From: Balanoglossus misakiensis
Lineage: Eukaryota > Animalia > Hemichordata
Assembly (NCBI GenBank): GCA_040954595.2
Contig: CM082586.2
Location: forward strand, 11,997,337-12,061,336
Reading direction: 5' to 3'
DNA length: 64,000 nucleotides
Part shown: positions 1-64,000 of the stretch, piece after piece
Position numbering within the stretch: position 1 is the first letter of the stretch
Layout: every line of letters starts with the position of its first letter
Notes under the pieces: generated by a model
What the model saw: only the letters and a program-made list of their open reading frames with translations
The model's database searches: none
Told to the model about the DNA's origin: nothing
Program-made: the position numbers and the translations under genes

Positions 1-170
1 GTTAAACCCAGGTAGCCATATGATGTCAGGCAAATGGTCTCCTGCCCTCTAACCTCTTACCTGGAGTGGAGTGGAGTGGAGTGCCATTGGTAAAACATAT
101 TTATATTTTTGTGTGTTGACGTACCTAGATTGTGTGAGTGAGGATGCATCTGTCAGATGACACCAGCTAA

Positions 171-1323
171 GGGACCGTTCAGTTTTTACGGCCGGGGGGG
201 GGGGGGGGGGCGGCAAAATCCAGGGGGGGGGTCACTTAAATTTTGAAGTCCACAAGGGGGGGTCATCTGGATTTTTTAAACGTTTATGGGGGGGGTCACA
301 TACTTTTGCCACCGAACTTTTGCTTTTGAGTCCACAAAATTGCAGTTTCGCACCCTTTATTTTACAAAATTTTCTAATGTGGGAGGGGGACACCCACCCC
401 CTTCATTCTCCGCCACATTTCATTTTTTGCTGGTTTGTCTAGTGTACCAGGGCAGAGTGCTTGCCACCCCAACCCCACCGATGATAATATTTAACAAAGT
501 GAATACATAAAGGAGAATAATTGTTTAAACCATTTTGCATAACTGATAGTTTCGCGCTGCATCTTCTATATACTAGAAGTTTTATAAATGATGTCATGAC
601 AAGATGACGCCAAATCTTCTAACTTTGAGTGGAGTGGCAAAAAGTAAAATCCTCCCAAACATTGAGATAATTTGCTTTTAAGTTCATTAAAATGCAACTT
701 TGCGCTACATATTTTACAAAATTTTCTTATGTGGGAGGGGGACACTCCCTCCCAAACCCACCCCTCCGTTCAAGGCCACATTGCATTTATTCACTGGTTT
801 GTCTAGTGTACCAGGGAAGACTTCTTGCCACCCCACCTCGATGCTTACTTTGAGTGGAGTGGCAAAATTAAAATTTGTCCTCCCTAACATTGAGTTAATT
901 TGCTTTTGAGTTCATTAAATTGCAACTTTGAGCACCGTATTTTACAAAATTTTCTTACGCCCACCCCCACCACTTTTCTTGTTTTACCGATTCTAGCAAC
1001 TATTGTATTGACTTGTCATTTTCTTTTGTTCATAGATTTCTTTATTGCAACGATATACTATTATATACTTCAATAATACTTTAAGAAATATATAATTGAG
1101 GTGTGAGGAGCCTCATTCCCTTTATTGCATACAGTGTACATAGGATCAGAACGGCGAATATTTTGGGCGTGGGGGGGGGGGGGGTTCATCATATTTTTGG
1201 GTCTGTCAAAGGGGGGTCATCATTTTTTGGTCCTGGGTGAAGGGGGGGGGGGGTTGGCCTGATTTTGAGAACCGATGACTCAAACTTGCCACCCCCCCCC
1301 TGCCGTAAAAACTGAACGGTCCC
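171..1323. mobile_element. Non-autonomous DNA transposon (PIF/Harbinger, Tourist-like), 1153 bp
   Basis: Perfect 22-bp terminal inverted repeats GGGACCGTTCAGTTTTTACGGC (171-192) / GCCGTAAAAACTGAACGGTCCC (1302-1323), extended imperfectly by G/C runs. Flanked by TAA (168-170 and 1324-1326); a TAA/TTA 3-bp TSD and GGG-starting TIRs are typical of PIF/Harbinger. No transposase ORF. Internal partial duplications (e.g. TTTTACAAAATTTTCT near 360, 712 and 940) and GGGGGGTCA motifs. Confidence 0.85.
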
Positions 1324-4300
1324 TAAATGGTATTCAAAGCAAGGTCACGTAACAGGATATGTATAGTTTCAAGGCTTTGTTTTGGAATAACGAATTCTCT
1401 ACAAGATTTAAGTGGAACAGTCACACAAAATGAAAACAAATATGGAAAGAGTTATGCTGGAATGTTGTAAGGGATAGATTAATATTGCAAATAATGTAAT
1501 TTCTTATATCATAAATGGTATTCAAAGAAAGGTCACATAACAGGATATGTTTAGTTTCAAGGCTTTGTTTTGGAATAACGAATTCTCTACAAGATTTAAG
1601 TGGAACAGTCACAGAATGAAAACAAATATGGAAAGAGTTATGCTGGAATGTTGTAAGGGATAGATTAATATTGCAAATAATGTAATTTCTTACATCATAA
1701 ATGGTATTCAAAGAAAGGTCACGTAACAGGATATGTTATACAAAAAAAGACATGTATATTTTCAAGGCTTTGTTTTGGAATAACAAATTCTCTCCAAGAT
1801 TTAAGTGAAACAGTCACAGAATGAAAACAAATATGGAAAGAGTTATGCCGGAATGTTGTAAAGGTTAGAATAATATTGCACATAATTTAATTTCTTACAT
1901 CATAAATGGAATTCAAAGAATGGTCACATAACAGGATATGTTTTACTAAAAAGACTTAAGTAAAATTTCAAGGGTTTGTGTTGAAATACTGAATTCACTA
2001 CAAGATTTAAGTGGATCAGTCACAGAATGAAAGCAAATATGGAAAGAGTTATGCTGGAATGTTGTAAGGGATAGATTAATATTGCAAATAATGTAATTTC
2101 TTACATCATAAATGGTATTCAAAGAAAGGTCACATGGGAGGATATGTATAGTTTCAAGGTTTTGTTTTAGAATAACGAATTCTCTACAAGATTTAAGTGG
2201 AACAGTCACAGAAAGAAAACAAATATGGAAAGAGTTATGCTGGAATGTTGTATGGGATAGATTAATATTGCAAATAATGTAATTTCTTACATCATAAATG
2301 GTATTCAAAGAAAGGTCACGTAACAGGATATGTATAGTTTCAAGGCTTTGTGTTGAAATACCAAATTCTTTCCAAAATTTAAGTGGAACAGTCACAAAAT
2401 GAAAACAAATATGGAAAGAGTTATGCTGAGATGTTGTAAGGGATAGATTAATATTGCAAATAATGTAATTTGTTACATCATAAATGGTATTCAAAGAAAG
2501 GTCACGTAACAGGATATGTATAGTTTCAAGGCTTTGTTTTGGAATAACGAATTCACTACAAGAATTAAGTGCAACAGTCACAAAATGAAAACAAATATGG
2601 AAAGAGTTATGCTGGAATGTTGTATGGGATAGATTAATATTGCAAATAATGTAATTTCTTACATCATAAATGGTATTCAAAGAAAGGTCACGTAACAGGA
2701 TATGAAAACAAATATGGAAAGAGTTATGCTGAGATGTTGTAAGGGATAGATTAATATTGCAAATAATGTAATTTGTTACATCATAAATAGTATTCAAAGA
2801 AAGGTCACGTAACAGGATATGTATAGTTTCAAGGCTTTGTTTTGGAATAACGAATTCACTACAAGAATTAAGTGCAACAGTCACAAAATGAAAACAAATA
2901 TGGAAAGAGTTTTGCTGGAATGTTGTAAGGGATAGATTAATATTGCAAATAATGTAATTTCTTACATCATAAATGGTATTCAAAGAAAGGTCACATAACA
3001 GGATATGTATATTTTCAAGGCTTTGCTTTGGAATAACGAATTCTCTACAAGATTTAAGTGGAATAGTCACAGAATGAAAACAAATATGGAAAGAGTTATG
3101 CCGGAATGTTGTAAGGGATAGATTAATATTGAAAATAATTTAATTTTTAACATCATAAATGGAATTCAAAGAATGGTCACATAACGGGCCATGTTTTACT
3201 AAAAAACTTCTGTATAGTTTCAAGGGTTTGTGTTGAAATTCCGAATTCTCTCCAAGATTTAAGTGGAACAGTTACAGAATGAAAACAAATATTCAAATAG
3301 TTATGCTGGAATGTTGTAAGGGATAGATTAATATTGCAAAAAAATAAATTTCTTACATCATAAATAGAATTCAAAGAATGGTCACATAACAGGCCATGCT
3401 TTACTAAAAAGACTTATGTATAGTTTCAAGGGTTTGTGTTGAAATACCGAATTCTTTCCAAGATTTAAGTGGAACAGTCACAAAATGAAAACAAATATGG
3501 AAAGAGTTATGCTGAGATGTTGTAAGGGATAAATTAATATTGCAATAATGTAATTTGTTACATCATAAATGGTATCCAAAGAAAGGTCACGTAACAGGAT
3601 ATGTATAGTTTCAAGGCTTTGTTTTGGAATAATGAATTCACTACAAGAATTAAGTGCAACAGTCACAAAATGAAAACTAATATGGAAAGAGTTATGCCGG
3701 AATGTTGTAAGGGATAGATTAATATTGCAAATAATTTAATTTCTTACATCATAAATGGAATTCAAAGAATGGTCACATAACGGGCCATGTTTTACTAAAA
3801 AACTTCTGTATAGTTTCAAGGGTTTGTGTTGAAATTCCGAATTCTCTCCAAGATTTAAGTGGAACAGTTACAGAATGAAAACAAATATTGACATAGTTAT
3901 GCTGGAATGGTGTAAGGGATAGATTAATATTGCAAAGAATTTAATTTCTTACATCATAAATGGAATTCAAAGAAAGGTCACGTAACAGGATATGTATAGT
4001 TTCAAGGCTTTGTGTTGAAATACCAAATTCTTTCCAAGATTTAAGTGGAACAGTCACAGAATGAAAACAAATATGGAAAGAGGTATGCTGAGATGTTGTA
4101 AGGGATAGATTAATATTACAAATAATGTAATTTGTTACATCATAAATGGTATTCAAAGAAAGGTCATATAAGAGGATATGTATAGTTTCAAGGCTTTGTT
4201 TTGGAATAACGAATTCTCTACAAGATTTAAGTGCAGCAGTCACACAGAATGAAAACAAATATGGAAAGAGTTATGCTGGAATGTTGTAAGGGATAGATTA

Positions 4301-7300
4301 ATATTGCAAATAATGTAATTTCTTACATCATAAATGGTATTCAAAGAAAGGTCACATAGGAGGATATGTATAGTTTCAAGGCTTTGTTTTGGAATAACGA
4401 ATTCTCTACAAGATTTAAGTGGAACAGTCACAGAATGAAAACAAATATGGAAAGAGTTATGGTGGAATGTTGTATGGGATAGATTAATATTGCAAATAAT
4501 GTAATTTTTTACATCATAAATGGTATTCAAAGAAAGGTCACGTAACAGGATATGTATAGTTTCAAGGCTTTGTGTTGAAATACCAAAGTCTTTCCAAGAT
4601 TTAAGTGGAACAGTCACAAAATGAAAACAAATATGGAAAGAGTTATGCTGAGATGTTGTAAGGGATAGATTAATATTGCAAATAATGTAATTTGTTACAT
4701 CATAAATGGTATTCAAAGAAAGGTCACGTAACAGGATATGTATAGTTTCAAGGCTTTGTTTTGGAATAACGAATTCACTACAAGAATTAAGTGCAACAGT
4801 CACAGAATGAAAACAAATATGGAAAGAGTTATGCTGGAATGTTGTATGGGATAGATTAATATTGCAAATAATGTAATTTCTTACATCATAAATGGTATTC
4901 AAAGAAAGGTCACGTAACAGGATATGAAAACAAATGTGGAAAGAGTTATGCTGAGATGTTGTAAGGGATAGATTAATATTGCAAATAATGTAATTTGTTA
5001 CATCATAAATGGTATTCAAAGAAAGGTCACGTAACAGGATATGTATAGTTTCAAGGCTTTGTTTTGGAATAACGAATTCACTACAAGAATTAAGTGCAAC
5101 AGTCACAAAATGAAAACAAATATGGAAAGAGTTTTGCTGGAATGTTGTAAGGGATAGATTAATATTGCAAATAATGTAATTTCTTACATCATAAATGGTA
5201 TTCAAAGAAAGGTCACATAACAGGATATGTTTTTTTTCAAGGCTTTGTTTTGGAATAACGAATTCACTACAAGAATTAAGTGGAACAGTCACAGAATGAA
5301 AACAAATATGGAAAGAGTTATGCCGGAATGTTGTAAGGGATAGATTAATATTGCAAATAATTTAATTTCTTACATCATAAATGGAATTCAAAGAATGGTC
5401 ACATAACAGGCCATGTTTTACTAAAAAACTTCTGTATAGTTTCAAGGGTTTGTGTTGAAATTCCGAATTCTCTCCAAGATTTAAGTGGAACAGTTACAGA
5501 ATGAAAACAAATATTGAAATAGTTATGCTGGAATGTTGTATGGGATAGATTAATATTGCAAATAATGTAATTTCTTACATCATAAATTGTATTCAAAGAA
5601 AGGTCACATAACAGGATATGTATAGTTTCAAGGCTTTGTTTTGGAATAACGAATTTCTACAAGATTTAAGTGGAACAGTCACAGAATGAAAACAAATATG
5701 GAAAGAGTTATGCTGGAATGTTGTATGGGATAGATTAATATTGCAAATAATGTAATTTCTTACATAATAAATGGTATTCAAAGAAAGGTCACGTAACAGG
5801 ATATGTATAGTTTCAAGGCTTTGCTTTGGAATAACGAATTCACTACAAGAATTAAGTGCAACAGTCACAAAATGAAAACAAATATGGAAAGAGTTTTGCT
5901 GGAATGTTGTAAGGGATAGATTAATATTGCAAATAATGTAATTTCTTACATCATAAATGGTATTCAAAGAAAGGTCACATAACAGGATATGTATATTTTC
6001 AAGGCTTTGCTTTGGAATAACGAATTCACTACAAGAATTAAGTGCAACAGTCACAAAATGAAAACAAATATGGAAAGAGTTTTGCTGGAATGTTGTAAGG
6101 GATAGATTAATATTGCAAATAATGTAATTTCTTACATCATAAATGGTATTCAAAGAATGGTCACATAACAGGCCATGCTTTACTAAAAAGACTTAATATG
6201 TATAGTTTGAAGGCTTTGTTTTGGAATAACGAATTCTCAACAAGATTTAAGTGGAATAGTCACAGAATGAAAACAAATATGGAAAGAGTTATGCTGGAAT
6301 GTTGTAAGGGATAGAATAATATTGCATAAAATTTAATTTCTTACATCATAAATGGAATTCAAAGAATGGTCACATAACTGGATATGTTTTACTAAAAAGA
6401 CTTATGTAAAGGTTCAAGAATTTGTGTTGAAATACCAAATTCTCTACAAGATTTAAGTGGAACAGTCACAGAATGAAAACAAATATGGAAAGAGTTATGC
6501 TGAAATGTTGTAAGGGATAGAATAATATTGCATAAAATTTAATTTCTTACATCATAAATGGAATTCAAAGAATGGTCACGTAACTGGATATGTTTTACTA
6601 AAAAGACTTATGTATATGTTCAAGAATTTGTGTTGAAATACCAAATTCTCTACAAGATTTAAGTGGAACAGTCACAGAATGAAAACAAATATGGAAAGAG
6701 TTATGTCGGAATGTTGTAAGGGATAGATTAATATTACAAATAATTTAATTTCTTACATCATAAAAGGAATTCAAAGAATGGTCACATAACAGGATATGTT
6801 TTACTAAAAGACTTATGTTATAGTTTCAAGGCTTTGTTTTGGAATAACGAATTCTCTACAAGATTTAAGTGGAAAAGTCACAGAATGAAAACAAATATGG
6901 AAAGAGTTATGCCGGAATGTTGTAAGGAATAGATTAATATTGCAAATAATTTAATTTCTTACATCATAAATGGAATTCAAAGAAAGGTCACGTAACAGGA
7001 TATGTATAGTTTCAAGCCTTTGTTTTGGAGTAACGAATTCTCTACAAGATTTAAGTGGAACAGTCACAGAATGAAAACAAATATGGAAAGAGTTATGCTG
7101 AAATGTTGTAAGGGATAGATTAATATTGCATAAAATTTAATTACTTACATCATAAATGGAATTCAAAGAATGGTCACATAACAGGATATGTTTTACTAAA
7201 AAGAATTATGTATAGGTTCAAGAATTTGTGTTGAAATACCAAATTCTCTACAAGATTTAAGTGGAACAGTCACAGAATGAAAACAAATATGGAAAGAGTT

Positions 7301-10300
7301 ATGTCGGAATGTTGTAAGGGATAGATTAATATTGCAAATAATTTAATTTCTTACATCATAAATGGAATTCAAAGAATGGTCACATAACGGGCCATGTTTT
7401 ACTAAAAAGACTTATGTATAGTTTCAAGGCTTTGTTTTGGAATAACAAATTCTCTCCAAGATTTAAGTTGAACAGTTACAGAATGAAAACAAATATGGAA
7501 AGAGTTATGCCGGAATGTTGTAAGGGATAGATTAATATTGCAAATAATTTAATTTCTTACATCATAAATGGAATTCAAACAAAACGTCACGTAACACGAT
7601 ATATATAGTTTCAAGGCTTTGTTTTGGAATAACGAATTCTCTACAAGATTTAAGTGGAAAAGTCACAGAATGAAAACAAATATGGAAAGAGTTATGCCGG
7701 AATGTTGTAAGGAATAGATTAATATTGCAAATAATTTAATTTCTTACATCATAAATGGAATTCAAAGAAAGGTCACGTAACAGGATATGTATAGTTTCAA
7801 GCCTTTGTTTTGGAGTAACGAATTCTCTACAAGATTTAAGTGGAACAGTCACAGAATGAAAACAAATATGGAAAGAGTTATGCTGAAATGTTGTAAGGGA
7901 TAGATTAATATTGCATAAAATTTAATTACTTACATCATAAATGGAATTCAAAGAATGGTCACATAACTGGATATGTTTTACTGAAAAGAATTATGTATAG
8001 GTTCAAGAATTTGTGTTGAAATACCAAATTCTCTACAAGATTTAAGCGGAACAGTCACAGAATGAAAACAAATATGGAAAGAGTTATGTCGGAATGTTGT
8101 AAGGGATAGATTAATATTGCAAATAATTTAATTTCTTACATCATAAATGGAATTCAAAGAATGGTCACATAACGGGCCATGTTTTACTAAAAAGACTTAT
8201 GTATAGTTTCAAGGCTTTGTTTTGGAATAACGAATTCTCTCCAAGATTTAAGTTGAACAGTTACAGAATGAAAACAAATATGGAAAGAGTTATGCCGGAA
8301 TGTTGTAAGGGATAGATTAATATTGCAAATAATTTAATTTCTTACATCATAAATGGAATTCAAACAAAACGTCACGTAACACGATATATATAGTTTCAAG
8401 GCTTTGTTTTGGAATAACGAATTCTCTACAAGATTTAAGTGGAACAGTCACAGAATGAAAACAAATATGGAAAGAGTTATGCCGGAATGTTGTAAGGAAT
8501 AGATTAATATTGCAAATAATTTAATTTCTTACATCATAAATGGAATTCAAAGAAAGGTCACGTAACAGGATATGTATAGTTTCAAGCCTTTGTTTTGGAG
8601 TAACGAATTCTCTACAAGATTTAAGTGGAACAGTCACAGAATGAAAACAAATATGGAAAGAGTTATGCTGAAATGTTGTAAGGGATAGAATAATATTGCA
8701 TAAAATTTAATTTCTTACATCATAAATGGAATTCAAAGAATGGTCACATAACTGGATATGTTTTACTAAAAAGACTTATGTATAGGTTCAAGAATTTGTG
8801 TTGAAATACCAAATTCTCTACAAGATTTAAGTGGAACAGTCACAGAATGAAAACAAATATGGAAAGAGTTATGTCGGAATGTTGTAAGGGATAGATTAAT
8901 ATTGCAAATAATTTAATTTCTTACATCATAAATGGAATTCAAAGAATGGTCACATAACGGGCCATGTTTTACTAAAAAGACTTATGTATAGTTTTAAGGC
9001 TTTGTTTTGGAATAACGAATTCTCTCCAAGATTTAAGTTGAACAGTTACAGAATGAAAACAAATATTCAAATAGTTATGCTGGATTGTTGTAAGGGATAG
9101 TTTAATATTGCAAATAATTTAATTTCTCACATCATAAATGAAATTCAAAGAATGGTAAAATAACGGGCCATGTTTTACTAAAAAGACTTAATATGTATAG
9201 TTTGAAGGCTTTGTTTTGGAATAACGAATTCTCTACAAGATTTAAGTGGAATAGTCACAGAATGAAAACAAATATGGAAAGAGTTATGCTGGAATGTTGT
9301 AAGGGATAGATTAATATTGCAAATAATTTAATTTCTTACATCATAAAATGAATTCAAAGAATGGTCACATAACAGGATATGTTTTACTAAAAGACTTATG
9401 TTATAGTTTCAAGGCTTTGTTTTGGAATAAAGAATTCTCTACAAGATTTAAGTGGAACAGTCACAGAATGAAAACAAATATGGAAAGAGTTATGCTGGAA
9501 TGTTGTAAGGAATAGATTAATATTGCAAATAATTTCATTTCTTACATCATAAATGGAATTCAAAGAAAGGTCACGTAACAGGATATGTATAGTTTCAAGC
9601 CTTTGTTTTGGAGTAACGAATTCTCTACAAGATTTAAGTGGAACAGTCACAGAATGAAAACAAATATGGAAAGAGTTATGCTGAAATGTTGTAAGGGATA
9701 GAATAATATTGCATAAAATTTAATTTCTTACATCATAAATGGAATTCAAAGAATGGTCACATAACTGGATATGTTTTACTAAAAAGACTTATGTATAGGT
9801 TCAAGAATTTGTGTTGAAATACCAAATTCTCTACAAGATTTAAGTGGAACAGTCACAGAATGAAAACAAATATGGAAAGAGTTATGTCGGAATGTTGTAA
9901 GGGATAGATTAATATTGCAAATAATTTAATTTCTTACATCATAAATGGAATTCAAAGAATGGTCACATAACGGGCCATGTTTTAGTAAAAAGACTTATGT
10001 ATAGTTTCAAGGCTTTGTTTTGGAATAACGAATTCTCTCCAAGATTTAAGTTGAACAGTTACAGAATGAAAACAAATATTCAAATAGTTATGCTGGATTG
10101 TTGTAAGGGATAGTTTAATATTGCAAATAATTTAATTTCTCACATCATAAATGAAATTCAAAGAATGGTAAAATAACGGGCCATGTTTTACTAAAAAGAC
10201 TTAATATGTATAGTTTGAAGGCTTTGTTTTGGAATAACGAATTCTCTACAAGATTTAAGTGGAACAGTCACAGAATGAAAACAAATATGGAAAGAGTTAT

Positions 10301-13300
10301 GCCGGAATGTTGTAAGGAATAGATTAATATTGCAAATAATTTAATTTCTTACATCATAAATGGAATTCAAAGAAAGGTCACGTAACAGGATATGTATAGT
10401 TTCAAGCCTTTGTTTTGGAGTAACGAATTCTCTACAAGATTTAAGTGGAACAGTCACAGAATGAAAACAAATATGGAAAGAGTTATGCTGAAATGTTGTA
10501 AGGGATAGATTAATATTGCATAAAATTTAATTACTTACATCATAAATGGAATTCAATGAATGGTCACATAACTGGATATGTTTTACTAAAAAGAATTATG
10601 TATAGGTTCAAGAATTTGTGTTGAAATACCAAATTCTCTACAAGATTTAAGTTGAACAGTTACAGAATGAAAACAAATATGGAAAGAGTTATGCCGGAAT
10701 GTTGTAAGGGATAGATTAATATTGCAAATAATTTAATTTCTTACATCATAAATGGAATTCAAAGAATGGTCACATAACAGGATATGTTTTACTGAAAAGA
10801 CTTATGTTATAGTTTCAAGGCTTTGTTTTGGAATAACGAATTCTCTACAAGATTTAAGTGGAACAGTCACAGAATGAAAACAAATATGGAAAGAGTTATG
10901 CCGGAATGTTGTAAGGAATAGATTAATATTGCAAATAATTTAATTTCTTACATCATAAATGGAATTCAAACAAATGTCACGTAACAGGATATGTATAGTT
11001 TCAAGGCTTTGTTTTGGAATAACGAATACTCTACAAGATTTAAGTAGAACAGTCACAGAATGAAAACAAATATGGAAAGAGTTATGCTGGAATGTAGTAA
11101 GGGATAGATTAATATTGCAAACAATTTAATTTCTTACACCATAAATGGAATTCAAAGAAAGGTCGCGTAACAGGATATGTACAGTTTCAAGCCTTTGTTT
11201 TGGAATAACGAATTCTCTACAAGATTTAAGTGGAACAGTCACAGAATGAAAACAAATATGGAAAGAGTTATGTCGGAATGTTGTAAGGGATACATTAATA
11301 TTGCAAATAATTTAATTTCTTACATCATAAATGGAATTCAAAGAATGGTCACATAACGGGCCATGTTTTACTAAAAAGACTTATGTATAGTTTCAAGGCT
11401 TTGTTTTGGAATAACGAATTCTCTCCAAGATTTAAGTTGAACAGTTACAGAATGAAAACAAATATGGAAAGAGTTATGCTGGAATGTTGTAAGGGATAGA
11501 TTAATATTGCAAATAATTTAATTTCTTACATCATAAAATGAATTCAAAGAATGGTCACATAACAGGATATGTTTTACTAAAAAGACTTATGTATAGTTTC
11601 AAGGCTTTGTTTTGGAATAACGAATTCTCTCCAAGATTTAAGTTGAACAGTTACAGAATGAAAACAAATATGGAAAGAGTAATGCCGGAATGTTGTAAGG
11701 AATAGATTAATATTGCAAATAATTTAATTTCTTACATCATAAAATGAATTCAAACAAACGTCACGTAATAGGATATGTATAGTTTCAAGGCTTTGTTTTG
11801 GAATAACGAATACTCTACAAGATTTAAGTAGAACAGTCACAGAATGAAAACAAATATGGAAAGAGTTATGCTGGAATGTTGTAAGGGATAGATTAATATT
11901 GCAAAAAATTTAATTTCTTACACCATAAATGGAATTCAAAGAAAGGTCACGTAACAGGATATGTATAGTTTCAAGCCTTTGTTTTGGAATAACGAATTCT
12001 CTACAAGATTTAAGTGGAACAGTCACAGAATGAAAACAAATATGGAAAGAGTTATGTCGGAATGTTGTAAGGGATAGATTTATATTGCAAATAATTTAAT
12101 TTCTTACAGCATAAATGGAATTCAAAGAATGGTCACATAACGGGCCATGTTTTACTAAAAAGACTTATGTTATAGTTTCAAGGCTTTGTTTTGGAATAAC
12201 GAATTCTCTACAAGATTTAAGTGGAACAGTCACAGAATGAAAACAAATATGGAAAGAGTAATGCCGGAATGTTGTAAGGAATAGATTAATATTGCAAATA
12301 ATTTAATTTCTTACATCATAAAATGAATTCAAACAAACGTCACGTAATAGGATATGTATAGTTTCAAGGCTTTGTTTTGGAATAACGAATACTCTACAAG
12401 ATTTAAGTAGAACAATCATAGAATGAAAACAAATATGGAAAGAGTTATGCTGGAATGTTGTAAGGGATAGATTAATATTGCAAAAAATTTAATTTCTTAC
12501 ACCATAAATGGAATTCAAAGAAAGGTCACGTAACAGGATATGTATAGTTTCAAGCCTTTGTTTTGGAATAACGAATTCTCTACAAGATTTAAGTGGAACA
12601 GTCACAGAATGAAAACAAATATGGAAAGAGTTATGTCGGAATGTTGTAAGGGATAGATTAATATTGCAAATAATTTAATTTCTTACATCATAAATGGAAT
12701 TCAAAGAATGGTCACATAACGGGCCATGTTTTACTAAAAAGACTTATGTATAGTTTCAAGGCTTTGTTTTGGAATAACGAATTCTCTCCAAGATTTAAGT
12801 TGAACAGTTACAGAATGAAAACAAATATGGAAAGAGTAATGCCGGAATGTTGTAAGGAATAGATTAATATTGCAAATAATTTAATTTCTTACAGCATAAA
12901 ATGAATTCAAACAAACGTCACGTAATAGGATATGTATAGTTTCAAGGCTTTGTTTTGGAATAACGAATACTCTACAAGATTTAAGTAGAACAATCACAGA
13001 ATGAAAACAAATATGGAAAGAGTTATGCTGGAATGTTGTAAGGGATAGATTAATATTGCAAAAAATTTAATTTCTTACACCATAAATGGAATTCAAAGAA
13101 AGGTCACGTAACAGGATATGTATAGTTTCAAGCCTTTGTTTTGGAATAACGAATTCTCTACAAGATTTAAGTGGAACAGTCACAGAATGAAAACAAATAT
13201 GGAAAGAGTTATGTCGGAATGTTGTAAGGGATAGATTAATATTGCAAATAATTTAATTTCTTACATCATAAATGGAATTCAAAGAATGGTCACATAACGG

Positions 13301-13399
13301 GCCATGTTTTACTAAAAAGACTTATGTATAGTTTCAAGGCTTTGTTTTGGAATAACGAATTCTCTCCAAGATTTAAGTTGAACAGTTACAGAATGAAAA
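1324..13399. repeat. Satellite DNA array, left arm; AT-rich monomers of 186 bp and ~206 bp
   Basis: Head-to-tail repeats of ...CATAAATGG(A/T)ATTCAAAGAA.GGTCAC.TAAC...GATTTAAGTGGAACAGTCACAGAATGAAAACAAATATGGAAAGAGTTATGC...; spacing 186 bp (1512->1698). Long monomers carry an extra 20-bp TTTACTAAAAAGACTTATGT. A 785-bp 4-mer repeat is visible at 6911, 7696 and 8481. Confidence 0.97.
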
Positions 13400-14612
13400 T
13401 TAAAGCTGCAAGCAGCGTTGGCGGGGCACAAGCGGTTCCCATGGTGACCAGCAAATGCCACGGCTGTATCTGCTGGGGATACCAATATATGGGAAAGTAG
13501 GTCAAAGGTCACCTGAGGTCACCCAAAATTTGGGCAAAAAAATTGGACCCCATAATAGTCTAGATCCAACAAAAAACCAGACCCCTAGCCCTATTGGTTC
13601 GCCTGCAATTAGGTATGCACATAATTAATGAAGTCTTGTGTAAGACTCCATTATGTGCTCAATCCCCATAAAAGCCAGGGCTCTAACTGCTCTGGATGCT
13701 GAGATATGGGAAAGTAGATCAAAGGTCACCCAAGGTCACCCAAAATTAGGGCATAAAATTTTGACCCCAGAGTGGGCCATGTCCAACCAATACCAGACCT
13801 CTAGCCCTATTGGGTAGCATGGAATTAGATATGCAGAAAAATGATGTTTCAGAAATAGGTCAAAGGTCATTGTCAAAATTACCAAAATATTTGTGTCATG
13901 TCCTGGCAGCATTGGTACCCATGTCCACAAAATTCATGACTTTGGTGCTTTGACAAGAGGAGGTATGGGGAATATGCATATATAATTAGTTGTTTTAAAA
14001 CTGGGTCAAAGGTCATGTGAAAATTGCCCCGAAAAATTGTGACAACTTCCGGTCATATGATGACTCATATCCCAAAAAAGTATTTCCATGCTGTCAACAT
14101 TTTGGCTACAAAACGGAATTATCACTTTTCAATGGTTTTCCGAAAATCCAACATGGCCGCCATAATGATCGACCAATCACAGTGCGCTTCGCAAACTTGA
14201 TAGACATAGGTTAGGTGACCACATATCCCAAATCCCGAGACTCGGTAACCGCTGGTTCTGGAGAAGAAGATTTTTAAAGTTTTAAGTAGTTTTTCAGAAA
14301 AACAATTGTAGCAAAAAAACTTTATGTATGACGTCATGATTTTAATGGGGTAAAATGATGGACATAAGGTAGGCTACCTGCACACCAAATTTGAACTCGA
14401 TCGGCCCAGTGGTTTTAGAGAAGGACTCATTTAACGATTTTCAGGAAATCCAATATGGCCGCCAGGTCACGTGACTAATTAAATATTCACGAGCCACTGC
14501 ACGTCTACTCATTGGCCCCTACCACCCTACCAAGTTTCAGCCCCCTAGGTGCTGCGGTTTTCCAGATCTACCTGGCCGAATTTCTCGGAAGAAGAAGAAT
14601 AATAAAGAAGAA
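13400..14612. mobile_element. Element A, left portion: outer non-autonomous Helentron-associated (HINE-like) element; remainder at 37565-37620
   Basis: Short hairpin GCTGC-AA-GCAGC (13405-13416) and subterminal IR GGGGCACAAGCG (13423-13434), whose reverse complement CGCTTGTGCCCC is at 37606-37617. Internal modules are diverged homologues of B/C. Ends in a GAA-rich tract. Confidence 0.85.
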
Positions 14613-16289
14613 TTAAAGCTGCAAGCAGCATTGTCCGGGCCCAAGCTCTATTATCTGATCAGATTATTAGATATGCACATAATTAATGAGTAGAAACATA
14701 ATGCTGTGTTTTATCCCATGAAATATCAAGGTTATATCTATGTTTGGTGCTGATATAATGTTAAGTAGGTCAAAGGTCCCCTGAGGTCACCCAAAATTTG
14801 GGCAGAAAAATTTGACCCATAGTGGTCCATGTCCAACAAAAACCAGACCTCTAGCCCTTTTGGTTAGCCCGGAATTAGGTATGCACATAAATAATGAGTT
14901 AAGCAGGTGTCACAGGTGACCCAAAACTTTGGCTTTTAATTATGGCCCCATACCTCCAAACGCCAAGGCTGTATCTGCTGTGGATGTCGAGATATGCAAA
15001 AGTAGGTCAAAGGTCACCAGAGGTCACCCAACATTTGGGCAAATTTGTTTGACCCAATACTGGTCCATGTCCAACAGAAACCAAACCTCTAGGTCTATTG
15101 GTTCATCTGGAATTAGGTATGTGCATATTTAATGAGGTCAGCAGAGGTCACAGGTGACCCTAAACTGTGGCTTTTCATTATGGCCCCATATATCCAAATG
15201 CCAAGGCTGTACCTGCTTTGGATGCCAAGATATGCAAAAGTAGGTCAAAGGTTATCCGTGGTCACCCAACATTTGGGTAAAATATTTTGACCCCGTACTG
15301 ATCCATGTCCAAAAAAACCCAAACCTCCAGGTCTATTGGTTCATCATGAATTAGGTATGCGCATATTTAATGCGGTCAGCAGAGGTCAAAGGGGTCATGA
15401 AAAGTAGCAAAATTGTTTGATCACATACAAATCCACATACATCAAAAACCAAACTTGTAGCCCTATTGGTTAGCCTGGAATTAGATATGCAGAAAAATGA
15501 TGTGTCAAAAGTAGGTCAAAGGTCTTTGCCAAAATTACCAAAATATTTATAGCTTATTCTTGTCATATGATGATTCATATCCATAAAAAGAATTTCTGTG
15601 CTATCAATTTTTAGGCTAGAAAGGGAATTTTTACTTTTTAATCGTTTTTCACAAAATCCAATATGGCCGCCATAATCTTCGACTAATCACATTCTTCTTC
15701 GCAAACTTGATAGACATCTGTTTAATGACCACACACACCAAATCTTGTGACTCGGTTATCGCCGGTTCTCGAGAAGAAGATTTTTGAAATTTTACTAGGG
15801 TTTTTCGAAAATCCAATATGGCCGCCATAATCTTCGACCAATCACAATGATCTTCGCAAACTTGATAGACATCAGTTAGGTGACCACATACCCCAAACCC
15901 CGTGTCTCGGTTATCACCGGTTCTAGAGAAGAAGATTTTTGAAATTTAAGCCAGATTTCAGAAAAAAAATTGTAGCAAAAAAACTGCAACATTGACAGCA
16001 TAATTTCCAATTACAAAAATGTTTGACAGAAGGTAGTCTACCTGCACGCCAAATTTGAAGTCGATCTGACTTGTAGTTTCTGAGATCTGAGATTTGCATT
16101 TTTTCAGAAAATCCAAGATGGCCGCCAGGTCATGTGACTAATTAAAAATTCATGGGTTCAATGCACGACTACTCATTGACCTTGACCACTGTAGCAAGTT
16201 TGAGAACTGTACCTGCAGTGGTGTCTGAGATCTAGAGCGACAAAGAAATGACAGAAGAATAAAGAAAGAAGAAAGAAAGAAAGACAGAA
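14613..16289. mobile_element. Element B, left portion: middle non-autonomous element of the same family as C; remainder at 37512-37564
   Basis: Begins TTAAAGCTGCAAGCAGCATTGTCCGGGCCCAAGC. The first ~550 bp closely match C's left end (16290 onward) and the last ~0.9 kb closely match C's right end (~36550-37460). The subterminal IR GGGCCCAAGC (14637-14646) matches the right hairpin at 37530-37563. No ORF. Confidence 0.87.
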
Positions 16290-17555
16290 TTAAAGCTGCA
16301 AGCAGCATTGTCCGGGCCCAAGCTCTATTATCTGATCTGATTATTAGATATGCACATAATTAATGAGTAGAAACATAATGCTGTGTTTTATCCAATGAAA
16401 TATCAATGTTATATCTATGTTTGGTGTTGATATAATGTTAAGTAGGTCAAAGGTCACCAAGAGGTCACCCACAATTTGGGCAGAAAATTTTGACCCATAG
16501 TGGTCCATGTCCATCAAAAACCAGACCTCTAGGCCTTTTTGTTAGCACGGAATTAGGTATGCACATAAATAATGAGTTGAGCAGGGGTCACAGGTGACCC
16601 AAAACTTTGGCTTTTCATTATGGCCCCATACCTCCAAACGCCAAGGCTGTATCTGCTGTGGATGTCGACATATGCAAAAGTAACTCAAAGGTCACCCAAG
16701 GTCACCCAACATTTGGGCAAAAAATTTTGACCCAATACTGGTCCATGTCCAACAAAAACCAAACCTCTAGGTCTATCGGTTCATCTGTCATTAGGTATGT
16801 GCATATTTAATGAGGTCAGCAGAGGTCAAAGGGGTCATGAAAAGTAGCGAAATTTTTTGATATCATACAAATCCACATACATCAAAAACCAAAATGATAG
16901 CCCTATAGGTTAGCCTGGAATTAGATATGCAGAAAAAAATGATGTGTCAAAATTAGGTCAAAGGTAATTGCCAAAATTACCAAAATATTTAGGGTAGGTC
17001 CTGGCAGGGGCGATACCAATGTGCACAAAAATCAGAACTCTGGTACATTTAGAACAGGTAGTATGAGCTATATATGCATCCCTATAGGTTAGCCTGGAAA
17101 TAGATATGCAGAAATAATAATGTGTGAAAAGTAGGTCAAAGGTCATGTGAAAAATCGCCAAAAATTTTAACATATTTAGTCATATGACGATTGATATCCA
17201 TAACAAGAATTTGCATGCTATCAATTTCTAGACTAGAAAAAGGAATTTCAATTTTTCACTGCTTTTTACAAAATCCAACATGGCCGCCATATTTTTCGAC
17301 CAATCACAATGCTCTTTGCATACTTGATAGACATCAGTGTAGTGACCATACTCCCAGAATCTTGCGACTCAGTTATCGCTGGTTCTGGAGAAGATTGTTG
17401 GAGTTTTACTATGGTTTTTCGAAAATCCAATATGGCCGCCATAATGTTCGACCGATGACAATGTTCTTGGCAAACTTAGTAAAAATTGTGGCAAAAAACT
17501 GGAACATGGACAGCATAATGTCCAATTACAAAATGATGGGCAGAAGGTAGACTAC
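16290..17555. repeat. Left subterminal modular repeat block of element C
   Basis: Degenerate ~120-bp subunits with AGGTCAAAGGTCA, then AAAATCCAA(T/C)ATGGCCGCCAT modules. Same orientation and order as the blocks at 35140-37460. Confidence 0.8.
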
Positions 17556-18139
17556 AAAATATTGTGATTACACACTAATCCACATGCATCATTACACATG
17601 CGGTAGTTGAGGGCGAAATACAAAGTTAGAATGGACACATTATGTGATTGGTTAATTACTCACTAGTGATGTGTGGATTGGTTGTAAATAGTTGAAAATT
17701 TTCATCTCAATCAGTGAAAGTTTTGACAGAGGTATTTGTTTGGCTATAAACATATCTTTATTTAAGTGAACGGATCTGTATATTACATTTGTTAACTGTG
17801 AAGAGGATGCACCAGGTATAGATATACCAATATATTGAGCTGTATAAACGGAGTGTTAACCCAACACGTCTATGGGGTATGAATCTGAAAGCAACTTCAT
17901 CCTACGCACTTGAATCCGAAAACGAATCTGACTCCAGCAGAGGCGTTGACCTGAATCCGGTGAGTAACACGTATACAATCACATGCAGTTTTTAAATGTG
18001 GTACGAATGAGAGAATCGGTGGTTTGAACGTATAATACTTGGTGGTGTTGGTTATGAAGTTGTTGTTTAACCAATGGTAGTGTGATTTTGTTTGTTTGTG
18101 AGACGATGGCAGTTTTGTAAGATGTTTTGTATTTTCGTC

Positions 18140-18480
18140 TCGAGCTAAATCCAATATGGCGGCTATCGTAACATGTCGAGATTGCTTATTGTATGTAAAG
18201 AATCCATGGTACCGTAAGCATGCATGTTTTGGCAAATGTTATATATGTTGAGATGGTGGAGTTTGCTGGATTAAATAGAACAATTAGAGGCTGGGTAAAT
18301 CAGAGTTTCTAGTGCGTTCCATTCAAGTTTAAATTACGAGATAAGCTTCTTTTTGCAGTCAATGTACAAATGATTATTTAGACTGGAAAGGGTTTAGGCA
18401 AGCGAATCTCGTGACCGGAAGTGTTGAATTCGGGCGATCGGTGTGTCATGCGTATGTTACGTACAAGCGTTGGTAAAGTA
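18140..18480 (+). promoter_or_regulatory. Candidate promoter of the transposase transcript
   Basis: Locally CpG-rich unique segment with a YY1-like AATATGGCGGC (18153-18163) and an ETS consensus ACCGGAAGTG (18414-18423), upstream of the putative leader exon. Motif evidence only. Confidence 0.35.
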
Positions 18481-19138
18481 TTATTTCTGGGATGTGTAGT
18501 TGTAAAAAAAAATAAACTGTGTGGTATTTATGGATTGGCTTTTCCAAATACGTAAATACTGCATTTATTTCTGTGAATATTGTATGTTTATGTGATCAAA
18601 AGCCCAGGGGTAATCATTGAAATTTTTATCAGTTAAATCGATTTGTTTTTTGATAATTGAAAGGAATTTTGCTTCAAATATTGAACAATCTGTGTGAGTA
18701 CAAAACAGAAACATTGCTGGATTATTTGACATTTTGGTTGTTTGTAAAAATGTGGGGACAAGCGGAGAATTGGCCAAATATTTTTGGTGACCACTGTCTT
18801 TAGTGTGTATGCTTTCAGGTGGTGACAGGTGTGCCAAAACATAGACAATGGAATCTGGCAGGAGCATGAAAAGAACAGTTGACTTGTTAACATATTTTGA
18901 TGCCATGAAACTATGTTGTGGGCAAGACAATTTATGTTATCAATCTGTGGTAACCTGTATGTGCCATTTGTATGGAAACTGTGATCAAGATATGAATTTC
19001 TGAATATCACAAGCTTGGAAGTGAATTTATTGTTAATTGTTATCCTGTTTGTAGGCAATTGTATATTTTCATGTACTAGTTTAAATATAAATTTATAGTT
19101 AATTAGTTAATTAAACAGGTTTTTTATTTTCTTGACAG

Positions 19139-19164
19139 ATTTTGGCTACCAAAGAGTTTTCAAG
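19139..19164 (+). other. Putative 26-nt leader micro-exon of the transposase mRNA
   Basis: Strong acceptor TTTTTATTTTCTTGACAG before 19139 and consensus donor AAG|GTGAGT after 19164. A matching acceptor (CTAAC branch-like site, TTTGCTTTGTTCCAG) lies immediately before the ATG at 22445. Confidence 0.5.
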
Positions 19165-19794
19165 GTGAGTGTTGGTGCACAACAGTGCATAGTATCATAG
19201 ATTACCACACTCAGATGTGCATTGTGTCAAATGTGGATTAGCCTTTTAAATCATTTGCGGAGGAATTGCTTAGTTCTACTATCAGTCACACTGTGGTTTA
19301 ATATCAGATAGGATGATTGTCCACTTCCATGCACCGTCTGTTAACATGTAAAAGCACTAGCCCATTTCTTTGAATTTGTTATTCAGGGGTGACGGAAGAA
19401 AAACATATTGTTATAGTTCATAGAAATGGTGTTTATTGAATACATCAGAAAGGAAGGGACTTGTATGTGCAGAACAATCATTGTGCTATGTGGTGTTAAG
19501 ACCATTGGATAGTGCCATTACTTACAACAATGGCTTCAAAAAAAAAACATTGGTATGATGTATGTTTCTTGATATCCTTGTCCTGTCATTGAACTTGTAT
19601 ATTAAATTACTAAGTGTAAATCACGTATAAAACAATCATGTTATGATTTGTATGAGTACATAATGAAAATGCCAGGATGTAAGGTCATACAGGGGTCAGG
19701 ATTCAAGCCTTGTCAGGTTCTTCAGGAGGGAAATGTGGTGTCAGTGAATACTGTATGTGTATTTGTCCGTGTGTGTGTCTGTTGTCATTGTACA

Positions 19795-22090
19795 TGGACT
19801 TGATATTGCTGACTGGTGGAAATGGTTTTGAAGTGAAATTTTATTCAGATTTGGCTGAGTACATTGCAACGTAAATGGAAAAATGTTGGGTCATTCAGGG
19901 TCAGGTCTGAAGCCTTATTTGGTTGTACACGGTGGATGTTGGGGTGGCTGTGTATTTGTGTATGTCTGAAATTCATACATGTATGCCTATCGTACTTGGA
20001 CTTGATATTGCTAAATAGTGGCAATGATTTTGAAGTGAAATTTTTTTCAGATTTGGCTGAGTACATTGCAACGTAAATGGGAAAATGTCGGGTCATTCAG
20101 GGTCAGGTCTGAAGCCTTATTTGGTTGTACACAGTGGATGTTGGGGTGTCCGTGTATTTGTGTATGTCTGTGCAAATTCATACATGTATGCCTATCGTAC
20201 TTGGACTTGATATTGCTAACTGGTGGAAATGTTTTTGAAGTGAAATTTTATTCAGATTTGGCTGAGCACATTGCAGCGTAAATGGGAAAATGTCGGGTCA
20301 TTCAGGGTCAGGTCTGAAGCCTTATTTGGTTGTACACGGTGCATGTTGGGGTGTCCGTGTATTTGTGTATGTCTGTGCAAATTCATACATGTATGCCTAT
20401 CGTACTTGGACTTGATATTGCTAAATAGTGGCAATGATTTTGAAGTGAAATTTTTTTCAGATTTGGCTGAGTACATTGCAACGTAAATGGGAAAATGTCG
20501 GGTCATTCAGGGTCAGGTCTGAAGCCTTATTTGGTTGTACACGGTGGATGTTGGGGTGTCCGTGTATTTGTGTATGTCTGTGCAAATTCATACATGTATG
20601 CCTATCGTACTTGGACTTGATATTGCTAAATAGTGGCAATGATTTTGAAGTGAAATTTTTTTCAGATTTGGCTGAGTACATTGCAACGTAAATGGGAAAA
20701 TGTCGGGTCATTCAGGGTCAGGTCTGAAGCCTTATTTGGTTGTACACGGTGGATGTTGGGGTGTCCGTGTATTTGTGTATGTCTGTGCAAATTCATACAT
20801 GTATGCCTATCGTACTTGGACTTGATATTGCTAAAAAGTGGCAATGATTTTGAAGTGAAATTTTATTCAGATTTGGCTGAGTACATTGCAACGTAAATGG
20901 GAAAATATCGGGTCATTCAGGGTCAGGTCTGAAGCCTTATTTGGTTGTACACGGTGGATGTTGGGGTGTCCGTGTATTTGTGTATGTCTGTGCAAATTCA
21001 TACATGTATGCCTATCGTACTTGGACTTGATATTGCTAAAAAGTGGCAATGATTTTGAAGTGAAATTTTATTCAGATTTGGCTGAGTACATTGCAACGTA
21101 AATGGGAAAATATCGGGTCATTCAGGGTCAGGTCTGAAGCCTTATTTGGTTGTACACGGTGGATGTTGGGGTGTCCGTGTATTTGTGTATGTCTGTGCAA
21201 ATTCATACATGTATGCCTATCGTACTTGGACTTGATATTGCTAAATAGTGGCAATGATTTTGAAGTGAAATTTTTTTCAGATTTGGCTGAGTACATTGCA
21301 ACGTAAATGGGAAAATGTCGGGTCATTCAGGGTCAGGTCTGAAGCCTTATTTGGTTGTACACGGTGGATGTTGGGGTGTCCGTGTATTTGTGTATGTCTG
21401 TGCAAATTCATACATGTATGCCTATCGTACTTGGACTTGATATTGCTAAAAAGTGGCAATGATTTTGAAGTGAAATTTTATTCAGATTTGGCTGAGTACA
21501 TTGCAACGTAAATGGGAAAATATCGGGTCATTCAGGGTCAGGTCTGAAGCCTTATTTGGTTGTACACGGTGGATGTTGGGGTGTCCGTGTATTTGTGTAT
21601 GTCTGTGCAAATTCATACATGTATGCCTATCGTACTTGGACTTGATATTGCTAAAAAGTGGCAATGATTTTGAAGTGAAATTTTATTCAGATTTGGCTGA
21701 GTACATTGCAACGTAAATGGGAAAATATCGGATCATTCAGGGTAAGGTCTGAAGCCTTATTTGGTTGTACACGGTGGATGTTGGGGTGTCCGTGTATTTG
21801 TGTATGTCTGAAATTCATACATGTATGCCTATCGTACTTGGACTTGATATTGCTAAATAGTGGCAATGATTTTGAAGTGAAATTTTATTCAGATTTGGCT
21901 GAGTACATTGCAACGTAAATGGGAAAATGTCGGGTCATTCAGGGTCAGGTCTGAAGCCTTATTTGGTTGTACACAGTGGATGTTGGGGTGTCCGTGTATT
22001 TGTGTATGTCTGAAATTCATACATGTATGCCTATCGTACTTGGACTTGATATTGCTAAATAGTGGAAATGATTTTTAAAGAAAATTTCAC
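19795..22090. repeat. Internal tandem array of ~11 near-identical 205-bp units (202-bp variants at both ends)
   Basis: TCAGATTTGGCTGAG recurs every 205 bp (20047, 20252, 20457, 20662, 20867, 21072, 21277, 21482, 21687). Degenerate flanking copies at ~19660-19795 and ~22090-22290. Confidence 0.95.
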
Positions 22091-22444
22091 TCAGATCTGA
22101 GATTTGTCTGAGCACATTCTAATGTGAATGCCAGAATGTTAGGTCATACAGGGGTCAGGATTTAAGCCTTATCCTGTTTTCCAGCAGAAAAAAGTGTGTC
22201 TGTGATACTTTGTGTGTATATGTGTCTATTTGTATACAAGCATGGGGATATGTGTGTATTATGTGTTGCTGTTGAATTACAACTTTGTTCGGACTTAGTT
22301 TCTATAAATCACTTCTGTCTGTTAAAAGTTCCACTACTTTTTACTGGTTATAATCACTTGTGATGTGATTTGATGAGAAGGTTATCTGAAGTCTGGTGGT
22401 GAAAGGATAGTAAAAACCTAACTAGTATATTTGCTTTGTTCCAG

Positions 22445-25400
22445 ATGCCACGCAGTAGATACTGGAGGAAGAAGAGGAGTCAGAAGAATGAAGATGCTGT
22501 TGTGTCTGAGGATCCTGTCCTCTTGAAAAACAGGATAGCTATAGAGCACAAAGAGGGGCCTGCCCTCTCTAAAAACAGGAATAATAATGAATTCAAAGAG
22601 GGGCCTGCCCTCTCTAAAAACAGGAATAGAAATGAATTCAAAGAGGGGCCTGCCCTCTCTAAAAACAGGAATAGAAATGAATACAAAGAGGGGCCTGCCC
22701 TCTCTAAAAACAGGAATAGAAATGAATACAAAGAGGGGCCTGCCCTCTCTAAAAACAGGAATAGAAATGAATTCAAAGAGGGGCCTGCCCTCTCTAAAAA
22801 CAGGAATATGGATAAAATCAGAAAAAGTGACAGAGAAAATGAAAGTACAAAAGTCAACAATGAGATATTTGAGACTGAAAATCAAAGTGTTGATAAGACT
22901 GAAGGAAGTAATGAAATTCTGCAACAACATAGTCTTGACAATGATTCATCGGACGACCTATATATTGGTAGTGGAACAGAGGACAATGTTTATTCATTCT
23001 CTCCACTTACTTCTGATGTATGTGAACAGCTGTGTTGCAAATTTGATATTGTAGATAAAAATAAAATTGATATTTTAAATAAACTTGGAAGTGTTACAAT
23101 TGGAGACCCATGTAATTACAAGTCAATAATTGGTGATGGTAACTGTTTTTTTAGGTCCTTGTCATATTGTATAAGTGGGACTGAGCGAAATCACGGAGTT
23201 ATTCGAACGGCTATTGTGAATCACTTGAAAGCCAATGAGGAAGTATATTCAGGCTGGGTAAGGTTAGATGGATATACATCAGTTGCTGATTATATTGAGA
23301 AGTCCAGAATGGATCGTCTTGGAACATGGGCTACAGAAACTGAAATCCTTGCCACTACTAATCTCTTCAATGTGAATATTTTCGTGTACAGTTTCGATAG
23401 TTGGTGGAAACATTCTTGTAATATTATCAATAAAAATAATGTTGATAGAGGTGTTGGTATATACCTGAACCATCGCAATAGAAACCATTATGAAGTAGTT
23501 TCGTGTGTGAAGACACCACAGTTGGAAACTTGTCACTGTACACACATTGAGTGCGATGTAGATGTCCCTGTTGAGATTGTGACTGGAGAGTGCATGGATG
23601 TGACAGACAATGAGTGTTCAAAACAGATTGGTTTGAAAAAAGAGTTCCATTTGGATGAAGTATTTGCAACACATGAAGAACTTCCGTGTCTTGCACCAGT
23701 AAGAGCTGAGAAACGTGGAAGAGCCATGGGTGAACGGCTGAAAAAGAAACTCAGGCGTGAAAAGTATGAAAGTGAAAGAGGTATATTGAATAAATTGAAT
23801 GTACCCAGTAGTCTGAGCAGCTCTAAAGCAGCTAAACAATATGAACGCTATCAGACTAATTGTGAATATAGAGACAACATAAAATCGGTTAATAGAAAGA
23901 GATATCATGAAGATGTACTGTATAGAGAGAACAAAAAACGTAGACTTGTAGGAAGATACGATTGTGACCTAGTATTTCGTGAAGTACAAAAAACTGTATG
24001 TGCAGAACAATGTTTGGCAAAATATGAAAAAGTTCCACTATACAGAGAGCACAAGAAGAGTGAGAGTGCAGCACAATGTGTTGACAAGTACAAAAAAGAT
24101 CAGACATTCCGAAAACACAAAAAGAGTCAGAGTGCAGCACAATGTGTTGACAAGTACAAAAAAGATCAGGCATTCCGAGAACACAAGAAGAGTCAGAGTG
24201 CAGCAGAATTTGCTAACAAGTACCAAAAAGATCTTAATTTCCGAGAACTCAAAAACAGTCAGAATGCAGCACAATTTCTTGACAAGTATAACAAAGATGA
24301 GGAGTTCCAAAAACAGATTAAAAAAAATTGTCTTGAACGGTACCAACAGGATCAAGTTTATAAACAGACTGTACTGGAGAGAACACGTACTGAGATGAAA
24401 GTGAGAAAGATAAATAAGGAAAATATAGAGCGTGTTATAATTGATTTTAGGAATCAGACTTCAGTTGGGCCAAATTGTGTATGTTCAGTTTGTCACCGGC
24501 GACTTTTTCGAAAGCAGGTTCTTGTTTGTAAGATGGATAACTATGTCTCTAAGGGAGATCTCTGTGAAATGAATGCCAAGAAATGCATAACACAAGATTA
24601 TGTACATAACTGTACTGAATTATGTATTGCTGAATGTCCACTTAAGAGTAGTGCAGCCAGTAAATTATGGATTTGTCACACATGCCATAGCAAACTATTG
24701 CGTGCAGAGATGCCTGTTCAAGCTGCTGCAAATAATCTTGATGTAAAACCAATCCCTAATGAATTAAAATGTCTGAATTCTTTAGAGCAACATTTAATTG
24801 CACTGCACATTCCTTTCATGAAAATGATGGCTCTGCCAAGAGGTGGACAAAATGGTGTTCATGGACCTGTTGTGTGTGTTCCATCTAATATAGAAAAAGC
24901 CACAAGTATTTTGCCTAGAGGTGAATTGGATGACCAGATGATAAAAGTGAAATTAAAGCGGAAATTAAGTTATAAAGGTTGTTATCAGTATCAATTCGTA
25001 AACAAAGGACACATTCAAAATGCACTGGAATACCTACAGAAAAATAACTTGTGGTACAATGATGTGAAATTCAATCTCGCTTGGGAAAATACTCTTGAAA
25101 AGACTGAAGAAAAATCTGCTGGTGAAAGTAATGGAAACATTGAGGATAAGAATTTAGATACTGAAGGCAATGGTGTAGCATCAGACACAGAAGGTGGAAA
25201 CGAGCCTGAAAAAGATACTGATGGAATATTCATGGACACATGCTTTCAACCAGTTGACATTGGTCAGGATATTCTGGATTATCACTTTGACGATATCGCT
25301 TGTGTTGCTCCTGGTGAGGATAATAAACCTGTTAGAGTGTTGATGGAAAAGTTCAATGAGGCAAAGTGCTTTCCTGTGATATTCCCAACTGGGTCACCAA

Positions 25401-28400
25401 CATTTCACGATGATCGAGAGGTTAAGATAACAATAGGACGATACCTGCAAAGTCGTCTAATGAATGCAAGCAACAGGTTTGCCAGAAGCACAGACTATAT
25501 ATTTTATGCACAATATCGTTCAGAACTTGACCAGGTTGTATCAAATGTGTCAATCGCTTTGAGAAAAGGAACTGCCAATGCTTGTGGCAAAAAGGTGACA
25601 TCCGATGTTCTGACGGATGGGGATTCTTTGAGAGAGATATTGAAGTGTGATGAAGGCTACAAGTTCTTGAAACCTATTCGAGGGACACCCCCTTACTGGC
25701 AAGCTACACAGAAAGATTTGTTTGCAATGATCAGACAGTTAGGTATACCGACATGGTTCTGCTCATTTTCTGCCGCTGACTTAAGATGGAAAGAAGTAAT
25801 TGAAACTATCCTACGTGAAGAAGGTGATGTACGTAATGCTGAGGATCTCGATTGGTCTGAGAAATGTGGTATCTTGAGACGAAACCCTGTGACTGCGGCA
25901 AGAATGTTTGATCATAGATTTCATTGTTTTTTGACTGATGTAATTATGTCACCAGCTAGTCCTATTGGGAAGATCAAAGATTATTTTTATCGAGTTGAGT
26001 TTCAACAGCGTGGATCACCGCACACTCACTGTTTGTTTTGGGTTGAAAATGCCCCAAAAGTGGACAAAGATTCTGATGAGGATGTTGTTGATTTCGTTGA
26101 CACATATGTAACATGTGAAATGCCTTCTATTGAAGAGGATGAGGTACTGCATGAGATTGTGAAAACAGTCCAGAAACACAGCTCAAGGCATTCAAAATCT
26201 TGCAAGAAAAAGGGTACTACATGTCGATTCAACTTTCCTCGACCTCCTTCAAACAAAACTTTTGTATGCCACCCATCTGTCAGCATAGATACCGGTATAG
26301 AGGTAACAGATGACAATCAGTGTAAGGGTGATCAAATGACTACATCACTGGAAAATGAATTTGAAATAGATTTTCCTCAGTTGGATGATACAGCATTGGC
26401 TCAGAAGAAGGCTAGACAAATTTTAGAACGAGTTTGGACATGCCTGTGTGACAAAGAGAAACCCATTGATACTATTGATGATTTGTTCAATGCGGTTGGC
26501 ATATCTCAGGAGATGTTTGAACAAGCAAATGCAATTTTGGCCAAAAAGACCAGTGTAGTTCTAAAACGTGAGCCAAGTGATGTCTGGGTAAACCAATATA
26601 ATGCCAACCTTCTCCGTTGCTGGAATGCAAATATGGACATTCAGTTTGTTGTGGATGCTTATGCCTGTGTTGTGTACATTGTGTCATACATCTCTAAGGC
26701 AGAAAGAGAAATGGGTTTACTCTTGGAACATGCACAGAAAGAGGCTAACAAAGAAGGAAATATGGATGCAAAGTCGGCCATGAAAGAGTTAGGTGGTGTA
26801 TATCTGCACAACAGGGAAATAAGTGCCCAGGAAGCTGTGTATAGGGTATGTGGTTTGAAACTGAAACAATCATCACGTAAAGTTCAGTTTATTCCAACAG
26901 GAGAAAATCAAATCAAAATGAGTTTGCCATTAGCTGCAATACAGAAGAAAATGAAAGGTGATGATTTAGATGAGGAAGAGATATGGATGAATAGCATTGT
27001 AGACAGGTACAAGAACAGACCAAATGGGGAAGATTTCGACAATATGTGTCTTGCAACATTTTGTTCTGAATACAGAGTGGTTTCAAAATCAGAAATGAAA
27101 AACGTGAGTACTGACAAACGTCGCAGTCCAATAGTGAAGTTGAAAAATGATGTTGGTTACATGCAGAAAAGATCTAGATATGATGGGGCTGTTGTTAGAT
27201 ATGCACGATTTTCTGTTACCAAATATCCAGAGAAGCACTATTGCAGTATATTACAACTTTTTCTCCCATACCGAACTGAATCACAACTGAAACCTAGTGG
27301 ATTTGAGTCGTATGAGGATTTTTATTGTCTTGGTGCAGTGAAATGTGGCTCTGCTTCTTTAGAAAAGGTTAAAGTGATCGTAGATGCCAATAAAGCATTA
27401 TTTGAAACAGAGGCTGAGGCTATTGATGCAGCTGAACAAATTCTTGAAGAGAATGGTCCTCTTGAAGATGCATGGGCTCAATTGTGTCCAGAAAATGAAT
27501 TAGAACGATTGGAATGCATTGAAGAAGGCAAAAAGTGTTGTGATGATGATCCGGTGGATGATAGTGATATTCCAGATTTGGTACAAAAACCCAAAGGTGA
27601 TGATTGCCATGTAGAAATGTCATATTCAATGAAGAAATATGAGGTTGAAACAATGTGTAGATCATTGAACAAGAAACAAGCAGAAGTGTTTTACACTGTC
27701 AGGAAGTGGTGTTTGGACAAAAGCAATGGCAAGAATCCAGAACCCTTTTATCTGTTTGTCACTGGTGGTGCTGGTACTGGAAAAAGTCACTTAATCAAAG
27801 CCATATATCATGAAGCCAAACGAATACTAGCTCGGGCAATGCCAGATGTTGATGGAATTTCTATTGCTTTAACTGCACCGACAGGAGTAGCGGCATTTAA
27901 TATACAAGGAACAACTCTCCATCATATATTCTCCATAGCAGTTGACTCAAAGCTACCATATCAGCCACTGCGTGAAGAAAAGCTGAATACTCTTCGTTGC
28001 AAGTTTGGTAACCTTCAAATTTTGATAATAGATGAGATTTCTATGGTAGACAAAAAGTTATTGTACTACGTTCACGGAAGACTACGACAAATAAAACAGT
28101 CATCGGCTGAGTCACCATTTGGGAATGTGTGTGTTATTGCTGTGGGTGATTTTTATCAACTTCCTCCTGTGAAAGCAAGTCCACTGTGTATAGACCGTGA
28201 ATCCGTCAATCTGTGGAATGATAATTTCAGTATTGTAGAACTAACTGAAATAATGAGACAGAAAGACTGTGCATTTGCAGAGGCACTAAATCGAGTAAGA
28301 GTTCACAAAAAAGGGGACACAATGAATGCAGATGATGTGGCAATGTTTCAGAGGTGTGTTACCGGTGAAACATCTGAGGCAATGCATGTTTTTGCTACAA

Positions 28401-29746
28401 ATGCAGAGGTTAATAGCTGTAATGTTGAAATGCTTCAATCTCAATGTTCTGACCCTGTATGTATTGAAGCAGAGGATTTTAGCAGGAATCCTAAAACTGG
28501 AAGGCTAGAAAAAAAGGAAGGTCATCACGTAAAAGTGTATAGGACAACTTTGCCAAAGACTCTAACTCTAGCTGTTGGTGCACGAGTACAACTGGCGCAT
28601 AACATTGATGTGGCTGATGGTTTGGTGAATGGCGTATTTGGCACAGTATGTCACATTGCAGTGAAACCAAAGAAAAAATTTCCAGCTGCCATTTATGTTG
28701 TATTTGATAATGAGAAAGTTGGCCAAGGATTGCGTAAAAAGAAGCCTATAACTATATCTGACCTTCCAGTAAACAGCACCCCTATAGAACCTCAGGAAAT
28801 GTCTGTAGCAAGTAATGGTGGTATTAGGAGGCAGTTTCCTTTAAAACTAGCTTGGGCATGTACAGTTCACAAAGTACAGGGTTTAACCGTTGAAAAAGCA
28901 GTTGTCAGTTTAAAGAAGATGTTTGCACCAGGACAGGCATATGTGGCATTGAGTCGGGTGACATCATTAGATGGTCTCATTATTAATGACTTTAACAAAT
29001 CATCCATATATTGCAATGAAAAAGTACAAGAAGCGCTGGAAACAATGCCAAAGTTTCTTCCCAAGTGTACTCAGACAGAACAGAGTAAATATACATGCTC
29101 ATTTGTATTGCATAATGTTGAGGGCCTTGTACATCACATTAAAGATATTTGCAATGACAGTGAATACTTGGAAGCAGACTTCATTTGTTTGACGGAGACA
29201 TGGTTATCTGAAAAAGAAGCATGGTGTGATGTACAATTGAGCGGGTTTGAATTCAATCACCAACCTCGATCTCAATCCTACAATCAATTTGATACAAATA
29301 CCTCAAGTTTACAGTTGCAACAGCGGGGTGGTGTTGGAGTCTATAGCAAAATTTGCAAGAATTTTGAAATTTTGCATTTGGCTGTGACTAATTTGGAATG
29401 TATTTCATTTTATGTCACAAATATCAATGTTACAATAGCTATAGTTTACAGACCTCCATCATACAAAGCAGAGGTATTCAAAAATAGCATGGTTTCTTTG
29501 GTGAAAGCAATGGAAAAATACCCAGGAGGCAAACTGATCATGGGTGATTTCAATGAAGATATCTTGACTCGGTCATCACTTGTAAAGTTCATGGAAGATC
29601 ATGGCTTCAGACAATCTGTAAGCGAACCAACTACAGAAGCTAATACACTGATTGATCATGTGTATGTGAAAGGAATACAAAATGTGACAGTAAATGTTAT
29701 ACCAAAATACTTCAGCTTTCATGAAGCAATAAGCATCAAAATATAG
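22445..29746 (+). CDS. Helentron Rep/Helicase transposase polyprotein (2433 aa): OTU cysteine protease, Zn-finger, HUH Rep, Pif1-family SF1B helicase, C-terminal APE/EEP endonuclease
   Basis: Uninterrupted ORF; first ATG at 22445 (the ORF track starts at a TTG at 22436). OTU: GDGNCFFRS...WAT..E...NHYEVV. Zn-finger: CSVC...CHTC. Rep: PTWFCSFS, YFYRVEFQQRGSPHTHCLFW, YIVSYISK. Helicase: GGAGTGKS, APTGVAA, IIDEISMV, GDFYQLPPV, EIMRQ, QFPLKLAWACTVHKVQGLT, GQAYVALSRV. EEP: HNVEGL, LTETWL, GGVGVY, YRPP, GDFN, IDHVY, SFH. Confidence 0.96.
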   Translation: MPRSRYWRKKRSQKNEDAVVSEDPVLLKNRIAIEHKEGPALSKNRNNNEFKEGPALSKNRNRNEFKEGPALSKNRNRNEYKEGPALSKNRNRNEYKEGPALSKNRNRNEFKEGPALSKNRNMDKIRKSDRENESTKVNNEIFETENQSVDKTEGSNEILQQHSLDNDSSDDLYIGSGTEDNVYSFSPLTSDVCEQLCCKFDIVDKNKIDILNKLGSVTIGDPCNYKSIIGDGNCFFRSLSYCISGTERNHGVIRTAIVNHLKANEEVYSGWVRLDGYTSVADYIEKSRMDRLGTWATETEILATTNLFNVNIFVYSFDSWWKHSCNIINKNNVDRGVGIYLNHRNRNHYEVVSCVKTPQLETCHCTHIECDVDVPVEIVTGECMDVTDNECSKQIGLKKEFHLDEVFATHEELPCLAPVRAEKRGRAMGERLKKKLRREKYESERGILNKLNVPSSLSSSKAAKQYERYQTNCEYRDNIKSVNRKRYHEDVLYRENKKRRLVGRYDCDLVFREVQKTVCAEQCLAKYEKVPLYREHKKSESAAQCVDKYKKDQTFRKHKKSQSAAQCVDKYKKDQAFREHKKSQSAAEFANKYQKDLNFRELKNSQNAAQFLDKYNKDEEFQKQIKKNCLERYQQDQVYKQTVLERTRTEMKVRKINKENIERVIIDFRNQTSVGPNCVCSVCHRRLFRKQVLVCKMDNYVSKGDLCEMNAKKCITQDYVHNCTELCIAECPLKSSAASKLWICHTCHSKLLRAEMPVQAAANNLDVKPIPNELKCLNSLEQHLIALHIPFMKMMALPRGGQNGVHGPVVCVPSNIEKATSILPRGELDDQMIKVKLKRKLSYKGCYQYQFVNKGHIQNALEYLQKNNLWYNDVKFNLAWENTLEKTEEKSAGESNGNIEDKNLDTEGNGVASDTEGGNEPEKDTDGIFMDTCFQPVDIGQDILDYHFDDIACVAPGEDNKPVRVLMEKFNEAKCFPVIFPTGSPTFHDDREVKITIGRYLQSRLMNASNRFARSTDYIFYAQYRSELDQVVSNVSIALRKGTANACGKKVTSDVLTDGDSLREILKCDEGYKFLKPIRGTPPYWQATQKDLFAMIRQLGIPTWFCSFSAADLRWKEVIETILREEGDVRNAEDLDWSEKCGILRRNPVTAARMFDHRFHCFLTDVIMSPASPIGKIKDYFYRVEFQQRGSPHTHCLFWVENAPKVDKDSDEDVVDFVDTYVTCEMPSIEEDEVLHEIVKTVQKHSSRHSKSCKKKGTTCRFNFPRPPSNKTFVCHPSVSIDTGIEVTDDNQCKGDQMTTSLENEFEIDFPQLDDTALAQKKARQILERVWTCLCDKEKPIDTIDDLFNAVGISQEMFEQANAILAKKTSVVLKREPSDVWVNQYNANLLRCWNANMDIQFVVDAYACVVYIVSYISKAEREMGLLLEHAQKEANKEGNMDAKSAMKELGGVYLHNREISAQEAVYRVCGLKLKQSSRKVQFIPTGENQIKMSLPLAAIQKKMKGDDLDEEEIWMNSIVDRYKNRPNGEDFDNMCLATFCSEYRVVSKSEMKNVSTDKRRSPIVKLKNDVGYMQKRSRYDGAVVRYARFSVTKYPEKHYCSILQLFLPYRTESQLKPSGFESYEDFYCLGAVKCGSASLEKVKVIVDANKALFETEAEAIDAAEQILEENGPLEDAWAQLCPENELERLECIEEGKKCCDDDPVDDSDIPDLVQKPKGDDCHVEMSYSMKKYEVETMCRSLNKKQAEVFYTVRKWCLDKSNGKNPEPFYLFVTGGAGTGKSHLIKAIYHEAKRILARAMPDVDGISIALTAPTGVAAFNIQGTTLHHIFSIAVDSKLPYQPLREEKLNTLRCKFGNLQILIIDEISMVDKKLLYYVHGRLRQIKQSSAESPFGNVCVIAVGDFYQLPPVKASPLCIDRESVNLWNDNFSIVELTEIMRQKDCAFAEALNRVRVHKKGDTMNADDVAMFQRCVTGETSEAMHVFATNAEVNSCNVEMLQSQCSDPVCIEAEDFSRNPKTGRLEKKEGHHVKVYRTTLPKTLTLAVGARVQLAHNIDVADGLVNGVFGTVCHIAVKPKKKFPAAIYVVFDNEKVGQGLRKKKPITISDLPVNSTPIEPQEMSVASNGGIRRQFPLKLAWACTVHKVQGLTVEKAVVSLKKMFAPGQAYVALSRVTSLDGLIINDFNKSSIYCNEKVQEALETMPKFLPKCTQTEQSKYTCSFVLHNVEGLVHHIKDICNDSEYLEADFICLTETWLSEKEAWCDVQLSGFEFNHQPRSQSYNQFDTNTSSLQLQQRGGVGVYSKICKNFEILHLAVTNLECISFYVTNINVTIAIVYRPPSYKAEVFKNSMVSLVKAMEKYPGGKLIMGDFNEDILTRSSLVKFMEDHGFRQSVSEPTTEANTLIDHVYVKGIQNVTVNVIPKYFSFHEAISIKI
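22508..22807 (+). repeat. In-frame 45-bp coding minisatellite (15-aa EGPALSKNRNRNE(F/Y)K), about 6.7 units
   Basis: GAGGGGCCTGCCCTCTCTAAAAACAGG at 22553, 22598, 22643, 22688, 22733 and 22778, plus a degenerate first unit at 22508. Confidence 0.93.
23100..23505 (+). other. OTU-like cysteine protease domain within the transposase
   Basis: D-G-N-C catalytic loop (~23132-23146) and distal N-H-Y (~23483-23491). Confidence 0.85.
23950..24345 (+). repeat. In-frame 66-bp (22-aa) basic helical repeats (YKKDQxFRxHKKSQSAAQCVDK-like)
   Basis: CAG(A/G)CATTCCGA at 24101 and 24167; about 6 progressively diverged units in translation. Confidence 0.8.
25350..26900 (+). other. HUH/Y2 Rep domain
   Basis: HTH (HUH motif) at 26021-26029 and YxxxYxxK at 26675-26698. 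Ser in motif 1 and F-x-R before motif 2, as recalled for Helentron-type Reps. Confidence 0.92.
27660..29050 (+). other. Pif1-family helicase domain
   Basis: Walker A GGAGTGKS at 27764-27787 and the downstream SF1B motifs in the expected order. Confidence 0.95.
29090..29746 (+). other. APE-like (EEP) endonuclease domain
   Basis: N..G, ETW, YRPP, GDFN, IDH and terminal S-F-H motifs in the order found in L1/CR1-type endonucleases. Confidence 0.88.
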
Positions 29747-29766
29747 TAATTTACACTTGTATTTGA

Positions 29767-29772
29767 AATAAA
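29767..29772 (+). terminator. Candidate polyadenylation signal
   Basis: AATAAA 21 nt after the stop codon, followed by a second AATAAA and an A-rich tract. The region is A-rich, so this may be chance. Confidence 0.35.
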
Positions 29773-29880
29773 ATAAGTAAATAGAAAAATAAAGAAAAAA
29801 AAAACATGACGAGGAAAAACCTCATTCAGGTACATGCTTCAAAAATGGCCTTTGTAAACAAAAAGATTGGTGACAGATGG

Positions 29881-30040
29881 TTCCAGACCTTGTTGCTTCG
29901 CCAAGGCAAATCATGTGCCTCTGGTGGACATGACCGGGCAAGTATCCTGTGCTGGCGGAGCGACTCTTGCTAGTTGCTATACTCCTTGCCTAATCATACT
30001 GCCAGTAGTGCCCTAGGGTACATAGCGATGAGGTCTGGGA
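29881..30040 (+). other. GC-rich, highly self-complementary 160-bp island (degenerate MITE or structured RNA/ssDNA element)
   Basis: Outer stem TTCCAGACCT/AGGTCTGGGA; inner 12-bp stem GTTGCTTCGCCA/TGGCGGAGCGAC closing three contiguous hairpins. Confidence 0.5.
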
Positions 30041-30432
30041 GCAAAACTACCCAGCAATATTAGTGAATATACTTATAATGGCTCCTAGGATAAATCAATT
30101 ATGTTCAATTCAAATAGTTTATTGTCAACAACAAATGTAAAAAATGTCTTCAGGCTCACTAATCAAGTTACAAATACAGGATAAAGAGCATTGTGATAAA
30201 ATTTATACATACATAAACACAATTCCAATATGATGACAACCACATCTGCATGCAGCTAAGGATAAAACTGAGAAAGGATGAAACTGAGGGTGAAAGAAAA
30301 CAGAAAATAGGAGAACTGTTTACAGGGTTAAAATATATTATAACAGAAAATACAATTAATCAATTTTGTAAAGGTGCTACAGATACTAAAATGTTCAAAA
30401 ATAAATCATCAATCAGTTAATATGAAAATAGA

Positions 30433-30452
30433 CTAATAAATAAATGTACTGA

Positions 30453-30491
<39 letters not shown>

Positions 30492-30664
30492 ATGAATAAA
30501 TAAATAATTAAACAAACAAACAAACAAACAAACAAACAAACAAAAAACAAACAAACAATAAAAAAAAAAATTAAATAAATAAATAAACAAACAAACAAAC
30601 AAACAAACAAACAAAAACAAACAAACAAAAAAAACAAACAATAAATAAATAAATAAATAAATAA
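30433..30664. repeat. Compound (TAAA)n/(CAAA)n microsatellite
   Basis: Directly visible. Confidence 0.95.
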
Positions 30665-31322
30665 GTTCTAGTTTATAATTTCTATTTTTTGATGGAATTA
30701 CAGAAAACAGGTCATGACGTTTTTGATCTGATGTCAAGGGGCAAAGTTCCCCATAATACAGTACCAGTGTAGGATATTGCAAATTTACATATGGATGTAT
30801 TGACAGTTTGAACAAAAAGATTTCCTTGATTTTTATGTCATGTACTGTATTGGTGAGACGCTAATGAACAATAGTTAGTGAAACAGAGAGGTAAATTGTC
30901 ATTGACCACAGGTCATACAAAAAGGTACACAATTGAAGTTTGTGTGGTGTGAAGATGTCAAGAATATTCACATGTTTAAATAAAACAGCCAAGTGTGCTG
31001 TGAAGTCGCGAAAGGTTACAACTCTAGCTGCCTTTTTAGAGCGAGGAGAATGCTGTTAAGATGAAAAGGATATGTGGATATCCAGACTTCAAGGCCGATT
31101 AGGTGATGTGATGTAGTATAAATGTGTTTAATATAGAGAAGAATTAAAATATATTTTGGTACAAATTTGAAATGATTTAACTTTCAGAAGAAGATAAACT
31201 CAGGCGAAGGATTGAGTAATTTAAGACAGGCTGCCTGGCTGTCATAATGTTTTATCTGTCTGTATGTCTGTGTCATGTATGCACTGGCATATGTACATTT
31301 GTAACATATGTACATGTGTATA

Positions 31323-31325
<3 letters not shown>

Positions 31326-31386
<61 letters not shown>

Positions 31387-31402
31387 CATGCATGCATGCA
31401 TG

Positions 31403-31434
<32 letters not shown>

Positions 31435-31478
31435 TGTATGTATGTATGTATGTATGTATGTATGTATGTATGTATGTA
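31326..31478. repeat. Compound (TG)n/(TATG)n/(CATG)n microsatellite
   Basis: Directly visible. Confidence 0.95.
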
Positions 31479-34400
31479 CCGGCATGTATGTGCGTGCACG
31501 TGTACCAGTATGATGTGGAGGCATTTTCTATGAATATACAACATTATTCTTAGATATGTTAAGTATTTTACGGCAATTAATCCATTTCATGGAAAGTGTT
31601 ATCGTTCAATTTAGAAGCTCCAGAGGATGTAATTACAATGTTAAATATTACAGTAACATCATGGGATAATCATCTTTGTGTGCAGACTCAATATTGAGTA
31701 TATATATACAAAATGTATATAATTTCTCTGCCTTCAATTCTGTGTGGTATAGTGTATTTATTGCATTTTATCAAAAGATACGTCAGATGCTGTATTTTGA
31801 ACATCTTGTTGTATACTGTAATACTGGATAATTATTAATTGTAGTAAAGATATTTGCTTTTATTATGAGAGTAAAAGTAATGTTTGAAATTGTACATTTA
31901 ATTATGGAAAAAGTCTACTGGTGTTTGGTATACCTTGTAAATAACCGAATTTGACTCAAGATGGTTATTTTACAACATTAATTGAAATGTTTAAATTGTC
32001 ATTGTTATTATCAAACATGGTTATGTGAATTTGATAACTATTTATTTGGAAACAATGTGGCTTGAAATGTTTGAACTTGTATTCTTTTTCTCAAATGAAA
32101 TACTGTCTGTTGGAGATTTTATGTTTTTAAAGTTTGTGTCAACATGACATACATGAAATTTTCCTTTTCATTACAACATTAAGTTACATCTTTGAAATTG
32201 TCAGATTTATTATTAAACATGGTTGTGTTCATTGATTATTTAAGGGTAATTAATTATTTAGAATCAGTGTTGTTACATTTTGTTAGAAAAGTAATTGAAA
32301 TCTTTACAATTATATTTTGTTATCAAAAAAAGATTGTGTGTGTTGGATATTTTACAATTATAAACATTTTGATCAGCATAGTTGCCTTTATTTGAGCATT
32401 TACTGAATGGTTTGACATTCTAAAGTTTATCATCACACATCATTCTGTCTGTTGAATATTTTATGACAGTTAAAAGTCAAGTCGGTTGGATTAGAACATT
32501 AATTCTAATATAGATTGATGTTGGAAATTGTAAATTTTATCATCAAATGTAGTGTGAAGAATAGACGATTGTATTAAAGTAAAAATATGGTACATTGACC
32601 TGGAGAAACAGGGGTTAATAATTAATTTCTTCGAATGGTATTTGTTGAGCTGTTGCCACAGAAGCTGTATGGCATTTCAGTGTAGATAGCACATGTGAAT
32701 ATACAGCACTGAAACCAATGCATTTTAATACAAGTGAACTGTAGATGTGAATTTGGTCGAAGGGAAAAAGCAAATAGAACACTGTCACAAGATAGTGGAT
32801 CTGAGAGTTTGTCTCATTATTAAAGTGTCACACATATACATAGCAACAATGTGTGCTTTTGAGCAAGCTCCATAATTACCCAGAAACATTATTAGGAATG
32901 CTTTGCTGTTAATTAACTGTAGTCTGTTGCATGACGGATATAATAGAAAGATAATGTTTCGATCTGTATGGAAAGGGTTTTCATATCCTATGGAGTAATC
33001 AGCATAAATAGAAAAAATGGAAATATTTACAAACATAAATATCTGTATTTAATATATATGTGTTAATTATTTAACTTTGTTCATATCACTACCATGTGTG
33101 GATTAAGCTATTGGTGTTCATTGAACCCTGCAGAAGTCAACAAGGAACATTGTATTGTAAAAGATTAGCCTGTGCCTAGCTTGCTTTAAAACAGTGACAC
33201 ACCTACAAAATGTTCATTTCATATATACCGGTACATGCATGCTTTTAAGAGACAAACTCTTACTCAGCAATTGTTAAGAGTTTTCTTTAATATTAAAAAC
33301 TGTTTCTGTTGTTTTAATAGTTGAAACATGCTGAAATATTGGTGAACTGTACTCAATCTGCACTATGCACATACGGTACACATACATGTACAAGATAGAA
33401 CATTCAATGATTCAGTAAAATAATTTATGATGTCCATCCTGTTTTTGACTGTTGGTTAAACTTCGATCCATGTATTTGACTGTATAGCCATAGTGGCAAA
33501 CTGTTTAGACCACATCGAGCTTAGAATGAGATCATAGAGTATGAATTACTCTAGCTGTCATGTACAGTACCATGATGGCAATATGTTATGTATCCAAGAG
33601 AAACAATGTAGTTTATTTAATCTGAATGTCACACATAGATTCACCACTTTTTATGCAGCAAAGGGGTAATTTCTGACCCCGTTTTTTGTTTATGCACTGA
33701 AGTTATATTGCACAGTGAGAAACGTTATGCAAGTATTCCCTGTATTCTTGAATGATAACACAAACAGGGCCAAAAACTGCATTTTGAAATTCTAGTAGAC
33801 TTTTGCCAGGGTCAGATTTCCACACTTAATAAGTGTTATATTAGATATGTCCTCTTAATATATATGTTTTTAAGTATTTGATATGTCAACATGCACTGAA
33901 AGGAATACTGGATATTCAAATGATTAAGATAGATGGTAACTTAACTACACCAATTCTCTTGGTGGAAGAATTAAATATTGTCTGTTACTACACTTGGCCA
34001 TAGTTATTAGATTAAAGCCAACTTGGTTTGCTTCAATATAAAACTAATGGGTAACAGATGAATTATAAATGGCAAATTGTGCATCATCACATAATAGCCA
34101 AAAACAGTGCCTAAGATACTGTAGAGCATGTGATTCATATGAGGATTTTAGAGTAAGACACAGCTTATTAATGTTCAAGCTTGTAAGATAAGGATTCTGC
34201 AAAAGCAGAACAGTTAGGTCATTTAAGTAGTTCTATGGTAGATAAATGATGTTGTTTCCAAAAATGCCGTCTGTTACTCAAATGATGAGTGACAGCATTC
34301 CTGGATTTAACTTGCATCAGTAATTTGGTAGTTAAGTCAAATTTTACTACAATTTGTCACTTGTGGTCAGTCTTGACGGGTGTAACATGCTAGGAGGGTA

Positions 34401-35139
34401 CACTTACCCATTCCGGACACCTGGTACCACCACTTAGCAGTGGTTCAAGATGATCCTGTAGAAATTCTCATTTTTCTCTTATTTATTATTTGGACCTGTT
34501 AATTAGCTTACTTTGAATGATATTGATTATTCGACCTGATTTGATGTCTTATTCTTGCAATAACAAACACAAACCTCTACTGTTGTCAACCTTTTATTTA
34601 TTTAAGACAATCCTTTCAGGTGAATCATTGCTTGTTTGAAAGCAGCCTTTATTGTAGCTATCTCTTCATTTTAATGTACATTATAGGTCTCTGACCACTT
34701 AAAACATAACTTCTAAGTCTGATTTTCTTATCTATCTTTACTCTGTACAATATATCTGGTTTGGCTGATATATCACCCAATGGCCATACAAACTTTTGTC
34801 ATTTAATTTTGTCACATACTAGTACATATCCAAAACACAAAACATCTATGGCCCTCTTATTATTAGGCATACAATTTGCTTAAGTATAACAACCCGTAAA
34901 GTGTTTCAACATACCAAATACAAATACTTTATCTGCTCTGAAAGTCGAGATATGGAAAAATAATACAAGGTCACCCCAGGGACAAGGCTGAATCTACTAT
35001 GGATGCTGATATATACGAAAGTAAATCAAAGGTCACCTATGGCCACACGGATATTCGGACAAAATAGTTTGACCCCATACTATGTCCATGTCCGTGTTGG
35101 TAAACCTGTAATTATGTATGCACATAATTAATGCGTAAA

Positions 35140-37460
35140 GCAGGTGTCATAGGTGACCCAAAACTTTGGCTTTTCATTATAGCCCCATACCTCCAAACGC
35201 CAAGATTGTACCTGCTGTGGATGTCGAGATATGCGAAAGTAGGTCAAAGGTCACCAGAGGTCACCCAACATTTGGGCAAAAAATTTTGATCCCATACTGG
35301 TCCATGTCCAACAAAAACCAAATCTCTAGCTCTATTGGTTCGCCTGTAATTAGCTATGCATATAATTAATGAGGTCAGCAGAGGTCAAAGGGGTCATGAA
35401 AAGTAGCAAAATATTTCAATCACACACTCATCCACATGCATCAAAAACCAAACGTCTAGCCCTATAGGTCAGCCAGAAATTAGATATGCAGAAATAATAA
35501 CACGTAAAAAATAGTAGGTCAAAGGTCATGCGAAAAAGTCGCCAAAAATTTGTAACATATTTTAGTCACATGAAGATTGATATCCATCAAAAGAATTTGT
35601 ATGCTATCATTTTTTAGACTAGGATAAGGAATTCAAATTTTTCACTGCTTTTTACAAAATCCAATATGGCCGCCATAATCTTCGACCAATCACAATGCTC
35701 TTTGAAAACTTGATAGACATCAGTGCAGTGACCATACTCCCCGAACCTTGCGACTCAGTTATCGCCCATTCTGGAGAAGAAGATTTTTGGAGTTTTACTA
35801 TGGTTTTTCGAAAATCCAATATGGCCGCCATAATCTTCGACCAATCACAATGATCTTCGCAAACTTGATAGACATCAGATAGGTGACCACATACCCCAAA
35901 CCCCGTGTCTCTGTTATCACCGGTTCTGGAGAAGAAGATTTTTGAAATTTAAGCCGGATTTCAGAAAAAAAATTGTAGCAAAAAAACTGCAACATTGACA
36001 GCAAAATATCCACCTACAAAAATGATGGGTAGAAGGTATACTACCTGCACACCGAATTTGAAGTCGATCTGACTTGTAGTTTCTGAGATCTGAGATTTGC
36101 ATTTTTTCAGAAAATCCAATATGGTCGCCAGGTCACGTGACTAATTAAAAATTCACAGGTTCAATGCACATCTACTAATTGACCTTGACCACTGTAGCAA
36201 GTTTGAGAAGTGTACCTGCAGCAGTGTCTGAGATCTAGAGGTCACCCAGAGGTCACCCACAAAACCAAAAACCTTTTGGTTAGCCCGGAATTAGGTATGC
36301 ACATAAATAATGAGTTAAGCAGGTGTCACCCGTGACCCAAAATTTTGGCTTTTCATTATGGCCCCATACCTCCAAATGCCAAGGCTGTATCTGCTGTGGA
36401 TTTCGAGATATGCAAAAGTAGGTCAAAGGTCACCCGAGGTCACCCAACATTTGGGCAAAATATTTTTACCCCATACTGGTCCATGTATAACAAAAACAAA
36501 ACCTCTAGGTCTATTGGTTAATCTGTAATTAGGTATGTGCATATTTAATGAGGTCAGCAGAGGTCAAAGGGGTCATGAAAAGTAGCAAAAAATTTTTATC
36601 ACATACAAATCCACATACATCAAAAACCAAACTTATAGCCCTATTGGTTAGCCTGGAATTAGATATGCAGAAAAATGATGCATCAAAAGTAGGTCAAAGG
36701 TCATTGCCAAAATTACCAAAATATTTATAGCTTATTCTTGTCCTATGATGATTCATATCCATTAAAAGAATTTCTGTACTATCAATTTTTAGGCTAGAAA
36801 GGGAATTTTTTCTTTTTAATCGTTTTTCACAAAATCCAATATGGCCGCCATAATCTTCGACCAATCACATTCCCCTTCGCAAACTTGTTAGACATCTGTT
36901 TAATGACCACACACACCAAATCTTGTGACTCAGTTATCGCCGGTTCTTGAGAAGAAGATTTTTGAAATTTTACTAGGGTTTTTCGAAAATCCAATATGGC
37001 CGCCATAATCTTCGACCAATCACAATGATCTTCGCAAACTTGATAGACCTCAGTTAGGTGACCCCATACCCAAAACCGCGTGACTCGGTTATTGCCGGTT
37101 CTGGAGAAGAAGATTTTTGAAATTTTGACCAGATTTCAGAAAAAAAATTGTAGCAAAAAAACTGCAACTTTGTCAGCATAATTTCCAATTACAAAAATGA
37201 TTGACAGAAAGTAGTCTACCTGCACGCCAAATTTGAAGTCGATCTGACTTGTAGTTTCTGAGATCTGAGATTTGCATTTTTTCAGAAAATCCAATATGGC
37301 CGCCAGGTCACGTGACTAATTAAAAATTCATGGGTTCAATGCACGACTACTCATTGACCTTGACCACTGTAGCAAGTTTGAAAACTGTACCTGCAGTGGT
37401 GTCTGAGATCTAGAGCGACAAAGAATTGACATAAGAATAAAGAAAGAAAGAAAGACTGAA
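35140..37460. repeat. Right subterminal block of element C: two tandem copies of a ~1.15-kb modular unit
   Basis: Copy 1 (~35140-36240) ends GAGATCTAGAG; copy 2 (~36300-37395) ends GAGATCTAGAGCG and is followed by (GAAA)n. Both are direct repeats of the left block and of element B. Confidence 0.85.
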
Positions 37461-37478
37461 AAATACCAACGAAACCAA

Positions 37479-37620
37479 TAGGGCCCAAGCCTGGCTTGGC
37501 TTGGGCCCTAAAAACCCCAACGAAACCAATAGGGCCCAAGCGCTGGTATGCGCTTGGGCCCTAAATATTCCAACAATAACAATGGGGGCACAAGCCGCCT
37601 GAGGGCGCTTGTGCCCCCAA
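37479..37620. repeat. Three stacked terminal hairpins (right ends of C, B and A)
   Basis: 13-bp stem/6-nt loop at 37479-37510; 14-bp stem/6-nt loop at 37530-37563; 13-bp stem/11-nt loop at 37583-37619. Each is preceded by a homologous 18-nt A/C-rich spacer. Confidence 0.93.
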
Positions 37621-40600
37621 CAAATATGGAAAGAGTTATGCTGGAATGTTGTAAGGGATAGATTAATATTGCAAATAATTTAATTTCTTACATCATAAAA
37701 TGAATTCAAAGAATGGTCACATAACAGGATATGTTTTACTAAAAAGACTTATGTATAGTTTCAAGGCTTTGTTTGGAATAACGAATTCTCTCCAAGATTT
37801 AAGTTGAACAGTTACAGAATGAAAACAAATATTCAAATAGTTATGCTGGAATGTTGTAAGGGATAGTTTAATATTGCAAATAATTTAATTTCTTACATCA
37901 TAAATGAAATTCAAAGAATGGTCAAATAACGGGCCATGTTTTACTAAAAAGACTTAATATGTATAGTTGAAGGCTTTGTTTTGGAATAACGAATTCTCTA
38001 CAAGATTTAAGTGGAACAGTCACAGAATGAAAACAAATATGGAAAGAGTTATGTCGGAATGTTGTAAGGGATAGATTAATATTGCAAATAATTTAATTTC
38101 TTACAGCATAAATGGAATTCAAAGAATGGTCACATAACGGGCCATGTTTTACTAAAAAGACTTATGTATAGTTTCAAGGATTTGTTTTGGAATAACGAAT
38201 TCTCTCCAAGATTTAAGTTGAACAGTTACAGAATGAAAACAAATATGGAAAGAGTTATGCTGGAATGTTGTAAGGGATAGATTAATATTGCAAATAATTT
38301 AATTTCTTACATCATAAATGGAATTCAAAGAATGGTCACATAACGGGCCATGTTTTACTAAAAAGACTTATGTATAGTTTCAAGGCTTTGTTTTGGAATA
38401 ACGAATTCTCTCCAAGATTTAAGTTGAACAGTTACAGAATGAAAACAAATATTCAAATAGTTATGCTGGAATGTTGTAAGGGATAGTTTAATATTGCAAA
38501 TAATTTAATTTCTTACATCATAAATGAAATTCAAAGAATGGTCAAATAACGGGCCATGTTTTACTAAAAAGACTTAATATGTATAGTTTGAAGGCTTTGT
38601 TTTGGAATAACGAATTCTCTACAAGATTTAAGTGGAACAGTCACAGAATGAAAACAAATATGGAAAGAGTTATGCCGGAATGTTGTAAGGAATAGATTAA
38701 AATTGCAAATAATTTAATTTCTTACATCATAAATGGAATTCAAAGAAACGTCACGTAACAGGATATGTATAGGTTCAAGAATTTGTGTTGAAATACCAAA
38801 TTCTCTACAAGATTTAAGTGGAACAGTTACAGAATGAAAACAAATATTCAAATAGTTATGCTGGAATGTTGTAAGGGATAGTTTAATATTGCAAATAATT
38901 TAATTTCTTACATCATAAATGAAATTCAAAGAATGGTCAAATAACGGGCCATGTTTTACTAAAAAGACTTAATATGTATAGTTGAAGGCTTTGTTTTGGA
39001 ATAACGAATTCTCTACAAGATTTAAGTGGAACAGTCACAGAATGAAAACAAATATGGAAAGCGTTATGCCGGAATGTTGTAAGGGATAGATAATTATTGC
39101 AAATAATTTAATTTCTTACATCATAAATGGAATTCAAAGAATGGTCACATAACGGGCCATGTTTTACAAAAAGACTTATGTATAGTTTCAAGGCTTTGTT
39201 TTGGAATAACGAATTCTCTACAAGATTTAAGTGGAACAGTCACAGAATGAAAACAAATATGGAAAGAGTTATGCCGGAATGTTGTAAGGAATAGATTAAA
39301 ATTGCAAATAATTTAATTTCTTACATCATAAATGGAATTCAAAGAATGGTCACATAACGGGCCATGTTTTACAAAAAGACTTATGTATAGTTTCAAGGCT
39401 TTGTTTTGGAATAACGAATTCTCTACAAGATTTAAGTGGAACAGTCACAGAATGAAAACAAATATGGAAAGAGTTATGCTGAAATGTTGTAAGGGATAGA
39501 TTAATATTGCAAATAATTTAATTTCTTACATCATAAATGGAATTCAAAGAATGGTCACATAACGGGCCATGTTTTACTAAAAAGACTTATGTATAGTTTC
39601 AAGGCTTTGTTTGGAATAACGAATTCTCTCCAAGATTTAAGTTGAACAGTTACAGAATGAAAACAAATATTCAAATAGTTATGCTGGAATGTTGTAAGGG
39701 ATAGATTAATATTGCAAATAATTTAATTTCTTACATCATAAATGGAATTCAAAGAAACGTCACGTAACAGGATATGTATAGTTTCAAGGCTTTATTTTGG
39801 AATAACGAATTCTCTACAAGATTTAAGTGGAACAGTCACAAAATGAAAACAAATATTCAAATAGTTATGCTGGAATGTTGTAAATGATAGTTTAATATTG
39901 CAAATAATTTAATTTCTTACATCATAAATGAAATTCAAAGAATGGTCACATAACGGGCCATGTTTTACCAAAAAGACTTATGTATAGTTTCAAGGTTTTG
40001 TTTTGGAATAACGAATTCTCTACAAGATTTAAGTGGAATAGTCACAGAATGAAAACAAATATGGAAAGAGTTATGCTGGAATGTTGTAAGGGATAGATTA
40101 ATATTGCAAATAATTTAATTTCTTACATTATAAAATGAATTCAAAGAATGGTCACATAACAGGATATATTTTACTAAAAAGACTTATGTTATAGTTTCAA
40201 GGCTTTGTTTTGGAATAACGAATTCTCTACAAGATTTAAGTGGAACAGTCACAGAATGAAAACAAATATGGAAAGAGTTATGCCGGAATGTTGTAAGGAA
40301 TAGATTAATATTGCAAATAATTTAACTTCTTACATCATAAATGGAATTCAAAGAAAGGTCACGTAACAGGATATGTATAGTTTCAAGCCTTTGTTTTGGA
40401 GTAACGAATTCTCTACAAGATTTAAGTGGAACAGTCACAGAATGAAAACAAATATGGAAAGAGTTATGCTGAAATGTTGTAAGGGATAGATTAATATTGC
40501 ATAAAATTTTTATTTCTTACATCATAAACGGAATTCAAAGAATGGTCACATAACTGGATATGTTTTACTAAAAAGACTTATGTATAGGTTCAAGAATTTG

Positions 40601-43600
40601 TGTTGAAATACCAAATTCTCTACAAGATTTAAGTGGAACAGTCACAGAATGAAAACAAATATGGAAAGAGATATGTCAGAATGTTGTAAGGGATAGATTA
40701 ATATTGCAAATAATTTAATTTCTTACATCATAAATGGAAATCAAAGAATGGTCACATAACGGGCCATGTTTTACCAAAAAGACTTATGTATAGTTTCAAG
40801 GTTTTGTTTTGGAATAACGAATTCTCTACAAGATTTAAGTGGAATAGTCACAGAATGAAAACAAATATGGAAATAGTTATGCTGAAATGTTGTAAGGGAT
40901 AGTTTAATATTGCAAATAATTTAATTTCTTACATCATAAATGAAATTCAAAGAATGGTCAAATAACAAGCCATGTTTTACTAAAAAGACTTATGTTATAG
41001 TTTCAAGGCTTTGTTTTGGAATAACGAATTCTCTACAAGATTTAAGTGGAACAGTCACAGAATGAAAACAAATATGGAAAGAGTTATGCCGGAATGTTGT
41101 AAGGAATAGATTAAAGTTGCAAATAATTTAATTTCTTACATCATAAATGGAATTCGAAGAAAGGTCACGTAACAGGATATGTATAGGTTCAAGAATTTGT
41201 GTTGAAATACCAAATTCTCTACAAGATTTAAGTGGAACAGTCACAGAATGAAAACAAATATGGAAAGAGTTATGTCGGAATGTTGTAAGGGATAGATTAA
41301 TATTGCAAATAATTTAATTTCTTACATCATAAATGGAATTCAAAGAATGGTCACATAACGGGCCATGTTTTACTAAAAAGACTTATGTATAGTTTCAAGG
41401 CTTTGTTTGGAATAACGAATTCTCTCCAAGATTTAAGTTGAAGAGTTACAGAATGAAAACAAATATTCAAATAGTTATGCTGGAATGTTGTAAGGGATAG
41501 ATTAATATTGCAAATAATTTAATTTCTTACATCATAAATGGAATTCAAAGAATGGTCACATAACGGGCCATGTTTTACTAAAAAGACTTGTGTATAGTTT
41601 CAAGGCTTTGTTTGGAATAACGAATTCTCTCCAAGATTTAAGTTGAACAGTTACAGAATGAAAACATATATTCAAATAGTTATGCTGGTATGTTGTAAGG
41701 GATAGTTTAATATTGCAAATAATTTAATTTCTTACATCATAAATGAAATTCAAAGAATGTTCACATAACGGGCCATGTTTTACTAAAAAGACTTAATATG
41801 TATAGTTTGAAGGCTTTGTTTTGGAATAACGAATTCTCTACAAGATTTAAGTGGAACAGTCACAGAATGAAAACAAATATGGAAAGCGTTATGCTGGAAT
41901 GTTGTAAGGGATAGATTAATATTGCAAATAATTTAATTTCTTACATCATAAAATGAATTCAAAGAATGGTCACATAACAGGATATGTTTTACTAAAAAGA
42001 CTTATGTTATAGTTTCAAGGCTTTGTTTTGGAATAACGAATTCTCTACAAGATTTAAGTGGAACAGTCACAGAATGAAAACAAATATGGAAAGAGTTATG
42101 CCGGAATGTTGTAAGGAATAGATTAAAGTTGCAAATAATTTAATTTCTTACATCATAAATGGAATTCGAAGAAAGGTCACGTAACAGGATATGTATAGGT
42201 TAAAGAATTTGTGTTGAAATACCAAATTCTCTACAAGATTTAAGTGGAACAGTCACAGAATGAAAACAAATATGGAAAGAGTTATGTCGGAATGTTGTAA
42301 GGGATAGATTAATATTGCAAATAATTTAATTTCTTACATCATAAATGGAATTCAAAGAATGGTCACATAACGGGCCATGTTTTACTAAAAAGACTTATGT
42401 ATAGTTTCAAGGCTTTGTTTGGAATAACGAATTCTCTCCAAGATTTAAGTTGAACAGTTAAAGAATGAAAACAAATATTCAAATAGTTATGCTGGAATGT
42501 TGTAAGGGATAGATTAATATTGCAAATAATTTAATTTCTTACATCATAAATGGAATTCAAAGAATGGTCACATAACGGGCCATGTTTTACTAAAAAGACT
42601 TGTGTATAGTTTCAAGGCTTTGTTTGGAATAACGAATTCTCTCCAAGATTTAAGTTGAACAGTTACAGAATGAAAACATATATTCAAATAGTTATGCTGG
42701 AATGTTGTAAGGGATAGTTTAATATTGCAAATAATTTAATTTCTTACATCATAAATGAAATTCAAAGAATGTTCACATAACGGGCCATGTTTTACTAAAA
42801 AGACTTATGTATAGTTTCAAGGTTTTGTTTTGGAATAACGAATTCTCTACAAGATTTAAGTGGAATAGTCACAGAATGAAAACAAATATGGAAAGAGTTA
42901 TGCTGGAATGTTGTAAGGGATAGATTAATATTGCAAATAATTTAATTTCTTACATCATAAAATGAATTCAAAGAATGTTCACATAACAGGATATATTTTA
43001 CTAAAAAGACTTATGTTATAGTTTCAAGGCTTTGTTTTGGAATAACGAATTCTCTACAAGATTTAAGTGGAACAGTCACAGAATGAAAACAAATATGGAA
43101 AGAGTTATGCCGGAATGTTGTAAGGAATAGATTAATATTGCAAATAATTTAATTTCTTACATCATAAATGGAATTCAAAGAAAGGTCACGTAACAGGATA
43201 TGTATAGTTTCAAGCCATTGTTTTGGAGTAACGAATTCTCTACAAGATTTAAGTGGAACAGTCACAGAATGAAAACAAATATGGAAAGAGTTATGCTGAA
43301 ATGTTGTAAGGGATAGATTAATATTGCATAAAATTTTTATTTCTTACATCATAAATGGAATTGAAAGAATGGTCACATAACTGGATATGTTTTACTAAAA
43401 AGACTTATGTATAGGTTCAAGAATTTGTGTTGAAATACCAAATTCTCTACAAGATTTAAGTGGAACAGTCACAGAATGAAAACAAATATGGAAAGAGTTA
43501 TGCCGGAATGTTGTAAGGAATAGATTAAAATTGCAAATAATTTAATTTCTTACATCATAAATGGAATTCAAAGAAACGTCACGTAACAGGATATGTATAG

Positions 43601-46600
43601 GTTCAAGAATTTGTGTTGAAATACCAAATTCTCTACAAGATTTATGTGGAACAGTCAGAGAATGAAAACAAATATGGAAAGAGTTATGTCGGAATGTTGT
43701 AAGGGATAGATTAATATTGCAAATAATTTAATTTCTTACATCATAAATGGAATTCAAAGAATGGTCACATAACGGGCCATGTTTTACTAAAAAGACTTAT
43801 GTATAGTTTCAAGGCTTTGTTTGGAATAACGAATTCTCTCCAAGATTTAAGTTGAACAGTTACAGAATGAAAACAAATATTCAAATAGTTATGCTGGAAT
43901 GTTGTAAGGGATAGTTTAATATTGCAAATAATTTAATTTCTTACATCATAAATGGAATTCGAAGAATGTTCACATAACGGGCCATGTTTTACTAATAAGA
44001 CTTATGTATAGTTTCAAGGTTTTGTTTTGGAATAACGAATTCTCTACAAGATTTAAGTGGAATAGTCACAGAATGAAAACAAATATGGAAAGAGTTATGC
44101 TGGAATGTTGTAAGGGATAGATCAATATTGCAAATCATTTAATTTCTTACATCATAAAATGAATTCAAAGAATGGTCACATAACAGGATATATTTTACTA
44201 AAAAGACTTATGTTATAGTTTCAAGGCTTTGTTTTGGAATAACGAATTCTCTACAAGATTTAACTGGAACAGTCACAGAATGAAAACAAATATGGAAAGA
44301 GTTATGCCGGAATGTTGTAAGGAATAGATTAATATTGCAAATAATTTAATTTCTTACATCATAAATGGAATTCAAAGAAAGGTCACGTAGGATATGTATA
44401 GTTTCAAGCCATTGTTTTGGAGTAACGAATTCTCTACAAGATTTAAGTGGAACAGTCACAGAATGAAAACAAATATGAAAAGAGTTATGCTGAAATGTTG
44501 TAAGGGATAGATTAATATTGCATAAAATTTTTATTTCTTACATGATAAATGGAATTCAAAGAATGGTCACATAACTGGATATGTTTTACTAAAAAGACTT
44601 ATGTATAGGTTCAAGAATTTGTGTTGAAATACCAAATTCTCTACAAGATTTAAGTGGAACAGTCACAGAATGAAAACAAATATGGAAAGAGATATGTCAG
44701 AATGTTGTAAGGGATAGATTAATATTGCAAATAATTTAATTTCTTACATCATAAATGGAATTCAAAGAATGGTCACATAACGGGCCATGTTTTACTAAAA
44801 AGACTTATGTATAGTTTCAAGGCTTTGTTTTGGAATAATGAATTCTCTCCAAGATTTAAGTTGAACAGTTACAGAATGAAAACAAATATTCAAATAGTTA
44901 TGCTGAAATGTTGTAAGGGATAGTTTAATATTGCAAATAATTTAATTTCTTACATCATAAATGAAATTCAAAGAATGGTCAAATAAGGGGCCATGTTTTA
45001 CTAAAAAGACTTAATATGTATAGTTTGAAGGCTTTGTTTTGGAATAACGAATTCTCTACAAGATTTAAGTGGAACAGTCACAGTTTGAAAACAAATATGG
45101 AAAGCGTTATGCTGGAATGTTGTAAGGGATAGATTAATATTGCAAATAATTTAATTTCTTACATCATAAAATGAATTCAAAGAATGGTCACATAACAGGA
45201 TATGTTTTACTAAAAAGACTTATGTTATAGTTTCAAGGCTTTGTTTTGGAATAACGAATTCTCTACAAGATTTAAGTGGAACAGTCACAGAATGAAAACA
45301 AATATGGAAAGAGTTATGCCGGAATGTTGTAAGGAATAGATTAATATTGCAAATAATTTAATTTCTTACATCATAAATGAAATTCAAAGAATGGTCAAAT
45401 AACGGGCCATGTTTTACTAAAAAGACTTATGTATAGTTTCAAGGCTTTGTTTGGAATAACGAATTCTCTCCAAGATTTAAGTTGAACAGTTACAGAATGA
45501 AAACAAATATTCATATAGTTATGCTGGAATGTTGTAAGGGATAGATTAATATTGCAAATAATTTAATTTCTTACATCATAAAATGAATTCAAAGAATGGT
45601 CACATAACAGGATATGTTTTACTAAAAAAACTTATGTATAGTTACAAGGCTTTGTTTTGGAATAACGAATTCTCTACAAGATTTAAGTGGAACAGTCACA
45701 GAATGAAAACAAATATGGAAAGAGTTATGCTGGAATGTTATAAGGGATAGATTAATATTGCAAATAATTTAATTTCTTACATCATAAAATGAATTCAAAG
45801 AATGGTCACATAACAGGATATGTTTTACTAAAAAGACTTATGTTATAGTTTCAAGGCTTTGTTTTGGAATAACGAATTCTCTACAAGATTTTAGTGGAAC
45901 AGTCACAGAATGAAAATAAATATGGAAAGCGTTATGCTGGAATGTTGTAAGGGATAGATTAATATTGCAAATAATTTAATTTCTTACATCATAAAATGAA
46001 TTCAAAGAATGGTCACATAACAGGATATGTTTTACTAAAAAGACTTATGTTATAGTTTCAAGGCTTTGTTTTGGAATAACGAATTCTCTACAAGATTTAA
46101 GTGGAACCGTCACAGAATGAAAACAAATATGGAAAGAGTTATGCCGGAATGTTGTAAGGAATAGATTAATATTGCAAATAATTTAATTTCTGACATCATA
46201 AATGGAATTCAAAGAATGGTCACGTAACAGGATATGTATAAGTTCAAGAATTTGTGTTGAAATACCAAATTCTCTACAAGATTTAAGTGGAACAGTCACA
46301 GAATGAAAACAAATATGGAAAGAGTTATGCTGAAATGTTGTAAGGGATAGATTAATATTGCAAATAATTTAATTTCTTACATCATAAATGGAATTCAAAG
46401 AATGGTCACATAACGGGCCATGTTTTACTAAAAAGACTTATGTATAGTTTCAAGGTTTTGTTTTGTAATAACGAATTCTCTACAAGATTTAAGTGGAATA
46501 GTCACAGAATGAAAACAAATATGGAAAGAGTTATGCTGGAATGTTGTAAGGGATACATTAATATTGCAAATAATTTAATTTCTTACATCATAAATTGAAT

Positions 46601-49600
46601 TCAAAGAATGGTCACATAACAGGATATGTTTTACTAAAAAGACTTATGTTATAGTTTCAAGGCTTTGTTTTGGAATAACGAATTCTCTACAAGATTTAAG
46701 TGGAACAGTCACAGAATGAAAACAAATATGGAAAGAGTTATGCTAGAATGTTGTAAGAGAAAGTTTAATATTGCAAATAATTTAATTTCTTACATCATAA
46801 ATGAAATTCAAAGAATGGTCACATAACGGGCCATGTTTTACTAAAAAGACTAATGTATAGTTTCAAGGTTTTGTTTTGGAATAACGAATTCTCTACAAGA
46901 TTTAAGTGGAATAGTCACAGAATGAAAACAAATATGGAAAGAGTTATGCTGGAATGTTGTAAGGGATAGATTAATATTGCAAATAATTTAATTTCTTACA
47001 TCATAAAATGAATTCAAAGAATGGTCACATAACAGGATATGTTTTACTAAAAAGACTTATGTTATAGTTTCAAGGCTTTGTTTTGGAATAACGAATTCTC
47101 TACAAGATTTAAGTGGAACAGTCACAGAATGAAAACAAATATGGAAAGAGTTATGCCGGAATGTTGTAAGGAATAGATTAATATTGCAAATAATTTAATT
47201 TCTTACATCATAAATGGAATTCAAAGAAAGGTCACGTAACAGGATATGTATAGTTTCAAGCCTTTGTTTTGGAGTAACGAATTCTCTACAAGATTTAAGT
47301 GGAACAGTCACAGAATGAAAACAAATATGGAAAGAGTTATGCTGAAATGTTGTAAGGGATAGATTAATATTGCATAAAATTTAATTTCTTACATCACAAA
47401 TGGAATTCAAAGAATGGTCACATAACTGGATATGTTTTACTAAAAAGACTTATGTATAAGTTCAAGAATTTGTGTTGAAATACCAAATTCTCTACAAGAT
47501 TTAAGTGGAACAGTCACAGAATGAAAACAAATATGGAAAGAGATATGTCGGATTGTTGTAAGGGATAGATTAATATTGCAAATAATTTAATTTCTTACAT
47601 CATAAATGGAATTCAAAGAATGGTCACATAACGGGCCATGTTTCACTAAAAAGACTTATGTATAGTTTCAAGGCTTTGTTTTGGAATAACGAATTCTCTC
47701 CAAGATTTAAGTTGAACAGTTACAGAATGAAAACAAATATTCAAGTAGTTATGCTGAAATGTTGTAAGGGATAGTTTAATATTGCAAATAATTTAATTTC
47801 TTACATCATAAATGAAATTCAAAGAATGGTCAAATAACGGGCCATGTTTTACTAAAAAGACTTATGTTATAGTTTCAAGGCTTTGTTTTGGAATAACGAA
47901 TTCTCTACAAGATTTAAGTGGAACAGTCACAGAATGAAAACAAATATGGAAAGAGTTATGCCGGAATGTTGTAAGGAATAGATTAATATTGCAAATAATT
48001 TAATTTCTTACATCATAAATGGAATTCAAAGAATGCTCACATAACGGGCCATGTTTTACTAAAAAGACTTATGTATAGTTTCAAGGCTTTGTTTGGAATA
48101 ACGAATTCTCTCCAAGATTTAAGTGGAACAGTCACAGAATGAAAACAAGTATGGAAAGAGTTATGCTGAAATGTTGTAAGGGATAGATTAATATTGCAAA
48201 TAATTTAATTTCTTACATCATAAATGGAATTCAAAGAATGCTCACATAACGGGCCATGTTTTACTAAAAAGACTTATGTATAGTTTCAAGGCTTTGTTTG
48301 GAATAACGAATTCTCTCCAAGATTTAAGTTGAACATTTACAGAATGAAAACAAATATTCAAATAGTTATGCTGGAATGTTGTAAGGGATAGTTTAATATT
48401 GCAAATAATTTAATTTCTTACATCATAAATGAAATTCAAAGAATGGTCAAATAACGGGCCATGTTTTACTAAAAAGAGTTAATATGTATAGTTTGAAGGC
48501 TTTGTTTTGGAATAACGAATTCTCTACAAGATTTAAGTGGAACAGGCACAGAATGAAAAAAATATGGAAAGCTTTATGCCGGAATGTTGTAAGGGATAGA
48601 TAATTATTGAAAATAATTTAATATCTTACATCATAAATGGAAACCAAAGAAGGGTCACATAACGGGCCATGTTTTACAAAAAGACTTATGTATAGTTTCA
48701 AGGCTTTGTTTTGGAATAACGAATTCTCTACAAGATTTAAGTGGAATAGTCACAGAATGAAAACAAATATGGAAAGAGTTATGCTGGAATGTTGTAAGGG
48801 ATGGATTAATATTGCAAATAATTTAATTTCTTACATCATAAATGGAATTCAAAGAAAGGTCACGTAACAGGATATGTATAGTTACAAGCCTTTGTTTTGG
48901 AGTAACGAATTCTCTACAAGATTTAAGTGGAACAGTCACAGAATGAAAACAAATATGGAAAGAGTTATGCTGAAATGTTGTAAGGGATAGATTAATATTG
49001 CATAAAATTTAATTTCTTACATCATAAATGGAATTCAAAGAATGGTCACGTAACTGGATATGTTTTACTAAAAAGACTTACGTATAAGTTCAAGAATTTG
49101 TGTTGAAATACCAAATTCTCTACAAGATTTAAGTGGAACAGTCATAGAATGAAAACAAATATGGAAAGAGATATGTCGGATTGTTGTAAGGGATAGATTA
49201 ATATTGCAAATAATTTAATTTCTTACATCATAAATGAAATTCAAAGAATGGTCACATAACGGGCCATGTTTTACTAAAAAGACTTATGTATAGTTTCAAG
49301 GCTTTGTTTTGGAATAACGAATTCTCTCCAAGATTTAAGTTGAACAGTTACAGAATGAAAACAAATATTCAAATAGTTATGCTGAAATGTTGTAAGGGAT
49401 AGTTTAATATTGCAAATAATTTAATTTCTTACATCATAAATGAAATTCAAAGAATGGTCAAATAACGGGCCATGTTTTACTAAAAAGACTTAATATGTAT
49501 AATTTCAAGCCTTTGTTTTGGAGTAACGAATTCTCTACAAGATTTAAGTGGAACAGTCACAGAATGAAAACAAATATGGAAAGAGTTATGCTGGAATGTT

Positions 49601-52600
49601 GTAAGGGATAGATTAATATTGCATAAAATTTAATTTCTTACATCATAAATGGAATTCAAAGAATGGTCACATAACGGGCCATGTTTTACTAAAAAGACTT
49701 ATGTATAGTTTCAAGGCTTTGTTTGGAATAACGAATTCTCTCCAAGATTTAAGTTGAACAGTTACAGAATGAAAACAAATATTCAAATAGTTATGCTGGA
49801 ATGTTGTAAGGGATAGTTTAATATTGCAAATAATTTAATTTCTTACATCATAAATGATATTCAAAGAATGGTCACATAACGGGCCATGTTTTACTAAAAA
49901 GACTTATGTATAGTTTCAAGGTTTTGTTTTGGAATAACGAATTCTCTACAAGATTTAAGTGGAATAGTCACAGAATGAAAACAAATATGGAAAGAGTTAT
50001 GCTGGAATGTTGTAAGGGATAGATTAATATTGCAAATAATTTAATTTCCTACATCATAAAATGAATTCAAAGAATGGTCACATAACGGGCCATGTTTTAC
50101 TAAAAAGACTTATGTATAGTTTCAAGGCTTTGTTTGGAATAACGAATTCTCTCCAAGATTTAAGTTGAACAGTTACAGAATGAAAACAAATATTCAAATA
50201 GTTATGCTGGAATGTTGTAAGGGATAGTTTAATATTGCAAATAATTTAATTTCTTACATCATAAATGATATTCAAAGAATGGTCACATAACGGGCCATGT
50301 TTTACTAAAAAGACTTATGTATAGTTTCAAGGTTTTGTTTTGGAATAACGAATTCTCTACAAGATTTAAGTGGAATAGTCACAGAATGAAAACAAATATG
50401 GAAAGAGTTATGCTGGAATGTTGTAAGGGATAGATTAATATTGCAAATAATTTAATTTCTTACATCATAAAATGAATTCAAAGAATGGTCACATAACAGG
50501 ATATGTTTTACTAAAAAGACTTATGTATAGTTTCAAGGTTTTGTTTTGGAATAACGAATTCTCTACAAGATTTAAGTGGAACAGTCACAGAATGAAAACA
50601 AATATGGAAAGAGTTATGCCGGAATGTTGTAAGGAATAGATTAATATTGCAAATAATTTAATTTCTTACATCATAAATGGAATTCAAAGAAAGGTCACGT
50701 AACAGGATATGTATAGTTTCAAGCCTTTGTTTTGGAGTAACGAATTCTCTACAAGATTTAAGTGGAACAGTCACAGAATGAAAACAAATATGGAAAGAGT
50801 TATGCTGAAATGTTGTAAGGGATAGATTAATATTGCAAATTATTTAATTTCTTACATCATAAATGGAATTCAAAGAATGCTCACATAACGGGCCATGTTT
50901 TACTAAAAAGACTTATGTATAGTTTCAAGGCTTTGTTTGGAATAAGGAATTCTCTCCAAGATTTAAGTTGAACAGTTACAGAATGAAAACAAATATTCAA
51001 ATAGTTATGCTGGAATGTTGTAAGGGATAGTTTAATATTGCAAATAATTTAATTTCTTACATCATAAATGAAATTCAAAGAATGGTCAAATAACGGGCCA
51101 TGTTTTACTAAAAAGAGTTAATATGTATAGTTTGAAGGCTTTGTTTTGGAATAACGAATTCTCTACAAGATTTAAGTGGAACAGGCACAGAATGAAAACA
51201 AATATGGAAAGCTTTATGCCGGAATGTTGTAAGGGATAGATAATTATTGAAAATAATTTAATATCTTACATCATAAATGGAAACCAAAGAAGGGTCACAT
51301 AACGGGCCATGTTTTACAAAAAGACTTATGTATAGTTTCAAGGCTTTGTTTTGGAATAACGAATTCTCTACAAGATTTAAGTGGAATAGTCACAGAATGA
51401 AAACAAATATGGAAAGAGTTATGCTGGAATGTTGTAAGGGATGGATTAATATTGCAAATAATTTAATTTCTTACATCATAAAATGAATTCAAAGAATGGT
51501 CACATTACAGGATATGTTTTACTAAAAAGACTTATGTTATAGTTTCAAGGCTTTGTTTTGGAATAACGAAATCTCTACAAGATTTAAGTGGAACAGTCAC
51601 AGAATGAAAACAAATATGGAAAGAGTTATGCTGAAATGTTGTAAGGGATAGATTAATATTGCAAATTATTTAATTTCTTACATCATAAATGGAATTCAAA
51701 GAATGGTCACATAACGGGCCATGTTTTACTAAAAAGACTTATGTATAGTTTCAAGGTTTTGTTTTGGAATAACGAATTCTCTACAAGATTTAAGTGGAAT
51801 AGTCACAGAATGAAAACAAATATGGAAAGAGTTATGCTGGAATGTTGTAAGGGATAGATTAATATTGCAAATAATTTAATTTCTTACATCATAAAATGAA
51901 TTCAAAGAATGGTCACATAACAGGATATGTTTTACTAAAAAGACTTATGTTATAGTTTCAAGGCTTTGTTTTGGAATAACGAATTCTCTACAAGATTTAA
52001 GTGGAACAGTCACAGAATGAAAACAAATATGGAAAGAGTTATGCTGGAATGTTGTAAGAGAAAGTTTAATATTGCAAATAATTTAATTTCTTACATCATA
52101 AATGAAATTCAAAGAATGGTCACATAACGGGCCATGTTTTACTAAAAAGACTTATGTATAGTTTCAAGGTTTTGTTTTGGAATAACGAATTCTCTACAAG
52201 ATTTAAGTGGAATAGTCACAGAATGAAAACAAATATGGAAAGAGTTATGCTGGAATGTTGTAAGGGATAGATTAATATTGCAAATAATTTAATTTCTTAC
52301 ATCATAAAATGAATTCAAAGAATGGTCACATAACAGGATATGTTTTACTAAAAAGACTTATGTATAGTTTCAAGGTTTTGTTTTGGAATAACGAATTCTC
52401 TACAAGATTTAAGTGGAACAGTCACAGAATGAAAACAAATATGGAAAGAGTTATGCCGGAATGTTGTAAGGAATAGATTAATATTGCAAATAATTTAATT
52501 TCTTACATCATAAATGGAATTCAAAGAAAGGTCACGTAACAGGATATGTATAGTTTCAAGCCTTTGTTTTGGAGTAACGAATTCTCTACAAGATTTAAGT

Positions 52601-55600
52601 GGAACAGTCACAGAATGAAAACAAATATGGAAAGAGTTATGCTGAAATGTTGTAAGGGATAGATTAATATTGCAAATTATTTAATTTCTTACATCATAAA
52701 TGGAATTCAAAGAATGCTCACATAACGGGCCATGTTTTACTAAAAAGACTTATGTATAGTTTCAAGGCTTTGTTTGGAATAAGGAATTCTCTCCAAGATT
52801 TAAGTTGAACAGTTACAGAATGAAAACAAATATTCAAATAGTTATGCTGGAATGTTGTAAGGGATAGTTTAATATTGCAAATAATTTAATTTCTTACATC
52901 ATAAATGAAATTCAAAGAATGGTCAAATAACGGGCCATGTTTTACTAAAAAGAGTTAATATGTATAGTTTGAAGGCTTTGTTTTGGAATAACGAATTCTC
53001 TACAAGATTTAAGTGGAACAGGCACAGAATGAAAACAAATATGGAAAGCTTTATGCCGGAATGTTGTAAGGGATAGATAATTATTGAAAATAATTTAATA
53101 TCTTACATCATAAATGGAAACCAAAGAAGGGTCACATAACGGGCCATGTTTTACAAAAAGACTTATGTATAGTTTCAAGGCTTTGTTTTGGAATAACGAA
53201 TTCTCTACAAGATTTAAGTGGAATAGTCACAGAATGAAAACAAATATGGAAAGAGTTATGCTGGAATGTTGTAAGGGATGGATTAATATTGCAAATAATT
53301 TAATTTCTTACATCATAAAATGAATTCAAAGAATGGTCACATTACAGGATATGTTTTACTAAAAAGACTTATGTTATAGTTTCAAGGCTTTGTTTTGGAA
53401 TAACGAAATCTCTACAAGATTTAAGTGGAACAGTCACAGAATGAAAACAAATATGGAAAGAGATATGTCGGATTGTTGTAAGGGATAGATTAATATTGCA
53501 AATAATTTAATTTCTTACATCATAAAATGAATTCAAAGAATGGTCACATAACGGGCCATGTTTTACTAAAAAGACTTATGTATAGTTTCAAGGCTTTGTT
53601 TGGAATAACGAATTCTCTCCAAGATTTAAGTTGAACAGTTACAGAATGAAAACAAATATTCAAATAGTTATGCTGGAATGTTGTAAGGGATAGTTTAATA
53701 TTGCAAATAATTTAATTTCTTACATCATAAATGATATTCAAAGAATGGTCACATAACGGGCCATGTTTTACTAAAAAGACTTATGTATAGTTTCAAGGTT
53801 TTGTTTTGGAATAACGAATTCTCTACAAGATTTAAGTGGAATAGTCACAGAATGAAAACAAATATGGAAAGAGTTATGCTGGAATGTTGTAAGGGATAGA
53901 TTAATATTGCAAATAATTTAATTTCTTACATCATAAAATGAATTCAAAGAATGGTCATATAACAGGATATGTTTTACTAAAAAGACTTATGTATAGTTTC
54001 AAGGTTTTGTTTTGGAATAACGAATTCTCTACAAGATTTAAGTGGAACAGTCACAGAATGAAAACAAATATGGAAAGAGTTATGCCGGAATGTTGTAAGG
54101 AATAGATTAATATTGCAAATAATTTAATTTCTTACATCATAAATGGAATTCAAAGAAAGGTCACGTAACAGGATATGTATAGTTTCAAGCCTTTGTTTTG
54201 GAGTAACGAATTCTCTACAAGATTTAAGTGGAACAGTCACAGAATGAAAACAAATATGGAAAGAGTTATGCTGAAATGTTGTAAGGGATAGATTAATATT
54301 GCAAATTATTTAATTTCTTACATCATAAATGGAATTCAAAGAATGCTCACATAACGGGCCATGTTTTACTAAAAAGACTTATGTATAGTTTCAAGGCTTT
54401 GTTTGGAATAAGGAATTCTCTCCAAGATTTAAGTTGAACAGTTACAGAATGAAAACAAATATTCAAATAGTTATGCTGGAATGTTGTAAGGGATAGTTTA
54501 ATATTGCAAATAATTTAATTTCTTACATCATAAATGAAATTCAAAGAATGGTCAAATAACGGGCCATGTTTTACTAAAAAGAGTTAATATGTATAGTTTG
54601 AAGGCTTTGTTTTGGAATAACGAATTCTCTACAAGATTTAAGTGGAACAGGCACAGAATGAAAACAAATATGGAAAGCTTTATGCCGGAATGTTGTAAGG
54701 GATAGATAATTATTGAAAATAATTTAATATCTTACATCATAAATGGAAACCAAAGAAGGGTCACATAACGGGCCATGTTTTACAAAAAGACTTATGTATA
54801 GTTTCAAGGCTTTGTTTTGGAATAACGAATTCTCTACAAGATTTAAGTGGAATAGTCACAGAATGAAAACAAATATGGAAAGAGTTATGCTGGAATGTTG
54901 TAAGGGATGGATTAATATTGCAAATAATTTAATTTCTTACATCATAAAATGAATTCAAAGAATGGTCACATAACAGGATATGTTTTACTAAAAAGACTTA
55001 TGTTATAGTTTCAAGGCTTTGTTTTGGAATAACGAATTCTCTACAAGATTTAAGTGGAACAGTCACAGAATGAAAACAAATATGGAAAGAGATATGTCGG
55101 ATTGTTGTAAGGGATAGATTAATATTTCAAATAATTTAATTTCTTACATCATAAATGGAATTCAAAGAAAGGTCACGTAACAGGATATGTATAGTTACAA
55201 GCCTTTGTTTTGGAGTAACGAATTCTCTACAAGATTTAAGTGGAACAGTCACAGAATGAAAACAAATATGGAAAGAGTTATGCTGAAATGTTGTAAGGGA
55301 TAGATTAATATTGCATAAAATTTAATTTCTTACATCATAAATGGAATTCAAAGAATGGTCACGTAACTGGATATGTTTTACTAAAAAGACTTATGTATAA
55401 GTTCAAGAATTTGTGTTGAAATACCAAATTCTCTACAAGATTTAAGTGGAACAGTCATAGAATGAAAACAAATATGGAAAGAGATATGTCGGATTGTTGT
55501 AAGGGATAGATTAATATTGCAAATAATTTAATTTCTTACATCATAAATGAAATTCAAAGAATGGTCACATAACGGGCCATGTTTTACTAAAAAGACTTAT

Positions 55601-58600
55601 GTATAGTTTCAAGGCTTTGTTTTGGAATAACGAATTCTCTCCAAGATTTAAGTTGAACAGTTACAGAATGAAAACAAATATTCAAATAGTTATGCTGAAA
55701 TGTTGTAAGGGATAGTTTAATATTGCAAATAATTTAATTTCTTACATCATAAATGAAATTCAAAGAATGGTCAAATAACGGGCCATGTTTTACTAAAAAG
55801 ACTTAATATGTATAATTTCAAGCCTTTGTTTTGGAGTAACGAATTCTCTACAAGATTAAAGTGGAACAGTCACAGAATGAAAACAAATATGGAAAGAGTT
55901 ATGCTGGAATGTTGAAAGGATAGATTAATATTGCATAAAATTTAATTTCTTACATCATAAATGGAATTCAAAGAATGGTCACATAACGGGCCATGTTTTA
56001 CTAAAAAGACTTATGTATAGTTTCAAGGCTTTGTTTGGAATAACGAATTCTCTCCAAGATTTAAGTTGAACAGTTACAGAATGAAAACAAATATTCAAAT
56101 AGTTATGCTGGAATGTTGTAAGGGATAGTTTAATATTGCAAATAATTTAATTTCTTACATCATAAATGATATTCAAAGAATGGTCACATAACGGGCCATG
56201 TTTTACTAAAAAGACTTATGTATAGTTTCAAGGTTTTGTTTTGGAATAACGAATTCTCTACAAGATTTAAGTGGAATAGTCACAGAATGAAAACAAATAT
56301 GGAAAGAGTTATGCTGGAATGTTGTAAGGGATAGATTAATATTGCAAATAATTTAATTTCTTACATCATAAAATGAATTCAAAGAATGGTCACATAACGG
56401 GCCATGTTTTACTAAAAAGACTTATGTATAGTTTCAAGGCTTTGTTTGGAATAACGAATTCTCTCCAAGATTTAAGTTGAACAGTTACAGAATGAAAACA
56501 AATATTCAAATAGTTATGCTGGAATGTTGTAAGGGATAGTTTAATATTGCAAATAATTTAATTTCTTACATCATAAATGATATTCAAAGAATGGTCACAT
56601 AACGGGCCATGTTTTACTAAAAAGACTTATGTATAGTTTCAAGGTTTTGTTTTGGAATAACGAATTCTCTACAAGATTTAAGTGGAATAGTCACAGAATG
56701 AAAACAAATATGGAAAGAGTTATGCTGGAATGTTGTAAGGGATAGATTAATATTGCAAATAATTTAATTTCTTACATCATAAAATGAATTCAAAGAATGG
56801 TCACATAACAGGATATGTTTTACTAAAAAGACTTATGTATAGTTTCAAGGTTTTGTTTTGGAATAACGAATTCTCTACAAGATTTAAGTGGAACAGTCAC
56901 AGAATGAAAACAAATATGGAAAGAGTTATGCCGGAATGTTGTAAGGAATAGATTAATATTGCAAATAATTTAATTTCTTACATCATAAATGGAATTCAAA
57001 GAAAGGTCACGTAACAGGATATGTATAGTTTCAAGCCTTTGTTTTGGAGTAACGAATTCTCTACAAGATTTAAGTGGAACAGTCACAGAATGAAAACAAA
57101 TATGGAAAGAGTTATGCTGAAATGTTGTAAGGGATAGATCAATATTGCAAATTATTTAATTTCTTACATCATAAATGGAATTCAAAGAATGCTCACATAA
57201 CGGGCCATGTTTTACTAAAAAGACTTATGTATAGTTTCAAGGCTTTGTTTGGAATAAGGAATTCTCTCCAAGATTTAAGTTGAACAGTTACAGAATGAAA
57301 ACAAATATTCAAATAGTTATGCTGGAATGTTGTAAGGGATAGTTTAATATTGCAAATAATTTAATTTCTTACATCATAAATGAAATTCAAAGAATGGTCA
57401 CATAACGGGCCATGTTTTACTAAAAAGACTTATGTATAGTTTCAAGGTTTTGTTTTGGAATAACGAATTCTCTACAAGATTTAAGTGGAATAGTCACAGA
57501 ATGAAAACAAATATGGAAAGAGTTATGCTGGAATGTTGTAAGGGATAGATTAATATTGCAAATAATTTAATTTCTTACATCATAAATGGAAACCAAAGAA
57601 TGGTCACATAACGGGCCATGTTTTACAAAAAGACTTATGTATAGTTTCAAGGCTTTGTTTTGGAATAACGAATTCTCTACAAGATTTAAGTGGAATAGTC
57701 ACATAATGAAAACAAATATGGAAAGAGTTATGCTGGAATGTTGTAAGGGATAGATTAATATTGCAAATAATTTAATTTCTTACATCATAAAATGAATTCA
57801 AAGAATGGTCACATAACAGGATATGTTTTACGAAAAAGACTTATGTTATAGTTTCAAGGCTTTGTTTTGGAATAACGAATTCTCTACAAGATTTAAGTGG
57901 AACAGTCACAGAATGAAAAGAAATATGGAAAGAGTTATGCTGAAATGTTGTAAGGGATAGATTAATATTGCATAAAATTTAATTTCTTACATCATAAATG
58001 GAATTCAAAGAATGGTCACATAACGGGCCATGTTTTACTAAAAAGACTTATGTATAGTTTCAAGGCTTTGTTTGGAATAACGAATTCTCTCCAAGAATTA
58101 AGTTGAACAGTTACAGAATGAAAACAAATATTCAAATAGTTATGCTGGAATGTTGTAAGGGATAGTTTAATATTGCAAATAATTTAATTTCTTACATCAT
58201 AAATGAAATTCAAAGAATGGTCACATAACGGGCCATGTTTTACTAAAAAGACTTATGTATAGTTTCAAGGTTTTGTTTTGGAATAACGGATTCTCTACAA
58301 GATTTAAGTGGAATAGTCACAGAATGAAAACAAATATGGAAAGAGTTATGCTGGAATGTTGTAAGGGATAGATTAATATTGCAAATAATTCAATTTCTTA
58401 CATCATAAAATGAATTCAAAGAATGGTCACATGACAGGATATGTTTTACTAAAAAGACTTATGTTATAGTTTCAAGGCTTTGTTTTGGAATAACGAATTC
58501 TCTACAAGATTTAAGTGGAACAGTCACAGAATGAAAACAAATATGGAAAGAGTTATGCCTGAATGTTGTAAGGAATAGATTAATATTGCAAATAATTTAA

Positions 58601-61600
58601 TTTCTTACATCATAAATGGAATTCAAAGAAAGGTCACGTAACAGGATATGTATAGTTTCAAGCCTTTGTTTTGGAGTAACGAATTCTCTACAAGATTTAA
58701 GTGGAACAGTCACAGAATGAAAACAAATATGGAAAGAGTTATGCTGAAATGTTGTAAGGGATAGATTAATATTGCATAAAATTTAATTTCTTACATCATA
58801 AATTGAATTCAAAGAATGGTCACATAACTGGATATGTTTTACTAAAAAGACGTATGTATAGGTTCAAGAATTTGTGTTGAAATACCAAATTCTCTACAAG
58901 ATTTAAGTGGAACAGTCACAGAATGAAAACAAATATGGAAAGAGATATGTCGGAATGTTGTTAGGGATAGATTAATATTGCAAATAATTTAATTTCTTAC
59001 ATCATAAATGGAATTCAAAGAATGGTCACATAACAGGCCATGTTTTACTAAAAAGACTTATGTATAGTTTCAAGCCTTTGTTTTGGAATCACGAATTCTC
59101 TCCAAGATTTAAGTTGAACAGTTACAGAATGAAAACAAATATTCAAATAGTTATGCTGAAATGTTGTAAGGGATAGTTTAATATTGCAAATAATTTAATT
59201 TCTTACATCATAAATGAAATTCAAAGAATGGTCAAATAACGGGCCATGTTTTACTAAAAAGACTTAATATGTATAGTTTGAAGGCTTTGTTTTGGAATAA
59301 CGAATTCTATACAAGATTTAAGTGGAATAGTCAAAGAATGAAAACAAATATGGAAAGAGTTATGCTGGAATGTTGTAAGGGATAGATTAATATTGCAAAT
59401 AATTTAATTTCTTACATCATAAAATGAATTCAAAGAATGGAAACATAACAGGATATGTTTTACGAAAAAGACTTATGTTATAGTTTCAAGGCTTTGTTTT
59501 GGAATAATGAATTATCTACAAGATTTAAGTGGAACAGTCACAGAATGAAAACAAATATGGAAAGAGTTGTGCCGGAATGTTGTAAGGAATAGATTAATAT
59601 TGCAAATAATTTAATTTCTTACATCATAAATGGAATTCAAAGAAAGGTCACGTAACAGGATATGTATAATTTCAAGCCTTTGTTTTGGATTAACGAATTC
59701 TCTACAAGATTTAAGTGGAACAGTCACAGAATGAAAACAAATATGGAAAGAGTTATGCTGAAATGTTGTAAGGGATAGATTAATATTGCATACAATTTAA
59801 TTTCTTACATCATAAATGGAATTCAAATAATGGTCACATAACAGGATATGTTTTACTAAAAAGACTTATGTATAGGTTCAAGAATTTGTGTTGAAATACC
59901 AAATTCTCTACCAGATTTAAGTGGAACAGTCACAGAATGAAAACAAATATAGAAAGAGTTATGCCTGAATGTTGTAAGGGATAGATTAATATTGCAAATA
60001 ATTAAATTTCTTATATCATAAATGGAATTCAAAGAATGGTCACATAACGGGCCATGTTTTAGTAAAAAGACTTATGTATAGTTTCAAGGCTTTGTTTTGG
60101 AATAACGAATTCTCTCCAAGATTTAAGTTGAACAGTTACAGAATGAAAACAAATATTCAAATAGTTATGTTGGAATGTTGTAAGGGATAGTTTAATATTG
60201 CAAATAATTTAATTTCTTACATCATAAATGAAATTCAAAGAATGGTCAAATAACGGGCCCTGTTTTACTAAAAAGACTTAATATGTATAGTTTGAAGGCT
60301 TTGTTTTGGAATAACGAATTCTCTACAAGATTTAAGTGGAACAGTCACAGAATGAAAACAAATATGGAAAGAGTTATGTCGGAATGTTGTAAGGGATAGA
60401 TTAATATTGCAAATAATTTAATTTCTTACATCATAAATGGAATTCAAAGAAACGTCACGTAACAGGATATGTATAGTTTCAAGGCTTTGTTTTGGAATAA
60501 CGAATTCTCTACAAGATTTAAGTGGAACAGTCACAGAATGAAAACAAATATGGAAATAGTTATGCTGGAATGTTGTAAGGGATAGATTAATATTGCAAAA
60601 AATTTAATTTCTTACATCATAAATGGAATTCAAAGAAAGGTCACGTAACATGATATGTATAGTTTTTAAGCCTTTGTTTTGGAGTAACGAATTCTCTACA
60701 AGATTTAAGTGGAACAGTCACAGAATGAAAACAAATATGGAAAGAGTTATGCTGAAATGTTGTAAGGGATAGATTAACATTGCATAAAATTTAATTTCTT
60801 ACATCATAAATGGAATTCAAAGAATGGTCACATAACTGGATATGTTTTACTAAAAAGACTTATGTATAGGTTCAAGAATTTATGTTGAAATACCAAATTC
60901 TCTACAAGATTTAAGTGGAACAGTCACGGAATGAAAACAAATATAGAAAGAGTTATGCCGGAATGTTGTAAGGGATAGATTAATATTGCAAATAATTTAA
61001 TTTCTTATATCATAAATGGAATTCAAAGAATGGTCACATAACGGGCCATGTTTTAGTAAAAAGACTTATGTATAGTTTCAAGGCTTTGTTTTTGGAATAA
61101 CGAATTCTCTACAAGATTTAAGTTGAACAGTTACAGAATGAAAACAAATATGGAAAGAGTTATGCTGGAATGTTATAAGGGATAGATTAATATTGCAAAT
61201 AATTTAATTTCTTACATCATAAAATATATTCAAAGAATGGTCACATAACAGGATATGTTTTACTAAAAAGACTTATGTTATAGTTTCAAGGCTTTGTTTT
61301 GGAATAACGAATTCTCTCCAAGATTTAAGTTGAACAGTTACAGAATGAAAACAAATATTCAAATAGTTATGCCAGAATGTTGTAAGGGATAGATTAATAT
61401 TGCAAATAATTTAATTTCTTACATCATAAATGGAATTCAAAGAAACGTCACGTAACAGGATATGTATAGTTTCAAGGCTTTGTTTTGGAATAACGAATTC
61501 TCTACAAGATTTAAGTGGAACAGTCACAGAATGAAAACAAATATGGAAAGAGTTATGTCGGAATGTTGTAAGGGATAGATTAATATTGCAAATAATTTAA

Positions 61601-64000
61601 TTTCTTACATCATAAATGGAATTCAAAGAATGGTCACATAAGGGCCATGTTTTACTAAAAAGACTTATGTATAGTTTCAAGGCTTTGTTTTGGAATAACG
61701 AATTCTCTCCAAGATTTAAGTTGAACAGTTACAGAATGAAAACAAATATTCAAATAGTTATGCCAGAATGTTGTAAGGGATAGATTAATATTGCAAATAA
61801 TTTAATTTCTTACATCATAAATGGAATTCAAAGAATGGTCACATAACGGGCCATGTTTTACAAAAAGACTTTTGTATAGTTTCAAGGCTTTGTTTTGGAA
61901 TAACGAATTCTCTACAGGATTTAAGTGGAACAGTCACAGAATGAAAACAAATATGGAAAGAGTTATGCTGGAATGTTGTAAGGGATAGATTAATATTGCA
62001 AATAATTTAATTTCTTACATCATAAAATGAATTCAAAGAATGGTCACATAACAGGATATGTTTTACTAAAAAGACTTATGTAAAGTTACAAGGCTTTGTT
62101 TTGGAATAACGAATTCACTACAAGATTTAAGTGGAACAGTCACAGAATGAAAACAAATATGGAAAGAGTTATGCTGGAATGTTATAAGGGATAGATTAAT
62201 ATTGCAAATAAGTTAATTTCTTACATCATAAAATAAATTCAAAGAATGGTCACATAACAGGATATGTTTTACTAAAAAGACTTATGTTATAGTTTCAAGG
62301 CTTTGTTTTGGAATAAAGAATTCTCTCCAAGATTTAAGTTGAACAGTTACAGAATGAAAACAAATATTCAAATAGTTATGCCAGAATGTTGTAAGGGATA
62401 GATTAATATTGCAAATAATTTAATTTCTTACATCATAAATGGAATTCGAAGAAACGTCACGTAACAGGATATGTATAGTTTCAAGGCTTTGTTTTGGAAT
62501 AACGAATTCTCTACAAGATTTAAGTGGAACAGTCACAGAATGAAAACAAATATGGAAAGAGTTATGTCGGAATGTTGTAAGGGATAGATTAATATTGCAA
62601 ATAATTTAATTTCTTACATCATAAATGGAATTCAAAGAATGGTCACATAACGGGCCATGTTTTACAAAAAGACTTTTGTATAGTTTCAAGGCTTTGTTTT
62701 GGAATAACGAATTCTCTCCAAGATTTAAGTGGAACAGTCACAGAATGAAAACAAATATGGAAAGAGTTATGCTGGAATGTTATAAGGGATAGATTAATAT
62801 TGCAAATAATTTAATTTCTTACATCATAAAATAAATTCAAAGAATGGTCACATAACAGGATATGTTTTACTAAAAAGACTTATGTTATAGTTTGAAGGCT
62901 TTGTTTTGGAATAACGAATTCTCTACAAGATTTAAGTGGAACAGTCACAGAATGAAAACAAATATGGAAAGAGTTATGCCGGAATGTTGTAAGGAATAGA
63001 TTAATATTGCAAATAATTTAATTTCTTACATCATAAAATATATTCAAAGAATGGTCACATAACAGGATATGTTTTACTAAAAAGACTTATGTTATAGTTT
63101 CAAGGCTTTGTTTTGGAATAACGAATTCTCTCCAAGATTTAAGTTGAACAGTTACAGAATGAAAACAAATATTCAAATAGTTATGCCAGAATGTTGTAAG
63201 GGATAGATTAATATTGCAAATAATTTAATTTCTTACATCATAAATGGAATTCAAAGAAACGTCACGTAACAGGATATGTATAGTTTCAAGGCTTTGTTTT
63301 GGAATAACGAATTCTCTACAAGATTTAAGTGGAACAGTCACAGAATGAAAACAAATATGGAAAGAGTTATGTCGGAATGTTGTAAGGGATAGATTAATAT
63401 TGCAAATAATTTAATTTCTTACATCATAAATGGAATTCAAAGAATGGTCACATAAGGGCCATGTTTTACTAAAAAGACTTATGTATAGTTTCAAGGCTTT
63501 GTTTTGGAATAACGAATTCTCTCCAAGATTTAAGTTGAACAGTTACAGAATGAAAACAAATATTCAAATAGTTATGCCAGAATGTTGTAAGGGATAGATT
63601 AATATTGCAAATAATTTAATTTCTTACATCATAAATGGAATTCAAAGAATGGTCACATAACGGGCCATGTTTTACAAAAAGACTTTTGTATAGTTTCAAG
63701 GCTTTGTTTTGGAATAACGAATTCTCTACAGGATTTAAGTGGAACAGTCACAGAATGAAAACAAATATGGAAAGAGTTATGCTGGAATGTTGTAAGGGAT
63801 AGATTAATATTGCAAATAATTTAATTTCTTACATCATAAAATGAATTCAAAGAATGGTCACATAACAGGATATGTTTTACTAAAAAGACTTATGTAAAGT
63901 TACAAGGCTTTGTTTTGGAATAACGAATTCACTACAAGATTTAAGTGGAACAGTCACAGAATGAAAACAAATATGGAAAGAGTTATGCTGGAATGTTATA
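37621..64000. repeat. Satellite DNA array, right arm; same family, mostly 205-208-bp monomers with interspersed 186-bp monomers and kb-scale block duplications
   Basis: Same monomer and orientation as the left arm; 206-bp spacing (38109->38315). A marker variant ATGGAAACCAAAGAAGGG recurs at 48637, 51277, 53114 and 54743. Runs off the window end. Confidence 0.97.

What the first reader, a model, noticed from the sequence alone, without database searches (positions are those of the whole stretch)
13400..37620. Russian-doll Helentron nest: two successive insertions at the same homologous nucleotide, suggesting site-specific self-targeting
Seen: three left termini (13400, 14613, 16290) and three right hairpins (ending 37511, 37564, 37620) whose subterminal IRs pair in last-in-first-out order (GGGGCACAAGCG outermost, GGGCCCAAGC for the inner two). 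Removing C rejoins B as AAGACAGAA|AAACCCCAACGAAACCAA-hairpin. Removing B rejoins A as AAGAAGAA|ATATTCCAACAATAACAA-hairpin. C's uninterrupted equivalent is AAGACTGAA.AAATACCAACGAAACCAA-hairpin. So both insertions follow GAA, lie 18 nt before the hairpin stem and have the same orientation, although the spacer sequences differ. Known: Helentrons prefer TT targets, but such sites are abundant in these AT-rich kb-long hosts. Inference: the transposase is recruited to the terminal hairpin/subTIR of a resident relative and integrates at a fixed distance. This keeps the host termini intact and supplies a fresh empty site each time, giving a self-renewing safe-harbour (homing-like) mechanism. I do not recall this being described for Helitron-like elements, but it rests on only two events.
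Basis: partly seen in the sequence, partly recalled or inferred. Interest (0 to 1): 0.9.

Follow-up and report, generated by a model that had tools for sequence, protein, structure and literature searches.

The report
Helentron landing behind relatives' end hairpins
An intact rolling-circle transposon sits inside two smaller relatives, each inserted at the same spot just inside the previous one's end hairpin; the spot is likely chosen because every copy carries its own preferred A/T-rich target sequence there, and such stacked ends are already described in fungi.

Summary
The nest is real. A 21.2-kb autonomous Helentron (C; intact 2,433-aa OTU-Rep-Pif1-endonuclease ORF) lies in a 1.73-kb non-autonomous relative (B), which lies in a 1.27-kb one (A), inside a 206-bp satellite. 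Both inner insertions use a G[AA]A site 18 nt from the host's hairpin. Contigs of one public sample hold both uninterrupted host sites and the same 18-19-nt junction with other hairpin variants, so the site is a recurrent hot spot. The distance is not fixed: junctions at about 26, 26 and 28 nt and head-to-tail joints also occur, and A itself landed with no hairpin nearby. Most likely the transposase prefers T-run/TTTC targets, and each copy carries such a tract behind its hairpin; recruitment by the hairpin is not excluded (about 25%). By convention this hairpin is the Helitron2 5' end, so the stack equals the 'multiple 5' termini from self-insertion' published for Fusarium FoHeli1. This scan noted similar nests in at least two other genomes. 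What this case adds: the autonomous partner caught in a complete nest, with base-level offsets.

The parts
1324..13399 (.). 206/186-bp satellite array, left of the nest
13400..14612 (-). Element A body (non-autonomous; 1,269 bp when its displaced end is counted). Left terminus = conventional 3' end: small hairpin 13405-13416, inverted repeat from 13423; purine tract at its right edge
14613..16289 (-). Element B body (non-autonomous; 1,730 bp with its end); 238- and 155-bp internal repeats; GAAA-type tract about 16240-16289; 92-94% like C's two arms
16290..37511 (-). Element C, autonomous Helentron, 21,222 bp, uninterrupted
22445..29746 (+). Transposase ORF, 2,433 aa from the first ATG: OTU, DUF6570, Rep (HUH, two tyrosines), Pif1 helicase, endonuclease; runs opposite to the conventional 5'-3' direction of the ends
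19790..22096 (.). 205-bp tandem array (11.3 copies, 97% matches) inside C, upstream of the ORF
34983..36240 (-). Older second body copy in C's right arm (84% to B), ending just before the tract
37418..37460 (+). C's purine (GAAA-type) tract ending in the empty G[AA]A site at 37459-37460
37461..37511 (-). C's 18-nt spacer and terminal hairpin (stem 37479-37509, -16.5 kcal/mol); conventional 5' end
37512..37564 (-). B's displaced end: 18-nt spacer and hairpin (stem 37530-37562, -19.1 kcal/mol)
37565..37620 (-). A's displaced end: 18-nt spacer and hairpin (stem 37583-37618, -21.3 kcal/mol)
37621..63997 (.). Satellite array resuming in phase, right of the nest

Best explanation
This is a three-deep nest of one Helentron family (autonomous C in non-autonomous B in non-autonomous A), and the shared insertion point is likely set by sequence: the transposase likely prefers T-runs ending in C (G[AA]A on the window's + strand), and every copy carries such a tract right behind its terminal hairpin. 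Shown: nesting, intact transposase, 18-nt offset, recurrence of the junction in other copies, other offsets at 26-28 nt. Inferred: copies move by rolling-circle copy-and-paste and integrate at TT; the 18-nt site is the G[AA]A at the hairpin-side edge of the tract (the only one in A's tail, the longest A-run in B's), and the distance is shared because the spacer length is conserved in the family; a one-sided target fixes the orientation. Each newcomer leaves the host's ends whole and brings a new empty site, so stacks can grow. Double-hairpin copies then probably spread as chimeras, as proposed for FoHeli1, which inflates junction abundance.
For: Offsets seen (18-19, about 26, 26, 28, and one in a GAAA run) all lie in the tract or at its edge; B's GAAA sites lie at 18, 26, 30, 34, 41, 60 and A's only one at 18. 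The tract is the most purine-skewed 30-nt window of A (26/30) and B (29/30). Among the 8 indel rows there is a junction with one extra A but none with fewer As, so the register follows the G rather than sliding through the A-run. One host with an A-run of about 10 nt across the 18-nt mark was hit at about 26 nt instead (one contig). A inserted in a GAAAAC site of a satellite with no family hairpin. Published: Helitron2 inserts between TTTT and T/C (PMC3627910, passages); HINEs target T-rich DNA (PMC4067079, passages); a Helitron-like family disrupts (GAAA)n microsatellites (Coates et al. 2010, title only, in a reference list).
Against: In B-type hosts the 18-19-nt junction has summed depths of 10,000-20,000 against 140 or a single contig for 26 nt, although GAAA sites at 26, 30, 34 and 41 compete; a proximity effect would explain this, as would chimera amplification. 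The 28-nt junction and A's own site do not follow G[AA]A. The family's target consensus outside nests could not be measured (no genome). All extra junctions come from one sample, from truncated tables, and none of the 16 listed pieces has 31 letters on both sides of a junction.
Confidence: 0.62

Rival explanations
1. Hairpin-guided self-homing: transposase bound to a resident relative's terminal hairpin, its normal origin, opens the DNA just inside and the incoming copy integrates at the first suitable TT beyond the protein's footprint, mostly 18-19 nt away.
For: Same offset in two hosts about 72-79% alike; strong mode at 18-19 nt over neighbouring GAAA sites; offsets 15-17 nt not seen; FoHeli1 repeats its first 31, 65, 73 or 85 nt behind a 16-nt hairpin, also close to the hairpin; head-to-tail joints could be insertions at the other foot of the hairpin. 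HUH enzymes that process DNA at resident hairpins exist in bacteria (TnpA-REP, PMC3333891, abstract).
Against: Offsets of about 26, 26 and 28 nt; a long A-run at the 18-nt mark was skipped once; A inserted without a hairpin; the spacer length is conserved, so distance and sequence are confounded.
Confidence: 0.25
2. No real preference: insertions fall on TT sites at random, and only the rare ones just behind the hairpin give mobile double-hairpin chimeras that multiply, so they look like a hot spot.
For: High junction depth fits amplification; the model is published for FoHeli1. I laid only the end region at high resolution, so nests elsewhere in the body would be under-reported.
Against: The window's nest is complete (three left and three right ends), not a chimera; two events at the homologous TT have P about 0.003; at least four inner-end/host combinations share the 18-nt site (T- and G-ending hairpins, each on A- and B-type spacers).
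Confidence: 0.1
3. Tandem rolling-circle array rearranged afterwards, or an assembly artefact.
For: Head-to-tail joints exist in the family; no read spanning the whole nest was available.
Against: Three different hairpin sequences in last-in-first-out order, base-precise junctions, restored satellite unit, both empty host sites present in independent contigs.
Confidence: 0.03

Closest known systems
Helentron / Helitron2 (HLE2 subgroup b) with reversed ORF, e.g. Helitron-1_DR, Helentron-Da-40A; non-autonomous HINE/DINE-1 partners (PMC3627910, PMC4067079, PMC11417382; passages read)
   Same: Domain set, asymmetric inverted repeats, hairpins at both ends, TT target, microsatellite behind the 5' hairpin, central tandem repeats. 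Nearest proteins are 59-60% identical, from abalone, acorn worm and hagfish, then 50-56% from fishes.
   Different: The passages read do not report repeated insertion into the element's own tract.
Fusarium oxysporum FoHeli1 with multiple 5' termini (PMC5148889 sections 6, 10, 16 and part 1 of 5 of supplement Table S6; PMC13342296 passages)
   Same: Short (<200 bp) 5' ends stacked by self-insertion near the 5' hairpin, recurrent lengths, up to five ends; chimeras thought to move on.
   Different: There the stacks have one 3' end and the nest is inferred; here the complete nest with all three 3' ends is in place, involves three different family members in an animal, and the site borders a microsatellite.
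Maize Helitron1 with multiple termini from nesting (PMC3288121, passages)
   Same: Nesting followed by remobilisation gives multiple ends.
   Different: Helitron1 ends; no recurrent offset in the passages read.
Lepidopteran Helitron-like family disrupting (GAAA)n microsatellites (Coates et al. 2010; title only)
   Same: GAAA tract as target.
   Different: By its title the target is host microsatellite; text not seen.
TnpA-REP / REP hairpins of E. coli (PMC3333891, abstract)
   Same: HUH enzyme acting on DNA at resident hairpins; analogy for the rival mechanism only.
   Different: Bacterial single-tyrosine enzyme without helicase; not a relative by any test made here.

Membership tests
Helentron (HLE2) | Rep domain with HUH motif and two tyrosines fused to a Pif1 helicase | tested here: met
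   PF14214 E=4e-30, PF05970 E=3e-26; H1196, H1198, Walker A and B identical in 60 of 60 relatives, Y1414 and Y1418 in 58 of 60; Helraiser 7lcc E=4e-19
Helentron (HLE2) | C-terminal apurinic-type endonuclease | tested here: met
   PF03372 E=5.5e-8; E2254, D2371, N2373, D2407, H2429 conserved; position 2428 is F, with D in only 10 of 60 relatives, so activity is not assured
Helentron (HLE2) | DUF6570 marker domain; OTU upstream | tested here: met
   E=1.7e-20 and 6.5e-6; marker status from PMC11417382
Helentron (HLE2) | 5' inverted repeat at the terminus, folded into a hairpin | tested here: met
   Three hairpins of -16.5 to -21.3 kcal/mol, stems ending 2 nt from each end; definition
Helentron (HLE2) | 3' inverted repeat 20-30 bp from the end, inside a small hairpin | tested here: met
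   Repeat starts 23-24 nt from each left terminus; 12-nt palindrome at nt 6-17, weak (whole end -3.0 to -4.6 kcal/mol)
Helentron (HLE2) | Insertion at TT without target duplication | tested here: inconclusive
   TT target met at all three sites; a 2-bp duplication cannot be told from element-owned Ts
HINE/DINE-1 | Microsatellite behind the 5' hairpin and central tandem repeats, ends shared with an autonomous partner | tested here: met
   Tract at 18-60 nt; 238- and 155-bp repeats; B 92-94% to C's arms
Helentron (HLE2) | Joined-end circular intermediate | tested here: inconclusive
   Right-end-to-left-end joints in 2 contigs behind 37511 and a majority of 7 behind 37564; circles and genomic tandems not separable
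Helentron (HLE2) | Placement in the HLE2 clade of a transposase tree with Repbase references | not tested
   No reference set was at hand; homologues only
FoHeli-type multiple 5' termini | Short stacked 5' ends from self-insertion | tested here: met
   53- and 56-nt displaced ends against 31-85 nt
FoHeli-type multiple 5' termini | Multi-end chimeras transposed to new places | tested here: inconclusive
   High summed junction depth; loci not resolved
Hairpin-guided fixed-distance homing | Single fixed offset | tested here: not met
   18-19 is the mode, but about 26, 26 and 28 occur
Hairpin-guided fixed-distance homing | Preference lost when the hairpin is removed | not testable with these tools
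   Needs an assembly-wide count or an assay

The most novel reading that the evidence does not exclude
The Helentron transposase docks on a resident relative's terminal hairpin and integrates the incoming copy a short, footprint-set distance inside it: structure-guided self-homing by a eukaryotic HUH transposase, conserved from fungi (FoHeli1 stacks) to animals, which builds self-renewing stacks and lets autonomous elements swap in fresh 5' ends.
Probability: 0.25. Interest if true: 0.75.

Novelty: new variant of a known kind. Interest (0 to 1): 0.42.

Why it matters
How Helitron2/Helentron transposases choose targets has, to my recall, not been shown biochemically. This locus gives an intact transposase, its two ends, and a natural hot spot with competing sites at known distances, so sequence against hairpin guidance can be tested directly. 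Either way, carrying one's own target explains stacked ends, clustering and chimeric families, and is a cheap safe-harbour strategy. It also shows in place the intermediate that the FoHeli1 model only inferred.

Tried and rejected
No whole genome is held, so the genome-wide flank table could not be made. No Rep relative in viral contigs. No RNA holder listed. Runs X3/X4 (share 0.07) gave 63 contigs each and nothing usable on junctions. Depths are sums over contigs and were not used as copy numbers. Earlier-finding look-ups by sequence and by place were empty. A maize PNAS paper on Helitron clustering was not held under the id I recalled. PMC9075770, PMC7492417, PMC3879986 and PMC12001565 (passages; section 17 of the last) held nothing on self-insertion. 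Literature searches for prior reports; none listed a paper on hairpin-guided Helitron targeting, but most subscription journals and Repbase reports are not searched, and the FoHeli supplementary figures (PDF too large) were not seen and may show target sequences of those self-insertions. No structure or complex prediction was run; it would not bear on target choice.

Full report
Observation. The window is a 206/186-bp satellite array broken by one 24.2-kb insert, 13400-37620. A motif search finds three left termini and three right hairpins and no others. A's inverted-repeat variant occurs only at 13423 and in the outermost hairpin; B and C share a second variant. The displaced ends of B (53 nt) and A (56 nt) each consist of an 18-nt spacer and a hairpin, and C keeps an uninterrupted site at the same distance. 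All junctions have AA on both sides where the empty site has it once. Removing A restores a satellite unit in one ungapped block.

What the parts are. C (21,222 bp) holds an open 2,433-aa frame with OTU, DUF6570, Rep, Pif1 and endonuclease domains; the catalytic HUH, tyrosine and Walker residues match 58-60 of the 60 relatives aligned. The nearest proteins are 59-60% identical, from abalone, acorn worm and hagfish, followed by many fishes, so the host is probably an aquatic animal. B (1,730 bp) matches C's left arm over its first 542 nt at 94% and C's right arm over the last 1,248 nt at 92%; A (1,269 bp) is 72-79% like B. In the Helitron2 convention the end whose inverted repeat folds into a terminal hairpin is the 5' end, and some elements such as Helitron-1_DR have the ORF reversed (PMC3627910, passages). 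Behind each 5' hairpin lie the spacer and a TTC/TTTC tract, the layout described for DINE-1/HINE elements (PMC4067079, passages).

More than chance? A and B hold 249 and 370 TT sites on both strands; a second insertion at the homologous site has P=0.0027. With one site per A/T run P=0.010, with a GAAA/TTTC target P=0.037. These nulls are post hoc: two events reject random TT use but only weakly a short sequence preference.

Outside evidence. No genome was held. Two contig sets of one public sample (X1, X2; 53% and 49% of sampled words) carry the family in great abundance (7,872 and 4,004 contigs laid). At several positions all laid depth shows another letter than C (for example 36013, 36054, 36743, 36778), so this may be another individual, though that is not certain. 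On the end stack 521 and 332 contigs were laid. The two indel rows are my reading of gapped alignments. Against a fixed distance: junctions at 28 nt in an A host (837), at about 26 nt in a host with a long A-run (140), at 26 nt in a B host (1 contig), one into a GAAA run of unknown host (1 contig), and right-end-to-left-end joints (2 contigs; most of 7). Offsets were counted by hand from the printed letters. Limits: one sample; 36 loose ends and 849 pieces not shown; none of the 16 listed pieces has 31 letters on both sides of a junction; insertions outside relatives could not be counted, so there is no denominator.

Mechanism. Shown: nesting, recurrence, a mode at 18-19 nt with a tail to 28 nt. 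Inferred: rolling-circle copies integrate at TT with a preference for T-runs ending in C. GAAA sites lie at 18 nt (only) in A's tail and at 5, 18, 26, 30, 34, 41 and 60 nt in B's; the used sites 18 and 26 are on that list, 28 is not. No junction with fewer As appears among the 8 indel rows, so the register stays at the G. A's own insertion used a GAAAAC site with no family hairpin nearby and a register 2 nt off. Published targets agree: TTTT followed by T/C for a Chlamydomonas Helitron2, T-rich DNA for HINEs, (GAAA)n for a moth family (title only). A one-sided target explains the shared orientation. I give this 0.62. The excess of 18 over 26-41 nt in B hosts leaves room for recruitment by the resident hairpin (0.25); distance and sequence are confounded because the spacer length is conserved. 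Chimeras that start at the outer hairpin and stop at the first 3' end would multiply junctions under either model.

Comparison. C meets the tested Helentron features; target duplication and circles are inconclusive and no reference tree was built. Stacked 5' ends from self-insertion are published: FoHeli1 repeats its first 31, 65, 73 or 85 nt (PMC5148889, sections 10 and 16; supplement part), up to five ends in banana-wilt strains (PMC13342296, passages); maize Helitrons gain multiple ends by nesting (PMC3288121, passages). Searches listed no paper on hairpin-guided targeting or on the element's own microsatellite as landing site. Three earlier notes of this scan describe the same kind of nest through TTA/AAT repeats in other genomes; they are unchecked AI notes and not counted as support, but they steered me toward the own-microsatellite reading.

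Verdict. Real and recurrent, a new variant of known Helitron2 self-insertion. The fixed-distance homing claim is too strong; a weaker hairpin-guided version stays open and is testable with this intact element. Interest 0.42.

Noticed in passing
window 34983-36271: C's right arm has a second, older body (84% to B) that stops just before the tract and joins a younger body (93% to B) through a 31-nt patch resembling the left body; 34 and 24 contigs show the ordinary sequence there. Possibly the scar of an earlier nest whose inner left end was deleted, which would make C itself a chimera with a renewed 5' end.
   Followed up: partly
window 37511 and 37564 (contigs): Right end joined directly to a left terminus: circles, tandem copies, or insertion at the outer foot of the hairpin.
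   Followed up: partly
window 19790-22096: Homogeneous 205-bp array (11.3 copies) inside C upstream of the ORF; its length is close to the flanking 206-bp satellite, but the self-comparison showed no match between them.
   Followed up: partly
window 22514-22808 and 24045-24298: In-frame 45-bp and 66-bp tandem repeats within the transposase ORF.
   Followed up: no
ORF residue 2428 (about window 29717): The aspartate that usually precedes the last catalytic histidine of such endonucleases (recalled) is F here and D in only 10 of 60 relatives.
   Followed up: partly
window 1324-13399 and 37621-63997: The satellite mixes 206-, 186- and 117-bp units into higher-order patterns, and long stop-free frames on the minus strand (1946-3070, 4240-5292) come from it.
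   Followed up: no
window 30426-30664 and 31315-31478: ATAA/ACAA and TG/TGTA microsatellites downstream of the ORF, with no family insertion in them.
   Followed up: no

Follow-up and report, generated by a model that had tools for sequence, protein, structure and literature searches.

The stack of three hairpins at one edge of a satellite array in the window (the 64,000-nt stretch of DNA analysed here) consists of the 5' ends of minus-strand Helentron/HINE (HLE2) rolling-circle elements, which we call A, B and C. The stack very probably arose by repeated self-insertion, each incoming element entering just behind the 5' hairpin (head) of a resident one, so that C lies in B, B in A, and A in the satellite. 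Self-insertion of HLE2 elements giving several 5' ends is an already published process, and composite moves are likewise known; the noteworthy part is the narrow zone in which the incoming elements land.

Hairpin heads, tails and the RepHel gene

The first-pass annotation had described an array of three hairpins with differing loops, and the array is real: its positions, its loop letters and its folding all agree. From the inside outwards the hairpins are heads C, B and A, with the plus-strand loops listed in Table 1; their starts follow one another at steps of 51 and 53 bp, with gaps of 19 nt between neighbours. Folded as DNA, the region 37441-37625 reaches -56.9 kcal/mol (z -11.47), a value equalled by none of 200 dinucleotide shuffles, and heads A, B and C folded singly give z-scores of -5.2 to -6.6. 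Stems of at least 9 bp occur three times in the array and in 0 of 300 mononucleotide shuffles, and a search of 13000-38000 for strong hairpins returned the three heads and one ATGC repeat, nothing else. An Rfam search over the array gave no family at gathering score; a structured RNA gene was considered and rejected, the two bacterial sRNA matches lying below gathering (25.8 versus 40 bits and 21.8 versus 48.8 bits).

Read on the minus strand, each element has the order 5' hairpin, spacer, T-rich tract, body, 3' subterminal motif, short palindrome and TTTAATT. As in a HINE 5' end, an inverted arm stands beside the 5' subterminal repeat, here in stems of 13-14 bp. Subterminal inverted repeats are found at both ends (GGGCCCAAGC in B and C, GGGGCACAAGC in A) and are inverted in the heads; at each of the three left ends in the nest, the 3' motif and the short palindrome precede a copy of the hairpin arm. 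A 12-nt palindrome leads from the 3' repeat to the 3' end, as expected of HINE, and is the same in all three ends and in two records from other sources (L007 and L008, below); the 3' palindromes fold no better than shuffles (z +0.6 to +1.2). The target is TT, all three junctions lying after TT with two extra Ts each relative to the empty sites, where a terminal TT and a 2-bp target duplication look the same; there is no longer duplication. Like DINE-1-type elements, these have internal repeats, of 238 and 155 bp, and a GAAA/TAA microsatellite that follows the 5' end. For further comparison we used short contigs from three runs of one sample, X1, X2 and X3, which is possibly the window's own source. 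The elements are interspersed at high copy, with 9501 X1 contigs and 5077 X2 contigs on 34500-37660 and unlike flanks after the heads. Assignment to HLE1, the canonical Helitrons (5' TC, 3' hairpin and CTRR, AT target), was rejected, as both the ends and the target differ. A literature search with the terminal motifs returned unrelated titles only.

The nest also holds a RepHel ORF of 2433 aa, open from the ATG at 22445, with OTU, DUF6570, Helitron_like_N, PIF1 and Exo_endo_phos domains (Pfam) and with the Rep motif EFQQRGSPHTH, Walker A, DEISM and GDFN. Script patterns for three tyrosines and for Y..KY..K had no match in RepHel, and the catalytic tyrosines are not pinned down. This is the make-up of an autonomous Helentron, RepHel with an endonuclease and DUF6570, the last being an HLE2 marker (PMC11417382). 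The ORF is reversed relative to the A, B and C ends, as RepHel is relative to the termini in the published descriptions of Helentron-Da-40 and of the HLE2-reverse FoHeli elements FoHeli4/5 (PMC4067079, PMC5148889, PMC11417382). No separate pair of ends around the ORF was found by hairpin search of 13000-38000, near-match search or folding: the six 12-mer near-matches that 29880-29980 has elsewhere in the nest include none beside a TT-led head, and 29860-29985 and 17540-17680 fold no better than shuffles. C may be natively reversed, or it may be a shell enclosing a second Helentron whose own ends have eroded.

Several minor features accompany this gene. The ORF contains two in-frame tandem repeats, one near the N-terminus (22514-22808, 45-bp units, about 6 copies) and one at 24045-24298 (66-bp units, about 4 copies). 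Judged by eye, the RepHel promoter and non-coding 5' exons are likely to lie in 17556-22445, where splice-like sites stand near 17960, 19140-19165 and 22444 and the 205-bp array would be intronic. About 230 nt past the RepHel stop, the segment 29880-29976 ends in CTAGTT, and no partner end was found for it; we take it to resemble the 3' end of another Helitron-type element.

Table 1. Features of the nest and its flanks, in window coordinates
Feature	Position	Strand	Description
Satellite left arm	1324..13397	.	186/206-bp units
3' end of A	13398..13433	-	motif, short palindrome, terminal TTTAATT; in an A4 run of the satellite
Body of A	13434..14610	-	about 80% like the B/C bodies; own tract at end
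3' end of B	14611..14646	-	within A's tract
Body of B	14647..16287	-	238-bp and 155-bp internal repeats; own tract at end
3' end of C	16288..16323	-	within B's tract
Left part of C	16324..17555	-	HINE body, mosaic; breaks off at 17555
205-bp tandem array	19645..22172	.	upstream of the RepHel ORF, likely intronic
RepHel ORF	22436..29746	+	direction opposite to the A/B/C ends
Body2	34790..36240	-	HINE body, left part decayed (edge approximate); without 3' end, tract or head
Body3	36241..37419	-	B-like HINE body without 3' end; fused to body2 at 36240; bears head C
Tract and spacer behind head C	37420..37478	-	microsatellite-like GAAA/TAA; unoccupied homologous site at 37459-37463; more T-run ends at offsets 30, 34, 38 and 42
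Head C	37479..37510	-	5' subterminal repeat and inverted arm, 13-bp stem; loop TGGCTT on plus strand; minus-strand 5' base 37509; joined to body3
B spacer	37511..37529	-	B's sequence, from head B to the T-run entered by C
Head B	37530..37563	-	14-bp stem; loop TGGTAT on plus strand; 5' base 37562
A spacer	37564..37582	-	A's sequence, from head A to the T-run entered by B
Head A	37583..37619	-	variant subterminal motif GGGGCACAAGC; loop CGCCTGAGGGC on plus strand; 5' base 37618; adjoins the satellite
Satellite right arm	37620..64000	.	206-bp units; resumes the monomer broken at 13399

Probable nesting by self-insertion and its alternatives

The three heads are matched by exactly three 3' ends: within 13391-37630 the 3' end motif, allowing up to 4 mismatches in 17 letters, has copies only at 13400, 14613 and 16290. 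The first-pass annotation had held that hairpin multiplicity elsewhere without an equal number of left termini would refute nesting. This condition is too strict, because nesting followed by a composite move gives several heads on one tail, as described for Fusarium (PMC5148889). The variant GGGGCACAAGC is common to the outermost left end and the outermost head, both assigned to A. The 3' subterminal motifs of B and C are identical, so heads B and C are not assignable to tails by motif. When the flanks of A are rejoined, they restore a satellite monomer, 162 of the 168 scored monomer junctions reading AAACAA; those of B and of C, once joined, reproduce the arrangement of the undisturbed tract and spacer of C; and every junction pair, which on the minus strand comes right after TT, exceeds its empty site by two As.

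Empty sites are present in the contigs as well. The B spacer is preceded by a GAAA tract in at least 11 contigs of X1 and at least 4 of X2 (18 loose ends listed), while A's tract stands before the A spacer in at least 4, 2 and 1 of the listed contigs of X1, X2 and X3, respectively. Since both empty sites are seen as continuous sequence, nesting is favoured over local duplication. Run X3 (0.07 share) added only 3 contigs on the stack; no contig of X1-X3 spans the whole stack, and none passes 37627, the junction between A and the satellite being known from the window alone. C's own site, GACTGAA^AAATACC at 37460/37461, had been annotated as unoccupied, and it is indeed uninterrupted and homologous to the site used in B. 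One X2 contig (depth 11.3) has a hairpin end joined to 37460 with one A more than expected, which weakly suggests that a C-type free site is used elsewhere. Head-to-tail joints are seen at 37511 (at least 2 contigs) and at 37564 (a consensus of 7, agreement 0.66), and fit circles or tandem copies equally well.

The stack had been interpreted as an ordered insertion record, each loop serving as a barcode for its element. The nesting holds, given three heads with three tails, the A motif at both outer ends and the empty sites, and bracket logic places A, B and C in order; the record is, however, neither clean nor complete. Against three end pairs there are five bodies; C, a mosaic of 21 kb, includes two of these in addition to its left part, and between the two lie no end motifs. 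Body3, which bears head C, is 95-98.5% identical to B and 80-93.5% to C's left part, where one block is closer to body2 (90.6%). Since body3 is closer to B, the pairing of head C with C's tail is a presumptive one. As for the loops, contig depth over the B hairpin in X1 sums to 0.6-1.1 million versus tens to hundreds in the longest single contigs, summed contig depth not being copy number, and several loop variants occur. Because of this high summed depth and these variants, the loops are likely to mark subfamilies rather than single copies, and the barcode reading finds no support in its original form.

Heads B and C might instead have been made by local tandem duplication of one end, through slippage, unequal exchange or a re-initiation in which the first ~52 nt are copied, the left ends being a separate matter. 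TRF does report 37459-37565 as a 51-bp tandem (2.1 copies, 89% matches), B and C share the subterminal motif, and FoHeli copies are described as repeating their first 31-85 nt (PMC5148889). However, the loops differ among the heads, and the motif and spacer of head A differ from the others and match the outermost left end. Moreover, the B spacer continues B's tract exactly in a contig, reading GACAG and then an A-run, where C's tract has GACTG, and the 3' ends sit within the tracts at a matching register. Empty A and B sites together with 3' ends inside tracts contradict a duplication, which we regard as improbable. An assembly artefact at the edge of the satellite array is more improbable still: the locus does lie between long satellite arms with its stack unspanned by any contig, but the three separate pairs of junctions, as much as 24 kb from each other, close up exactly and each carry two additional As, short contigs run through head-spacer-head stretches at 0-4 letter differences, and similar structures occur in other records.

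A different question is where the insertions took place. The nest could have been built elsewhere and have arrived or been reshuffled as a block, as a B+C or A+B+C composite or by recombination among HINEs, in which case the local order is not the order of events. We consider this possible, if on the whole unlikely. It would fit the depth of stack-type junctions of a head into the A spacer (943/250 and 837), that of the extra-A junction (about 20,000, summed over 5 and 7 contigs), the mosaic left part of C, and a contig of depth 779 that is 97.5% alike to the interior 34502-35031. On the other hand, depth is not copy number, the 97.5% contig may be the other allele, and no composite with a foreign flank was seen among the contigs. 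Arrival as a block would alter the history of the locus and not the origin of the stack by self-insertion.

HUH rolling-circle transposases nick the 5' end, stay bound to it through a tyrosine and join it to a 3'-OH. In the stack, this 3'-OH would arise at a T-run behind the resident head, 22-23 nt from its hairpin, and there the putative RepHel would attach the 5' end of each new element. Each insertion would cut off the resident head as a stub of 51-56 nt, so that heads would accumulate at one flank and bodies without heads at the opposite one; all elements would share an orientation because only one strand of the tract is T-rich. The same process, combined with deletions, is likely to have produced C itself at an earlier stage, with its two bodies that lack ends and its reversed RepHel gene, and C then probably came in as a single unit of 21 kb. 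In the simplest history, body3 would have entered body2's tract in an earlier nest at another place, a deletion at 36240 would then have removed the inner tail, and the whole unit would have moved from its innermost head to the next tail. Such a route would be akin to the composite route drawn for FoHeli (PMC5148889).

The landing zone behind the resident head

Behind the resident inner arm, B is entered at an offset of 22 nt and A at 23 nt, and C's free T-run ends at 22. Among the listed contigs, other stacks lie at about 30, 31 and 34 nt by hand count, and one more lies farther into the tract. Insertion is directed not to one slot but to a short zone of several T-runs, about 22-34 nt behind the hairpin; the single next site predicted at 37460/37461 gives way to this zone, since the contigs supply at least 4 other offsets deeper in the GAAA/TAA tract. 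AA runs number about 86-115 per element, and its final 60 nt contain 12-13 (orders of magnitude). Because AA runs are so many, two nearly equal registers would be hard to obtain from a bare preference for TT, a point that comes from n=2. The TT sites 4-14 nt behind the inner arm show no use among the contigs listed, in which short offsets could be missed.

The spacing resembles that of a true 3' end, which lies 26 nt behind the subterminal motif in 6 of the 6 tails examined. On the minus strand, the inner arm of the head and the 3' subterminal repeat share one motif and point the same way, and the self-insertion offsets of 22, 23, 28 and about 30-34 nt bracket the 26-nt tail distance. We tentatively propose that the head acts as a false 3' end: RepHel would take its distance from the motif, nick the closest T-run and attach the incoming 5' end at that point. 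Under this proposal, the reaction would be the one that also produces the head-to-tail joints. A plainer possibility is a preference of the endonuclease for the first long T-run next to the bound enzyme. If the false-3'-end proposal is true, HLE2 elements contain a landing pad of their own that is guided by a motif, their choice of target follows a rule open to testing, and it is accounted for that the multiple ends reported for HLE2 elements are 5' ends.

Known systems and related records

The anatomy of HINE and DINE-1 elements has been described (Thomas et al. 2014, PMC4067079; Yang and Barbash 2008, PMC2374699), also for the oyster Cg_HINE (PMC7492417). As far as these descriptions go, the present elements are similar in having a 5' repeat with an inverted arm, a microsatellite behind it, internal repeats, a 3' subterminal repeat with a palindrome, a TT target and ambiguity in the count of terminal Ts. 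They are set apart by a 10-11 bp motif that forms part of a full 13-14 bp hairpin, and, unlike in those accounts, the heads here are stacked, very probably by insertion into the elements' own tract.

Stacked 5' ends are on record in Fusarium oxysporum, where repeated 5' ends of 31-85 nt in FoHeli1 were ascribed to self-insertion (Chellapan et al. 2016, PMC5148889) and FoHeli copies with up to five 5' termini have been reported (PMC13342296). For FoHeli, movement of a composite from the outer 5' end to the first 3' end, reversal of the ORF after nesting and joined ends have also been proposed or reported (PMC5148889, PMC13342296). FoHeli1 differs in being a fungal Helitron2 with other terminal sequences and, in the copies described, with several heads mostly on one tail, whereas the nest here keeps three tails in place. 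Among animal HLE2 elements, HelenXT233 of Xenopus tropicalis has two non-identical, directly repeated left termini, each marking a non-autonomous subfamily (HELIANO, PMC11417382); we liken it to the stacked heads by its description and not by terminal sequence. Maize Helitrons acquire multiple termini by nested insertion and then composite transposition, and are unlike the present elements in being HLE1, with stacked 3' ends, CTAG and an AT target (PMC3288121). The nest described here is a well-preserved animal example and an intermediate with all its tails, as the Fusarium model assumes, and should be useful for annotation.

A metagenome search returned 7 loci, of which L001, L004 and L005 (GC 0.58-0.72) were set aside because their hairpins are likely to have arisen by chance in bacterial DNA, leaving 4. 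One of the 4 family-like heads is doubled (L006), with a 58-bp step, different loops and an offset of 28. In L007, a 2.5-kb contig, a 3' end runs into a tract, and there is also a tail-to-head joint with element body on its 5' side. At 1085-1160 and 2370-2500 of L007 the 19-nt 3' terminus is identical to that of the window and the bodies are unalignable; the tail motif is therefore conserved across distant hosts. Viral contigs gave 0 matches to the 3' end and no RepHel relative. Genome contigs gave 1 match to the 3' end, a lone tail (L008), at a locus with no head and no RepHel match. It places the same Helentron 3' end (L008:5001-5040) on a contig of a bacterial MAG with about 40% GC, near a 374-bp direct repeat (99.7%); L008 is likely animal DNA binned into the MAG.

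The window itself is animal-type DNA. Its satellite (1324-13399 and 37620-64000) is built of 186-, 205/206- and 117-bp units in higher-order patterns. The idea that this satellite derives from the elements' internal repeat was ruled out, as the 205-bp units of the array upstream of RepHel and the 206-bp satellite units gave no match by blastn. Within the nest, 34360-34553 is the end of another high-copy repeat, with a depth of 73,000 (X1, 34500-34605) and loose ends at 34553 in all three runs. At the outer edge, the satellite array begins at the border of a 1.15-kb element (170-1324) with 36-bp terminal inverted repeats (94% complementary) and TAA on both sides, which we take to be, most likely, a PIF/Harbinger-type MITE.
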